A stretch of DNA of 64,000 bases from Alphaproteobacteria bacterium. Lineage in GTDB: Bacteria > Pseudomonadota > Alphaproteobacteria > SHVV01. The stretch spans positions 2,336,001 to 2,400,000 of the forward strand of contig OZ253470.1 in the NCBI GenBank assembly GCA_965261735.1. The letters are read 5' to 3'. Position 1 is the first letter of the stretch. Every line of letters begins with the position of its first letter. Shown one piece after another: positions 1 to 64,000 of the stretch. The position numbers and the translations under genes were made by a program. The notes below the pieces were generated by a model that was not told where the DNA came from, made no database searches, and saw only the letters and a program-made list of their open reading frames with translations.

Positions 1-402
1 TCTGTGGGTTCGTCGAGAGCACCGTCGCGCCGCGATCGCTGATCGTTACTGACGATTGGAGCGGCTATGCTGGCCTCGGTAAGCGCGGCTATGAGCACTT
101 CGCTGTTGCCGAGTGTGGTGATCCAGAGGTTGCCGAGCAATACCTGCCGATCATCCATCTGGTTTTCGCCAACCTGAAGACGTGGCTGATCGGTATCCAC
201 CACGGCGTTAGCCACCAGCACCTACAAGCCTACCTCAACGAGTTCACCTTCCGCTTCAACAGGCGGTTCTACCCGTTCAACGCCTTCCGCTCATTGCTCG
301 GCATCGCGGGCGACACCTCTGCTCCAACCTATGCCGAGCTTTACTCGGGAGAGTGGCGGCACCCTACATGTAGCGGTCATGGGCGTTAACCGGATAGGCA
401 AG
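1..402 (+). mobile_element. IS1595-family element, copy 1 (3' part; runs off window start); transposase stop at 387-389
   Basis: Matches the reverse complement of the 41187 end of copy 2; ends in terminal IR TAACCGGATAGGCAAG. Confidence 0.93.
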
Positions 403-408
403 CCTCGT

Positions 409-1465
409 CTATTGGATGTTGAGTAGCCGAGCGGCATTCCCGCCGACAATCTTCTCCTGGTCGTCGCGATCTAAGTTGGCGAGCAGCTCCGTCAGCTTGC
501 TCTGCGTCTCCAGGCCGATGGAACGGATGTGCGGAAAGTCCGAGCCCCACAGCACGTGAGTCGGGCCGATGTGCGGGATCGCCTCGGCGCCGTGCGCATC
601 GTCGATCATGCCGTGCCAGATGCGCGTGCGCATGTAGGCGCTGGCCCGCATCTCGAGCTTACGCAGGGGCAGGCGCCACGACATCGCCTGCATGCATCTG
701 GTCGAGGCGCCACATGAAATACGGGATCCATGAAATCTCGAACTCGGTGCACATAAGATTGAGCTCGGGAAACCGGTCGAGGATGCCGCCGAAGATGAAA
801 TCGTCGGCCAGGACGCCCATGACCTCGGTGCCGAGCGCGATAAGCGTGCTCGGGCTGGTCTCGCGTTCCTCGTCGCTATGGTAGTGGAGCGGGTCGGGGA
901 GCCGGCCCGTGATGATGTGGAGCTGGATCGGCACGCCCATCTCCTGGCAGCGGGCCCAGAACGGATCGTAAGCCGCCTTGCGGTAGGGCGGGCAGCCGGG
1001 AGGTGGGACCAGGTGGATATTGGCGCACCGCAGCCCCTTTTTCACGGTCCGCTCGAGCTCGGCGGTGGCTCACTCGACGTCGGCCATCGGGATCGTGGAG
1101 ACGCCGATAAGGCGGCCGCTGTCGTAAGCACAGAATTCGGCGAGCCAGTCGTTGAAGACCCGGGCCGAGTCCTGCAGCACGTCCTGCGCCGGGTGCCGCA
1201 TGATGAGCAGCATGGTCGTCGCGTTCATGATCTCCGCGGCGACGCCGGCCCTCTCCTGGAACGCGACCCGCACAGCCGGATCCCATCCGGCCTCCTGCAT
1301 ACCGATCTTTTGGGAGTCGGCATCGCCCTGGCCCCAGTACAAGACCTGGCCACCGGTGTAGAAGAAGGTCCCCTCCTCACCGTTGTAGCCTTGAAGGACG
1401 CGCGGCGTCGCGTCGCCATACTTGTTGCCGATCGTCTTGAACCACAGGTCGGGCGGTTCGGCTAA
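409..1465 (-). pseudogene. Amidohydrolase_2-family metal-dependent hydrolase/decarboxylase, disrupted
   Basis: EPPDLW, FNDWLAEFC, YDPFWA, LHIITG, LWGSDFPH motifs spread over 3 ORFs; N-terminal metal motif missing, in-frame TGA at 1070-1072, 4-bp duplication (TGCATGCA, 689-696) causes a frameshift. Confidence 0.85.
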
Positions 1466-2275
1466 GTAGCAACAACCTCACCAGAGCCGCGGCGGCACGG
1501 CTTTGATCCAGGTTAATGGCGGGGGATGCCTCGGCCATCCGACCAAGGGGTCAAACACCGCCGCGCGGCCGTGCACAGCGTCCCACCCCGTCGAAAGTGG
1601 GGGGCTCTCAGGCATGGCCGGGCGAGACGACATGCGCAGCTAACATAGCTGGATTGCAGAAACTGCAATTTCGACCTTTGGTGCGCACGGCTATATTGCA
1701 CCTGCAACGGGTGTCGGGTGACGGCATTCGTGCCGGCGGGGCCATCCCCGGCGATAACGGATCGCCAGAATTGCAGGTGATTGACGTGCGTCTCCCAGAC
1801 GTGAAGCCTCCCTGTTGAAATCTCGGCCGGAGCCTTACAACTCCGGCCTCTTCTTGTGCCCGCCGGAGTACCGGCCAGCCCGCATGGGCCACGCAATAGT
1901 GTAACAACCGCCACATTTCTTTACACTCGACGGAACGCCGGTTCTTGGACCCGGAGTTCTCCGTAATTTATTGTTCGCAAGAGATTATTCCACGCGGCCC
2001 CAGTTCAAGCTCGGCGCAACACCGGGCGGCGAGGGGTCGGACATCGGCAAGAACATCAAGCTCGTGGATTTCGACGGTGGCCCGGTGAGCGGCGGGCGCA
2101 AGCACGGCCACTCCTTCATTTACGCGCTCGACGACCATCGCCTCGGCAACAAGGGCCACTGCGTCCTCCTCCCAACCCCCGACGAGTTGTGCAGCCGCCA
2201 CGTCGGCCGCGGCTGGATGAACCACAGCGAAACGTTCAAGGATGACAGTTTCGTGGTCGCTCAGACCGTCGCCAA

Positions 2276-3724
2276 GATCGTGTCCCGCGGAGTGGTGTAA
2301 GAGCGTTGCGCTCTACGCGGCTCCCGGCGGGTAGGGCCGGGACGTTCAGGCTGCCACGGTGGGCAGCGTGATGGGGACACCATCGCTCAGCGGAGCGATG
2401 GATTCCAGCGTCATGTATCTCCTTGAGACGGCCCACTCGTCGTTCTGCTCGAGAAGGATGGCGCCGACGAGCCGTGTGATGGCGGCTTCGTTGGGAAAGA
2501 TACCGACGACGTTGGTGCGACGCTTGACCTCGGCATGGAGCCGTTCGATCGGGTTTGTGGAGTGCAATTTCTGGCGGTGCTCCCTGGGGAAGCTCATGTA
2601 GGCGAGGACGTCGTGCTCGGCTTCGTCCATGAGAACTGCCAGCTTGGGCACCTTGGGCCTGAGCTGGTCGGCGACCTGGCGCCACTGGACCTTCGCGCTG
2701 TCGGCGTCCTCCTGGGCGAAGGCGGTGGCGACGAAGGCGGAGACGACGCGCCGGCCCTGGCGGCCGGCATGGGCCAGCAGGTTGCGGGCGAAGTGCACGC
2801 GGCAGCGCTGCCATGTGGCGCCGAGGATCCGGGTCGCGGCGGCCTTCAGGCCCTTGTGGTCGTCGGAGATCACCAGCTTCACGCCGCGCAGCCCGCGCCG
2901 GGCCAGCGAGCGCAGGAACTCGGTCCAGAAGGTCTCGGCCTCCGACGCGCCGATCGCCACGCCCAGGACCTCGCGGCGGCCTTGGTCGTTGACGGCCACA
3001 GCCACGGTCACCGCGACCGAGACGATGCGTCCGGTCTGGCGCACCTTCACGTAGGTGGCGTCGAGCCACAGATAGGGCCAGTCGCCCTCCAGCGGTCGAT
3101 CGAGGAAGCCGGTGACCTTATCGTCGATCTCGCCGCACAGCCTGGAGACCTGGCTCTTGGAGGCGCCCGACATCCCCATCGCCTGAACCAGATCGTCGAC
3201 CGAGCGGGTCGACACCCCCTGGATGTAGGCCTCCTGGATCACCGCAGCCAGCGCCTTCTCGGCCATCCGCCGCGGCTCCAGGAAGCCCGGGAAGTAGCTT
3301 CCCTTCCTCAGCTTCGGGATCTTCAGCTCGACCGTGCCGGCCCGCGTCTCCCAGGACCGGTCGCGGTAGCCGTTGCGATGGGTGATACGATCCGCCGAGC
3401 GCTCGCCGTGCCCGGCGCCGGTCAGGCCCTCAACCTCCAGTGCCATCAGCCGCTCGGCCGTGAAGCCGATCATCTCGCAAAGCAGATCGGCATCGGAGCT
3501 CTTCTCCAAAAGCGCGCGCAGGGTCATCATGTCCTGGGTCATCGTGGTTCTCCTTCGGGTCAGGTTGGTTTGCACTAGCCCAACCCTAAACCGGAACCGC
3601 GATGGCCTCCGCTGTGGATAGCCGGCTTGCCTACGCCAGACTCTCGGCGGTCGCTACGGCAAGCCGCCTACCCACAGCTAACAGAGGCTCCAACAACTCC
3701 TACACCACGTCCTGGGACACGACC
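2276..3724 (-). mobile_element. IS256-family insertion sequence
   Basis: Imperfect terminal IRs GATCGTGTCCCGCGGAGTGGTGTAAG / CCTACACCACGTCCTGGGACACGACC; no target duplication visible. Confidence 0.92.
2346..3575 (-). CDS. IS256-family (Mutator-type) DDE transposase; start may be ATG 3542
   Basis: [47 protein letters not shown] motifs. Confidence 0.95.
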
Positions 3725-3921
3725 TAAATCAGTGGCGCCGAAGCGCAACATATCGCCATGACGGATCATCAGGTCGCCATAGAAAATGGAACCAAGGATG
3801 AGGTTTTGGAGCACCTAATGCTGGTGGCTTTCAAGGAGATACCTGCGGCGAGGGAGAGATAAACCACTCCACTTGCCAGGCCCAAGGGCCGTTTCGCTCG
3901 GCAGGCCCTAGGGCGCGCGCC

Positions 3922-4524
3922 CTATCTCAACTCGTCAATGAAGAGCTGATAGAGCGTCCGCTGGTCCGGGAGGCCCGTGGCGGAGATGTTTTCGGCGTTC
4001 TGGAAGGCTTCGATGGCGGTCCGCGTGGCGTCGCTCCACGCCCCGTCGGTGGCGCCCTGCTAGTGCCCGCGCTCGGCGAGCGCGAGCTGTATCTTGCGCA
4101 GCACCGCCTGGTATAGGCTCACCTTCTGGTCGGCCTCACCGGTGGTCACGACCGGTGAGTTCTCGCTTATCCGGCCCTTCAGCAGCGAGTTGGTCAGCGT
4201 CATGACGGCGAGCCCAAAGCGTTGCTCGAGGTTGCGCTTGCAGAACGCCTCGAGCAGGGTCATCAGGATTTCTATGCTCTGCCACGGCGCGACGTCGAAG
4301 GTCTCGAAGCCGCGCTGGTTGATGGCTGTAATGTAGCCCATGGTCCAGCCGGCGAAGTTGGGGTAGCTCGGCAGCTTCTCGGCCCGCGCCTTCAGATAGT
4401 TCTCGCAGGTGACGAGCCCCGCCCCCTTCATCGCGAATTTGTTCGATCGGTCGGCCGCGTCCGCGGCGCCTATAGTGCCGATCCAGACAACCGCAAGGGC
4501 CGCCGGCCACGTCAAGCGCTTCAT
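3922..4524 (-). pseudogene. Secreted protein with C-terminal peptidoglycan-binding domain, interrupted by in-frame TAG at 4060-4062
   Basis: Signal peptide; reading through the TAG gives LRKIQLALAERGH*QGATDGAWSDATRTAIEAFQNAENISATGLPDQRTL, a PG_binding_1 pattern. Confidence 0.75.
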
Positions 4525-4572
4525 CGGCCCCTCCGCTCCACTGATGCCCGGCGGATTGCGGCCGCGGGGGCC

Positions 4573-5196
4573 CTAGTTGTCGTCCGCGTTGATCTTTTGG
4601 CGGAGCTGGGCGATGAGGCCCGATACCTCGCCACCCTCGCGCTGGATCACGGACGAGAACTCGTCGCGCTGGGTGATGGCCATGCTGAGGCCCTCGACGA
4701 CGACGTCGATCACCTTATAGTCGCCGTCGCGGTCGCGGTCGCGCACGCGCCAGTCGACCCGCACGGCCCGACCCGAGGAGCTGCGAATCTCGCTCGAGAC
4801 GATAGTATCGTGGTCGCCGTGGGTTCGCGCGCCATCGACGTGAAGTGTTTCGCCGGCGTACTGGCCGAGGCGCGAGGCGTAGGCGATGACGACGAATTCT
4901 TCGAAGAGCGTCGCGTATTCGCGACGCTCCTGCACGTTGGCGCGCCGCCAATAGCGGCCGAGCGCGAAGCGGCCGATGGTCTGGAGGTCGAAGCCCTCGC
5001 CGAGCAGGCGTCGGAACTCGTTGGTCCGCGTCTCCTCACTGATCCGCGAATCGCCGAGCACGCTGATCGCCTCGCCGCCGAGCGCGCGGACAAACTCGAC
5101 GGGCGTGTCGGGTGCTGCCAGGGCCGGGCCGAGGGACCCGCCCGAGCCCAGCATGAAGCCGCCGAGCATGACGATGGTTAGCGCGCGCCAAGGCAT
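4573..5196 (-). CDS. mlaC: MlaC/Ttg2D phospholipid-binding periplasmic protein
   Basis: FDLQTIGRFALGRYW, VDWRV, KVIDVVVEGLSMAITQRDEF motifs; next to mlaA. Confidence 0.92.
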   Translation of the reverse strand: MPWRALTIVMLGGFMLGSGGSLGPALAAPDTPVEFVRALGGEAISVLGDSRISEETRTNEFRRLLGEGFDLQTIGRFALGRYWRRANVQERREYATLFEEFVVIAYASRLGQYAGETLHVDGARTHGDHDTIVSSEIRSSSGRAVRVDWRVRDRDRDGDYKVIDVVVEGLSMAITQRDEFSSVIQREGGEVSGLIAQLRQKINADDN

Positions 5197-5213
5197 GGAA
5201 GGGCTGGTCGTGG

Positions 5214-6053
5214 CTAGGGCGAGGTCAAGGTCAAGGCCGCCTCACCGGTGTCCTCGTCGAGGTCAATCGAGATCTGCGGCACCGGCACCAGCGGCGCCAG
5301 ATCACCATTGCGGATCTCGTCGGCTCGACGCTGCCGGTAGAGGCTGCGCACGGTCGCGTAGAGATCGATGGAGGTGCGCTCGATCTCGTCAAAGGCCTCG
5401 AGGTTGCGCCCCTGGAAGTCGATGGCGTCGACCGCGTACCGGGTAATCGGAATCCAGTCGCGATCGGTGTTTCGGGCCCACAGGTTGAGGGGATCGAAAT
5501 AGCCGTCGACGAAGGTGCCGACCGCGTCGCGCGGCGGCGCCGGCCCGAGTAGCGGCAATACGAGATAGATGCCCTCACCGACGCCGTAGACCGCGAGCGT
5601 CTGGCCAAAGTCCTCGTCGTGCTTCTCGAGGCCGAAATGCGCCGCGACGTCGAACAGCCCGAGAATGCCGATGGTGCTGTTGGTCAGGAAGCGGCCCGAG
5701 GTGGTGGCGGCCCGACTCATTTCTCCCTGCAGCACGTCGTTGGCCAGGATGACCGGCGTCTTAAGATTGTCGAGGAAGTTGCGCACCGCATCGCGCCCCG
5801 GTTCCGGGACGATACCGACATAGACCTCGGCCAAGGGCCGCAGCGCCATGATGTCGATGAAACGATTGACCTCGAAGATGTACCGGTTGAACGGCTCCAG
5901 CGGGTCGTTCGCCTCTTCGAAGGCGGCCTTCGCCAGGGGATCGTCAGCGGGCGCCGAGGCGCAGCCGGCCAACGCTATCGCGAGCAGCCAAAGCGGCGCG
6001 CTGAGGAGCCCCGATCGCGACCAGCGTCTACGCGTGCGAATGATCGCCGTCAC
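5214..6053 (-). CDS. mlaA: MlaA/VacJ lipoprotein (start uncertain: GTG 6053 or 6095)
   Basis: LAGC lipobox, NDPLEPFNR, EDFGQTLAVYG, YLVLPLLGP. Confidence 0.92.
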   Translation of the reverse strand: MTAIIRTRRRWSRSGLLSAPLWLLAIALAGCASAPADDPLAKAAFEEANDPLEPFNRYIFEVNRFIDIMALRPLAEVYVGIVPEPGRDAVRNFLDNLKTPVILANDVLQGEMSRAATTSGRFLTNSTIGILGLFDVAAHFGLEKHDEDFGQTLAVYGVGEGIYLVLPLLGPAPPRDAVGTFVDGYFDPLNLWARNTDRDWIPITRYAVDAIDFQGRNLEAFDEIERTSIDLYATVRSLYRQRRADEIRNGDLAPLVPVPQISIDLDEDTGEAALTLTSP

Positions 6054-6615
6054 CCTAGCGTTGCTTGTCGGCGCAACCTCGACCCACTCGGCCACGTCCC
6101 CGTACCCCCAACAAGACTCAGCCCATCCCCGCCGCCGCCGAGCCCGTGACCTGCGGCCAAGCGAGCGGACCGGACGCCGCAAGTGCGTCCGGGAAGGGCA
6201 TTTTTCCTACCATAGCGCTAGGCCAAAGACCAGCGGGTGTTCCTCCCCGTGCGCCCATTTTGTCACCCCTGTTGCCAATATGTCGCGCCTCGCGAGTGAG
6301 CGGGCGCTGAGGCGAATTGGCGCAGCACCTCTGCCGTCTCCATCGAGCATGCTAATCTATTATTAATCAATATATATGCATATTAACATTACATCATGAA
6401 TGGCATAACGTTCGCGTCGCTCGGTCCACGAATGCCTTGATGATGTCGCCCGCGACGACCGCTGCACTATGGCGCTGGCGGATGGACAAGGCGTAAACGC
6501 CGGGGGCCGGGTTTCGGGGGGACTCCGTTCCGAGCCGTGGTTGCTAGACGGGATCATAAAGACCAACGCACCGGGGGCGATCCGCGAACCGTGATCGGCA
6601 GAGGCATGTCACACC

Positions 6616-7557
6616 ATGATTGACCTTTTAAACGGCCTCAAGGCGGCGGGCGAGCCTTCGCGGCTTCGGCTTTTGGCGCTGTGCGCCCAGGGCGAGCTCA
6701 CCGTGCGTGAGCTGACACAGATCCTCGGCCAGAGCCAACCGCGCGTGTCGCGCCACCTCAGACTGCTGTGCGAGGCGGGGCTCCTCGAGCGTCGACGCGA
6801 GGCGACGTCCGCCTTCTACCGCCTCGCCGACGCCAACGGCTCGGTCGCGCTCGCGCGTACCCTCGTCGATCTGGTGCCCGAGGACGATCCCACGCTGGCG
6901 CTCGACCGCGACCGGCTTACCGTCGTCAAACAAACCCGGGCCGCCCAGGCCACCGCCTACTTTCGTGCCAACGCGCCACGCTGGCACGAGGTCCGCGCCC
7001 TGTATGCGCCCGAAACGAGCGTCGAGAAGGCGATGCTCGACCTCCTCGATGGACCCATTCATGATCTGCTCGATGTCGGCACTGGCACGGGCCGCACTCT
7101 CGAGCTGTTTGGAGAGCGCATACGCTCGGGCGTGGGTGTCGATCTGTCGCGCGAGATGCTGGCACTGGCGCGCGCCAATCTCGAGCGTGCCGGCCTGCGC
7201 CATTGTCAGGTACGCTACGCCGACATGTACGCACTACCATTTGAAGAACCCTGCTTCGACGCCGTGACCTTCCACCAGGTGCTCCATTTCGCCGACGACC
7301 CGGCGCGCGCGATCGCCGAGGGCGGGCGCGTTCTCAGGAAGGGCGGCCGATTGGTCATCGCCGACTTCGCTCCCCATGCGCTCGAACATCTACGTGACGA
7401 ACACGCGCATCGCCGGCTCGGTTTCCCTGAGCACGAGGTCGCGGGCTGGTGCCGCGCGGCCGGGCTCGAGGTGGCCAAGGTCGTCAACATAGCCGGCGAT
7501 CCGCTGACGGTGACCTTGTGGGCCGCGCATCGGACCGACAACGGGCGGCGCGCATGA
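6616..7557 (+). CDS. sahR: ArsR-HTH plus class I methyltransferase-domain regulator (SahR-like)
   Basis: GQSQPRVSRHLRLL HTH, LLDVGTGTG, HAHRRLGF; ATGA-coupled to metF. Confidence 0.85.
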   Translation: MIDLLNGLKAAGEPSRLRLLALCAQGELTVRELTQILGQSQPRVSRHLRLLCEAGLLERRREATSAFYRLADANGSVALARTLVDLVPEDDPTLALDRDRLTVVKQTRAAQATAYFRANAPRWHEVRALYAPETSVEKAMLDLLDGPIHDLLDVGTGTGRTLELFGERIRSGVGVDLSREMLALARANLERAGLRHCQVRYADMYALPFEEPCFDAVTFHQVLHFADDPARAIAEGGRVLRKGGRLVIADFAPHALEHLRDEHAHRRLGFPEHEVAGWCRAAGLEVAKVVNIAGDPLTVTLWAAHRTDNGRRA

Positions 7558-8468
7558 GCGCGGGATCCGCACCGGCCACGGCGGTGCCGCTCGCGGCGCC
7601 GGGCGCCCCTCGCCCGGACGTTTCGTTCGAGTTCTTTCCCCCGCAAACCGCGCAAGCCGAGGCCAACCTATGGGTCGCGGTCGAACGACTGGCGCCGCTG
7701 GCACCCCGTTTCGTCTCGGTAACGTACGGCGCCGGCGGCAGCACGCGCGAGCGTACCCACGCCACGCTGCGCCGAATCAAGCACGAGACCGCCTTGACGC
7801 CGGCCGCCCACCTGACCTGCGTCGGCGCGACCCGAGACGAGGTCGATGCCGTCGCTCGCGACTACTGGAGCACCGGCATCCGTCATATCGTCGCGCTGCG
7901 CGGCGATCCTCCCGCCGGTACCGAGCGCTACATCCCCCACCCCGGCGGCTATGCCTTCGCCGGTGATCTCGTCGCGGGCCTGAAGCGGATCGCCGATTTC
8001 GAGATCAGCGTCGCGGCCTATCCCGAAACCCATCCCGAGGCGACGAGCGCCGCCGCCGACCTCGATCACCTCGAGCGCAAGATCGATGCCGGCGCGACCC
8101 GCGCCATCACCCAGTTCTTTTTCGATACCGACCTCTACCTGCGCTTCCTCGATCGCGTCGCCGCGCGCGGCATTGGCGTGGCCATTGTGCCCGGCATCCT
8201 GCCGGTCACCAACTTCACTCAGGTCGCCAAGTTCAGCGCGCGCTGCGGGGCCACCGTTCCGGGCTGGCTCGCCGACCTGTTTGAAGGCCTCGACGACGAT
8301 GCCGATACCCGCAAGCTGGTTGCCGCCACGGTCGCCGCGGAGCAATGCCGTCGGCTGCAGGACGCGGGCGTGAACGAGTTTCACTTCTACACGCTCAATC
8401 GCGCCGACCTCGCGTACGCGATCTGTCACATCCTTGGCCTGCGTCCTCTCGTGCGGACGACCTCATGA
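7554..8468 (+). CDS. metF: 5,10-methylenetetrahydrofolate reductase
   Basis: VSFEFFPP, SVTYGAGG, AAHLTCV, ALRGDPP, AITQFFF, FHFYTLN. Confidence 0.97.
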   Translation: MSAGSAPATAVPLAAPGAPRPDVSFEFFPPQTAQAEANLWVAVERLAPLAPRFVSVTYGAGGSTRERTHATLRRIKHETALTPAAHLTCVGATRDEVDAVARDYWSTGIRHIVALRGDPPAGTERYIPHPGGYAFAGDLVAGLKRIADFEISVAAYPETHPEATSAAADLDHLERKIDAGATRAITQFFFDTDLYLRFLDRVAARGIGVAIVPGILPVTNFTQVAKFSARCGATVPGWLADLFEGLDDDADTRKLVAATVAAEQCRRLQDAGVNEFHFYTLNRADLAYAICHILGLRPLVRTTS

Positions 8469-11400
8469 GCGGCTTTCTCGATGCCCTGAGCGATCGCGTT
8501 CTGCTGTGCGACGGCGCCATGGGGAGCCGCGTGCAGGCCCTCGATCTCGAGATAGAGCGCGACTATGACGGTCAGGAGAACTGCACTGAAATCCTGACCC
8601 GAACCCGCCCCGATATCGTGCGCGACATTCATGCGGGCTACCTCGAGGCCGGCGCCGACGTCGTGCAGACCAATACCTTCGGCGGCTCGCCGATCACGCT
8701 CGGCGAGTTCGGCCTCGAGGACGAGGCCCATGAGCTCAACCGCCGCGCGGCGGAGATCGCCCGCGAGGCGGTCGATGCCTTCGCCCATGACGGGCGCCCC
8801 CGCTACGTCCTCGGCTCGATCGGACCCGGCACCAGGCTTCCGAGCCTCGGCCACGTCGCCTACGACGCGCTCGAGGAGGCGCTCGCCGTTCAGTGTCGCG
8901 GCCTGATCGCCGGCGGCGTTGATGCCCTCCTCATCGAGACCTGCCAGGACCCGCTGCAGATCAAGGCCGCCGTCAACGCGGCCAAGCGCGGCCGCGCCGA
9001 AGCGGGCGCGGCGCTGCCGATCGCGGTGCAGGCGACGGTCGAGACCACCGGCACCCTGCTGGTCGGCGCCGACATCGCGTCGGCGGCCACCATCGTCGAG
9101 GCGCTCGGCGTCGACATGGTCGGTCTCAACTGCGCCACCGGACCGCAGGAGATGGCCGAGCACGTCAAGTGGCTGCGCGAGAATTGGCCCGGGCTAATTT
9201 CGGTGCAGCCCAATGCTGGCCTCCCCGAGCTGGTTGACGGAAAGACCCACTATCCGCTGACGCCGCCCGAGATCGCCAAGTGGCTCGAGCGCTTCATCGT
9301 CGAGGACGGCGTCAATATGGTCGGCGGCTGCTGTGGCACCACGGTGGAGCACATCGCCGCGCTCGACGCCATGCTCGCCGGCCTCGACAACGGCGCGCGG
9401 CGGCCGCGACCTGCGCGCCGGAGCGTGCACTGGGTGCCGGCGGTGGCGTCGCTGTTCAGCCAGGTGCCGATGCGACAGGAAAACGCGTACCTGTCGATCG
9501 GCGAGCGCTGCAACGCCAACGGGTCGAAGAAGTTTCGCGAGGCCCAGGAGGCGCAGGATTGGGATAGTTGCGTCGCCATCGGGCGCGATCAGGTGCGCGA
9601 GGGCTCGCACGCGCTCGACGTCTGCACCGCCTTTGTCGGCCGCGACGAGCGCGGCGAAATGTGCGAGCTGGTGGGGCGCATGCGGGGCGCGGTCGATGCG
9701 CCGCTGATCATCGATTCGACCGAGCTCGAAGTGATCGAGGCGGCGCTGAAGCTCTACGGCGGCAAGGCGATCATCAACTCGATCAACTTCGAGGATGGCG
9801 AGGAGCCCGCGGCAAAGCGGCTCGAGCTCGCACGCCGCTTCGGCAGCGCGGTGATCGCATTGACCATCGGCGAGGAGGGCATGGCCAAGACCACCGAGGA
9901 CAAGGTCGCGCTCGCCCATCGCCTCCACGACTTCGCTTGCGGTACTCACGGACTACCGGCCTCGGACTTCCTCTTCGATCCGCTGACGTTCACCATCTGC
10001 ACGGGCAACGAGGACGATCGCAAGCTCGGCCTATGGACGCTCGATGCCATCGAGCGCATCGCCGGGGAACTGCCGCGTTGTCAGATCGTGCTCGGGCTGT
10101 CGAACATCTCCTTCGGGCTCGCGCCCGCGGCGCGCCAGGTGCTCAATTCGGTCTATCTCGACCATGCATTGAAGCGCGGCCTCACCTCGGCGATCCTCCA
10201 CTTCGGCAAGATTCTACCGCTGCATGCGATTCCCGCCGAGGAGGTCACGGTCGCCGAGGACCTGATCTACGATCGCCGGCGCGAGGGTTACGATCCGCTG
10301 CATGCATACCTCGCGCTGTTCGAGGACCGCGCGGCCGCGCCAAAAGCGGCGAAGGAGCCGCCGGCGAACGTCGGCGAACGCCTCACGCATCGCATCATCG
10401 ACGGCGACCGGCGCGGCCTCGAAGGCGACCTCGACGAGGCGCTCACCGAGACCCCGGCGCTCGATATCATCAACACCTTCCTCCTCGACGGCATGAAGGT
10501 GGTCGGTGAATTGTTCGGCGCTGGCAAGATGCAGCTGCCGTTCGTGCTCCAATCGGCCGAGACGATGAAGGCGGCCGTCTCCCATCTCGAGCCGCACATG
10601 GAGAGGGTCGAGGGCCAGGAGAAGGGCACCCTCGTCGTCGCCACGGTCAAGGGCGACGTGCACGACATCGGCAAGAACCTGGTCGACATCATCCTCACCA
10701 ACAACGGCTATCGCGTGATCAATCTCGGCATCAAGCAGCCGATCGCCAATATCATCGCGGCGGCGATCGAACACGGCGCCGACGCTATCGGCATGTCCGG
10801 GCTGCTCGTCAAGTCGACCGTGGTGATGCGCGACAATCTCGTCGAGATGACCCGCGCCGGGCTCGATCTGCCGGTCCTGCTCGGCGGTGCCGCCCTGACC
10901 CGCGCCTACGTCGAGGAAGATTGCGCGCAGACCTACGGGACGGGGCTGGTGGCCTACGCGCGCGATGCCTTCGACGGGCTCGGCCTCATGGAAAAGGTGA
11001 AGAGCGGCACCTTCGCCGATCACGTCGCCGAGGCAACGCAGAAGCGCGACCAGCGCCCCTCACGCAATCGCCGCCGGCTCGGCCAAGCCGCACCCGAGGC
11101 GCTACAGCGGCCCGTCGACCTCGAGGAGATACGGCTCAAGCGCGCCGAGCTCACGAACGGCATCGAGGTGCCGGAGCCGCCCTTTTGGGGTGCGCGCCTG
11201 GTCGAGCGGGTGCCGCTCAAGGCACTCCTGCCTTACATCAACGAGACCATGCTGTTCCAGTTCCAGTGGGGCTTTCGCAAGGCCGGGCGCGACCGCGAGG
11301 AATTTCGTGCGTGGGCGGAGCGCGAGGTTCGACCGATTCTCCATCGTATGATCGAGATCGCCAATCGCGAGGACATCATCCACGCCGGCGCCTGCTACGG

Positions 11401-11956
11401 CTATTGGCGGGCGGCGGCCGAGGGCAACGACATCATCCTGTTCGAGGACGGCGCCCGCGAGGTCGCGCGCTTTGCGCTGCCGCGCCAGGATCGCTCCGGC
11501 GGCCTGTGCATCGCCGATTTCCTGCGCGACGTCGACTCCGGTGAGACGGACGTGATCGGTCTGCAGGTCGTGACCATCGGGCAGCGCGCGTCGGAGGTGG
11601 CGCGCGCCTGGTTCGCCGAGGACCGCTACCAGGACTACCTCTATCTCCACGGCCTCGGGGTCGAGGTCACCGAGGCGCTGGCCGAGTACGTGCACAAGCG
11701 GATTCGCGGCGACCTCGGCTTCGGCCACGAGGACGAGCGCGAGATCGACAAGCTCCTGAAGCAAGGCTATCGCGGCTCACGCTACTCCTTCGGCTATCCC
11801 GCGTGCCCCAATCTCGGCGATCAGCGCGTCCTGCTCGAACTCCTCGGCGCGGAGCGCCTCGGCATCGCCATGGCCGAGGAGGACCAGCTCCATCCCGAGC
11901 AATCGACCTCGGCGATCGTCATCCACCACCCCCAGGCGAAGTACTTCTCGGCGTGA
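8465..11956 (+). CDS. metH: Cobalamin-dependent methionine synthase
   Basis: DGAMG, GLNCATGP, GGCCGT, KGDVHDIGKN, SFGYPACP. Confidence 0.98.
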   Translation: MSGFLDALSDRVLLCDGAMGSRVQALDLEIERDYDGQENCTEILTRTRPDIVRDIHAGYLEAGADVVQTNTFGGSPITLGEFGLEDEAHELNRRAAEIAREAVDAFAHDGRPRYVLGSIGPGTRLPSLGHVAYDALEEALAVQCRGLIAGGVDALLIETCQDPLQIKAAVNAAKRGRAEAGAALPIAVQATVETTGTLLVGADIASAATIVEALGVDMVGLNCATGPQEMAEHVKWLRENWPGLISVQPNAGLPELVDGKTHYPLTPPEIAKWLERFIVEDGVNMVGGCCGTTVEHIAALDAMLAGLDNGARRPRPARRSVHWVPAVASLFSQVPMRQENAYLSIGERCNANGSKKFREAQEAQDWDSCVAIGRDQVREGSHALDVCTAFVGRDERGEMCELVGRMRGAVDAPLIIDSTELEVIEAALKLYGGKAIINSINFEDGEEPAAKRLELARRFGSAVIALTIGEEGMAKTTEDKVALAHRLHDFACGTHGLPASDFLFDPLTFTICTGNEDDRKLGLWTLDAIERIAGELPRCQIVLGLSNISFGLAPAARQVLNSVYLDHALKRGLTSAILHFGKILPLHAIPAEEVTVAEDLIYDRRREGYDPLHAYLALFEDRAAAPKAAKEPPANVGERLTHRIIDGDRRGLEGDLDEALTETPALDIINTFLLDGMKVVGELFGAGKMQLPFVLQSAETMKAAVSHLEPHMERVEGQEKGTLVVATVKGDVHDIGKNLVDIILTNNGYRVINLGIKQPIANIIAAAIEHGADAIGMSGLLVKSTVVMRDNLVEMTRAGLDLPVLLGGAALTRAYVEEDCAQTYGTGLVAYARDAFDGLGLMEKVKSGTFADHVAEATQKRDQRPSRNRRRLGQAAPEALQRPVDLEEIRLKRAELTNGIEVPEPPFWGARLVERVPLKALLPYINETMLFQFQWGFRKAGRDREEFRAWAEREVRPILHRMIEIANREDIIHAGACYGYWRAAAEGNDIILFEDGAREVARFALPRQDRSGGLCIADFLRDVDSGETDVIGLQVVTIGQRASEVARAWFAEDRYQDYLYLHGLGVEVTEALAEYVHKRIRGDLGFGHEDEREIDKLLKQGYRGSRYSFGYPACPNLGDQRVLLELLGAERLGIAMAEEDQLHPEQSTSAIVIHHPQAKYFSA

Positions 11957-11968
11957 GCCGCGAGGTCC

Positions 11969-13171
11969 TCAATCGCCGAACATGCGCTCCAGATAGTCGT
12001 TGATGTAGTTGTGGACGAGAAACTCGCCGCTCGACATGCGGCCGGGCTCGAAGGCGCCCGAGCTCATCACCTTCTGCAGCGATTCGATCATCGGCCGGTC
12101 CTCTTCGAGGATCTCCAGCATGAGATCGTAGGTGGGCTTTCGTTCCTCGAAATCAGGGAGGTCGAAATAGGCCTCCGGGAACGTCCGGTACTGAACGATG
12201 CGGCACTGTCCGGGCGATAGGGGCCAGACGATGATCTGCGAGACCCCGTAGGGGCGGGCGAAGGTCGTGAAGTTGGGCGTCAGGAAACCCGCACCCATGT
12301 AGCGCACCGGATCCTTGCCCTCCATCCACTCGGTGAGCCACGGCGCCGTGTCGAAGATCTTGTCGGGGTCCGTCGCCGCGGCTTGCGCCTCGTAGAAGGT
12401 GGCGTAGCCGCCATGCTTCATGCGCCGGTATTCGTAATTCTCGGGCCGTGGCCAATCGGTGAGCGTGTCGCCGTGCAGGGTGATGAGGTGATAGACGTCG
12501 ACGAAGTTCTCGTTGACGAGCTTCCAGTTGCAATTGAGGACGGTCTCGATCTTGCCGGGCAGGAGCCGGCAGCGGCCCTGCTGGAAGACGCCGAACTCCT
12601 CCGCGAACTCGGCGACGAAATCGGCGAGCGGTGCCGCGTGCTCATCGAAGTTCACGAACACCCAGCCCTCCCAGACGCCGAGCCGGAGCGGGCGCAGGCG
12701 GCAGTCGCCCGCGTCGAAGCCCTTGACGTCGTCCATGTAGGCCGCGCCCAGAAGCTTGCCCGATAAGTCGTAGGTCCAGGCGTGGTAGGGGCACTGGAAG
12801 TGCTTGAGGTTGCCCTCGCCGGCGGCGACCTCGACGCCGCGGTGGGCGCACACGTTGTAGAAGGCGTTGAGCTCGCCGGCGTGGTTCCGCGCAACGACAA
12901 TGGGCTCGCCCATGATGTTGAAGGTCATGTAGTCGCCGGGCTTCTCGACCTCCTCGGCGCGGGCCACCGCGAGCCAGTCCTTCATGAAGATCTTCTGCTT
13001 CTCGATCTCGAACAGCTCGGGCGAGGTGTAGATGTAGGCCGGCAGGTGGCGCGCCTCGTCGAGCGGCCGTTGCGTCGCCTCGAGCCCTTCGCCGAGGGCG
13101 TTGCTTCCGTTGCCGGGTGGGAATGCTTCCGCGAGCGCCATGGCATCCTCCGCTAGGGGCGCATCGTTCAC
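11969..13171 (-). CDS. Rieske non-heme iron oxygenase alpha subunit (choline/betaine/carnitine monooxygenase-like group)
   Basis: CAHRG...CPYHAW Rieske motif; NWK..ENFVDVYHLITLH and EEDR mononuclear-iron ligands. Confidence 0.88.
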   Translation of the reverse strand: MNDAPLAEDAMALAEAFPPGNGSNALGEGLEATQRPLDEARHLPAYIYTSPELFEIEKQKIFMKDWLAVARAEEVEKPGDYMTFNIMGEPIVVARNHAGELNAFYNVCAHRGVEVAAGEGNLKHFQCPYHAWTYDLSGKLLGAAYMDDVKGFDAGDCRLRPLRLGVWEGWVFVNFDEHAAPLADFVAEFAEEFGVFQQGRCRLLPGKIETVLNCNWKLVNENFVDVYHLITLHGDTLTDWPRPENYEYRRMKHGGYATFYEAQAAATDPDKIFDTAPWLTEWMEGKDPVRYMGAGFLTPNFTTFARPYGVSQIIVWPLSPGQCRIVQYRTFPEAYFDLPDFEERKPTYDLMLEILEEDRPMIESLQKVMSSGAFEPGRMSSGEFLVHNYINDYLERMFGD

Positions 13172-13226
13172 GTAGCATAGCGCGATTCGCGAACCGCCAA
13201 AAGCCGAGCCTACCGACGGGCTGCTT

Positions 13227-14327
13227 CTATGTGGTCTGGGCGTAGGCGTCCATGACCGCGGCGATCACGCGTTCGGATTCATTGATTACGGGCTGCCACG
13301 CCGGCGTCACCGGATCGGCGTGGAACAGGACCTTGTGGCGTGCGAAAAAATCGATCTCCGGGTAGTGCCGGAACAGCTTGCGCTTCAATTCCCGCAACAC
13401 CTCGGCCAGGGTCGCGGTTGAGAACCGGTTCTCGGATTCGGGACGGCCATAGTAGTAGTCGGCTGGTGCCAGGCATCCGGCGCAGATCGCGTCGCTGTCG
13501 CCGACCACGTGGATGCGCTCGAGCTCGGGGATGACGGTGAAGATAAAGCCGCCGTCGATCTGGTCGTTCGCCTGCGGTTCAGCATGACGGGTCGGCCGGA
13601 TGGCCAGCGGGTGCATGGCGAACCACCTCTGGACCAAACCGCCGTCACCGACGTGCCACAGGAGGTTGTGTTTCCACTGCGGGAACCACTCCGAATCGAC
13701 GAAGGCGCCGGCCACGCTCGGATGCAGGCAGTCGAGCGCAAGCCGCACAAGGTCGCGCGGCGGCACCGTGATAGAGAACTCTTCAGGGCGCGCGAATTTC
13801 TCGGCAATACGATGCGCCGCGGGCTCGTGAACCATGTCGAAGGGCGCGAAGCAGATACCACGTGCCCCCGACTCCAGCAGCTCGACGATCGCGGGGAAGG
13901 TGCCGTCCGCGTAGACGACGTCGGCGGTGGCGATGACCAGCGCCGCGTCCGCCGCCGCGCCCGCACGGATACCGTCGAAATAGCACGCGGACTGCAGGTT
14001 GAACTTGCTCATGTCGTAGCGGTCCATCGCGCGGATGTTCTTGGTCTGATCGGTCTTGTCGCTCCCTGGCTCTCGGGTGAAGGACACCTCGTCGGGGAGC
14101 GGAACCCAGTCGATCTTGGCGAAGTCGGCGAGCCGCTTGATCAGGCCGGGCGCCTCGCGAACGATGGCCTGATAGTCGGTCTGCGTGCTGTAGATGCGGT
14201 AACTGACGGCGACGTCCTTGGCGATCGCGGGCAGGTTGTTGGCCGACAGGTGCGACGGCAGGACGTAGTTCTGCGTGAGCTTGCGGAAGTAGGAGCCCCA
14301 GGCCGGAAGGAGAATATGGAGGTCCAT
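13227..14327 (-). CDS. Hypothetical protein, possible GT-A/nucleotide-diphospho-sugar transferase-like fold
   Basis: 366-aa ORF with host-like codon use; LPAWG..Y...LPSHLSANNLPAI and ADVVYADG motifs; the fold call is inference. Confidence 0.6.
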   Translation of the reverse strand: MDLHILLPAWGSYFRKLTQNYVLPSHLSANNLPAIAKDVAVSYRIYSTQTDYQAIVREAPGLIKRLADFAKIDWVPLPDEVSFTREPGSDKTDQTKNIRAMDRYDMSKFNLQSACYFDGIRAGAAADAALVIATADVVYADGTFPAIVELLESGARGICFAPFDMVHEPAAHRIAEKFARPEEFSITVPPRDLVRLALDCLHPSVAGAFVDSEWFPQWKHNLLWHVGDGGLVQRWFAMHPLAIRPTRHAEPQANDQIDGGFIFTVIPELERIHVVGDSDAICAGCLAPADYYYGRPESENRFSTATLAEVLRELKRKLFRHYPEIDFFARHKVLFHADPVTPAWQPVINESERVIAAVMDAYAQTT

Positions 14328-14382
14328 GGGGGGTCCTACTTGAAGGCCGCGGCGGGTATTCGAGAGGTGGCGGCGCGGCCCG

Positions 14383-15072
14383 CTACCAGGGAATTTCGCT
14401 TCCGTCGTAGTTGAGATAGCGGCCCGAATCGCCGGGGCCAAGCTCGGCGATCACCGCGCGCAGGGCGGTGACGCTCTCGGTCGTACTCAAAGCCGCGTTC
14501 TTGCCACCCATGTCGGTCCGCACCCAGCCCGGATGGACGACCACCGCGGTTGCCCGGCCGTCGAGGTCGCGGGCGAGGTTGCGCGTCACCGCGTTTACGG
14601 CCGCCTTGCTCGACCGGTACAGATAGGCGCCGCCCGGCGCCTCGGTGATGCTTCCCATGCGGCTCGACACCGTGACGACCAGTTTTCGCTCGCTGCGTGC
14701 GACGTGATCGATAAAGGCCTCGATCATCTTCGTCGGCCCGAGGAGGTTCGCCCGCAGCACCTCCTGCCACTCCACGTAGTCGATCTTGCCGAACACCTGC
14801 GGCCAGCCGCCCGAGACGCCGGCGTTGTTCAACAATAGGTCGATCGCTTCGCCCCCGAGGGCACTGGCGAGCCGGTCGACACCGCCGAGATCGGTAACGT
14901 CGAGCGCGTGCACCGATAACCGGCCCGCGCTCGCCTCGGCGAGCCGGTTGAGTGCATCGGCGCGGTCGGGATCGCGCGCGCCACCGAACACGCGCCAGCC
15001 ATCGCTCGCGTACTGCTTCGCGAATTCAAGGCCGAGGCCGCGGTTCGCCCCGGTGATGAGCGCCGTGGGCAT
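14383..15072 (-). CDS. SDR oxidoreductase (CsgA/sniffer-like), paralog 1
   Basis: TGANRGLG, NNAG, YRSSK, HPGWVRTDMG. Confidence 0.93.
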   Translation of the reverse strand: MPTALITGANRGLGLEFAKQYASDGWRVFGGARDPDRADALNRLAEASAGRLSVHALDVTDLGGVDRLASALGGEAIDLLLNNAGVSGGWPQVFGKIDYVEWQEVLRANLLGPTKMIEAFIDHVARSERKLVVTVSSRMGSITEAPGGAYLYRSSKAAVNAVTRNLARDLDGRATAVVVHPGWVRTDMGGKNAALSTTESVTALRAVIAELGPGDSGRYLNYDGSEIPW

Positions 15073-15081
15073 GCCGCTGCT

Positions 15082-15816
15082 CTAGGGCGGGAACTCCTCG
15101 CCGTGCCACCAGTAGAGGCGGCCGGAATCGGCGGGAGTCAGCGAATCCATGATCTTGCGCATGCCCTGGATGCTCTCTGACGGAGCGATCAGCAGGTCTT
15201 CGGTCTGGCCCGGATCGAGGTCGGCCCGGCCCATCTCGGTGTTGGACCACCCCGGGTTGATCGACACGACCGTAGTGCCATCGCCCTTAAGGTAGCCCGA
15301 GAGCTCCTTGGTGATCAGGTTGATCGCCACCTTGCTCGAGCGATAGACGTGCTTGTTGTCGCCCCACTCGATGTACTCGCTGCCCGTCGAGGACACCGAG
15401 CCCAGCGTGCTCGTCATGTTGAGGATGATCTTGCGCCGGCCGCGCGCGACGTACGGCGCGAAGGCCTCGCACATCTTCATGGTGCCGAAGAGATTGGTGC
15501 GCAGGACGGCGTCCCACTTGGCGTAGTCGGTGGCACCAAATACGTCGCGCGTGGGTAGGACGCCGGCGTTGTTCACGAGCACGTCGATGGCCTCGCCGCC
15601 GAGTTCAGCGGCCAGCGCATCGATACTCGCGTGATCGTCGATGTCGAGGGGATGCACGCTGACGCGGCCCTTGGAGGCGGCGGCGATGGCGTTGAGCTCC
15701 TGGGCCCCGGCGGGATTGCGGCAGCAGGCGAGGAGGCGCCAGCCCGCTTCGTCCAGCTGCCGCACCCACTCGAGGCCGAGGCCGCGATTGGCGCCGCTAA
15801 TCAGCATCGTGTCCAT
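15082..15816 (-). CDS. SDR oxidoreductase (CsgA/sniffer-like), paralog 2
   Basis: SGANRGLG, NNAG, YRSSK, NPGWSNTEMG. Confidence 0.93.
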   Translation of the reverse strand: MDTMLISGANRGLGLEWVRQLDEAGWRLLACCRNPAGAQELNAIAAASKGRVSVHPLDIDDHASIDALAAELGGEAIDVLVNNAGVLPTRDVFGATDYAKWDAVLRTNLFGTMKMCEAFAPYVARGRRKIILNMTSTLGSVSSTGSEYIEWGDNKHVYRSSKVAINLITKELSGYLKGDGTTVVSINPGWSNTEMGRADLDPGQTEDLLIAPSESIQGMRKIMDSLTPADSGRLYWWHGEEFPP

Positions 15817-15862
15817 GGCAGGCGAGGTTAATCGCGCCGCCGCGCGGCGTCAAAGCCTTCGA

Positions 15863-16606
15863 TTACCAGGGGACGTCGGTTCCGTCATAGCGGATGAAAC
15901 GCCCGGCGTCGGCGGCCGCGAGCCCGTCGATCACCCCGCGCATGCCGGCGATACTGACCTCCGGTGTGAGCATATCGGCGAGCTTCGCGTCGGGCTTGAG
16001 CACGCGCCCCTCCTCGTCGCGGTCATGCAGGCTCGCGATCCCCATGTCGGTCGCGACCCAGCCCGGCGTCAGCGCCACGGCGATGATGCCGCGCGGCGCC
16101 AGGGCATCCGCCATCATGCGCACCACCATGTTGAGGGCCGCCTTCGAGGTGCGGTAGGCGAGCGCGCCGTCGCCCCGGGCATTGGCGATGCTGCCGAGGC
16201 CACTGGAGAGGGTGGCGAGAACACCGCGCCGGCTCCGCGCCACGTGAGGCGCAAAGGCCTCGGCCATCCTCATCGGCGCAAAGACGTTGGTCCACATCGT
16301 CTTCGCCCATCGCGCATAGTCGGTGTGCCCGAACGCCTGGTAGAGCGGCATGACGCCCGCGTTATTGATCAGCACGTCGATGGTCTCGTCGCGCAGCGCA
16401 TCTGCCAGCGCAGCGATTGCTGCGTGGTCGTCGATGTCGAGCGCATGGACCGCGACGCCGCCCGCGCCCCCGGCCAGCGCGGTGAGCGGGTCGGCCTGCG
16501 CTGGGTCGCGGCAGCAGGCGAGGACGCGCCAACCGGCGCCCGCGTACTGCCGAACGAATTCGAGCCCAAGGCCGCGATTGGCCCCGGTGATCAGAAGCGT
16601 GTCCAT
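15863..16606 (-). CDS. SDR oxidoreductase (CsgA/sniffer-like), paralog 3
   Basis: TGANRGLG, NNAG, YRTSK, TPGWVATDMG. Confidence 0.93.
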   Translation of the reverse strand: MDTLLITGANRGLGLEFVRQYAGAGWRVLACCRDPAQADPLTALAGGAGGVAVHALDIDDHAAIAALADALRDETIDVLINNAGVMPLYQAFGHTDYARWAKTMWTNVFAPMRMAEAFAPHVARSRRGVLATLSSGLGSIANARGDGALAYRTSKAALNMVVRMMADALAPRGIIAVALTPGWVATDMGIASLHDRDEEGRVLKPDAKLADMLTPEVSIAGMRGVIDGLAAADAGRFIRYDGTDVPW

Positions 16607-16687
16607 GGGAGACTCGTGCGTTGCTGGGTCGGGTGCCGCCAGACTAGGCGTTTTCCTCGCCGCTTGAAAACAGGGGCGCTCGCGCGC

Positions 16688-20274
<3,587 letters not shown>

Positions 20275-20278
<4 letters not shown>

Positions 20279-21426
20279 GATCCGCCCCACTCGCCATAGG
20301 CGGCGCACAGGCGGGCGGCCATCACCTCGCCTGCGACGCGGTGGCCGCGGGCGTTCCAGTGGCCGCCGGCGAAGGACTTGGAGCCGTGCAGGCGAGCGGC
20401 GTTGGCTTCGGCGTAGTGGCGTAGAGGCTCCACGAGCGTGATGGCCGGGATGCCGCGCACGGCGGCGAATTCGGCGAGCCGCCGGTCGGGATAGTCGAGG
20501 CTCTCGACCCCAAGAGCGCGGCGACGGGTGTCGCGCACCGAGGCATCCGGATAGACCTGAATGGGGTTCGTCAACGTCACCAGCCAGAAATCGGCGTCAC
20601 GCGCCGCGGCGGCGTCCCGCATGTGCGCGATGAGTGCCTCGCTGACGCGCCAGGCCTCGCGCCACGGCCCGGTGGGCTCGCGGTAGAGTTCGGCGCCGAG
20701 GCCCGCGCCAAGCTGATCGAGGACATCGCCACCCGCCGCACTGCCGCCACGCACCCGCCGGTAGGCTTGGCGCGCCACCTGCAGGGTGCGCGACGCGTTG
20801 TGGAGCGCGTGTTTTAGATCGGACCAGGTCTTCTTGGTGCGGAAGCGGGCCGAACGCAGGTTGCCGTCGTCGACCACGAGCGCGCCGTCGCGCAGGACGA
20901 AGTAGGGGCGGTCGGGATGGCCGTCGAGGGCGCGGCTGTTGTTGGCCACGTCGTTGCCGGTGAAGAACGCGAGCATCACGACGTCCGGGGAGTAGGGCCA
21001 CACGCGGGTTTCGAGCACGATCGCGGCTTGCGCGGTGCCGTAGCCGTTGACCCCGAAGCCCAGGACCTCGACCGCGCCGACGCAGTCACTCAGTTTGCGC
21101 TCGGCGACCTTCCAGAAAGTATCCTCGAGCGCCACCTCACGGCCCTCGGTAAAGGAGTCGCCGAGCACCGCGACGCGCAGCGTGCCGGGGGGCTTGGCGA
21201 GCGCATGCGCTTCGTCGCGAAAGCCGGCATCGTTGATGCGAATGTGCGTCCTTCCCTCGAACGCATAGGTCCCGGCGAGACCCGGCCGCGGCGACCAGCC
21301 GAGGACAGGGTCGAGACGGTTGATCTCGGGGTACGAGATGCCGAGCAGCCGCAACACGACCTCGCCGACCACGAGGGCGAGGACGAGGCTCGCGGCAACG
21401 AGGAGCAGATTTCCCTTGGCCATCAT
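20275..21426 (-). CDS. Membrane-anchored SGNH/GDSL hydrolase-family protein
   Basis: N-terminal TM helix, [35 protein letters not shown]; stop overlaps oplA start. Confidence 0.88.
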
Positions 21427-21448
21427 CCGCGAGGCTCGCCGGTCGGGG

Positions 21449-21590
21449 CCCCCCTCCCTAACCCTGCCCCACGAAGGGGGGAGGGGATGTTGGAGCCGGT
21501 CGGGCCGGCGCGCTACGATCGCCCGTGGACAACGAACCCTCCGAGCTTCGTCACCCTCCCCCTTGATGGGGGAGGGCTGGGGCGGGGGTG
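21449..21590. repeat. Composite palindromic REP/RIME-like intergenic repeat, copy A
   Basis: Two convergent units, including hairpin CCCTCCCCCTTGATGGGGGAGGG; similar to 42302-42400. Confidence 0.8.
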
Positions 21591-21621
21591 GCATGCGGGT
21601 TCAACTGTTGGATCACCACCC

Positions 21622-23454
21622 CTAGTCGGGCGCGAAGGTGTTCTTGTAGTCGCGCGCGAGCGCCGGGTCCTGGTCCAGCTTGCGCAGGTAGCAGTCGCCG
21701 ATGGCGAGCGCATCGAGGTCGGTGCCCATGAAGCAGCGGAAGGCATCTTCGGGCGTACACACCATGGGTTCGCCGCGCACGTTGAAGCTCGTGTTGACCA
21801 GGACCGGGCAACCGGTGAGCTCCTTGAAGCGGGTCAGTAGCGCGTGATAGCGCGGGTTGGTTTCGCTGTGCACGGTCTGGATACGGGCCGAGTGGTCGAC
21901 GTGGGTGACGGCCGGGATCGTCGAGCGCGGCACGTTGAGCTTGTCGATGCCGAACAGCGCCTGGTCGGCATTGGTCATGGCGCGGCGCTGTGCCTCCGCG
22001 ACCGCCGCCACGATCAGCATGTAGGGGCTGTCCTCGTCGAGCTCGAACCACTCGGCCGCGTCCTCGCGCGGCACCGAAGGCGCGAAGGGGCGGAAGGACT
22101 CGCGGAACTTGACCTTGAGATTAAGCACCGACTGCATGGTCGGCGAGCGGGCATCGCCGAGGATCGAGCGCCCGCCGAGCGCCCGCGGCCCGAACTCCAT
22201 GCGGCCCTGGAACCACCCGACGGCCTCGCCCGCAGCCAGTGCGCGCGCGCAGGAATCGATGAGCGCCGCATCCTCAAGCACCTCAAACCGCGCTCCCACC
22301 TCGCCGAGCCGCGCCTCGATGTCGTCCTGGGCGAAGCCGGGCCCGAGGAAGGCACCCTGCATGGCGTCGGCACCGTTGGTTTGGCGCGGCGCGCCGTTGA
22401 GCAGGTGGGTCGCGCACAGCGCGGCCCCGAGCGCACCGCCGGCATCGCCCGCCGCGGGCTGGACCCACAGCCGCTCGAACCGGCCGTCGCGCAGGACCTT
22501 GCCGTTGGCGACGCAGTTGAGCGCCACACCGCCTGCGAGGCACAGGTATTTCGCCCCGGTGTCCTCATGGAGCGCCCGGGTGAGGCGCAGAACGACTTCC
22601 TCGCACACGGCCTGGATCGATGCCGCGAGGTCCATGTCGCGCTGCGTCACCAGCGCGGCCGGATCGCGCGCCGGCGCACCGAACAGCGCGTCGAACTTGG
22701 GGTTCGTCATCGCCAGCCCGGTGCAATAGTCGAAATAGGACTGATCGAGGCGGAAGGTGCCGTCGGGCTTGAGGTCGATCAGGTGGTCGAGGATGGTCTG
22801 GGTGTATTTGGGCTCGCCGTAGGGTGCCAGGCCCATGACCTTGTGTTCGCCGGAATTGACCTTGAAGCCCGTGTAATAGGTGAAGGCGGAGTAGAGCAGG
22901 CCGAGCGAGTGGGGGAAATAAATCTCACGCAGCATGTCGAGCCGATTGCCGTGGCCGGCCGCGACCGACGTGGTCGCCCATTCCCCGACCCCGTCCATGG
23001 TCAGTACGGCGGCCTCGTCGAACGGCGAGGGGAAGAAGGCGCTGGCGGCGTGGCTCTGGTGATGCTCGGTGAACAGGAGCTTGGCGCGGGCATCGAAGTC
23101 GGGATCGAAGCGCGCGAGCTCGCTACGCAGCAGCCGCTTCTGGAACAGCTTCTCCTTGAGCCACAGCGGCATCGCCATGCGGAACGAGCGATAGCCCCTG
23201 GGCGCGAACGCCAGGTAGGTCTCGACGAGGCGCTCGAACTTGATGAACGGCTTGTCGTAGAAGGCGACGTGGTCGACGTCGGCGAGCTCGAGGCCCGCGT
23301 GTGCGAGGCAGCTCGCGATGGCGTGCCGGGGAAAGCGGGCATCGTGCTTGCGGCGGGTGAAGCGCTCCTCCTGCGCGGCCGCCACGATGTGCCCGTCCTC
23401 GACGAGCGCGGCGGCGCTGTCGTGATAGAACGCGGAGACGCCGAGGACGCGCAC
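21622..23454 (-). CDS. O-carbamoyltransferase (NodU/CmcH/SxtI family)
   Basis: YHDSAAAL, QEERFTRRKHD, HHQSHAASAF, DGVGE, AGGVALNCVANG, EFGPRALG, NTSFNVRGEP. Confidence 0.95.
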   Translation of the reverse strand: MRVLGVSAFYHDSAAALVEDGHIVAAAQEERFTRRKHDARFPRHAIASCLAHAGLELADVDHVAFYDKPFIKFERLVETYLAFAPRGYRSFRMAMPLWLKEKLFQKRLLRSELARFDPDFDARAKLLFTEHHQSHAASAFFPSPFDEAAVLTMDGVGEWATTSVAAGHGNRLDMLREIYFPHSLGLLYSAFTYYTGFKVNSGEHKVMGLAPYGEPKYTQTILDHLIDLKPDGTFRLDQSYFDYCTGLAMTNPKFDALFGAPARDPAALVTQRDMDLAASIQAVCEEVVLRLTRALHEDTGAKYLCLAGGVALNCVANGKVLRDGRFERLWVQPAAGDAGGALGAALCATHLLNGAPRQTNGADAMQGAFLGPGFAQDDIEARLGEVGARFEVLEDAALIDSCARALAAGEAVGWFQGRMEFGPRALGGRSILGDARSPTMQSVLNLKVKFRESFRPFAPSVPREDAAEWFELDEDSPYMLIVAAVAEAQRRAMTNADQALFGIDKLNVPRSTIPAVTHVDHSARIQTVHSETNPRYHALLTRFKELTGCPVLVNTSFNVRGEPMVCTPEDAFRCFMGTDLDALAIGDCYLRKLDQDPALARDYKNTFAPD

Positions 23455-23463
23455 GCGCGGACG

Positions 23464-23613
23464 TCAGAAGATCGTGTAGATGAAGGGGGCCACGGCCGAG
23501 CCCTGGCTCAGCACGACGAGGCCGCCGAACAGCAGCAGCATGGCGAACAGCGGCAGCAGCCAGAACTTCTTGCGCGCCCTGAGGTAGGCCCAAAACTCGA
23601 TCAGGAAGTCCAT
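23464..23613 (-). CDS. DUF5989/SxtK-like small membrane protein (49 aa; below the ORF-track cutoff)
   Basis: MDFLIEFWAYLRARKKFWLLPLFAMLLLFGGLVVLSQGSAVAPFIYTIF; RKKFWL.P and APFIYT.F signature; adjacent to the carbamoyltransferase. Confidence 0.9.
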   Translation of the reverse strand: MDFLIEFWAYLRARKKFWLLPLFAMLLLFGGLVVLSQGSAVAPFIYTIF

Positions 23614-23799
23614 GCACAGCCCCACCGCCGGCCCGTGGCGCGCCGCGCGAGCCCCGGACGACTGCTACTATACCGCACGGCACCGGTCGGTGCAGCCGCG
23701 GGGCGCGCCACGGGTACGCGTCTGGCGCGCGCGCGGCGAAGGGAGTAAGTTGCGGTGGGCGCGGCAGCTCCGCCCGATGCGGACGATACGCGCGCGATC

Positions 23800-24525
23800 A
23801 TGACCATCTGGGGCAAAATTCTCGGCGGAACCGTGGGCTTCGCGCTCGGCGGTCCGCTCGGTGCGCTGATCGGCGGCTTCGCCGGCCACGCCATCGATCG
23901 CATGCGCGCCGAGCCTGAAAGCCCCGATGCGACCAAGGAGATCGCCTTCACCATCGCCGTTGTCGTCCTCGGGGCCAAGATGGCGAAGGCCGACGGCGTC
24001 GTCACCGACGACGAGGTCGCCGCCTTCAAGCAGGTGTTTCACGTACCGCCCCACGAGATGCGGAACGTCGGTCGCCTGTTCGACCGGGCGCGCCGCGACG
24101 CCCACGGGTTCGAGCCCTACGCGCGCCAGATCGCGGGCCTGTTCAAGGACAACCCGGCCGTGCTCGAGGACCTTCTCGACGGCCTTTTCCATATCGCCAA
24201 GGCGGACAACGTCGTCCACCCCAAGGAGATCGACTACCTGCGCCGGGTCGCCGCCATCTTCGGTTTCGGCGACGCCGCCTTCGCGCGTATCCGCGCGAGC
24301 CATCTCGGACCCGACGAGGCCGATCCCTACGTCGTTCTCGGCGTCGCGCACGAGGTTTCGGACGCGGAGCTGAAAAAAGCCTATCGCCAGCTCATCCGCG
24401 AGAATCACCCCGATGGGCTGATCGCCCAGGGCCTGCCGCAGGAGTTTATCGACGTCGCCAACGACAAGCTGGCGGCGATCAACGACGCCTACGACCGCGT
24501 AAGCGCGCAACGAGGCCTCAAATAG
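23800..24525 (+). CDS. djlA: DjlA-like co-chaperone (TerB plus C-terminal J domain)
   Basis: IWGKILGG, AKMAKADGVV, DPYVVLG, ENHPD, INDAY. Confidence 0.88.
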   Translation: MTIWGKILGGTVGFALGGPLGALIGGFAGHAIDRMRAEPESPDATKEIAFTIAVVVLGAKMAKADGVVTDDEVAAFKQVFHVPPHEMRNVGRLFDRARRDAHGFEPYARQIAGLFKDNPAVLEDLLDGLFHIAKADNVVHPKEIDYLRRVAAIFGFGDAAFARIRASHLGPDEADPYVVLGVAHEVSDAELKKAYRQLIRENHPDGLIAQGLPQEFIDVANDKLAAINDAYDRVSAQRGLK

Positions 24526-24580
24526 CGGTGGTACGGCGTGCACGAACGGCCGCCGCAACGGCCGGCCGCGGGCCGGCGCC

Positions 24581-25468
24581 GTGAAGCCCCGACACATCGG
24601 GCTCGCGATCCTCGTCAACGTCGTCTTTGCCGTCAACGTCATGGCGGGCAAGATCGGCGTCGATCATTTTCCGGCGCTGTTCTTCACCGCGTTGCGGTTC
24701 GCTGTCGTGGCGCTTGCGGTGGCCGCCTTCATGCGCCTCCAGCCCGGGCGCATGGGGCAGCTGGTGCGGCTCGCCATGGTCATCGGCGTTTTTCACTTCG
24801 CGTTCATGTTCATCGGCCTCAAGCTCGCGTCCGGCATCTCGTCCGTGGCCATCGGCGCGCAGTTGTACATCCCGTTCGCGACCCTGCTCGCGGCCGTCTT
24901 TCTCAAGGAAAGGGTCGGGCTGTGGCGCCTGGCCGGTCTCGTGCTCGCGTTCTCGGGGGTGATGTTCATCACCTTCGATCCCAGCGTGTTCGACAACCTG
25001 GTATCGCTCGCGTTCGTCGTGCTCGGCGCTTTGGCGATGGGGGTCGGCGTCATCATGATACGGCGCAGCCATGCCGTCGACGTCGTCAACCTACAGGGCT
25101 GGATCGCCGTCATCTCGGTGCCGCAGCTGCTGATCCTGTCGTTCATCCTCGAGGACGGTCAAATCGAGGCGCTGCGTACCGCCGATGGCATGGTCATCGG
25201 CGCGCTGGCGTTCACGGCCCTGATCGGCACGCTGGTGGGGCATGGCGGCTGGTACCACCTGCTGCGGCGCTACCCGGTCGGCCTGGTAACCCCATTCCTA
25301 CTGCTCGCGCCCGTGTTCGCGGTGATCGGCGGGGTGCTGTTCATGGGCGACCTCTTCGGCTGGGCCATGGTTATCGGCGGCGCGATCACGCTCGCCGGGG
25401 TCGGCATCATCATCGTGCGCGAGGGTGCGGCCGCGGCCCGGCCCGCACCCGCGCCGGGCCGCGGCTAG
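24581..25468 (+). CDS. DMT/EamA-family transporter
   Basis: About 10 TM segments; ALRF, LKERV, PFLLLAPVF. Confidence 0.88.
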   Translation: MKPRHIGLAILVNVVFAVNVMAGKIGVDHFPALFFTALRFAVVALAVAAFMRLQPGRMGQLVRLAMVIGVFHFAFMFIGLKLASGISSVAIGAQLYIPFATLLAAVFLKERVGLWRLAGLVLAFSGVMFITFDPSVFDNLVSLAFVVLGALAMGVGVIMIRRSHAVDVVNLQGWIAVISVPQLLILSFILEDGQIEALRTADGMVIGALAFTALIGTLVGHGGWYHLLRRYPVGLVTPFLLLAPVFAVIGGVLFMGDLFGWAMVIGGAITLAGVGIIIVREGAAAARPAPAPGRG

Positions 25469-25480
25469 AGCTACGCCCGC

Positions 25481-26191
25481 GTGATCGAGCGCGCCTCGCC
25501 CAACCACGATGCGCGGCCCGCGCGGCCTGCGGGCGCCGCGATCGACATGTTGATCTTGCACTACACCGGGATGCCCGATACCGACGGTGCGTTGGCGCGG
25601 CTGTGCGACCCGGCAGCCAAGGTGAGCGCCCATTATCTCATCGACGAGGACGGCACCTCGTATCGGCTTATTTCCGAGGAACGGCGCGCCTGGCACGCCG
25701 GCGTGGCGAGGTGGGCCGGAGCGGCCGACGTCAACGGCCGCTCGATCGGGGTCGAGCTCGCCAATCCCGGGCACGAGTGGGGCTACCGGCCGTTTGCCGA
25801 GGCGCAGATGGCGGCGCTGGTGGATCTCGCCCGCGACATCCTCGCGCGCCATCCGATCCCTCCGCGCCACGTGCTCGGGCACGCGGACGTGGCGCCGAGC
25901 CGGCGCATGGACCCGGGTGAACTGTTCGATTGGCGCCGGCTCGCCGCCGCCGGCATCGGCCTGTGGCCGCGCGCGGAGCTGGCGCCGGCGGCCGAATACG
26001 GAGCCGGCGAGCTGCAGCGCAAGCTCGCGCGCTTCGGCTACGCGCTCGCGCCCTCGGGCACCCACGACGCCGAGACGACGGCCGTCGTCACGGCCTTTCA
26101 GCGCCACTTCAGGCAGGACCATATCGACGGCGTCGCCGATGCCGACACCCGCGCCCGCCTCGACGATCTGATTCGCCAGATCTCGTTATGA
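25481..26191 (+). CDS. N-acetylmuramoyl-L-alanine amidase (AmpD/AmiD-like) with PG-binding tail
   Basis: ILHYTG, VSAHYLI, RAWHAG, SIGVEL, GHADVAPSRRMDPG, AFQRHFR. Confidence 0.93.
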   Translation: MIERASPNHDARPARPAGAAIDMLILHYTGMPDTDGALARLCDPAAKVSAHYLIDEDGTSYRLISEERRAWHAGVARWAGAADVNGRSIGVELANPGHEWGYRPFAEAQMAALVDLARDILARHPIPPRHVLGHADVAPSRRMDPGELFDWRRLAAAGIGLWPRAELAPAAEYGAGELQRKLARFGYALAPSGTHDAETTAVVTAFQRHFRQDHIDGVADADTRARLDDLIRQISL

Positions 26192-26266
26192 GGCCGCGCT
26201 TCCACACCCGGGATCGCAATCGCTTCGCCCCTTGACCGGGGTTCGGGCGGTCGCTACGTACAATGG

Positions 26267-26699
<433 letters not shown>

Positions 26700-26733
26700 G
26701 CTTTGCCTGCAACGGGCCGAGGGAGTCGGAGAA

Positions 26734-27279
26734 ATGGCGAAAGTATCGAAGTCGGCACGCATCGGCCGCCCCGCGGGCGAGGTGTGGGCGCTCATCCGCG
26801 GCTTCAACGATCTACCGAAATGGCTGCCCGGCGGCGCCACCTCGACGATGGAGGGCGAGGGCGTCGGCGCCGTGCGCACGCTCGTCGGGCATGGCCGGGT
26901 CAAGGAACGCCTCGACGCCTACGATGAGGCGGGGCGCACCTTCTCCTACAGCATCGTCGAAGGAACGCTACCGGTTGCGGGCTACGCGAGCACCATGCGC
27001 GTGATCGCCGAGGGCGACGATGCGTGCATCGTGGAATGGTGGAGCACGTTCGAGCCCGACGGCGCGCCCGAGGCCGAGGTCGTCGCCGACATCGAGGCCC
27101 TCTACGACCGAGGCCTCGCCGGCATCAAGGACACCCTAGTCTCCGAACGTTCTTGCGGCATGGTTTATGACCGGACAGACTCGCTTATCGAGCGAGGTCC
27201 ACGCCTGGTCGAGGTCTTGAAGGACTTAGTCACATCATGGAAGCGTGGCGATTTGCGCGGGAGGCTCACCAATGACTAA
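26734..27279 (+). CDS. SRPBCC/polyketide-cyclase-family protein with a probably foreign C-terminal extension after about 27140
   Basis: EVWALI.GF..LPKW, GVGAVR, ERL, FSYSI, VEWWSTF; composition changes after ...GIKDTLV. Confidence 0.82.
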   Translation: MAKVSKSARIGRPAGEVWALIRGFNDLPKWLPGGATSTMEGEGVGAVRTLVGHGRVKERLDAYDEAGRTFSYSIVEGTLPVAGYASTMRVIAEGDDACIVEWWSTFEPDGAPEAEVVADIEALYDRGLAGIKDTLVSERSCGMVYDRTDSLIERGPRLVEVLKDLVTSWKRGDLRGRLTND

Positions 27280-27573
27280 GATTCGTGCCTTTGTGGGCCA
27301 TAGTTTTGTTGATGACGATGCAGGAGTCGTAGGTAAGTTCCTATTGTACTTTGACCAATTGTCAAAATCGAGTTTGGATTTCTCATGGGAACATGCCGAA
27401 GCTGCAGAGCCTAAGGCTCTGGCTGAAAAGGTGATGCGCCTCATGTCAGATAAGGATGTTTTTGTGGGGATTTGCACCAGGAGAGAACGCGCGATTTCTC
27501 CTGCATCTCTTAAGCCAACGTTGCTTAGATCCAATGTCCTGAAGGCACAGGAGAAGGAGTTCTCTCTCTTGGA
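27272..27573 (+). pseudogene. Lower-GC gene fragment, TIR/nucleotide-binding-like N-terminal domain, truncated by ISKra4
   Basis: GGAGG RBS; IRAFVGHSF...WEHAEAAEP..LAEKVMRLMSDKDVFVGICT beta-alpha pattern; the TIR call is inference. Confidence 0.5.
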
Positions 27574-29228
27574 GGGTGCGAGTCTCGCATGGCAGTGATG
27601 TCTGCGGCTTGGTTCGTTGAGTTCAGGCAGCGATTGCCATGGCTGCTGCACGTGGACTGATGTTGTCGTTGGCCGGTGTGTCGGTTGCGCTGATCAGGGC
27701 CTTCCATGCGCGCTCGAAGCGGCCGGATTTGATCAGGGCGCGGAAGGTCAGAACAGCCTGTCCGCCGACGATCCGCCAGCGCATGCCGGAGCGCTTCATG
27801 CGCTGTGTCACCAGGGATCTTGTTGGCAGCCTCGACCACGCCTGAGCCGATGGCGATGCCCTCTTCCTTCAGGGCGTGGTAGCGCATGCGATGGCGATGC
27901 TTGCGGAAGAAGGCGAGTTCCCGCTCGGTCTCGGCCCGGTCCGGCGCAGCGGCGGCATCGCGAAGGTGGCGCAGCGCCCGGATCACCTTGGCGACGCCAC
28001 GGGGATCGTGACGGAGGATCTCGCGGTACTTCTCGAACCAGCCGGGCGCCACGGCATGGTCGGACGCGGTTTGCAGATGTTCGCAAGCATGCCAGAAGTC
28101 GATCACCTCGGTTTCGGGCGACAGGGTCTCCAGGAAGGTCCAGTTGTCGGCGGCGCCATCGGCGATAGCGACGATCCCGATCTCGGGGCGTGCTCGCCTG
28201 ATGTGTGCGACTTCGCTTGCAAGCTGCGCCTTCAGCGTGAGCTTGCCGCTCTCCGGCATGGGGCCGAGATAGAGGGTCTTCAGGCGCTTGCCCTCGGCGT
28301 CGTGGAAGGAGACCGTGCCGCAGGCGGCCTCGCGCCAGGAGGCCTTGGCGCGACCGTCCTCGCCGGGTCTCAGCGACACCATGACGCCGTCGAGGGAGAC
28401 CGAGGCGGTGGTCGCGTCCTGCGGTATGCCCTCGGCCTCACGGATGCTGCCCAGCGTCTCCGGGCCGAGGCTCTCCCAGCATTCGTGCATGCTCAGGGTC
28501 AGGCGCTCACCGACGGCGTCATGGCGCCGGTCTTCGCAAAGAACGCCGCCGCTTCCCGGGCCGTGCAGCGACCCATCATCAGCAGACCGAGCTCGGCCGC
28601 CGGCCGCGTCAGGTAATCGTCGACGAGGCCCAGGCTCTCGTCGACCGGCACCGGCGATGCCCCGCTCGCGCCGCTGCGGTAACGCGCTCGCCGGTAGGTC
28701 ACCGGACCGAGCGAGGTCATGATCGTCTTCGGCGTCACCGCGACCCGGAACCAGCTCTGCCCGTCCCGCTCGATCCGGGAAGCGCCATCGTCCCGGTTCT
28801 CGATGACGGCGCCCATGACATCGCGAGCGAACTCGTTCGTGGCCTCACGCACCCGCAACTCGACCTCCTCGGGCGCCTCGGGGCGCGGCTCGGAACGAAG
28901 CTCCTCGCGACACAGTGCGAGCACCCGGGCGGCCGCCTCGACGACCCGAGGAGGCAGGCCGGAAAGATCGATGGACGAAGGCGCCGGAGGCGGGGATACT
29001 GCCATGGGAATGCTCCCGATGTTGGGTTTCGAGACACGGCATCGTACCGCTTCTGGCGGTGCGGAGCGTTCCCACCTTCCCCTGCTCGACCCTGCCGTCG
29101 TGACAAAATCCTGCCTTGGAGCGGCCCATTGTCACGAATAGCCGTTTTCGGCCGTTCGTCTCGACACAAAAACGCACTAAATCAATGACTTAGATTTTCC
29201 ATACCAGACCCATACCAGACCCACACCC
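27574..29228 (-). mobile_element. ISKra4/UPF0236-type IS with frameshifted transposase (about 27623-29005)
   Basis: SLDGVMV, IADGAADNW, IDFWHACEHL, GSGVVEAANK, RMKRSGMRW; frameshifts near 28505 and 27815; imperfect ends GGGTGCGAGTCT / AGACCCACACCC. Confidence 0.85.
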
Positions 29229-29975
29229 GATGCACCCCACCGGGACCAGCGGAACCGCGAGCTCGCCGCCCCCGATCTGCTCCGTTCTCGTCGGTGAACA
29301 GTCCGCCGGGGCGGCGGTCTTCAGGTTGCCAAACTCGACCCGGGAATAGACGTTCGATTTAATGACTCCAACAAAACCCTTAGGGATGTTGGTAACCTCG
29401 AATGTTTCCACGTCCCACAGGTAAAGGTTCATGCGGTACTTCCCGGGGGTGAGCACCGAAGTTTGTGGTCCCTTTTGGCCCCCACCAAGGTTCAGGAAGT
29501 AGGTCGCATCACTGACCATCCTGGCGGTTGCACCGGCCGCAAAGGGGTCGGCGTAGGTCTGGTCCGGACGCATCGGTCGGCCGTCGACGGCAACAATGTA
29601 CCCGTAGCGGTCCTCCGGAATCTCGACCAACTGCCTCACGTCCACTTCGTAGAAGACGTTTAGGAACGGCTCGAAGTGGAACCCCGGGGGCAGAATGTCG
29701 GCCTGCGGACTCTTTTCGCCATTGGTGGCGATGATCGCACCCGCCTCGAGGTTACCGCCGAAATAGATCTTGTGCCTCAGGCCGGTCTCATCCTCACCTA
29801 CAAAGACATACGAAGTAGAGGCCACAATCAAGAGGATGAGAAGAACGCCGACAACTCGCACTCCCTGACGAACCGCCTGAGCCAAGTCCTGCCGCGCCGG
29901 ATCAGTTGTCGTGATGAACCGCGGTCCAAGAACGACGAGAATTGCGGCAATGATGGCGAGTAGGATTGTGAGCAT
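29229..29975 (-). pseudogene. SPFH/band-7 (long flotillin-type) membrane protein, N-terminal part, 3'-truncated by ISKra4
   Basis: Two TM helices then repeats GEKSPQADILPPGFHF / GQKGPQTSVLTPGKYR; RBS before ATG 29975. Confidence 0.65.
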
Positions 29976-30098
29976 AGCCAACTCCCGTATCCGCGAGTTT
30001 AAGCGGAATAGCGCCAACGTTCACTGCATGGACACAGGTGTCCTCATCGCGTACGACAGCGCCCTGAAGGGCGCCGAAGAGGCAGTGCCGGCAACCGC

Positions 30099-30746
30099 CT
30101 AGCCCGCCCCCACGTCGTCGGGGGAGCGCGCGAGGGCCACGCCGACCAGAGAATCGCGGGTGACGAGCTTGGCGAGCTCCGCTTCGGAGAAGCCCTCCGT
30201 GCCCTCGGGACGCAAGGGGATGACGATGTAGCGCATGTCGGCGGTCGAGTCGGCGACGCTGAGCTCCACGTTCGCGGGCAGCTCGGTGCCGAACTCACGC
30301 AACACGCCGCGCGGGTTGATGACGACGCGCGATCGGTAGGCCCGGCTCTTGTACCACGCGGGCGGAATGCCGAGCAGCTTGCGCGGGTAGCACGAGCACA
30401 GCGTGCAGACGATGACGTGGTGGCGCTCGGGCGTGTCCTCGAGAGCGATCAGGCCGGGCGAGTTGCTGAGGTCGATGCTCAGGCTCTCGGCCGCCGCCTT
30501 GGCATCGGCCAGCAGGAAGCGCTTGAACTCGGGATCGACCCAGGCCCGCGCCACCACCTTGGCGCCGAGCGCTGGGGTGCGCGATTCCATGTCGGCGATC
30601 TGCCGGGTGATATCGACCGCCGTGAGGTGGCCGCCCTCGATGAGGAGCTCGCGCACCGCCTGCTCGAGGATCTCGTAGGGCCCCGGTGGACCACCGCCTT
30701 CGTCGACCGCCTCGTGCGCGTGGCCGTGGCTCGCCGCATCCGCCAT
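30099..30746 (-). CDS. Co-type nitrile hydratase alpha / thiocyanate hydrolase gamma-like subunit
   Basis: GAKVVARAWVDPEFK, VCTLCSCYPR, WYKS..YRSRVV, DSTADMRYIVIP.RPEGT. Confidence 0.93.
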   Translation of the reverse strand: MADAASHGHAHEAVDEGGGPPGPYEILEQAVRELLIEGGHLTAVDITRQIADMESRTPALGAKVVARAWVDPEFKRFLLADAKAAAESLSIDLSNSPGLIALEDTPERHHVIVCTLCSCYPRKLLGIPPAWYKSRAYRSRVVINPRGVLREFGTELPANVELSVADSTADMRYIVIPLRPEGTEGFSEAELAKLVTRDSLVGVALARSPDDVGAG

Positions 30747-30756
30747 TACCGGCGCC

Positions 30757-31041
30757 TCACGACAGCTCCAGCCAGTGCTCGTAGATGTCGGCGACCAGCG
30801 AATCGCGCACCGCGGCGGGGTAGCCGGACCACAGGTCCGCCTGATCGAAACGCACCCGATAGAGCTCGATCTTGGGCAGGCCGGGCCTATGGTAGGCGAG
30901 CTCCTCGGGGTTGCGGTACGCGCCGAGGTCGCTCTCGATCACGCCGTTGCGGCCGCGCAGATAGTAGGGCGTGCGGCAGTGGCCCTCGTGCTCGCGGGTC
31001 ATGACCCGCACCCGGTCGCCGGCCTTGTAACGCGCCGCCAT
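30757..31041 (-). CDS. Nitrile hydratase beta C-terminal SH3-like domain as a separate gene (ScnA-like)
   Basis: YKAGDRVRV, GHCRTPYYLRG, LYRVRF, DLW, DIYEHWLE. Confidence 0.88.
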   Translation of the reverse strand: MAARYKAGDRVRVMTREHEGHCRTPYYLRGRNGVIESDLGAYRNPEELAYHRPGLPKIELYRVRFDQADLWSGYPAAVRDSLVADIYEHWLELS

Positions 31042-31373
31042 CAGCCCGCGGCCCCGGTCGCGTGTTCGGCCACGATACGGGCCTCGATTTCGGCCACGCG
31101 CTTCTCGAGCGCCTTAGGGTTGATCAGTCCCTTCTCCAGGACCAGACGCTTGATCGATTCCATCCACAGCTCGTAGTAGGACAGGCTCTTGTACATTTCT
31201 TCCGGGACGGTCTCCATGACGCGGCGCTGGGCGTCGACGGCAAAGTGCGAGCGCGGCGGGTCGGCAAGCAGGCGCAGCAGGGCATCGACACGCTTCTCGA
31301 AGAAGGTGAGCTCGTGCTCGCTCGTGTCGATGGCGCCGGCTTCGCGCCCGCCGAGATCGCTCTGTGCCCGCAT
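31041..31373 (-). CDS. Nitrile hydratase beta N-terminal domain as a separate gene (ScnB-like)
   Basis: SDLGG, FEKRVDAL, DAQRRVME, YKSLSYYELW, LEKGLI. Confidence 0.85.
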   Translation of the reverse strand: MRAQSDLGGREAGAIDTSEHELTFFEKRVDALLRLLADPPRSHFAVDAQRRVMETVPEEMYKSLSYYELWMESIKRLVLEKGLINPKALEKRVAEIEARIVAEHATGAAG

Positions 31374-31524
31374 CGCTCCACCCTAAGACGAATGCGTTCG
31401 AGTATAGGTTTGCGGCCGCCGGGGCACAACGACTCGGCGGTGGACGGCGCGCCGGGTTCGGCCCTACTGTTGCCCCACGAGGGAGGCTCGGCCGCGCCGG
31501 GCGCCAGCCGGAGGGGGGGCGACA

Positions 31525-32193
31525 ATGACCACGGCGCGTTTCGAGGGCCAGGACAAGGCCATGAAGAGCGCCGGCTACGGCGAGCGCCTCGGCTTCGGCG
31601 AGCGCCCGGCCCTTCTGATCGTCGATATCACCCGCGGCTTCACCGAGAAGCGCTACAAGTTCGCGTGCGACATGGACGGCCCCGTCGAGGCCAACAACCG
31701 CCTCATCGCGGCGGCGCGCCCCAAGGGCGTGCCGATCGTTTTCACCACCGTTTGGTACGATGACCCCGATTTCGCCGATGCCGGCATCTGGGGGATCAAG
31801 CTCAAGGGTGCGCACGAGCTCCGCGCCGGCTCGCCCGCCGTCGAGATCGACCCACGGCTCGACCGGCGACCGGGCGATGCCCTGCTGATGAAGAAGTACG
31901 CGTCGAGCTTCTTCGGCACCGACCTGTCCTCGCGCCTGGTTTCGCAGCGTATCGACACGGTTATCATCACGGGCGCCTCCACGAGTGGCTGCGTCCGCGC
32001 CACCGCGGTGGATGCGATCCAGTACGGCTTTCGTCCCATCATCGTGCGCGACGCCGTCGGCGACCGCTGGCCCGCCGCCCACGAGCAGGCGCTCTACGAC
32101 ATGCACGCCAAATATGGCGACGTGCTCGACAGCGCCGAGGTCGTCGGCTACCTCAACGGGTTGGCAACGACCGCGCACGCCGCCGCCGAGTGA
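31525..32193 (+). CDS. Isochorismatase-family cysteine amidohydrolase (N-carbamoylsarcosine amidase/NicF-like)
   Basis: GFGERPALLIVD, KKYASSFFGT, GASTSGCVRATAVDA. Confidence 0.9.
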   Translation: MTTARFEGQDKAMKSAGYGERLGFGERPALLIVDITRGFTEKRYKFACDMDGPVEANNRLIAAARPKGVPIVFTTVWYDDPDFADAGIWGIKLKGAHELRAGSPAVEIDPRLDRRPGDALLMKKYASSFFGTDLSSRLVSQRIDTVIITGASTSGCVRATAVDAIQYGFRPIIVRDAVGDRWPAAHEQALYDMHAKYGDVLDSAEVVGYLNGLATTAHAAAE

Positions 32194-32287
32194 GGCGACT
32201 CCCCGGATTGCGGTTGCCACCGCGTCGGGGCACGACCAGAATGAGCGCCTCGCCGGTTTGGGCGAGGCGAAACGCGACGAGGTCACC

Positions 32288-32653
32288 ATGGGGGTCCACA
32301 GGCTAGACCACTACAACATCGTGACGGAGAAGCTCGACGAAACGGTCGCGTTCTACGTCAGCGTCCTCGGACTCGAGGACGGCAAGCGGCCCACCTTCCA
32401 GTTTCCCGGCGCGTGGCTCTACAGTGGCGCCAGTCCGCTCGTCCACTTGATGCAGCTCGGCGAGGACCGCGGCCAAGGCACGGGCCCGATCGATCACATC
32501 GCCTTCGAGGCGAGCGACTATGACGGTTTCACGCAGCATCTGAAGGACCACGGCGTCACCTACGACGAACGCTTCATCGAGGACGCCAACCTGCGCCAGG
32601 TCTTCCTCCTCGATCCCAACGGCGTCAAGGTGGAGATCAACTTCCCGCAGTAG
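32288..32653 (+). CDS. VOC/glyoxalase-family protein
   Basis: LDHYNI, FY..VLGL, FPGAWL, IDHIAF, DPNGVKVE. Confidence 0.9.
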   Translation: MGVHRLDHYNIVTEKLDETVAFYVSVLGLEDGKRPTFQFPGAWLYSGASPLVHLMQLGEDRGQGTGPIDHIAFEASDYDGFTQHLKDHGVTYDERFIEDANLRQVFLLDPNGVKVEINFPQ

Positions 32654-32787
32654 CCGGCCGCGGCAACGGGGGGGCATCCGCATACCCGATGGGCCGCCGG
32701 GCCGCGCGCACTCGCCCCGGCGCCCCTCTCGTACGCCGCGCACGCGAGCACACCGATCCAGCAGCAGAATCTAAGGAGAGAACTAAC

Positions 32788-33762
32788 ATGAGACTCGTCA
32801 ACTTCAAGAGAGACCGCACCGTCCGTGTCGGGGCCGAGGACGGCGGCGAGATCGTCGACCTCATCGATGCACTGGGGGGTGATCGCAGGGCCGCCGCCGC
32901 GGACCGCGCCATCCTCGGCGATACGATTTCGCTCATTGCCGCCGGCCCCAAGGGAATGCGCCTCGCGCGCAAGGCCGTACGCCTAAGCCGCAAGGGCGGC
33001 AAGGGGCGCATGCCGCGGTCCAAGGCGAAGCTCACCGCGCCCCTGCAGCCGAGCATTATCCTGTGTTCCGGCGAGAACTACTGGGACCACCGCGAAGAGA
33101 AACCCAAGGTGGATCCCAAGGAGCCCGAATTCTTCGTCAAGGTGCCGCAGGCGGTGTGCGGGCCGCGCGACACCATCCTCTACGATCGCTCGATCACCAA
33201 GAAGCTCGACTACGAGGCGGAACTAGCCGTGCTGATCGGCAAGCCGGGTCGCCATATCCCCAAGAAGCGCGCCCTCGAGCACGTATTCGGCTACACCATC
33301 ATGAACGACGTCACCGCGCGTGATCGCCAGGTCATGTTCAAGCCCGACGGCTCGATGTTCTACATCGTCGGCCCGAGCAAGAACTTCGACACCAGCGCGC
33401 CGATGGGCCCGTGCATCGTCACCGCCGACGAAATGCGCGACCCGCAGACGATGGAGATCAGCAGCCGCGTCAACAAGGAGGTGCGCCAGCACAACACCAC
33501 GGCCAACATGATCTGGAAGGTGGCCGATCTCGTGGCGTTCTTCTCCGCCAACCTCACGCTCAAAGCCGGCATGGTGATCTCCACCGGCACACCGGGCGGC
33601 ACCGCGTGGGGCACCGACCCCGAGCTCGGCGGCCGCGCCAAGAAGCGCGGCGACGTCGTCCTGCCGGCGGGCTACCTCAGGCCCGGCGACGTGGTGACGT
33701 GCGAGATCGAGGGCATCGGCAAGCTGCGCAACAAGGTAGCGGTCTACAAGCGCGCGGCCTAA
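32788..33762 (+). CDS. Fumarylacetoacetate hydrolase-family protein
   Basis: GENYWDH, LDYEAELAV, NDVTARD, KNFDTSAPMGP, STGTPGG. Confidence 0.92.
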   Translation: MRLVNFKRDRTVRVGAEDGGEIVDLIDALGGDRRAAAADRAILGDTISLIAAGPKGMRLARKAVRLSRKGGKGRMPRSKAKLTAPLQPSIILCSGENYWDHREEKPKVDPKEPEFFVKVPQAVCGPRDTILYDRSITKKLDYEAELAVLIGKPGRHIPKKRALEHVFGYTIMNDVTARDRQVMFKPDGSMFYIVGPSKNFDTSAPMGPCIVTADEMRDPQTMEISSRVNKEVRQHNTTANMIWKVADLVAFFSANLTLKAGMVISTGTPGGTAWGTDPELGGRAKKRGDVVLPAGYLRPGDVVTCEIEGIGKLRNKVAVYKRAA

Positions 33763-33848
33763 CGCGCTTCGGCGGGCGGCGGCGCAGGCGCCTGCCCGCC
33801 CGCCAGCGGTTTGCGACAGATGGCGGGGTTGGCGCTACACTGGCGCGC

Positions 33849-34046
33849 ATGCAGAGCGTCCTGGTGGTTCTCATTGGCGTCGCCCTCGCCGCCACCCTCG
33901 GCGTCCTCGCCACGGGCTTCATCAGCATGGCGAGCGGCGGCGCCTTCAACCGCAAGTACGGCAATATCCTGATGCGCGCCCGCATCGGCACGCAAGGAGT
34001 GACGGTGCTGCTGATGCTGCTGTACGCCCTCACGACCTGGTTGTAG
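33849..34046 (+). CDS. HIG1-like twin transmembrane helix small protein
   Basis: VLATGFISMASGGAFNRKYGNILMRARI.TQ; usual position upstream of pduO. Confidence 0.85.
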   Translation: MQSVLVVLIGVALAATLGVLATGFISMASGGAFNRKYGNILMRARIGTQGVTVLLMLLYALTTWL

Positions 34047-34064
34047 GAGCGTTCCTGGCGCGCC

Positions 34065-34628
34065 ATGGTCAGGCTCACCAAGATCTATACGCGCGGCGGG
34101 GATGCTGGTGAAACTTCGCTCGGCGGCGGTGCGCGCGTCGCCAAACACGATCTGCGCGTCGCCGCCTACGGCACGGTCGACGAGGCCAACGCCACGATCG
34201 GCCTCGCGCGCCTGCACGCGAGCGGCGAGGCCGACGCCATGCTGGGCCGCATTCAGGACGACCTGTTCGACCTCGGCGCCGACCTGTCGACGCCGGGCGA
34301 GGACTTCGTCGATCTGAATGCGCTGCGCATCACTCAGGTACAGATCGACCGGCTGGAGGCGGAGATCGATGCGATGAACGGGCGCCTCGCGCCGCTCGAT
34401 TCGTTCGTCCTGCCCGGAGGGACGGCGGCCGCCGCCCACCTTCACCTCGCCCGCACGGTGACGCGCCGGGCCGAGCGCCTGATGTGCGCGCTCGCCGCCC
34501 GCGAGGCGGTCAACCCGCTCGCCATCCGCTTCGTCAACCGGCTGTCCGATCACCTGTTCGTGCTCGGCCGCCACCTGAACGAGGACGGCGCCGGCGACGT
34601 GCTGTGGCGCCCCGGCGCCAACCGCTAG
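34065..34628 (+). CDS. pduO: PduO-type cob(I)alamin adenosyltransferase
   Basis: KIYTRGGDAGETSL, YGTVDEAN, LFDLGADL, FVLPGG, RRAER, NRLSD.LF. Confidence 0.95.
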   Translation: MVRLTKIYTRGGDAGETSLGGGARVAKHDLRVAAYGTVDEANATIGLARLHASGEADAMLGRIQDDLFDLGADLSTPGEDFVDLNALRITQVQIDRLEAEIDAMNGRLAPLDSFVLPGGTAAAAHLHLARTVTRRAERLMCALAAREAVNPLAIRFVNRLSDHLFVLGRHLNEDGAGDVLWRPGANR

Positions 34629-34689
34629 GACTTGGCGGTTTCGGCCTCTCGGGCGGGCGGCGGGTGAGACGGTATGTGAGGCGGCAATA

Positions 34690-35253
34690 ATGGCTTCCGG
34701 TCGCAAGAAAATGAAGATGGAGTCGACGGCGGAACCTACGGCAGGGGCCACCAAGGAGCGTTATGATGCGCAAAAGCGGCGAAAGGAGGTCGAGCGCAAG
34801 GCGCAACTGAGAAAAAGCAAACTCAAGCGGGCGGGATCGATGGCCGCTCGGCGGCTGCCGTACGCCGGGCTAGCGGTGCTGCTGGCAGTGGGTGCGGTCT
34901 GGTGGTTCGAGCGCGGACCGTCGCTCCCTCCGACGAGCATGGAGGGCCACGTGGAGGCGCTTCCGCCGGGTCACATTCTGACGGCTCCGATGGCCGAGAC
35001 CATCCAGCGTCACATGCTCGAACACGCCGATGGCAAGGGGGCTCCGGGCGTTATCATCCAGTACAACAGCGACGATTTCGACTGCGGACCCGACCTCGTA
35101 CGGAAGCTCACCGAACTCGCCCGCGACTATCGGGCAAACGTGTATCTCGCTCCCAGCAGCTACGACGGCAAGATCATTCTGACCAGGCTTGGTCGGCGGC
35201 AGGTCCTGGATGGTTTCGATGGCCCGGCGATCCGCCGGTTCATTGTCCGTTAG
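34690..35253 (+). CDS. Hypothetical membrane-anchored protein (possibly DUF3105-like)
   Basis: Basic N-terminus, one TM helix, HMLEH..G...GVIIQY motif; family call uncertain. Confidence 0.55.
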   Translation: MASGRKKMKMESTAEPTAGATKERYDAQKRRKEVERKAQLRKSKLKRAGSMAARRLPYAGLAVLLAVGAVWWFERGPSLPPTSMEGHVEALPPGHILTAPMAETIQRHMLEHADGKGAPGVIIQYNSDDFDCGPDLVRKLTELARDYRANVYLAPSSYDGKIILTRLGRRQVLDGFDGPAIRRFIVR

Positions 35254-35283
35254 GCGCGATAATGCGGGAGGCCCGGAGCGAAC

Positions 35284-35360
35284 GCGATGACGCGCCGCGC
35301 CGAGCGCTTGATCCGCGAACTCGTTGCTCGCGAAGCGGTGAGCCCGGCGGCAACCGCTAA
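35284..35360 (+). pseudogene. Displaced, internally deleted relic of the pduO 3' end
   Basis: AMTRRAERLIRELVAREAVSP is 49/63 nt identical to 34455-34517, fused to CCCGGCGGCAACCGCTAA (16/18 identical to 34611-34628). Confidence 0.88.
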
Positions 35361-35390
35361 GTGTTCGCCTCGAACCGTGCGGCCAATGGG

Positions 35391-35420
35391 GTAGGGGCGG
35401 GTTTTCAAACCCGCCCGTAC
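35391..35420. repeat. GTAG-class REP hairpin
   Basis: GTAGGGGCGGGTTTTCAAACCCGCCCGTAC: GTAG foot and GGGCGGGTTT/AAACCCGCCC stem between convergent genes. Confidence 0.7.
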
Positions 35421-35442
35421 GGCCCGCACAGCCGATGGCCCT

Positions 35443-37184
35443 TCAGACGACGAGGCCGGCGCGGCGTAGGCCCTCGAGGAAATGCTCGAGCAGGCCTGCG
35501 TCCCGGAACGGCGCGATCTCTGTTACCTTGAGCCATGAGATTTCCGAACTGAGCCGCCGCGTCTCCGCCGCCTCGGCGTACGCCTTCTCGAGGTCGCCGG
35601 TGTAGGCGTACGTCGCCGCGAGCAGGAGGTGGTTGCCGGTGGCGTCGGGGTTGCGCACGACGCCGCGCTTGAGGATCGAGATTGCCTCGTGGTAGCGCCG
35701 CAGCGTGAAGTAGGCCGACCCGAGGATCGAGAGGTACCAAGACGGATACACGGGATTGAGGCTCATCGCCTTGTCGATCAAGGGAAGGGTCTTTTCGGGC
35801 TCGCCGATCCAGGTGCGGATCTCGCCCAACGTCGCGTAGCTGTCAGCGGCGCTGGCATCGAGGCCAATCGCGCGCTCGGCCTCGGCGACGGCGTCGTCGT
35901 AGCGCTTCTTCCATAGATAGGCATAGCTCAACGTCTCGTGCGCCGCCGCCAACGAGCCGTCGAGCGCCACCGCCTGTTCCGCCAGCTCCAGGGAGCGGTC
36001 GCGCGCGGCTTCCGGTTCCGCGGACCAGCCCTGGTTGCATTCACGCATGTAGGTCAGCGACAGCCCGGCATAGGCGGGTGCGTAATCGAGGTCGAGGGCG
36101 CGCGCCTGCTCGAACATCCCGCCCGCCCGTTGGCCTCGCGCGTAAAGCGTGAGAGGTAGCCGCGTCCGCGCAGCAGGTAGTCGTAGGCGTCGATGTTGGC
36201 GGTATCCCGCCGCGCCAGCCGCGCCTGCTGGTGCGGGCTCAACGTCATCCGCAGCGCCGCGACGATCTCCCGCGTCACCTCGTCCTGGACCGCGAAGATG
36301 TCGACGAGGTCGCGGTCGTAGCGCTCGGCCCACACGTGCGCGCCGGTCGCCCCATCGACGAGCTGGGCGCTGATGCGCACGCGCCCGCCCGCCTTGCGCA
36401 CGCTACCCTCGAGGACGTGGCGGGCGCCGAGCTCGCGGCTCACCTGCTTGATGTCGGTCGGCTTGCCCTTGTAGGCAAAGGCCGAATGGCGCGCGATCAC
36501 GTTGAGCTGCGGGAGCTTCGACAGGGCCGTGATCAGGTCTTCGCTGATTCCGTCGCTGAAATATTCCTGCTCGGGATCGGCGCTCAGATTGTTGAACGGC
36601 AGGACCGCGATCGAGTCGCGCCGGTCGGCACTCCCCTCAGCAGCCCTCTCGCCGCCGCCGTCCGCCCTCAGCCGGTAGGCGCGAACCGGCTCGGCGATGT
36701 TCTTGAACGCCTGCTCGCCGAGCGAATCGTAGGCGAACTCGAGCTTGTTGTGAACGCTGTCGTAGACCGTGCCCGACAGGCACACGCCGCCGGGGTCGGC
36801 GAGCGCCCGCAGGCGAGCGGCGATGTTGACCCCGTCACCGAAGATGTCGTCGCCCTCGATGAGCACGTCGCCGAGGTGGACGCCAACGCGAAACTCGAGG
36901 CGCTCGGGCACCGCGCGCTCGCGGTTACGCTCGGCCAGCAGCGATTGCATCTCGGCCGCGCACGCCACCGCCTCAACGACGCTGGCGAACTCGGCGAGCA
37001 GCGCATCGCCGGCCGCATTGACGATGCGCCCGCCGTGGCTCGCGATGTTGCCCGACATCTCGCGGCGATCGGCGGTCAGGCGCGCGAGCGTCGCCTCTTC
37101 GTCCTCGCCCATCAAACGCGCATACCCGGCCACGTCGGCGGCAAGGATAGCGGCGAGCTTGCGTTGGACGCCGGGCGGTGACAC
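35443..37184 (-). pseudogene. Class III adenylate/guanylate cyclase with TolB-like and TPR domains, frameshifted near 36118-36128
   Basis: [47 protein letters not shown]; TPR repeats continue in another frame. Confidence 0.88.
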
Positions 37185-37287
37185 CGCGTCTGGCTCCCTG
37201 TGGGGTGGGCCGCGGCGTCTAGGGGAGGGCCAATGCAATGTCCAACCGCGCCCGGGCCGAGGCGCCCGGCACGCTCGGCGTCCCGCG

Positions 37288-37316
37288 TTGACAGGCTCAG
37301 GACGCCACACTAGTTT
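37288..37316 (+). promoter_or_regulatory. Sigma70-type promoter of etfBA
   Basis: TTGACA-N17-TAGTTT, 50 bp upstream of etfB. Confidence 0.6.
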
Positions 37317-37365
37317 GCCGCGCGAGCCGGCTTTCGCCCGCGCTCGCTTCGTCCAGGGGCCGACC

Positions 37366-38115
37366 ATGAAAGTGCTCGTCGCGATCAAGCGGGTCATCGA
37401 TGCGAACGTCAAGGTGCGGGTCAGGGCCGACCACACCGGCGTCGAAACGCAGAACGTCAAGATGGCCATGAACCCGTTCGACGAGATCGCCATCGAAGAG
37501 GCGATTCGCCTCAAGGAGGCGGGCAGCGTCGAGGAGATCGTCGCCGTATCGATGGGTGCGCAGACCTGCCAGGAGACCATACGCACGGCGCTCGCGATGG
37601 GCGCCGACCGCGGCATTCTGGTCAAGACGGACGCCGAGCTTCAGCCGCTCGCCGTGGCCAAGCTGCTCAAGGCCATCGTCGAGGCCGAGGCCCCCGACTT
37701 CGTCATCCTGGGCAAGCAGGCGATCGACGACGACGCCAATCAGACGGGCCAGATGCTCGCCGGGCTGCTCGGCTGGCCGCAGGGCACCTTCTGCTCCAAG
37801 CTCGTCTTCACGGACGGCCGCGCCGAGGCGACGCGCGAGGTCGATGGCGGCCTGCAGACCGTCTCGCTCGCGTTACCGACGATCATCACCACGGACCTGC
37901 GCCTCAACGAGCCGCGCTACGCCTCGCTGCCCAACATCATGAAGGCCAAGAAAAAGCCAATCGACCAGAAGACGCCAGAGGACTTCGGTGTCGACGTGAC
38001 GCCACGGCTCACGGTGCTCAAGGTCGAGCCGCCGCCCAAGCGCGAGGCCGGGGTCAAGCTCGAGAGCGTCGCCGACCTCGTCGACAAGCTGCGCAACGAG
38101 GCGGGGGTGATCTGA
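37366..38115 (+). CDS. etfB: Electron transfer flavoprotein beta subunit
   Basis: [45 protein letters not shown]. Confidence 0.97.
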
Positions 38116-39050
38116 TGGCGGTCCTGGTCCTCGCCGAGCACGACAACGCCGAGCTCAAGCCGGCGACGCTGAACACGGTGAGCGCGGCGGGCGAGCTCGA
38201 TGCGGAGGTGCACGTGCTGGTCGCCGGGCCGGGTGCGGCGCCGGTGGCCGATGCGGCGGCCAAGATCGCCGGTGTCGCCAAGGTCCTCCTCGCCGATGAC
38301 GCGCGCTACGACCATCAGCTCGCGGAGGCCGGGGCCGCCCTGATCGTCGCCCTGGCACCGGCCTACGCCGCGGTGCTGGCGCCGGCGACCACGACCGGCA
38401 AGAACATCATGCCGCGCGCCGCCGCACTGCTCGACGTGGCGCAGATCTCGGACATCAGCGAGGTCGTCTCGGGCGATACGTTCGTGCGGCCGATCTATGC
38501 CGGCAACGCGCTGGCGACGGTGCAGTCGAGCGATGCCATCAAGATCATCACCGTGCGCACCACCGCGTTCGCGGCTGCTCCGACCGAGGGCGGTAGCGCC
38601 GCCGTCGAGGCGGTAGCTGCGGCGGCCGATCCCGCGCTGTCGAGCTTCGTCGGCGAGGCGTTGAGCGCCTCGGAGCGGCCCGAGCTCACGGCCGCGCGCA
38701 TCATCATATCGGGGGGCCGCGGCATGCAGAGCGGCGACAACTTCCCGCTGCTCGAGAAGATCGCGGACCAGCTCGGGGCCGCCGTTGGCGCGAGCCGCGC
38801 CGCGGTCGATGCGGGCTTCGTGCCCAACGATTACCAGGTCGGCCAGACCGGCAAGATCGTGGCGCCCGAGCTCTACATCGCCGTCGGCATCTCGGGCGCC
38901 ATCCAGCACCTCGCGGGGATGAAGGACTCCAAGGTGATCGTCGCCATCAACAAGGACGAGGAGGCGCCCATCTTCCAGATCGCCGACTACGGGTTGGTGG
39001 CCGACCTCTTCAAGGTGCTGCCGGAGCTGGCCGAGGAGCTGGCGAAATAG
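38115..39050 (+). CDS. etfA: Electron transfer flavoprotein alpha subunit
   Basis: [42 protein letters not shown]. Confidence 0.97.
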
Positions 39051-39061
39051 CGGCGCTCGCG

Positions 39062-39934
39062 GTGATCGAGAAGGTCGCCGTCATCGGCGCCGGCCAGATG
39101 GGCTCGGGTATCGCCCACGTGTGCGCCCTCGCGGGCTTCGAGGTGACGCTGTCCGACATAGACCGCGCCCAGCTCGACAAGGCGCAGGGGACGATCGATG
39201 CCAACCTCGCGCGGCAGGTGGCGCGCGCGAGGATAACTGAAGAAAACAAGGCGGCGGCGCTCACCCGCATCGCGGCCGCGCAAGGCTTGGACGCGGTGGG
39301 GGACGCCGACCTCGCGATCGAGGCGGCGAGCGAGGACGAGGAGGTCAAGGTGCGCATCTTCGGCGAGCTGTGCCCGCGCCTCAAGCCGGGCGCCCTTATC
39401 GCCAGCAACACCTCGTCAATTTCGATCACGCGGTTGGCCGCGGCGAGCGACCGCCCGGCGCAATTCATCGGCGTCCACTTCTTCAATCCGGTGCCGATGA
39501 TGAGCCTCGTCGAGCTGATCCGCGGCATGGCCACCGAGCAGGCGACGTTCGATACGGTCGAGACCTTCGTGCGCGCACTCGGCAAGACGCCGGTCGCAGC
39601 CGAGGACGCGCCCGGCTTCATCGTCAACCGCATGCTCGTGCCCATGATCAACGAGGCGGTGGTCGCGCTCCACGAGGGGGTGAGCTCGGTGGCCGATATC
39701 GACGCGGCGATGAAGCTCGGCGCCAATCACCCAATGGGCCCGCTCGAGCTCGCCGATTTCGTCGGCCTCGACGTCTGCCTCGCGGTGATGCGGGTCCTGC
39801 ACGCCCAACTGGGCGATGCCAAGTACCGGCCGTGCCCGCTGCTCGTGAAGTTCGTCGACGCCGGCTGGCTCGGCCGCAAAACGGGCCGCGGCTTCTACGA
39901 CTATTCCGGCGAGACGCCGGTACCCAAGCGTTGA
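39062..39934 (+). CDS. hbd: 3-hydroxybutyryl-CoA dehydrogenase
   Basis: [32 protein letters not shown]. Confidence 0.95.
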
Positions 39935-40025
39935 GAGAACAGCGGCGGACTTAGCCGCGCATTCTTGGTTAGGCACCTGGCTTCAGCCATTTGTTGTCCG
40001 TTCGTAGCCAACGTGAACACCTACG

Positions 40026-40082
40026 CTAACATCGTCGCGCGATGAAGCGGCGCGTCAGGCGATGGCATCGGGGCTGTCCAAT
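40026..40082 (-). pseudogene. Displaced relic of the tlpA 3' end
   Basis: Reads LDSPDAI(A)[10 protein letters not shown] versus tlp[19 protein letters not shown]; 44/58 nt identical to 42420-42477 with a 1-nt gap. Confidence 0.85.
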
Positions 40083-40178
40083 AGTGGAATAAAAATGGGT
40101 TCTGTGACGTTTTTCCGCGAGGGACCCGCACGGCCCTGCGGTTTTCGCCACGTGTGTAACAGACGGGGAGTGAGAACC

Positions 40179-41063
40179 ATGAAGCGCAAACAAGCCGGTG
40201 ACTTCGATCAGGGGTTGCTCGATCTGTACGACCGCTTTATCCACGGCGCGGTGAGCCGCCGGGAGTTTCTCGACAGGGCCACGAAATATACCGTCGGCGG
40301 CATCACCGCTGCGGCGCTACTCGACGCGTTGTCGCCCAGATATGCGCTGGCGCAGCAGGTCGCGCCGAACGATCCCCGCATCAAGGCGGAGTACATCACC
40401 TACCCCTCACCGGACGGGCACGGTTCGGTGCGCGGGCTTCTTGCCCGGCCCGCGAATACCGGCGGAAAGGTGCCCGGCGTGGTCGTCGTGCACGAGAACC
40501 GCGGCCTCAACCCCTACGTGGAAGACGTCGCGCGCCGCGTCGCCGTGGCCGGGTTTGTGGGCCTGGCGCCGGACGGCCTGACCTCGTTCGGCGGCTATCC
40601 CGGCAATGACGACGACGGCCGCAAGATGCAGCGCCAGCTCGACGGCGGCAAGCTGCTGGAAGATTTCATCGCCACATTTCGACACCTTCACGGGCGCGAC
40701 GATACCGGCAAGGTGGGGGTGGTCGGCTTCTGCTACGGCGGCGGCGTGTGCAACGCGATGGCGGTGCGCCTCCCCGAGCTCGCGGCCGCGGCGCCGTTCT
40801 ACGGCGCCCAACCGGCAGCGGCGGACGTGCCCAAGATCCGGGCGCCGCTCTTGCTGCACTACGCAGCGCTCGACACCTACATCAACCCCGGCTGGCCGGC
40901 CTATGAAGCGGCGCTCAAGGAGCACGGCAAGGACTACACGGCGCACTTTTATGCGGACGTGAACCACGGCTTCCACAACGATACCACGCCGCGCTACGAC
41001 GAGGCCGCGGCCACGCTCGCGTGGGACCGCACGATCGCGTTCTTCGCCGACAAGCTGGTGTAG
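40179..41063 (+). CDS. Dienelactone hydrolase-family protein (YghX-like, twin-arginine leader)
   Basis: SRREFL, HENRGLN, GFCYGG, HGFHND. Confidence 0.92.
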
Positions 41064-41186
41064 GGGAGCGCCTTCGCCCCGTCTACGGGTTCGCTGTCTC
41101 CGTCGCTCCATAGACCACGAGAACGCACATGACAGTTTATCGTCCCTGCCCAATAGTCGGTGGCACGGGAAAGTAGCTCATTGTTC

Positions 41187-42291
41187 CTTGCCTATCCGGT
41201 TAACGCCCATGACCGCTACATGTAGGGTGCCGCCACTCTCCCGAGTAAAGCTCGGCATAGGTTGGAGCAGAGGTGTCGCCCGCGATGCCGAGCAATGAGC
41301 GGAAGGCGTTGAACGGGTAGAACCGCCTGTTGAAGCGGAAGGTGAACTCGTTGAGGTAGGCTTGTAGGTGCTGGTGGCTAACGCCGTGGTGGATACCGAT
41401 CAGCCACGTCTTCAGGTTGGCGAAAACCAGATGGATGATCGGCAGGTATTGCTCGGCAACCTCTGGATCACCACACTCGGCAACAGCGAAGTGCTCATAG
41501 CCGCGCTTACCGAGGCCAGCATAGCCGCTCCAATCGTCAGTAACGATCAGCGATCGCGGCGCGACGGTGCTCTCGACGAACCCACAGAGCGACTCGGCGC
41601 TACGGTCGAGCACGACGGCGAGCCGAACGCGTCCGGCATAGCGTCCGTCTTTCCGGTTGTCGAGCTTGGTGCCCGGCTTTCGATGACGCACTTCGATGGC
41701 ACAGGAGACGGGAACCTTGTGGTGAACACCACGGCCTTCCCCACGCGTTCGCCCGCCAACCCAGGTTTCGTCCACCTCAACATGGTTCTTGGGCTGTCCA
41801 CCGATCCTGTCTTGGTTGGGCCGCACCATGCCCGAGCGGAGCTTGTGGAGAATTTGAAAGGCCGTCTCGTAGCGCGAAAGACCAAGTTGCCGCTGAAACT
41901 GCACGGCGGACATGCCGGGCGTCTGACTGGCGACCAGATAAGCGGCCCAGAACCAGACGTTCAGCGGAGTGTGGCTACGCTCCATCACTGTTCCCACCGT
42001 CAGCCCGGTGTTCTGGCGGCACTTGCGGCAGCGCAGGACGCCAGGGCGGTTTTCAAAGTGGAACGGCTCTCCCGCCGTGCCGCAGTGCGGGCAGGCAAAG
42101 CCGTCTCCCCAGCGGGCTTTCTCCAGGTAGGCGGCGCAGGCCGCATCATCGGGGAAAAGTCGCTGGAACTCGGGTAGCGAATGCGGGAATGGGAGATCGG
42201 CGCGGTCGAGAACATCCATGGCGCGCTCCCCTATATCCGGGTTGCGCCCATTCTAGCCCTAGTGGGTGTGGGTGTAAACCGGACAGGTAAG
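41187..42291 (-). mobile_element. IS1595-family element, copy 2 (1105 bp, intact)
   Basis: IRs CTTGCCTATCCGGTT / AACCGGACAGGTAAG; 8-bp TSD CATTGTTC at 41179-41186 and 42292-42299. Confidence 0.96.
41200..42219 (-). CDS. IS1595-family transposase (Zn ribbon, HTH, DDE-like domain; His at the third catalytic position, probably ISSod11 group)
   Basis: CPHCG..CRKC, VEVDET, IVTDDWSGY, IHLVFANLK, YLNEFTFRFNRR. Confidence 0.93.
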   Translation of the reverse strand: MDVLDRADLPFPHSLPEFQRLFPDDAACAAYLEKARWGDGFACPHCGTAGEPFHFENRPGVLRCRKCRQNTGLTVGTVMERSHTPLNVWFWAAYLVASQTPGMSAVQFQRQLGLSRYETAFQILHKLRSGMVRPNQDRIGGQPKNHVEVDETWVGGRTRGEGRGVHHKVPVSCAIEVRHRKPGTKLDNRKDGRYAGRVRLAVVLDRSAESLCGFVESTVAPRSLIVTDDWSGYAGLGKRGYEHFAVAECGDPEVAEQYLPIIHLVFANLKTWLIGIHHGVSHQHLQAYLNEFTFRFNRRFYPFNAFRSLLGIAGDTSAPTYAELYSGEWRHPTCSGHGR

Positions 42292-42301
42292 CATTGTTCG
42301 T

Positions 42302-42400
42302 CCCCCTCCCCTACCCCCCTCCCACGAGGGGAGGGGGAATAAGGGCGCGACATCAACCTCTTAACCCTCCCCCTCGATGGGGGAGGGCCGGGAGGGGGTG
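42302..42400. repeat. Composite palindromic REP/RIME-like repeat, copy B
   Basis: CCCTCCCACGAGGGGAGGG ... CCCTCCCCCTCGATGGGGGAGGG; similar to 21449-21590. Confidence 0.8.
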
Positions 42401-42419
42401 AACCGACACAACAGCGAAC

Positions 42420-43022
42420 CTAGGTCCGGCGGGCGATGAAGTGGCGCATGAGAGCAACGGCCTCGGGGCTGTCCCATTCGGCCGGACCGACGAGACGGCC
42501 GAGCTCGCGGCCCTCGCGGTCGAGCAGCACCGAGGCCGGCAAGCCGAAGGCGCCGAAGGCGCGCGTCGCGTTCATGGGTTGGTCGACGTATGCGGCCAGC
42601 GAGCGGAGGTCGTGCTTGTCGAGGAAGGCCTTGACCGCCTCCAGCCCTTTGCGTTCCTGGGCGAGCGCGAGCACCAGGAAGTCGTCGCCGCCGAGCTTGG
42701 CGTTGAGCCGGTCGAGCGCCGGCATCTCGCGCAAACAGGGTGCGCACCAGGTCGCCCACAGATTGACCAGCACCACCTTGCCCTGGAAGTCGGCGAGCGT
42801 GCGCTCGGCGCCGCCTGCGTCGACGAAGGCCACCGCCGGCGCTGGCTTGAGGTTGTCGGACAAGGTAAAGTTGATCATCTGCCCCTTGATCAAGAGCTTG
42901 GCCGCGTCTCTGCTGGGCCCGACCTGCGGCACCACGGACTGGTCGATGCGCGTGGCCAGGAAGAGCACCGCGATCAGCCCAGCGGCGCCGACGAGAGCAT
43001 GTTTGAGGGGTGGGAGTTTCAT
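42420..43022 (-). CDS. tlpA: TlpA-family thiol:disulfide oxidoreductase
   Basis: [28 protein letters not shown]; divergent from argH. Confidence 0.93.
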
Positions 43023-43040
43023 GAAGTTCGAGACCGTGCC

Positions 43041-44441
43041 ATGAGTGATCAACCGCCCGCCGGTGGCAACCCGATGTGGGGCGGCCGTTTCCGGGCCGCA
43101 CCGAGCGACGTTCTGCAGCGCATCAACGCCTCGATCGATGTCGACCGGCGCCTGTACGCCCAGGACATTGCGGGTTCGCGCGCTCATTGTAACATGCTGC
43201 AGGCTTGCGGAATCCTGTCCGAGGCCGACGCTCACGCAATTTTGACAGGACTTGATGCCATCGAGCGCGAGATCGTCGAGGGTGAATTTCGCTTCGATCC
43301 CGCGCTCGAGGACATCCACATGAACGTCGAGGCGCGGCTCCATGAGCTCGTCGGCGAGCCGGCCGGGCGGCTGCACACGGCGCGCTCGCGCAACGACCAG
43401 GTCGCGACCGACCTGCGCCTGTGGCTGCGCGAGGCTCTGGACCGGCTCGACGGCGATCTGCGCGGGCTCCAGGCGGCTCTCATCGACCAGGCCGAGCGCC
43501 ACGCCGAGACGGTCATGCCGGGGTTTACGCACCTTCAGGCGGCGCAACCCGTGACCCTAGGGCACCACCTGCTGGCCTACGTCGAGATGTACGAGCGCGA
43601 CCGGGGGCGGGCGCGCGACTGCCGGGCCCGGCTCAACGAATGCCCGCTCGGTGCCGGTGCGCTCGCAGGCACCGCCTTCCCTATCGACCGCGACATGACC
43701 GCACAGGCGCTCGGCTTCGACCGGCCGTGCGCCAACTCGCTCGATGCCGTGTCCGACCGCGACTTCGTGCTCGAATACCTCGCCCAGGCGGCGATCACCG
43801 CGGTCCACCTGTCGCGCCTCGCGGAAGAGATCGTGCTGTGGTCGAGCCCGCAGTTCGGCTTCGTCGCCCTCGGCGACGGCTTTACCACCGGCTCCTCGAT
43901 GATGCCGCAAAAGCGCAACCCCGACGCCGCCGAGCTCGTTCGCGCCAAGGCCGGACGCATCCTCGGTGCGCTAACAGGCCTGATCGTGGTGCTCAAGGGC
44001 CTGCCGCTCGCCTACGCCAAGGACCTGCAGGAGGACAAGGCGCCCGCCTTCGAGACCGCCGACACGCTCGAGCTGTGCGTCGCCGCCATGACCGGGATGG
44101 TCGCCGACATTCGCGTCGATCAAGCTGCCATGCGCGCCGCCGCGGGCCGCGACTACGCGACCGCGACGGACCTCGCCGATTGGCTGGTGCGCGAGCTCGG
44201 CCTGCCGTTTCGCCGCGCCCACGAGGTCACGGGCCGCATCGTCGGCACGGCCGCCGCCAAAGGGGTCGATTTAGACGCCCTCGACCTCGCCGATCTTCAG
44301 GCCGTCGAGCCTGGAATCACGCCCGAGGTTTTCGACGTCATCGAGGTGGCGCGCTCGGTCGCGAGCCGGACGAGCTTCGGCGGCACGGCGCCGGCACGGG
44401 TGCGCGAGGCCGTGGCGCGGGCGCGGGCGCGGCTTTCGTGA
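43041..44441 (+). CDS. argH: Argininosuccinate lyase
   Basis: [38 protein letters not shown]. Confidence 0.98.
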
Positions 44442-44569
44442 TGCGCGTCCTCCTCGCTCTGCTACTCGCCGTCAGCCTCGCCGGCTCGCTCGCCGCCTGC
44501 GGTAAGAAGGGCAATCTCGACCCCCCGCCGGGCAAGCAGGAAGCTCCCAAAAAGCCACCGTCGGGCTGA
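44441..44569 (+). CDS. Small lipoprotein (LptM/LppL family)
   Basis: LAACGKKGNLDPP lipobox; located between argH and lysA. Confidence 0.85.
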   Translation: MRVLLALLLAVSLAGSLAACGKKGNLDPPPGKQEAPKKPPSG

Positions 44570-44580
44570 GGCCGCAGGGA

Positions 44581-45879
44581 ATGGGCGGATCAGGGCACTT
44601 TGCTTACCGCGACCGCGAGCTGCATGCCGAGGAAGTGCCGCTCGCACGCATTGCGGCCGATGTAGGTACGCCGTTCTATTGCTATGCGACGGCCGAGCTG
44701 CGCGAGCGCTACGGCGCCTTCGCCGAGGCGTTTGCCGGGATGGACGCGGGCATCTTCTATTCCGTCAAGGCCAACTCCAACCTCGCCGTCATCCGCACCT
44801 TCGGCGAGCTCGGTGCGGGCGCCGACGTGGTATCCGAGGGCGAGCTGCGGCGAGCGTTGGCGGCGGGCATCGACGGTGGGCGCATCGTCTACTCGGGGGT
44901 CGGCAAGACGACGCGCGAGCTCTTGGCCGGGCTCGACGCGGCGATCCTTCAGTTCAACGTCGAGTCCGAGGGCGAGCTGCGCCAGCTGAGCGAGCTCGCC
45001 GCCGCCCGCGGCGCGGTGGCGCGGGTCGCGCTCCGCCTCAACCCCGACGTCGACGCAGCGACCCACGACAAGATCGCCACCGGCAAGGCCGAGAACAAGT
45101 TCGGCATTCCGTGGCCCGAGGCGCGCGAGGTCTACCGTACGGCCGCCGACCTGCCCGGCATCGAAGTCACCGGCATCGCGGTCCATATCGGCTCGCAGCT
45201 CACCGACCTCGCGCCCCTGGAGGCCGCTTTCGGCGTGCTCGCGGACGCGGTTCGGACTTTGCGCGCCGATGGCCACGCCGTCCGCCGGCTCGATCTCGGC
45301 GGCGGCTTGGGTATCGCCTATCGCGATGAGACCCCGCCCTCGCCAGACGCCTACGCGGCCATGATCCGGCGCGTGTTGGGGCCGCTCGATGCGACGCTGA
45401 TCCTCGAGCCGGGCCGCCATCTGGTCGGCAACGCCGGCGTCCTGGTCGCCCGCGTCGTCCTGGTCAAGCAGATGGGTGCGCGCCGCATCGTCGTCGTCGA
45501 CGGAGCGATGAACGACCTGATTCGCCCTTCCTTCTACGAGGCTTGGCACACGATCGTACCGATCCGCGAGCCCGCGGCGGGGGACGCCGAAGCGCCGGCC
45601 GACGTCGTCGGGCCGGTCTGCGAATCAGCCGACGTCTTCGCGGCGGGGCGACCCCTCACGGCCGTGAACACGGACGATTTACTCGCCTTTTACTCGGCCG
45701 GTGCTTATGGTGCTGTGATGGCATCGACGTATAACAGCCGCCGGCTGGTGCCGGAGGTGTTGGTGTGCGGCTCGGAGTATGCGCTCGTGAGGGCGCGCCC
45801 CAGCTACGACGACATGCTGGCGCTCGAAACGATCCCCGAATGGCTGGCGATGCCGGCGGTCGCGGGGGGCGTATCGTGA
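44581..45879 (+). CDS. lysA: Diaminopimelate decarboxylase
   Basis: YSVKANSN, HIGSQ, DLGGG, EPGR, GPVCES.D, GAYG. Confidence 0.97.
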   Translation: MGGSGHFAYRDRELHAEEVPLARIAADVGTPFYCYATAELRERYGAFAEAFAGMDAGIFYSVKANSNLAVIRTFGELGAGADVVSEGELRRALAAGIDGGRIVYSGVGKTTRELLAGLDAAILQFNVESEGELRQLSELAAARGAVARVALRLNPDVDAATHDKIATGKAENKFGIPWPEAREVYRTAADLPGIEVTGIAVHIGSQLTDLAPLEAAFGVLADAVRTLRADGHAVRRLDLGGGLGIAYRDETPPSPDAYAAMIRRVLGPLDATLILEPGRHLVGNAGVLVARVVLVKQMGARRIVVVDGAMNDLIRPSFYEAWHTIVPIREPAAGDAEAPADVVGPVCESADVFAAGRPLTAVNTDDLLAFYSAGAYGAVMASTYNSRRLVPEVLVCGSEYALVRARPSYDDMLALETIPEWLAMPAVAGGVS

Positions 45880-48248
45880 TGCGGCTCGAAGCCATTCTGC
45901 GCCGCAAGCAGCGCCTGGCGCGCGCCGCCCTGCTGTGGGAGCGCCTGTGGCCGGCCCTGTGGCCCGCGGTCGCGACCGTCGGGCTCTTCCTGGCGCTGAC
46001 GCTGGGCGGCCTGTGGTTGGCGCTGCCGGGATGGCCACACGTGGCTCTGCTGTTCGTGTTCCTGGGCCTCCTTGTCGTCGCCCTGTGGACGGGCTTGCGG
46101 GCCCTGTCCCTACCCGACGAGGAGGCGGCGCGACGGCGGCTCGAGCGCAACAGCGCCCTCGACCACCGCCCCCTGACGGTGCTCAACGATCGTCTCGCCA
46201 CCCGCGCCCAAGACGCACAGAGCGCGGCGCTGTGGCGGCTTCATCGCGAGCGCGCGGCGGCGGCCCTGCGACGGCTCAGGGTCGGCATTCCCCGCGCCGG
46301 CCTCGCCGAGCGCGACCCGTGGGCGATGCGCGTCGCCGTGGCGCTTGTCGTCCTGGTCGCCTTTATCGGCGCCGGGAGCGACGCGGAGCGGCGCCTGGCG
46401 AGCGCCTTCAGACCCGACTTCTCCACCCCGGCCGCCGCGCTCGCGGTCCTCGAGGCGTGGCTGACGCCGCCTGCCTACACCCGCCTTCCCCCCATCTTTC
46501 TGACGACACCCGAGGCGAGCGCGTCGGTTCTGCGCGTGCCCGAGGGGAGCACGCTGCTGGCGCGCGTATCGGGTGGTAGCGGGCGCCCCGTTCTTACCCT
46601 CGATGACGAGGCCGTGCCGTTCACCGATGTCGATGCCTCGGCCTACCAGATCGAGCATGCCATTGGCGGCGGGCGAGAGCTCGCCGTGGTTCAGGAGCGT
46701 AGTGAGCTCGGCCGCTGGCTGCTCGATGTGGTCACCGACGAGGTGCCGCGGGTGGCGCTCGTCAAGGAGCCGGCGCCCTCGGCCCGCGGCGCCCTCGGGA
46801 TCGAGTACGAGGCCAGCGACGACTACGGGCTAGCCTCGGTCAAGGCGACCTTTCGGCGGGCTGGCGCGAGCGACACCATCGAGCTCGATCTACCGCTCGC
46901 GGGGCTGCGGCTCAAGAGCGCCCGCGAGAGGAGCTTCCACGACCTGACACCGCACACCTGGGCGGGCCTCCCGGTGACGTTACGGCTGTCGGCGACCGAC
47001 GCGAGGGAGCAGCTCGGCGAGAGCGAGGACGTGGACCTCGTGCTGCCCGAGCGCAACTTCCGCCATCCCGTGGCGCGGGCAATCATCGAGCAGCGCAAGA
47101 TCCTCACCCTCGATCCGACCCGTCGCGACAAGGTGGCGGCGGCGCTGCGCGCGCTGACGCTGCTGCCGGGCGACTATTTCGACGACGCGGTCGTCCATCT
47201 GGCGCTCAGGATCGCCTCCCGTCGCCTCGTCGATGATAGCGGTGACGATGTGGTCAGCGGCGTCCAGTCCTTGCTATGGGACACGGCGCTCCGCATCGAG
47301 GACGGCAACGTCTCCATCGCCGGCGGCGAGTTGCGCGCGGCGCAGAAGGCCCTGATGGACGCCCTGGCGCGGGACGCCTCCGATGAGGAGATCCAGCGCC
47401 TGATGGACGAGCTGCAGCGGGCGATGGCTCAATACCTCGAGGCCCTCGCCGACCAGGCGATGCGGATGGCGGAGCGGGGCGCGCCGCCGCTCGACCCGAA
47501 CGGCACCTTGATGCGCGGGGACGAGCTGCAGAGGATGCTCGAGCGGGCGCGCACCTTGAGCCAGATGGGGGCACGCGAGGCGGCGCGCCAGCTGCTGGCG
47601 GAGCTTCAAAACATCCTCGAGAACCTGCGCGCCGGCGTGATGGCGCGCCCGGGTGAAGAGGGCGGCGGCCAGGCCCTGCGCGGCCTCAACGACCTCATGC
47701 ACCAGCAGCAGGAGCTGCTCGACCGGACCTTCCGCAGTCATCGCCAAGGGGTGCCGCCCGATGGCATGAGCTTCGGTGACATGGCCGCCCGGCAGGGCCA
47801 GCTGCGGCGGATGCTGGGTGAGGTCATGCGCGCGATCGGCGAGGGCGGCTTCGAGATCCCGGGCGCCCTGGGCAGGGCCGATCAGGCGATGCGCGAGGCG
47901 CTGGACGCCCTCGGGCAGGCCGCGCCGGGCGAGGCCGTCGGGCCGCAAACGAGTGCGCTCGACCAGCTCCGCCAGGGCGCCGGCGAGCTCATGCGCTCGC
48001 TGATGGCGAATGGCGGTCTCCTCGACAGCGAGCTCGATTACGAGGGCGCCGGCGAACTCGGGCGCGATCCGTTCGGGCGGGTCACCGGAGGGCGCGGCGC
48101 GATGGACGATCGGCGTGTCCGCATCCCCGACGAGTCGGACGTGCAACGAGCGCGCGAAATCCTCCAAGAGCTCTACCGGCGCGCCGGACAGCGCACGCGC
48201 TCGGCCACCGAGCTCGACTACATCGGGCGCCTGCTGCGCCGGTTCTAG
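45879..48248 (+). CDS. TIGR02302/DUF4175-family membrane protein
   Basis: LLWERLWP, HRPL, W.TPPAYT.LPPIFL, DDYG, LWDTALRIEDG, RDPFGR, ELDYI.RLL. Confidence 0.9.
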   Translation: MRLEAILRRKQRLARAALLWERLWPALWPAVATVGLFLALTLGGLWLALPGWPHVALLFVFLGLLVVALWTGLRALSLPDEEAARRRLERNSALDHRPLTVLNDRLATRAQDAQSAALWRLHRERAAAALRRLRVGIPRAGLAERDPWAMRVAVALVVLVAFIGAGSDAERRLASAFRPDFSTPAAALAVLEAWLTPPAYTRLPPIFLTTPEASASVLRVPEGSTLLARVSGGSGRPVLTLDDEAVPFTDVDASAYQIEHAIGGGRELAVVQERSELGRWLLDVVTDEVPRVALVKEPAPSARGALGIEYEASDDYGLASVKATFRRAGASDTIELDLPLAGLRLKSARERSFHDLTPHTWAGLPVTLRLSATDAREQLGESEDVDLVLPERNFRHPVARAIIEQRKILTLDPTRRDKVAAALRALTLLPGDYFDDAVVHLALRIASRRLVDDSGDDVVSGVQSLLWDTALRIEDGNVSIAGGELRAAQKALMDALARDASDEEIQRLMDELQRAMAQYLEALADQAMRMAERGAPPLDPNGTLMRGDELQRMLERARTLSQMGAREAARQLLAELQNILENLRAGVMARPGEEGGGQALRGLNDLMHQQQELLDRTFRSHRQGVPPDGMSFGDMAARQGQLRRMLGEVMRAIGEGGFEIPGALGRADQAMREALDALGQAAPGEAVGPQTSALDQLRQGAGELMRSLMANGGLLDSELDYEGAGELGRDPFGRVTGGRGAMDDRRVRIPDESDVQRAREILQELYRRAGQRTRSATELDYIGRLLRRF

Positions 48249-48274
48249 GCGCTCTTCTTCTTCCGTGCGCGGCC

Positions 48275-48640
48275 CTAGGGGCCGCCGGCCAGCACCCGCT
48301 CGACGGCGGCGTTGATTTCGTCCGCCGTGAAAGGCTTGGCCACGAGGTCGCTGATCAGCACGCGTAGGTTTTGCGCGCGCTCGATCTCGTCGCCAAACCC
48401 GCTCATCAGCAGGACGCGCACGTCCGGGTGCTCCTTGACCACCTTCAGTGCCAGCGCGACGCCATCGACGATCGGCATGCGGATATCGGCGAGCACGAGA
48501 TCGAGGTTTCCCAGGGCCAGGGCGCGGACGGCCTCGGCGCCATCGTGCACGACTATCACCTCATGGCCGTGGGCGGCGAGCGCCCGCCGCACGAACTCGG
48601 CGTGATCGAAATCGTCCTCTGCAACGAGAATGCGCGGCAC
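48275..48640 (-). CDS. Single-domain response regulator (CpdR2-like)
   Basis: ILVAEDD, LADIRMP, LMSGF, KPF. Confidence 0.88.
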   Translation of the reverse strand: MPRILVAEDDFDHAEFVRRALAAHGHEVIVVHDGAEAVRALALGNLDLVLADIRMPIVDGVALALKVVKEHPDVRVLLMSGFGDEIERAQNLRVLISDLVAKPFTADEINAAVERVLAGGP

Positions 48641-48721
48641 CGGCCCTCCCCGGATTGCCCCGCCTATGTTAGCCGAAAAACGGCGTCCCCAGGTAGCGGG
48701 CCGGCGTTCTCGCGGCGGCGC

Positions 48722-49411
48722 TCAGCCCTCCTGCTCGCTGGCAAAGAACTCAACCTCCAGGCTGCGCGCGGCCTCGGGCGGATCGGGAACCTGGGTGTCG
48801 AAGGCTGTCATCTGGGTCGGCGCCAGCTCATTCTGGGCGGCGGAAAAGGTCCAGCTGAAGATCTCGCGCTTGCGCACGTCGAGGAGGCTACCGCGCAACA
48901 TCGGCACCGGTCGCGCCTCGCCCGAATTGTTGACGATCTCGCCGACGACGACCAACGTCGGACGATTGTTCTCGATCTGCTGCGTCGAGGTTACGTTGCG
49001 AATATCGAGCCCAACGCCGACCTGGCCCACGCTGAGGCCGACGACGCTGTAGAAGCCCGCCGCCGGGGGCCACTGGACGACGATCCAATCGCGGCCAAAC
49101 CAACCGCCACCGACGATAAGGACGATGACGGCAGCAAGCGCCGACCAGCCCACGATCTGGCCGATCGAGCCGCGCTGAGCCTCCGCCGCCCCGCGTCGAC
49201 CGCTGCGGCCGGTTTCCTGGAGAACCGACGCCCCGATGTCCCCGTCGACGTCTGGCACCGGCAGCGCTCCGACGCTAGCCGGAACATCGCCGGGCAGGCG
49301 CTCGGTCCAGGTGTGTCCGCATCTTACGCACCTGACGATGCGCCCATTGGGGGCGAGCAACTCAGGGTCGATGTTGTAACGGGTCTCGCAATTGGGGCAC
49401 GTCGTAATCAT
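48722..49411 (-). CDS. MJ0042 zinc-ribbon / DUF3426 protein
   Basis: CPNCETRY...VRCVRCGHTW, TM helix, WP, Ig-like tail; divergent from ftsE. Confidence 0.88.
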   Translation of the reverse strand: MITTCPNCETRYNIDPELLAPNGRIVRCVRCGHTWTERLPGDVPASVGALPVPDVDGDIGASVLQETGRSGRRGAAEAQRGSIGQIVGWSALAAVIVLIVGGGWFGRDWIVVQWPPAAGFYSVVGLSVGQVGVGLDIRNVTSTQQIENNRPTLVVVGEIVNNSGEARPVPMLRGSLLDVRKREIFSWTFSAAQNELAPTQMTAFDTQVPDPPEAARSLEVEFFASEQEG

Positions 49412-49572
49412 CGAGGACCCTGAGCTTTTTGCGGCCACACCTTATAAGCCGCTGGCCGAATCGAGGCAAGAGTAGCACGAGACGCGCGCACTGGACGCGG
49501 CGGTAGACGGTGTGCGATGCTTGAGGGTCGGTGACGGGACGCGGGCGGCGCCTGCACGAGGACGAGAGGCAC

Positions 49573-50274
49573 GTGGTTCGCTTTGAGAAGGTCGCCATGC
49601 GTTACGGCTGCGGGCCGAACGTGCTGAGCGATATCTCGTTTCATCTCGAGCCAGGTTCGTTCCATTTCCTGACCGGGCAGAGCGGCGCCGGGAAAACCTC
49701 GCTGCTGCGCCTGCTCTACCTCGCGCACCGTCCGTCACAGGGCTCCATCGTCATGTTCGGCCGCGACATGACGCGCCTCAAGCGCCGGGCGCTGCCCGCC
49801 TACCGCCGCCGCATCGGCGTCGTGTTCCAGGATTTTCGCCTGCTCGACCATCTGACGGCGCTCGACAACGTGGCCCTGCCGCTGCGCATCGCGGGCGCGC
49901 GCCGGGCCGACGTCGAGGTCCACGTCGCCGAGCTCCTCGCTTGGGTCGGCCTCGGCGACAAGATTCACGCCACGCCGCCGACCATGTCGGACGGCGAGAA
50001 GCAGCGCGCCGCGATCGCGCGCGCCGTCATCGCCCGGCCGAGCCTGCTACTGGCCGACGAGCCGACGGGTAACGTCGACCCCGAGCGCGGCCTTAAGGTG
50101 CTCCACCTCTTCGGGGAGCTCAACAAGATCGGCACCACCATCGTCATCGCGACGCACGATCGCCATCTGGTGACGCGTTTCGACCACCCCGAGCTGCGGC
50201 TCGTCGACGGCGAGCTCGAAACGATTCGGCCCGCCGCGCCCCCGGTGCTCCGGCCCCTGCGCGGGAGGGCCTGA
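49573..50274 (+). CDS. ftsE: Cell division ATP-binding protein FtsE
   Basis: GQSGAGKTS, IGVVFQDFRLL, LLADEPTGN, IATHD; signature reads MSDGEKQR. Confidence 0.93.
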   Translation: MVRFEKVAMRYGCGPNVLSDISFHLEPGSFHFLTGQSGAGKTSLLRLLYLAHRPSQGSIVMFGRDMTRLKRRALPAYRRRIGVVFQDFRLLDHLTALDNVALPLRIAGARRADVEVHVAELLAWVGLGDKIHATPPTMSDGEKQRAAIARAVIARPSLLLADEPTGNVDPERGLKVLHLFGELNKIGTTIVIATHDRHLVTRFDHPELRLVDGELETIRPAAPPVLRPLRGRA

Positions 50275-50277
50275 GCC

Positions 50278-51159
50278 GTGGCACGGCGCGCGGAGGCCCC
50301 CTTTCGACCGGCCGCCTCGGGCCGGTTGCTGCCGCTCATTATCGCCGTCATGGTGTTCCTGGCGACGATGGCGCTGATCGCGGCGCTGGCGCTCAACAAT
50401 GCCGTCGGGCGCTGGGACGACAACCTGTCCGGTGGCCTGACGGTTAGAATCGCCACCGGCAACGCCAGCGTTGCCGCGACCGCCGCCGAGGTCCAGTCGG
50501 CGCTGGCCGAGCTGCGGCAGACGCCTGGCGTCGCCACGGCACGCGCGCTGTCCGAGGGCGAACTCGCGGCGCTACTGGAGCCCTGGCTCGGTAAGGGCAA
50601 CCTGGGGCCGGATCTACCCGTACCGCACCTCCTCGACGTCACCCTCGAGCCCGGCGCCGATGTCGATCTCGCCGCACTCACGCAGCGCCTGACGGCGGTG
50701 GCGCCAAGCGCCGTGCTCGACGATCATCGCACTTGGCTCGATCAGCTGGTGCGCCTCGCACGCTGGGCCCAGATCGTCGCCGTGGCCGCGATCGTCGTGC
50801 TCGGGCTCTCCGCCATCGTCGTCGTCGCGTTCGCGATTCAGGCCGACCTCGCCTCCCAAACCCATGCCGCCGAGGTCCTGCACCTGATCGGCGCACGCGA
50901 TTCCTATATCGCGCGCCAGTTCCAGGGCCACGCGCTGGCGCTGGGCTTGCGCGGCGGCGTGCTCGGCATGGCCCTGGCGCTGGCCACCTTTTTGGCCCTC
51001 GCGCGCTTTGCCGCCGGGTTCGATGCGCCTCTGCTGCCGCGCCTCGACTTGGGCCCATTCGATTGGGCCGCCGTTGCGGCGGTACCGTTGGCGGCGGCGC
51101 TCATCGCCACGACGACGGCGCACCTTACCGTGATGCGAGCGCTACGCCGCTTGCCCTAG
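50278..51159 (+). CDS. ftsX: Cell division permease FtsX
   Basis: IAVMVFLA, LLEPWLG, LPVP, DDHRTW, LHLIGARD.YIA.QF. Confidence 0.92.
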   Translation: MARRAEAPFRPAASGRLLPLIIAVMVFLATMALIAALALNNAVGRWDDNLSGGLTVRIATGNASVAATAAEVQSALAELRQTPGVATARALSEGELAALLEPWLGKGNLGPDLPVPHLLDVTLEPGADVDLAALTQRLTAVAPSAVLDDHRTWLDQLVRLARWAQIVAVAAIVVLGLSAIVVVAFAIQADLASQTHAAEVLHLIGARDSYIARQFQGHALALGLRGGVLGMALALATFLALARFAAGFDAPLLPRLDLGPFDWAAVAAVPLAAALIATTTAHLTVMRALRRLP

Positions 51160-51162
51160 CCC

Positions 51163-51714
51163 ATGCTGGTTCTGCTCGACCGAGACGGCGTGCTCAATCG
51201 TGATCGGCCCGACTACGTGAAGACGCCCGACGAACTCGTCATGATCGAGGGTTCCGCCGCCGCCGTCGCTCGCCTCAATCGCGCGGGTCACCGGGTCGCG
51301 GCGGTCACCAACCAGTCAGCCGTCGGCCGCGGGCTCATCGATGCCGCGATGCTCGGGCGAATTCACGATCGTTTGCGCTCTCACCTCGCGGCGGCGGGCG
51401 CCCACCTCGACGCCCTCATCGAGTGCACCGACCCCCCCTGGGCGCCGAGCGAGCGTCGCAAGCCCGAACCCGGCATGCTGTGCGAGGCATTGGCCCGCTT
51501 CGGCGCCGCCGCGGCGGAGACGCCGATGATCGGCGACTCGCTGCGCGACCTGGAAGCCGCCGCCGCCGCCGGCTGCCGGCGCTATCTCGTGCGCACCGGC
51601 AACGGCCGCAAGACGGAAGGGCGCGTGCCCCGCGATCTGGAGCCAGTGCGCGTTTTCGACGATCTCGGCGACACCGTCGATCACCTGCTGAGCCCGGACA
51701 CATGGCGCAGCTGA
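51163..51714 (+). CDS. gmhB: D-glycero-manno-heptose-1,7-bisphosphate phosphatase (HAD)
   Basis: LDRDGVLN, VTNQS, RKPEPGM, IGDSLRD, LVRTG.G. Confidence 0.85.
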   Translation: MLVLLDRDGVLNRDRPDYVKTPDELVMIEGSAAAVARLNRAGHRVAAVTNQSAVGRGLIDAAMLGRIHDRLRSHLAAAGAHLDALIECTDPPWAPSERRKPEPGMLCEALARFGAAAAETPMIGDSLRDLEAAAAAGCRRYLVRTGNGRKTEGRVPRDLEPVRVFDDLGDTVDHLLSPDTWRS

Positions 51715-52346
51715 CCTTCCGTGCGCGAAAGCGGCGCTTGTTGCCGCTGGTCCATGGCCTGCTCGCCATCGCCATAGCCGGGCTCGCACTTTGGTTCGGG
51801 GGGCTCGTCTGGTTCGTCGACGGCATCAGAAGCGAGACCGGAGACGCCACGAGCGCCGCCGACGCCATTGTCGTCCTCACGGGCGGAAGCGGGCGGATCG
51901 ACGCCGGGCTCGCCTTGCTCGGCGCCGGCCGCGCTCAAATGCTCTTCATCTCGGGCGTCGATCGGGGTACGTCGAGGGCCGAGATACGTCGCCGCGCCGA
52001 GCGCTACCCCGAGGCCTTCGAGTGCTGCGTCGTGCTTGGGCGCGAGGCCACCAACACCGCCGGCAACGCCGAGGAAACCGGGCACTGGATGGTCGAGCGG
52101 GACTTTACGAGCTTGTTCGTGGTGACCACGGATTTTCATCTGCCGCGGAGCTTGATCGAATTCCGCCGCGTCATGCCCAATGTCCGCCTCATCGCGGTTC
52201 CCGTTTCCGCCCGCAACATCAAGATCGACTCCTGGTGGCAGTGGCCCGGAACGGCCTGGTTGATCTCACAGGAGTTGGGCAAATACCTGGTCAGTGTGGC
52301 CCGCCTGTATTTGTCGCGCGGTATGCACGCGCTGGCGCTGGCCTAG
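51702..52346 (+). CDS. YdcF/ElyC (DUF218) family protein
   Basis: DAIVVLTGG..RI, LFISGV, NT.GNA.ET, VT..FHLPRS. Confidence 0.9.
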   Translation: MAQLTFRARKRRLLPLVHGLLAIAIAGLALWFGGLVWFVDGIRSETGDATSAADAIVVLTGGSGRIDAGLALLGAGRAQMLFISGVDRGTSRAEIRRRAERYPEAFECCVVLGREATNTAGNAEETGHWMVERDFTSLFVVTTDFHLPRSLIEFRRVMPNVRLIAVPVSARNIKIDSWWQWPGTAWLISQELGKYLVSVARLYLSRGMHALALA

Positions 52347-52350
52347 TCGG

Positions 52351-52366
52351 AAACATAACGAGAACA
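52351..52366 (+). promoter_or_regulatory. Putative alphaproteobacterial LexA box upstream of nrdJ
   Basis: AAACATAACGAGAACA; one mismatch to GAAC-N7-GAAC. Confidence 0.5.
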
Positions 52367-52469
52367 TTGAAACACGCCGCCGGCCTAGGGTAAGATGCCA
52401 TGGGGCCAGTGCGCCGCCGCGCGTTGCGCTGGATCTCGGGTCAGGGTTCGACACCGCATGGAGTTCAGC

Positions 52470-54800
52470 GTGCCCAAACCGGCGCCGATCTCGCAACAGA
52501 TCTGGGACATGAAGTACCGGCTCAAGGGAGCCGACGCATCGCCCGTAGACAAAACCATCGCCGATACATGGCACCGCGTGGCCCGGGCGCTCGCAGCCGT
52601 CGAGGCCGAGCCCGAGCTGTGGGAGGCCCGGTTCCTCGAAGCCATGGAGGATTTCCGCTTCCTGCCCGCGGGGCGCATCCTCGCCGGCGCCGGCGCCGGG
52701 CGGCGCGTCACCCTGTTCAACTGCTTCGTCATGGGCAGCATTGAAGACGACATGACGAGCATCTTCGAGAACCTCAAGGAAGCCGCGCTCACGATGCAGC
52801 AGGGCGGCGGCATCGGCTACGACTTCTCGACGCTGAGGCCGCGCGGCGCGCCTGTCGCTGGCGTCGGCGCGGACGCCTCGGGGCCCCTGAGCTTCATGGA
52901 CGTGTGGGATGCGATGTGCCGCACCATCATGTCGGCCGGCTACCGCCGCGGCGCGATGATGGCGACGCTGCGCTGCGATCACCCCGACATCGAGGCCTTC
53001 ATCGAAGCCAAGCACGATCCCGGCCGGCTGCGCATGTTCAACCTGTCGGTGCTGGCGAGCGACGCGTTCATGAGCGCGGTCAAGGAGGACCAGCCCTGGG
53101 AGTTGACCTTCGGCGGCGTCACCTACAAGAGCCTACCCGCGCGCGAGCTGTGGGATCGCATCATGCGAGCGACCTACGCCTACGCCGAGCCCGGCGTGAT
53201 CTTCATCGACCGTATCAACCGCCGCAACAACCTCGCCTACGTCGAGACGATCAGCGCCACGAATCCCTGCGGTGAACAGCCGCTGCCGCCCTATGGCGCG
53301 TGTCTGCTGGGCTCGATCAATCTCGCGCGCCTGGTGGACAACCCCTTCACGCCCCAAGCCGCGCTCGATGTGGCCGCGCTCGAGCGCCTGGTGCCGGTCG
53401 CCGTACGCATGCTCGACAACGCGATCGACGTCTCCAACTTTCCGCTCGCGGCGCAGGAGCACGAGGCGAAGAACAAGCGGCGCATTGGCCTCGGTGTCAC
53501 CGGGCTCGCGGACGCACTGATCCTGTGTGGAGCCCGCTACGGCTCGCGGGAAAGCATCGCGCTCGTTGAGTCTTGGATGGGCACGTTGCGCCGCGCCGCC
53601 TATCTGGCCTCCGCCGAGCTCGCCGCCGAGAAGGGTGCCTTCGCGCTGTTCGATCGCGACGCCTACCTCGCGGGCGAAAGCGTACTGGAGCTCGATGCGG
53701 ACGTGCGCGCCGCCATCGCCGCCAAGGGCATCCGCAACGCGCTGCTCACGTCCGTTGCGCCGACCGGCACCATCTCGATGTTCGCCGACAACGTCTCGTC
53801 CGGGCTCGAGCCTGTCTTCGCCTTCAGCTACAAGCGCCGTGTGCTGATGCCCGACGGTGCCCGCCGCGAGGAGGACGTTACCGACTATGCCTACCGCCTG
53901 TTCCAGCGCGTCAAGGGGGAGCAGGCGGTGCTGCCGGACGCGTTCGTCGACGCGCAGGCGCTGGCGCCGGTCGACCACGCCGCGATGCAGGCGGCGGTGC
54001 AGCGCTACGTCGATTCGGCCGTCTCCAAGACCATCAACTGCCCGGTCGACATCGCGTTCGAGGCGTTCAAGGACATCTACCTGCTGGCCTACGATTCAGG
54101 CTGCAAGGGCTGCACGACCTATCGCCCCAACGAGATCACGGGCGCCGTGCTCGAGGCCGGAGCGGGACCCGCAACCCCGCCCGAAGTGGCGGCCCAGTCG
54201 GAGTTGCCGCTCCAGGCGCCGCCGACCAAGCCCCACGACGTGTACGAGGCCGGAGGCGTGGTCTACATGACGCAGCCGCTCGACCGTCCCGGCGTGCTGC
54301 CCGGCAGCACCTACAAGGTGCGCTGGCCCGACAGCGACCACGCCATGTACATCACCATCAATGACGTCGTCACCGACGGGCGGCGCCGCCCCTTCGAGGT
54401 GTTCATCAACTCCAAGAACATGGAGCACTATGCCTGGACGGTGGCGCTGACGCGCATGATGAGCGCCGTGTTCCGGCGCGGCGGCGACATCTCCTTCGTG
54501 GTCGACGAGCTCAAGGCGGTGTTCGACCCGCGCGGCGGGCAGTGGGTCGAGGGCCATTACGTCCCCTCGCTGCTCGCGGCCATCGGCGAGGTGATCGAAC
54601 GCCACCTGATCACGATCGGCTTCATCGCGCCGCCCGAGGCCGAGATGCGCGACCGCGCCGAACTGCTCAAGGCCGCCGGCGCCGAGGATTTGGGCGCCGA
54701 CGTCCGCTTCCGCATCTGCCCCAAATGCAGCCAACCCGGCCTCATCCGCCTCGAGAACTGCGACACCTGCACGAGCTGCGGCTACTCGAAGTGTAGCTGA
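52470..54800 (+). CDS. nrdJ: Class II (AdoCbl-dependent) ribonucleotide reductase with TSCPD/Zn-finger tail (start GTG 52470 or ATG 52458)
   Basis: FLPAGRI, LFNCFV, GGGIG, ATNPCGEQPL, CLLGSINL, APTGTIS, SKTIN, CPKC..CTSCGYSKC. Confidence 0.96.
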   Translation: MPKPAPISQQIWDMKYRLKGADASPVDKTIADTWHRVARALAAVEAEPELWEARFLEAMEDFRFLPAGRILAGAGAGRRVTLFNCFVMGSIEDDMTSIFENLKEAALTMQQGGGIGYDFSTLRPRGAPVAGVGADASGPLSFMDVWDAMCRTIMSAGYRRGAMMATLRCDHPDIEAFIEAKHDPGRLRMFNLSVLASDAFMSAVKEDQPWELTFGGVTYKSLPARELWDRIMRATYAYAEPGVIFIDRINRRNNLAYVETISATNPCGEQPLPPYGACLLGSINLARLVDNPFTPQAALDVAALERLVPVAVRMLDNAIDVSNFPLAAQEHEAKNKRRIGLGVTGLADALILCGARYGSRESIALVESWMGTLRRAAYLASAELAAEKGAFALFDRDAYLAGESVLELDADVRAAIAAKGIRNALLTSVAPTGTISMFADNVSSGLEPVFAFSYKRRVLMPDGARREEDVTDYAYRLFQRVKGEQAVLPDAFVDAQALAPVDHAAMQAAVQRYVDSAVSKTINCPVDIAFEAFKDIYLLAYDSGCKGCTTYRPNEITGAVLEAGAGPATPPEVAAQSELPLQAPPTKPHDVYEAGGVVYMTQPLDRPGVLPGSTYKVRWPDSDHAMYITINDVVTDGRRRPFEVFINSKNMEHYAWTVALTRMMSAVFRRGGDISFVVDELKAVFDPRGGQWVEGHYVPSLLAAIGEVIERHLITIGFIAPPEAEMRDRAELLKAAGAEDLGADVRFRICPKCSQPGLIRLENCDTCTSCGYSKCS

Positions 54801-54802
54801 GG
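54778..54802 (+). repeat. 25-bp direct repeat, copy 1 (nrdJ 3' end)
   Basis: GCGGCTACTCGAAGTGTAGCTGAGG, identical to 56971-56995. Confidence 0.95.
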
Positions 54803-55796
54803 CGCCTTAGGTATGGACTCATGAAACGATGGACATACTGAAGCGGCCAAGCCATGAGAATTCTCGTCACGAGAAGTGCCGGCCATCTCGGTGAGGCCGT
54901 CATGCGCACCCTTGCACGGACCGACCGAGACGCCCTCGGCATCGACATCCTGGCGTCGCAATTCACCCAAGCGGTTGGCTCGATCGTCGACCGTAGCTTC
55001 GTGGAGCGCTGCATGGCGGGCGTCGACGCGGTCATTCACACGGCGACGCTGCACAAACCGCATGTCGCGACGCATAGTCGCCAGGACTTTGTCGACACCA
55101 ACATCACCGGCACCCTCAATTTGCTGGAAGAAGCAAGCCTGGCCGGCGTTGAAAGCTTTGTCTTCACCAGCACGACCAGTGCCTTTGGCGCCGCGCTGGT
55201 GTCGGCGGACGGCGCCCCCGCCGCCTGGATCACGGAGGACGTGACGGCAATACCCAAGAATATCTACGGCGTCACCAAGACCGCGGCCGAGGATCTATGC
55301 CATTTGTTCCAGCGCCAAAAGGGGCTCCCCTGTGTCGTGTTGCGCACCTCGCGGTTCTTTCCCGAAGAGGATGACAGCAAGGCCCGGCGCGCGGCGTACC
55401 AAGACGATAATGCCAAAGCCAACGAATTCCTGTTTCGCCGGGTCGACCTGGAGGACGCCGTGAGCGCCCACCTCAATGCGATGGAGCGTGCACCGGCGAT
55501 CGGCTTTGGCCGCTATATCATCAGCGCAACGACGCCGTTCTGGCCGGAAGACCTCGCCGAATTGCGCGAAGATGCCGCCGCAGTCGTGCACCAGCAGGTG
55601 CCGGCCTGCGAAGCCGAATATCAGCGCCGCGGCTGGCGCCTGTTCCCCAGCATCGACCGGGTTTATGTGAACCGGAGGGCCAGGGGCGACCTCGGTTGGC
55701 GCCCCAAATACGATTTCGGCCATATCGTTGGTCAATTGAGAGCCGGCGAGGAGCCTGGCAGCGACCTCGCCCGTACTGTGGGCGCGAAGGGTTATC

Positions 55797-56902
55797 CTTG
55801 CCTATCCGGTTAACGCCCATGACCGCTACATGTAGGGTGCCGCCACTCTCCCGAGTAAAGCTCGGCATAGGTTGGAGCAGAGGTGTCGCCCGCGATGCCG
55901 AGCAATGAGCGGAAGGCGTTGAACGGGTAGAACCGCCTGTTGAAGCGGAAGGTGAACTCGTTGAGGTAGGCTTGTAGGTGCTGGTGGCTAACGCCGTGGT
56001 GAGATACCGATCAGCCACGTCTTCAGGTTGGCGAAAACCAGATGGATGATCGGCAGGTATTGCTCGGCAACCTCTGGATCACCACACTCGGCAACAGCGA
56101 AGTGCTCATAGCCGCGCTTACCGAGGCCAGCATAGCCGCTCCAATCGTCAGTAACGATCAGCGATCGCGGCGCGACGGTGCTCTCGACGAACCCACAGAG
56201 CGACTCGGCGCTACGGTCGAGCACGACGGCGAGCCGAACGCGTCCGGCATAGCGTCCGTCTTTCCGGTTGTCGAGCTTGGTGCCCGGCTTTCGATGACGC
56301 ACCTCGATGGCACAGGAGACGGGAACCTTGTGGTGAACACCACGGCCTTCCCCACGCGTTCGCCCGCCAACCCAGGTTTCGTCCACCTCAACATGGTTCT
56401 TGGGCTGTCCACCGATCCTGTCTTGGTTGGGCCGCACCATGCCCGAGCGGAGCTTGTGGAGAATTTGAAAGGCCGTCTCGTAGCGCGAAAGACCAAGTTG
56501 CCGCTGAAACTGCACGGCGGACATGCCGGGCGTCTGACTGGCGACCAGATAAGCGGCCCAGAACCAGACGTTCAGCGGAGTGTGGCTACGCTCCATCACT
56601 GTTCCCACCGTCAGCCCGGTGTTCTGGCGGCACTTGCGGCAGCGCAGGACGCCAGGGCGGTTTTCAAAGTGGAACGGCTCTCCCGCCGTGCCGCAGTGCG
56701 GGCAGGCAAAGCCGTCTCCCCAGCGGGCTTTCTCCAGGTAGGCGGCGCAGGCCGCATCATCGGGGAAAAGTCGCTGGAACTCGGGTAGCGAATGCGGGAA
56801 TGGGAGATCGGCGCGGTCGAGAACATCCATGGCGCGCTCCCCTATATCCGGTTTGCGCCCATTCTAGCCCTAGTGAGTGTGGGTGTCAACCGGATAGGCA
56901 AG
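55797..56902 (-). mobile_element. IS1595-family element, copy 3 (1106 bp, transposase frameshifted by a 1-nt insertion near 56002)
   Basis: IRs CTTGCCTATCCGGTT at both ends; 8-bp TSD GGGTTATC at 55789-55796 and 56903-56910. Confidence 0.96.
56861..56889 (-). promoter_or_regulatory. Sigma70 promoter inside the IS1595 left end
   Basis: TTGACA-N17-TAGAAT on the minus strand, pointing at the transposase ATG. Confidence 0.7.
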
Positions 56903-56970
56903 GGGTTATCATGCTGAGGTCTTCGCCGAGGGACCCTATCCCGTCGAGTGAGTTCGACAAACGCCTGGTA

Positions 56971-56995
56971 GCGGCTACTCGAAGTGTAGCTGAGG
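56971..56995 (+). repeat. 25-bp direct repeat, copy 2 (displaced nrdJ 3' end)
   Basis: Identical to 54778-54802; encodes GYSKCS*. Confidence 0.95.
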
Positions 56996-57162
56996 GCTTT
57001 GGGCGTGATTGTCCCGAAGGTCGCGAACCGTTCGTGACAACCGGCGCATAGAATTAGGCGTCGTCGATGCCGCGTAGCGCCGTGGAAGTCCAAGCGGGTA
57101 TCGCCGGGGGGGGGGCGTAAGACGCATGATCCGGTCGACGCGTGCGCTGGAGGAGACAGGGC

Positions 57163-57516
57163 GTGAGCGATGAGCCATTCGAGTTGGGCGAGCTTCGGAC
57201 CTCTTTGGCGGCCCGCCTGAAGGCCCTCGACGCCGCGAGCGACAGAACGGCAGGCGATCGCCGTCCCGTCGATCTCGATCAGGCGTCGGTCGGCCGCCTT
57301 TCCCGTATGGATGCCATGCAGGTGCAAGCCATGGCCCAAGCGGTCGAGCGTAGACGCACTCAGGAGCTCGAGCGCATCAAGGCTACCCTGAGGCGGATCG
57401 ATGACGGGGATTTCGGCTATTGCGTAACCTGTGGCAATGAGATTTCGCCGAAGCGCCTGGCGGTCGATCCCACGGCCGCGACGTGCATCGGCTGTGCCTC
57501 GGGCATCAGCCCCTGA
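57163..57516 (+). CDS. TraR/DksA-family C4 zinc-finger protein
   Basis: VDLDQASVGRLSRMDAMQ, FGYCVTCG.EI...RL..DP....CIGC. Confidence 0.9.
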   Translation: MSDEPFELGELRTSLAARLKALDAASDRTAGDRRPVDLDQASVGRLSRMDAMQVQAMAQAVERRRTQELERIKATLRRIDDGDFGYCVTCGNEISPKRLAVDPTAATCIGCASGISP

Positions 57517-57696
57517 GACTTGTGGAGCCGATCGACTTCGAGAGTACCGGTTGCGACCTCGGAGCCGTTGGCGGTTTGATCGGCCTCGGTCGATAAGCGG
57601 AGATGATCGTGAATAAGCCAAGCAAGTTTTGGGACAAATTTGCCGAACGCTATTCGAAACGACCCATTGCCGACGAAGACTCCTACCAGGAAAAAC

Positions 57697-57817
57697 GGTC
57701 GTGTCCCAGGACGTGGTGTAGGAGTTGTTGGAGCCTCTGGTAGCTGTGGGTAGGCGGCTTGCCGTAGCGACCGCCGAGAGTCTAGCGTAGGCAAGCCGGC
57801 TATCCACAGCGGAGGCC
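57697..57817 (+). mobile_element. 121-bp IS256 end remnant
   Basis: Near-identical reverse complement of 3604-3724, cut off at the IS3 end. Confidence 0.9.
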
Positions 57818-57879
57818 TGAGGTGGCCTCGGTTTGTCGGACAGCTTGGCGGCTTGATTAAGGTGTATTCCAGTTGTCGT

Positions 57880-58815
57880 TCATGCCGCCAGAATCCCTTT
57901 GCATCGATCTCCTTGCCGTTGTTGTTGCGCCTGTGGGGATGTGGGCAAGGCGCGTAGCGGCTTGTCCATCATATCCACAGGCGGGGCGCCGCGGTAGGCC
58001 TCGGCCGGCGTTTCCCCCCCGAGCGCCGAGTGCGGCCTCTCGGTGTTGTAGAAGTCGATCCACTCGCCGATGACGCGCCGGGCCTCGAAGCCGTCGGCGA
58101 GCTCGCGCAGATAGACGGCCTCGTATTTGAGCGAGCGCCACAGCCGCTCAATGAAGATGTTGTCCAGGCACCGGCCCCTGCCGTCCATCGAGATCCGGAT
58201 GCCGGTCTCCCGCAAGCGCCCGGTGAAGGCGAAGCCGGTGAACTGGCTGCCCTGGTCGGTATTGAAGATCTCCGGCGTGCCATGGCGGGCCAGCGCCTCG
58301 TCGAGCGCGTCTGTGCAGAAGCCCGCATCCAGGGTGTTCGACAGACGCCAAGCCAGCACATGCCGGTTGGCCCAGTCCATGATCGCCACCAGGTAAAGAA
58401 AGCCGCGCCGCACCGGGATGTAGGTGATGTCGGCGCACCAGACATGGTTCGCCCGCTCGATCGTCAAGCCTCTGAGCAGATAGGGGTAGACCCGGTGCTC
58501 GGGATGCGGATCGCTGGTGCGCGGCGCCCGATAGATCGCCTGAAGCCCCATCAGGCGCATCAGACGACCGGCCCGGCGACGACCGACGCGCACGCCCTCG
58601 CGGCGTAGATGACGGACCATCTGACGGGCGCCGTAGAACGGATACTTCAGGAACAACTCATCAATGCGCCGCATCAGCGCCAGGGTCTCCGGGCTCTCGC
58701 CCTTGGGCGTGTAATAGAGCGAGGAGCGTCCGATCGACAGCAAACGGCATTGACGGCTCAAGCTCAGCGCCGGGTGAGCGCGTATCACCATCGTTCGCCT
58801 CTCGGCCCGGCTCAT
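57880..58815 (-). CDS. IS3 OrfB (rve DDE domain)
   Basis: WCADITY, FNTDQGSQF, DNIFIERLWRSLKYE, YNTERPHSAL. Confidence 0.93.
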   Translation of the reverse strand: MSRAERRTMVIRAHPALSLSRQCRLLSIGRSSLYYTPKGESPETLALMRRIDELFLKYPFYGARQMVRHLRREGVRVGRRRAGRLMRLMGLQAIYRAPRTSDPHPEHRVYPYLLRGLTIERANHVWCADITYIPVRRGFLYLVAIMDWANRHVLAWRLSNTLDAGFCTDALDEALARHGTPEIFNTDQGSQFTGFAFTGRLRETGIRISMDGRGRCLDNIFIERLWRSLKYEAVYLRELADGFEARRVIGEWIDFYNTERPHSALGGETPAEAYRGAPPVDMMDKPLRALPTSPQAQQQRQGDRCKGILAA

Positions 58816-59093
58816 CGACCGGACCCTCGAGACAAAAAATCCCGCTCCACCGTCAACTCGCCGATCTTCGCGTGAAGATCACGGATCTCGCTCTCATGGT
58901 CCCGACGGCGGCGCTCGCCCCCGTTCGAAAACACTTCGCCAAGACCATCGATCGCCTGCCGCTTCCATGTGCTCACTTGGTTCGGATGAACCTGGTGCTG
59001 CGAGGCGATCTCCTGAAGCGTCCGGTCGCCACGAAGCGCCTCAAGCGCGATCTTCGCCTTCAGCTCCCCGGAAAACCTGCGTCTCTTACTCAT
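58812..59093 (-). CDS. IS3 OrfA (HTH)
   Basis: RRRFSGELKAKIALEA, VHPNQVSTWK, LHAKIGELTVERDFL; ATGA overlap with orfB. Confidence 0.92.
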   Translation of the reverse strand: MSKRRRFSGELKAKIALEALRGDRTLQEIASQHQVHPNQVSTWKRQAIDGLGEVFSNGGERRRRDHESEIRDLHAKIGELTVERDFLSRGSGR

Positions 59094-59200
59094 CGCGTAT
59101 CCCTCCTCAGTCGGCGGAATACACCTTAAAAACCTGTCCGATTTTCCGGGGCCACCTCAGTTGGGACTCAGTATTTTACACTTGCTGAATAACAAGGATG

Positions 59201-59264
59201 CTTTCCTATCCGGTTTACACCCATACCCACTAGGGCTAGAATGGGCGCAAACCGGATAGGCAAG
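59201..59264 (+). mobile_element. 64-bp IS1595-derived MITE carrying a sigma70 promoter
   Basis: CTTTCCTATCCGGTT...AACCGGATAGGCAAG IRs; body equals the IS left end; TTTACA(59214)-N17-TAGAAT(59237). Confidence 0.88.
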
Positions 59265-59505
59265 GAAGGATCTTTGGACTGATGCCGCTGGTCAATGTCT
59301 TTACCAGGAAGGAGTTGGAAGACAGTTTGACCCATGCCGGTTTTGCAATCGACTATCAATGGCAGCCGGGTAAGGGCAAAGCCGTTTTTATCGTGGCGAA
59401 GAAGGGCTGAGCCGCAGCGATCTTCCTTTGCCGTGCACCCCGTCTAATGACGACGCGGAACAGGTCCTGGCTCCGTTGGATTGGACACGTCTACGAGCAC
59501 GCGGC

Positions 59506-60393
59506 CTAGCCGCGCTGGACCAGCGCGACGCCGATGAGGGCGAGCGCCATGCCGGCGAGGGCGACGCGGCCGAGGGTTTCGCCGAACAGCACGAACCCGA
59601 AGAGCGCGGCGACGGGCGGCAATAGGTAGAACAGGCTCACCACCTTCGCCGCCGCACCGCGCCGGAGCAGATAGAAGAACACGATCATCCCGAAAAAAGA
59701 CACGAACACGGTGATGTAGGCGAGCGCGGCCACGAACTCGAACGTCCACTCGATGCGCATGGTCTCGAGCAGGGCCGCCAGCGGCAGCAGCATCAGAAAG
59801 GCCAGTGTGTACTGGACCGCGGGCCCGGTACGCAGGTCCATGGCGACGAGATAGCGCTTCTGATAGAGCATTCCCGCCGTGATGCCGAGGAGCGCGATGA
59901 GCGCGAGCACGAAGCCAGCCGGCGTGCCGGCCTCGACCGACAGCCCGTTGCCCACCACCATCGCGATGCCGGCGAGGCCGAGCGCGAGACCCATCCACTG
60001 GCACGCGCTGACGAGCTCGCCGAGCAGGGGCCCGGCCAGCGCCGCGGTGAGCACGGGTTGGCAGCCGACGATCACGGCGGCGATACCGGCGGAAACGCCC
60101 TGGTCGAGAGCCCAGAAAATGCAGCCGAGATAGGTGCAATGGAGCAACGCCGCCATCACCGCGTGGTGGACGAACTCGCGCCGGGTCCGCGGCCAGCGCG
60201 CGCGCATCAGCACCGCCGTCACGGTGAACAGGACGGCGACGACGGCGAGCCTGAGGAGCACGAAGGTGAGCGGCTCCGCGTGGGGCAGGCCGTATTTAGG
60301 GCTCACGAAGCCCGTGCTCCACAGGACGACGAGGGCCGCCGGTAGGGCGGCCAAGCCGGCGTTTTGCCAGCGTCCGGCGGTAGAAGCGGTCAT
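59506..60393 (-). CDS. DMT/EamA-family transporter
   Basis: LWSTGF, EPLTF..LR, QPVLTA, LYQKR, SLFYL.PP. Confidence 0.9.
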   Translation of the reverse strand: MTASTAGRWQNAGLAALPAALVVLWSTGFVSPKYGLPHAEPLTFVLLRLAVVAVLFTVTAVLMRARWPRTRREFVHHAVMAALLHCTYLGCIFWALDQGVSAGIAAVIVGCQPVLTAALAGPLLGELVSACQWMGLALGLAGIAMVVGNGLSVEAGTPAGFVLALIALLGITAGMLYQKRYLVAMDLRTGPAVQYTLAFLMLLPLAALLETMRIEWTFEFVAALAYITVFVSFFGMIVFFYLLRRGAAAKVVSLFYLLPPVAALFGFVLFGETLGRVALAGMALALIGVALVQRG

Positions 60394-60518
60394 TGGCCCC
60401 GGTGCTCGCTACGACAAGCGTCGGACCCTAGCCTAACCGCGCCATTGTCGGCCGGAAAGCCACCCCCCGCCGGCGGCACTGGCCCGTGCGCGGGGCGCCG
60501 GCTATAAGGGCTGACCCG

Positions 60519-61568
60519 ATGGTGCCCCGACGACCGAAGGCCCTCATGCGCCGCCTCGCTCGGCCGCTTCCGCTCGGCCTCGCCGCACTGGTGGCGCTGG
60601 CCGTGGCCTATACCGGATACTGGTTCTTTGCCGCGAGCGAGCTGGCGGCGAGCCTGGACCGATGGGCGGCGGAGGCACGCGCGGCCGGCTACGAGGTCGG
60701 CGCCGCGCAGGGTCACGTCACCGGGTTCCCGTTTCGCGTCAGGATCATGCAGGCCGAGGCCCGCATCGCGCGACGTGCCACACCGGCGTGGTCCTGGACG
60801 GGACGCCGCATCGGGGCGAGCGCTCGCGCGTGGTCGCCAGCCCGACTCGCCGTCTTCGTCGGCGAGCAGCGATGGACATTGGAGACTGCCGGCTTCACGG
60901 TCGCCGTGCGCGACGCAAGCGCCGTCATCTCCTTGGGTCGGAGTATCGAGACCATCACCGCCGAGCTGCCGGGCTTGCGGATCAGAAGACACGACTGGAG
61001 CGAGCCACTCGAGGTCACGCGCCTGGCCCTCGAGTGGCGGGCGCCGGCGCTGGCGCCCGCGAGCGGCGCGCCGGACGCCATGTCGCTCAGCGCCGATGCC
61101 GAGGGTATCGTCCTGCCGGCGGCGTTCGCAGCCCCCTTGGGCCGCGCCATCGCGCGCCTTTCGGCAACCTTGCGCCTGGCCCGGCCGCCGATCAAGGGAA
61201 CCCTGGCCGACGCCATCGCCCGCTGGCGCGACGATGGCGGAGTGCTCGACGTCGATGGGATTCGCGTGCGCTGGGGCGAGCTCGACGTCACCGGCGAAGG
61301 CACCTTGGCGCTCGATTCCGAGATGCGCCCGCTGGGCGCGCTGAGCGCGACGGTGAGTGGCGTCGACGCGGCGATCGCCGCGTTGCGCGAGGCTGGGCAG
61401 TTGTCTCCGGCCCAAGCGGCCGCGGTGGCGATCGGCCTCAGGCTGGTGGCCAAGGAGGGTACGCGCGGGCCCGGCAGCATCGCCCTTCCGATCACCCTGC
61501 AGGACGGGCGGCTCTATCTCGACCGCTTCGCGGTGGCCCGCCTGCGGCCCCTGTTCGGCGCTCCTTAA
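60519..61568 (+). CDS. DUF2125-family protein
   Basis: YTGYWF, GFPFR, WRDDGG.LD, GTLALD..MRP.G; convergent with tyrA. Confidence 0.85.
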   Translation: MVPRRPKALMRRLARPLPLGLAALVALAVAYTGYWFFAASELAASLDRWAAEARAAGYEVGAAQGHVTGFPFRVRIMQAEARIARRATPAWSWTGRRIGASARAWSPARLAVFVGEQRWTLETAGFTVAVRDASAVISLGRSIETITAELPGLRIRRHDWSEPLEVTRLALEWRAPALAPASGAPDAMSLSADAEGIVLPAAFAAPLGRAIARLSATLRLARPPIKGTLADAIARWRDDGGVLDVDGIRVRWGELDVTGEGTLALDSEMRPLGALSATVSGVDAAIAALREAGQLSPAQAAAVAIGLRLVAKEGTRGPGSIALPITLQDGRLYLDRFAVARLRPLFGAP

Positions 61569-61575
61569 ACCGCGC

Positions 61576-62463
61576 TCACGCCTGGCCGGCGTCGATGATG
61601 CCGCGGCGGATTTCGCGCGTGCGTGCGAACAGCTCGTGGAGCGTCTCGCCCTCACCCCAGCGGATCGCGCGCTGCAGCGCGGTGAGGTCCTCGGTGAAGC
61701 GCCCCAGCATCTCGAGCACTGCCTCGCGGTTGTTGAGGAACACGTCGCGCCACATCACCGGGTCGGACGCGGCGATTCGGGTGAAGTCGCGAAAGCCGCC
61801 GGCGGCGAACTTGATGACCTCGGACTCGGTCACGGTCTCGAGGTCGGCCGCGGTGCCGACGATGTTGTAGGCGATGAGGTGGGGCAGGTGGGAGGTGATG
61901 GCCAGCACCAGGTCGTGGTGCCGCGCCTCCATGATCTCGACCCGCATGCCGACGGCGCGCCAGAACGCGGATGCCTTTTCGACGGCGGCCGGGTCGGCGT
62001 CGGCGGGCGGCGTCAGGATGCACCAGCGGTCCTGGAACAGTTCGGCGAACCCGGCCTCCGGCCCCGAGTGCTCGGTGCCCGCAACCGGGTGGCTGGGCAC
62101 GAGGTGGACGCCGGCCGGCACGTGCGGCCCGAGGTCGCGCAGCACGGCCTGCTTGACCGAGCCCACGTCGGTGAGGAGCGCGCCGGGCGCGAGGTGCGGC
62201 GCGATGGCCTCGGCGAGCGCCGGGTACGTCCCCAGTGGCGAGCACAGTATCACCAGGTCGGCGCCGCTCGCCGCCCGCCCCGGGTCGGCCTCGACGCTGT
62301 CGGCGATGCCGAGCTCCAAAACCTTGTCGAGCGTCGCTCGCGTGCGCGCGCAGGCAACGACGTGGCGCGCCAAACCTTCGCGCTTGACGACCCGGGCGAC
62401 GGACGAGCCGATCAGGCCGATGCCGATCAGGCAGACGCGCTCGAACATCGGCTCGCCGGTCAT
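61576..62463 (-). CDS. tyrA: Prephenate/arogenate (cyclohexadienyl) dehydrogenase
   Basis: GIGLIGSS, DVGSVK, HPVAGTE.SG, SHLPH, GGFRDFTRIA.SDP.MW. Confidence 0.95.
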   Translation of the reverse strand: MTGEPMFERVCLIGIGLIGSSVARVVKREGLARHVVACARTRATLDKVLELGIADSVEADPGRAASGADLVILCSPLGTYPALAEAIAPHLAPGALLTDVGSVKQAVLRDLGPHVPAGVHLVPSHPVAGTEHSGPEAGFAELFQDRWCILTPPADADPAAVEKASAFWRAVGMRVEIMEARHHDLVLAITSHLPHLIAYNIVGTAADLETVTESEVIKFAAGGFRDFTRIAASDPVMWRDVFLNNREAVLEMLGRFTEDLTALQRAIRWGEGETLHELFARTREIRRGIIDAGQA

Positions 62464-63554
62464 GCCTGGGCCGCCAGAAACGCGGCCAACGCATCGACGA
62501 CGGCGCGGTTCTCCTCCTCCAGCCCGACTGTGATACGCAGGCAATCGGGCAGGCCGTAGCCCGCCGTGGCACGCACCAGGATGCCGCGCTCGGTGAGATA
62601 GGCGTTCGCGGCCGCCGCACTCGCGGTACCGGCGGGGAAGCGCGCAAGCACGAAGTTGGCGACGCCCGGCACGACCGCGAGGCCGAGCGCCGACAGTGCC
62701 TCGGCGAGCCACGGTCGCCAGGTATCGTTGTGCACCTTGGCGCGGTCGGCGAAGGCGGTGTCGGCCAGGGCCTCGATACCGGCGGCCTGGGCCGGCGAGG
62801 CGACGTTGAACGGGCCGCGTACCCGGTGCAACACATCGGCGACGTCGGGCGCGCAGTAGCACCAGCCGAGACGGAGCGCGGCCAGGCCGTGGAGCTTCGA
62901 GAAGGTCCGCGTCACGACGACGTTGTCGAAAGCGTCGACGAGCTCGTGGCCGGGCGTGTAGTCGTTGCGGTCGACGAACTCTGCGTAAGCCGCATCGATC
63001 ACCAGCAGTACATCGTCGGCAAGCCCGGCACGCAGGCGCCGCAGCTCGAGGGGCGTCAGATAGGTTCCGGTTGGATTGTTGGGGTTGGCGAGAAACACGA
63101 GGCGCGTGCGCCCGCCGGCGCGCGCGAGCAGCGCGTCGACGTCGGCCGTGAAGTCGCGCTCCGGTGCCGCCACGGGCGTCGCGCCAGCGCCGCGGCTCGA
63201 GATGGGGTACATGGCGAAGCCGAACTCGCTGTACAGCACCTCCTCCCCTGGCCCCGCATAGCACCGCGCGAGCAGGCCGATGATCTCGTCCGAGCCCGCG
63301 CCGCACACGATGCGCTCGGGATCGAGACCGTGATGTCGACCGATGGCATCACGTAGCGCGGTGGCCTCCCCGTCGGGGTAGCGATGCAAACTCGCCGCCT
63401 CGCCCCGGTAGGCCGCGACCGCGCGCGGGCTCGGGCCCAGCGCCGACTCGTTGGAGGCCAGCCTGATGGCGCGATCCACGCCGGGGGCGGCGGATCGGCC
63501 GCCGACATAGCGATCGATCTCGAGTATGCCGGGTCGGGGCGTGAGCGGATTCAC
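62460..63554 (-). CDS. hisC: Histidinol-phosphate aminotransferase
   Basis: LASNES, RYPD, GSDE, NPNNPTG, DAAYAEF, RTFSK..GLA.LRLG. Confidence 0.96.
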   Translation of the reverse strand: MNPLTPRPGILEIDRYVGGRSAAPGVDRAIRLASNESALGPSPRAVAAYRGEAASLHRYPDGEATALRDAIGRHHGLDPERIVCGAGSDEIIGLLARCYAGPGEEVLYSEFGFAMYPISSRGAGATPVAAPERDFTADVDALLARAGGRTRLVFLANPNNPTGTYLTPLELRRLRAGLADDVLLVIDAAYAEFVDRNDYTPGHELVDAFDNVVVTRTFSKLHGLAALRLGWCYCAPDVADVLHRVRGPFNVASPAQAAGIEALADTAFADRAKVHNDTWRPWLAEALSALGLAVVPGVANFVLARFPAGTASAAAANAYLTERGILVRATAGYGLPDCLRITVGLEEENRAVVDALAAFLAAQA

Positions 63555-63568
63555 GAGCAGGCGACCCC

Positions 63569-64000
63569 TCAAGCGCCGCCGCGTGCGGCAAACGGCACCG
63601 CGTAGCCACCGATTGGGACGACCGCCCGGGCGATACCGCGCGCGCCCTGGATGAGGGCCGCGAAACGCTCGTCCTCGTCGGCGACGTAACCGGCGAGCTC
63701 GACGAGGCCCTTGCGCCGCGATGCGCGGCCCGCCATGGCGATCACGCGCGCCTCAAAACTGGCGCGGGCGAGCGCGGCCGACAACCTGGGTCGCGTCATC
63801 GTGGCAGCGCCGGTGACGATGCACAGGCTCACGTCCTCGCCCGTGGCACCGCGCTCGCACGGCGCCACCGCGAGCGCGGCCGGCCCGCGGCGGCCCGCCG
63901 CACGGTCGCAAAACGGCAGCCGCGCGAAGACGCGCACGCCGCCGCGCGCGAGGCCCGGCCACCACGGCGCCGCCTCGCGCCCGCGCGGCAGCGGCAGCAC
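63569..64000 (-). CDS. C-terminal part of the alphaproteobacterial chorismate mutase (runs off window end)
   Basis: LP.P....PWW, VFARLPF, IGGYAVP; usual position upstream of hisC. Confidence 0.7.
   Translation of the reverse strand: MLPLPRGREAAPWWPGLARGGVRVFARLPFCDRAAGRRGPAALAVAPCERGATGEDVSLCIVTGAATMTRPRLSAALARASFEARVIAMAGRASRRKGLVELAGYVADEDERFAALIQGARGIARAVVPIGGYAVPFAARGGA

Follow-up and report, generated by a model that had tools for sequence, protein, structure and literature searches.

Three single-gene insertions, each followed by a second copy of the preceding gene's end, behind pduO, tlpA and nrdJ in an alphaproteobacterial genome

Integrative elements are known to sit at the ends of genes, as e14 does in icd and ICEs do in fda, and integron cassettes are single genes with short flanks that lie by a fixed point, the newest closest to it. 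At icd of E. coli, the housekeeping gene stays intact and extends into the inserted e14 (or phage 21), with a displaced C-terminal fragment, the pseudogene icdC, at the far end; the icd and icdC tails are described as differing by few, mostly conservative changes (PMC13626634). The e14 element is 15 kb long and has its own integrase and excision functions. CIMEs, in the definition given by PMC5704250, are decayed ICEs or IMEs that retain attL and attR and remain at one site known to the cognate element. Rearrangements with one-sided homology have been described in laboratory constructs with hundreds of bp of identity: the products of single crossover or homology-facilitated illegitimate recombination (HFIR) have the order gene, foreign DNA, partial end duplicate. 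In the E. coli experiments reported there, 56 of 60 clones were single-crossover integrations of circles with homologous-end duplications of 109-950 bp, and true HFIR was usually an insertion plus deletion with 3-10 bp of microhomology (PMC3240628). C-terminal displacement in Rhs, CDI and T6SS effectors sets a new 3′ end and cargo behind a conserved body and pushes the old 3′ end downstream, and an integrase-free, HFIR-like route has been proposed for it (PMC5361080). More generally, half of bacterial horizontal-transfer hotspots are reported to lack mobile-element genes, their entry route being inferred mainly statistically (PMC5635113). Among the 12 listed of 149 literature matches on integrase-less islets with gene-end repeats at their borders, none was on point.

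In the window (the whole stretch of alphaproteobacterial DNA analysed here, 64,000 nucleotides), a single accessory gene stands behind each of pduO, tlpA and nrdJ, and behind it comes a second direct copy of the core gene's own 3′ end, stop codon included:

34065..34628, + strand: pduO-type cob(I)alamin adenosyltransferase gene, intact, 187 aa (Pfam Cob_adeno_trans, 6.4e-61)
34629..35283, + strand: insert 1, 655 nt (61-nt leader, ORF 34690-35253, 30-nt trailer)
35284..35360, + strand: pduO tail relic (nucleotide matches; tblastn E 3e-4)
40026..40082, - strand: tlpA tail relic (last 18 codons plus stop, 43/57 nt)
40083..42419, no strand assigned: insert 2, 1222 nt without IS (one hydrolase gene plus a later IS1595)
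40179-41063, + strand, convergent with tlpA: YghX-family hydrolase gene (NF041440, 482.8 bits, cut-off 460; Pfam DLH)
41185..42291, - strand: IS1595-family copy 1, 1107 nt (intact transposase 41200-42219; target duplication CATTGTTC)
42420..43022, - strand: tlpA thiol:disulfide oxidoreductase gene, intact, 200 aa (NF047696, 5.4e-48)
52395-54800, + strand: nrdJ B12-dependent ribonucleotide reductase gene, intact, 801 aa (TIGR02504, 581.6 bits)
54803..56970, + strand: insert 3, 1052 nt without IS (51-nt leader, epimerase gene, 22-nt trailer)
54854 to 56948, + strand: NAD-dependent epimerase/dehydratase-family gene, split by IS1595 (Pfam Epimerase, 4.6e-24; GC3 0.76)
55795..56902, - strand: IS1595-family copy 2, 1108 nt (frameshifted transposase, inside the epimerase gene; target duplication GGGTTATC)
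56971..56995, + strand: nrdJ tail relic (25/25 nt, stop codon included)

The initial annotation of this DNA had proposed the same layout, and all three cases lie where it placed them, with scores far above chance. Its match counts hold for nrdJ (25/25 nt) and pduO (49/63 plus 16/18 nt), and the tlpA copy matches at 43/57 rather than 44/58 nt. Its description of the copies as last codons is right for tlpA and nrdJ but too narrow for pduO, where the relic consists of codons ~130-150 plus the last 6 positions. Freed of IS and target duplication, the inserts measure 655 (pduO), 1222 (tlpA) and 1052 nt (nrdJ), and each consists of a single gene between short flanks, the far-side ones being 22-96 nt long. 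In 3/3 cases the right end of the repeat is the stop codon (+0-2 nt). Identity past the repeat end is 5/15 and 3/15 at pduO, 6/15 and 5/15 at tlpA, and 4/15 and 5/15 at nrdJ (random mean 4.2/15). The 5′ extent differs: 174 nt at pduO (decayed to 77), 57 at tlpA and 25 at nrdJ. By-eye reading of the three junctions showed no motif common to the target sites. Cargo GC3 is 0.75-0.83 versus 0.90 for the core genes.

The three scars are real and independent. In local alignments of gene tails with their own downstream 5 kb (59 gene ends tested), tlpA and nrdJ each scored 50, against null maxima of 32 and 35, and for each gene 0/22 control blocks reached its score; pduO, for which a 180-nt tail was used, scored 63. 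The nrdJ 25-mer had 0 matches in 100 shuffles; outside IS elements, no other exact direct repeat within 6 kb exceeds 17 nt. When all window proteins were compared with the window at the protein level, the pduO relic alone stood out (E 3e-4). Chance similarity or an assembly chimera is scarcely conceivable: high-GC DNA does yield many weak repeats, but the scores lie well over those of matched controls and the relics retain frame, stop position and peptide similarity; the contig spans three near-identical 1.1-kb IS copies, each with its own target duplication, and YghX and TlpA are each found at 99% in other database entries. Candidates for older second relics downstream scored 35, 30 and 30 at best, inside the null range, and the first of them (37247-37287) is gapped GC-rich DNA without peptide similarity. 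An Rfam scan of 33000-60000 returned nothing and a tRNA scan of the whole window found none, so the sites are not RNA-gene att sites.

At pduO (TIGR00636, 179.7 bits; gene GC3 0.90), the upstream repeat copy is the last 174 nt of the gene, 34455-34628. The relic matches it at 35284-35346 (49/63 nt against 34455-34517) and again at 35343-35360 (16/18 nt against the last 5 codons plus stop); it lacks a 97-nt internal stretch, deleted between two CCCG microhomologies. The ORF between the copies encodes a membrane-anchored protein of 187 aa, a distant DUF3105 relative (GC3 0.75; Atlas score 0.92 to DUF3105 clusters). It matched 117 clusters among 1.84 billion representatives, with a top identity of 52%, and a weak DUF3105 match occurs in it and in 6/7 of its scanned relatives. 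Insert 1 had no match in a plasmid collection. A hairpin (35391-35420) comes after the pduO relic.

At tlpA, the encoded protein has its start and WCAPC motif and is 99% identical to P0001 (a cluster of 7 sequences; next match 66%). The upstream repeat copy is the last 57 nt of the gene, and the relic has a 1-nt deletion and a stop at the matching position. With 92 nt between it and the hbd stop, the relic occupies the place of the tlpA stop in relatives (in the related locus L030, 115 nt separate the ends of hbd and tlpA). A terminator-like site on the minus strand (39958-39942) is found downstream of the relic. Insert 2 contains, in order, a 96-nt upstream region, the YghX gene, a spacer, an IS1595 copy and REP-like palindromes (42300-42419). 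The YghX protein shares 292/294 residues with P0121, whose cluster has 8 sequences; the next matches are at 78%. The REP-like element recurs at 21553-21577 (24/25 matches), a site that was considered as a tlpA tail copy and rejected as such.

At nrdJ, the upstream repeat copy (54778-54802) is the last 7 codons, the stop and 2 further nt. Read through the IS, the epimerase C-terminus is ...VGAKGYHAEVFAEGPYPVE followed by the stop, the same as in homologues. Its top database matches are at 89-91%, and matches to the plasmid collection reach 67-69% only, in other contexts. On two alphaproteobacterial replicons (plasmid/chromid), epimerase homologues adjoin a regulator and a GFA-family gene, not nrdJ.

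Related loci were collected by a LysA search of genome contigs with 10 kb flanks; 80 loci are listed, and the closest relative among the matches listed has 61% LysA identity, so that these are distant relatives. They have the order pduO-etfBA-hbd-(tlpA)-argH-lysA-DUF4175...ABC-FtsX-HAD-nrdJ without the three cargo genes, and cargo homologues, including those of the insert 1 ORF, are absent from that neighbourhood in all 80 listed loci, which upholds the reading of the cargo as single-gene inserts. Syntenic relatives without cargo and a tlpA relic at the relatives' tlpA stop both count for insertion, and the lower cargo GC3 counts for foreign cargo. The best explanation is three separate one-gene foreign insertions directly behind the stops of conserved genes, in an otherwise syntenic core block. 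Tail relics, in turn, are absent from the gene ends of the 80 listed related loci (~1200; 1263 tested including the window's), which speaks against the general route of gene gain that had been suggested. One locus, L056, scored high (75), and its apparent relic is a paralogous ABC permease gene pair 4 kb apart. A donor with cargo directly 3′ of the orthologous core gene appears in 0/80 listed loci, all from distant relatives, and in 0/2 of the plasmid/chromid contexts of the epimerase homologues, likewise from distant relatives, which makes this a weak test.

The relatives also bear on a tandem duplication of each core gene whose second copy decayed or was replaced. This is close to refuted. 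The copies are in direct orientation, and pduO and the ORF behind it both encode 187 aa; but that ORF is the DUF3105-like membrane protein, with no similarity to PduO, the tlpA cargo is on the opposite strand, and the tails alone are duplicated, with sharp 5′ ends. As the initial annotation's own check on paralogue decay, full-length tandem copies were looked for in the relatives, and none was present for pduO (18 listed loci), tlpA (71) or nrdJ (4).

The initial annotation, which spoke of a "tail swap", had also read many differences between the pduO and tlpA tails as synonymous or conservative, both copies probably having once coded and one of them having come from a related genome. In the 46 codons of the pduO and tlpA relic pairs, 10 differing codons are synonymous and 14 non-synonymous, and differences by codon position are 6/8/15. 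The relics also contain a frameshift and the 97-nt deletion. This codon split, the frameshift and the deletion are roughly the outcome expected from a once-identical duplicate of which one copy decays, and do not bear out the claim that both tails coded. The tail swap fares no better: the body and tail of PduO are similar alike to 18 orthologues (for example 0.72 and 0.73 to L003), giving no mosaic signal among these 18, the functional PduO segment is nearer each orthologue than the relic in 18/18 comparisons, and every polarisable TlpA difference is a change in the relic. From these comparisons, the relics look like decaying duplicates whose age follows how widespread the cargo is. YghX occurs at 99% in a cluster of 8 sequences, much as TlpA does (7 sequences), and the tlpA relic is 75% identical, while the epimerase has no matches of at least 92% and the nrdJ relic is 100% identical.

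Duplicates that were once identical could also come from the target itself: at a staggered break, or by a template switch during replication, 25-174 nt of resident sequence would have been copied to both sides of captured DNA, and viability would have kept only events spanning a stop codon. The perfect identity of the youngest repeat (nrdJ) fits such a process, as do the substitutions of the older pairs (the codon split above; GC>AT 15 versus AT>GC 6; deletions), and a donor with matching gene order would be unnecessary. Its right end, however, would be expected anywhere in the ~100-nt spacer, and it lies at the stop (+0-2 nt) in 3/3 cases, a placement with a chance of ~3% per case by a rough estimate. 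Moreover, it is already suggested here that the native post-stop sequence differs, from its first base onward, from the one now behind the functional stop, and no intergenic direct repeat of such kind surrounds other accessory genes in the window. We consider target duplication very improbable.

Mobility functions were sought with Pfam (24 + 37 ORFs; stop-to-stop ORFs of 56903-57900 were read by eye, and a DksA/TraR-like one was scanned). No recombinase domain was found in any insert, as first described, or in the 64-kb window; the only mobility matches in the window are DDE transposases (IS1595, IS3-type rve, Mutator). The inserts lack terminal inverted repeats, and a search of them for residues of transfer or integration genes found none. 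These results bear on site-specific integration, in which miniature or decayed integrative elements would have used an att site that mimics a gene end, with an integrase acting in trans or since lost; the two repeat copies would be attL and attR, and the insert a CIME-like remnant or a cassette-like mini-element. Such elements classically leave the order gene, insert, displaced 3′ end, with a repeat that stops where the gene does, as icd and icdC show around e14 (PMC13626634), and the direct repeats here likewise consist of 3′-end sequence of the target gene. At nrdJ the repeat is short, perfect (25/25) and contains an imperfect dyad (arms GCGGCTAC and GTAGCTGA, 6/8 complementary, 7-nt spacer). 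The inserts are bounded as tightly as cassettes, the tails they target are conserved in sequence, and enrichment in this genome only, relative to the listed related loci, fits a lineage-specific enzyme. On the other side, no recombinase gene lies inside the inserts beside an att site or in the 64-kb window, and three specificities would be required for the three unrelated targets that lie within 23 kb. Known integrative elements, e14 among them, and CIMEs do not resemble these inserts, which measure 0.65-1.2 kb, carry a single metabolic gene each and show no remnants of mobility genes; CIMEs also differ in using one site, where here there are three target genes. We therefore hold site-specific integration to be rather unlikely.

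Homology-anchored host recombination is the mechanism that we tentatively put forward as the most likely one for the insertions. In each case the incoming DNA would carry a copy of the core gene's end; recombination of that copy with the chromosomal gene end would admit the cargo and leave two direct gene-end copies, of which the upstream one would complete a working gene and the downstream one, dead, would decay. Either a small fragment ("gene end + cargo") would have circularised and entered by a single crossover, or a break in the gene end would have been repaired, by homology on the left and end joining on the right; the donor would be DNA of a related strain. That the intermediate was circular or one-ended, that the donor was related and that host recombination was used are inferences from the sequence pattern, whose geometry fits Campbell-type insertion via a gene-end copy on incoming DNA in 3/3 cases. 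As in single-crossover and HFIR products, the homology is one-sided and a duplicated segment homologous to the resident gene end flanks foreign DNA (PMC3240628); those were laboratory constructs, whereas the repeats here are 25-174 nt and natural donors were not found. Displaced effector tails of Rhs, CDI and T6SS resemble the present cases in the new 3′ end plus cargo behind a conserved body and in the old 3′ end pushed downstream (PMC5361080). Polymorphic toxin tails, however, change function and bring an immunity gene; here PduO, TlpA and NrdJ keep the same tail, and the cargo (DUF3105-like protein, YghX hydrolase, epimerase) is unrelated. Gain by double crossover likewise sets genes between conserved core genes without mobile-element genes (PMC5635113), but leaves no duplicated tail; the relics do remain, so one side of each event was not a clean homologous exchange.

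Several observations count for homology-anchored recombination. A repeat that ends at the stop, with background identity beyond, is expected if incoming and resident DNA were similar in the coding tail only; the identity of the relics follows the spread of the cargo; and the variable 5′ extent, the lack of a common motif and the absence of a recombinase domain favour a host route. The REP-like element shared by insert 2 and 21553-21577 is compatible with a same-lineage donor. Counted against it are the lack of a donor arrangement in the 80 listed loci and of a PduO mosaic signal. A length of 25 nt is at or below that at which RecA-dependent crossover works, and the nrdJ case thus needs the break-repair variant. 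That each insert holds exactly one complete gene, with far-side flanks of 22-96 nt, argues against random fragment ends three times over. Finally, the absence of scars at the gene ends of related loci argues against a general host mechanism, which could be kept only with a further assumption, such as slow clearance of junk in this genome, rich as it is in IS elements and pseudogenes.

An improbable reading is lineage-specific cassette capture, integron-like without an integron, in which conserved genes would offer their last codons as attachment sites. Small circles, each with one promoterless gene and a copy of the host tail, would be inserted exactly behind the stop, the newest insert adjoining the gene and its cargo being transcribed by read-through from there. 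Catalysis would fall to a recombinase whose gene lies elsewhere, or to host recombination, the substrate then being short DNA that arrives by transformation or through a gene transfer agent. The inserts are like integron cassettes in being single, apparently promoterless genes with short flanks. They differ in having no attC-like palindrome (a hypothetical nrdJ circle junction folds about as well as its shuffled versions, z -0.25 and 0.06), junctions without a GTTRRRY core, and no intI, attI or integrase in the window. If cassette capture is true, this would be an integron-like gene-gain system without an integron, and a trans-acting site-specific recombination would define a class of one-gene mini-elements. 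Such scars are direct physical records of single insertions, with exact joints, a one-gene unit size and, in the decay of the relics, a rough clock. Should the same pattern extend across the genome and to conspecifics, the route of gene gain without an integrase could be put to the test.

Both IS1595 copies belong to the family named: they have the transposase and zinc ribbon (Pfam DDE_Tnp_IS1595 and Zn_ribbon_IS1595), ends that are inverted copies (24 nt at 92%) and, from the flanks, target duplications of 8 bp each. A duplication of this length is typical of IS1595. The copies are 99.4% identical to each other. Given their 8-bp target duplications and their location inside the inserts, the two are later simple insertions, in line with the initial annotation, which had them arrive after the inserts. 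In the plasmid collection, their matches, at 76%, are on sphingomonad plasmids.

The arrangement described in the initial annotation, an intact core gene followed by one accessory gene and then by a second, direct copy of the core gene's 3′ end (the relic), is present after pduO, tlpA and nrdJ. The match counts given there for pduO and nrdJ hold; the tlpA relic is likewise present, direct and complete with stop, but measures 43/57 nt where 44/58 had been claimed. The features are:

34-55 kb: conserved block of pduO, etfB, etfA, hbd, tlpA (opposite strand), argH, lysA, DUF4175, ABC/FtsX pair, HAD hydrolase, DUF218 protein and nrdJ
34065-34628: pduO, then 61 nt, then a 187-aa ORF (34690-35253)
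from 35284: pduO relic, covering codons about 130-150 (49/63 nt), fused to the gene's final five codons plus stop (16/18 nt)
43022 to 42420, minus strand: tlpA, then REP-like palindromes, an IS1595 copy and a convergent YghX-family hydrolase gene (40179-41063)
40082 to 40026: tlpA relic, last 18 codons plus stop (43/57 nt), one base deleted
52395-54800: nrdJ, then 53 nt, then an epimerase/dehydratase-family gene interrupted by IS1595 copy 2
22 nt past the epimerase stop (56948): nrdJ relic, a perfect 25-nt copy (25/25) of the nrdJ region's end, stop codon included

Similarity ends at the stop codon in 3/3 pairs (plus 2 nt for nrdJ), and within the 30 nt beyond the repeat ends matches run at 3-6/15, where random sequence averages 4.2. 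Towards the 5′ side the repeats reach unequally far: 174, 57 and 25 nt for pduO, tlpA and nrdJ. The pduO relic lacks 97 nt, the gap lying between two CCCG, and at the peptide level reads AMTRRAERLIRELVAREAVSP against TVTRRAERLMCALAAREAVNP in the gene; the tlpA relic lies 92 nt from the hbd stop, which is where tlpA ends in relatives. Each insert is a single complete gene with short flanks: 61 nt ahead of the ORF and 30 nt behind it after pduO, 96 nt ahead of yghX and, REP-like repeats included, about 240 nt behind it after tlpA, and 51 nt ahead of the gene and 22 nt behind it after nrdJ. The end of a plain target-site duplication should land anywhere in the spacer, yet all three repeats stop at the stop codon; duplicative insertion is for that reason improbable, and the recurrence argues for incoming DNA bringing its own copy of the coding tail (Campbell geometry), an outcome that either host recombination or site-specific recombination would give. 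Just upstream of the pduO relic (35263-35283), in the same frame, the sequence reads CGRPGAN, comparable to the extreme PduO C-terminus WRPGANR (5/5 residues, about 11/18 nt, differences within those five codons all synonymous); it may be a second mini-relic, older or foreign, or chance.

Tail scans, with gene calls from a simple GC3-based caller, set these matches against chance. When 120-nt tails were compared with their own downstream 5 kb (59 gene ends, 22 control blocks), tlpA and nrdJ each scored 50, and the best control 32 and 35. When the tails were lengthened to 180 nt and the set widened to 1263 gene ends from the window and the 80 loci listed, a set without tlpA (masked by a longer spurious ORF, its score being that of the 120-nt scan), four cases scored at least 48: pduO (63), nrdJ (50), a window trio of tandem SDR paralogues (49) and the related locus L056 (75). 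At that threshold controls gave 0/1263 on the opposite strand and 2/1146 upstream. Therefore, there are three true relics among about 60 window genes and none at the relatives' loci: the excess in the window stands above controls, but the general route to single-gene gain envisaged in the initial annotation is unsupported, with no relic at the 80 relatives' loci listed. The L056 score was rejected as a relic, since it reflects two paralogous ABC permease genes. The tandem paralogues are short-chain dehydrogenases (14383-16606), 44-47% identical.

It had also been supposed that both tails once coded for protein and that one came from a related genome. Between gene and relic, 46 aligned codons, the total on which the codon and age arguments draw, include 10 synonymous and 14 non-synonymous differing codons, with differences at codon positions 1/2/3 of 6/8/15 and functional-to-relic changes of 15 GC>AT, 6 AT>GC and 8 other. 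By our own estimate, the synonymous share should be about 40% if one copy of a once-identical pair drifts freely and nearer 80% if both are constrained orthologues; the observed share is 10/24. A frameshift in one relic and the 97-nt loss in another, together with the codon counts, speak against two coding tails. The proposed tail swap fares no better: the functional PduO segment is closer than the relic to each of 18 orthologues (11-15 vs 9-13 of 20), and the PduO body resembles them as closely as its tail does. In the nearest relatives the TlpA tail reads EWDSPEA(I/F/L)ALIR(Y/H)FI; where gene and relic differ as E/D and H/R, it is the functional tail that agrees with the relatives, the relic having D and R; where they differ as M/T, neither has the relatives' I; and the lineage-specific ending FIARR is common to both. 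Because of these comparisons and the codon pattern, the working tails show no sign of import and the relics appear to be derived copies. Tandem duplication plus decay and artefact are, even taken together, very improbable.

The cargo genes differ in spread. For both TlpA (cluster of 7 sequences) and YghX (cluster of 8) a 99% relative exists, and the next match drops to 66% and 78%, respectively. Nothing at 92% or above turned up for the epimerase, whose best matches (89-91%) come from contigs of 1.1-6 kb, the majority of them 1.1-1.7 kb long. This spread is in line with relic age, so that the oldest-looking relics pair with seemingly fixed cargo and the perfect relic with seemingly strain-specific cargo. 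At 54854-54890 the epimerase reads MRILVTRSAGHLGE where three full-length homologues (P0241, P0245 and P0247) read LVTGS(A/V)GHLGE, so that arginine stands in place of the nucleotide-binding motif's first glycine. Because of this change and the IS1595 insertion, the newest cargo gene already looks dead, and 'capture' need not be adaptive. Between core stop and co-directional cargo gene we found neither a terminator-like nor a convincing promoter-like site, so cargo is likely expressed by read-through from the core gene. The epimerase's nearest homologues, P0241-P0244 and P0248 (84-91% identical; one cluster of 31 member sequences), lie on contigs of 1094-1737 nt, which could be a unit that assemblers fail to place, or simply short contigs.

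As the initial annotation had it, the inserts have no integrase or mobility gene of their own: no recombinase domain was found among the ORFs of the whole 64-kb window, whose mobility genes all encode DDE transposases. IS1595 copies 1 and 2 (99.4% identity over 1108 nt) are each bounded by a separate 8-bp duplication (CATTGTTC and GGGTTATC), and copy 2 lies within the epimerase gene, whose frame, read across the IS, terminates in ...VGAKGYHAEVFAEGPYPVE, as in homologues; both arrived after the inserts. Neither terminal inverted repeats nor attC-like folds were found at the insert bounds, nor a tRNA or Rfam family at the sites.

How the insertions were made is a matter of weighing. Tentatively, we favour the earlier suggestion of host recombination: incoming DNA with a core-gene coding tail plus cargo would have recombined as a circularised fragment, or as a one-ended homologous fragment closed by end joining. 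Such a process needs no recombinase, accommodates three unrelated targets and has a described laboratory precedent, single-crossover duplications of 109-950 bp in 56/60 clones (PMC3240628). Its weak points are that no donor arrangement turned up, that the nrdJ repeat spans a mere 25 nt, that the inserts have cassette-tight ends and that relatives lack such scars. Tight boundaries, and a short perfect nrdJ repeat with an imperfect dyad and 7-nt spacer, suit site-specific recombination by integrases that acted in trans or were later lost. That is the classical interpretation of such scars at gene ends, as presented for e14 in icd (PMC13626634) and for CIMEs (PMC5704250), but it would require three specificities and mini-elements of an undescribed kind, and is rather unlikely here. 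The dyad in the nrdJ repeat (54778-54802) reads GCGGCTAC, 7-nt spacer, GTAGCTGA (direct reading) and resembles a recombinase core site in shape, with a chance expectation of roughly 10% (estimate).

Host recombination without an integrase has published relatives. A displaced-tail idea of this kind is put forward for Rhs and T6SS effector loci (PMC5361080), whereas here housekeeping genes keep their own tail; double crossover as an integrase-free way for genes to enter between core genes is well argued in one account (PMC5635113). What is unusual is that four features coincide: housekeeping genes that retain the tail they had, cargo of one unrelated gene each, the lack of a recombinase, and three events within 23 kb.

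The window (67% G+C) is placed in Alphaproteobacteria by its core genes, with LysA identity of at most 61% to 80 genomes among the matches listed. Within the locus stretch compared, related loci L003, L005, L033 and L036 have the order pduO-etfB-etfA-hbd-argH-lysA-DUF4175, extended in L003, L005 and L036 to ABC-FtsX-HAD-nrdJ; hbd and tlpA stand tail to tail in L006, L030 and others (gene ends 115 nt apart in L030). The three cargo genes and a TPR gene (35443-36333) have no homologues in the 80 related loci listed (tblastn, E up to 1e-3). TPR and adenylate/guanylate cyclase-domain genes (35443-37360, minus strand) lie between pduO relic and etfB, and are missing there in 18 related loci, where a rhomboid gene, other genes or none at all occupy the position; many lineages vary at the pduO-etfB and hbd-tlpA junctions. 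In L015 a DUF2125 gene stands directly behind nrdJ, and in the window it is at 60486. Because of this, the whole 5.7 kb between (54803-60485: epimerase, relic, DksA/TraR-like ORF 57130-57516, IS pieces, EamA transporter) may have accreted, the newest insert adjoining nrdJ.

Downstream of the nrdJ relic is an IS junkyard with an IS3-type element (orfA 58812-59093, orfB 57880-58815) and a 61-nt IS1595 end fragment (59198-59258). A 121-nt stretch (3604-3724) beside a Mutator/IS256-type transposase gene (2346-3575) has an inverted copy (57697-57817, 98%) adjoining the IS3-type element. The G/C-rich REP-like palindromes at 42300-42419, which follow the tlpA stop and are directly adjoined by IS1595 copy 1, have a 24/25 match at 21553-21577; IS targeting of REPs has reportedly been described (PMC1525189). 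A third IS1595 copy, truncated by the window start (1-402), shares its 402 nt with copy 1 at 100% identity, and beside it an Amidohydro_2 gene in two overlapping ORFs (409-693 and 659-1045, together 409-1045) is probably a frameshifted pseudogene.
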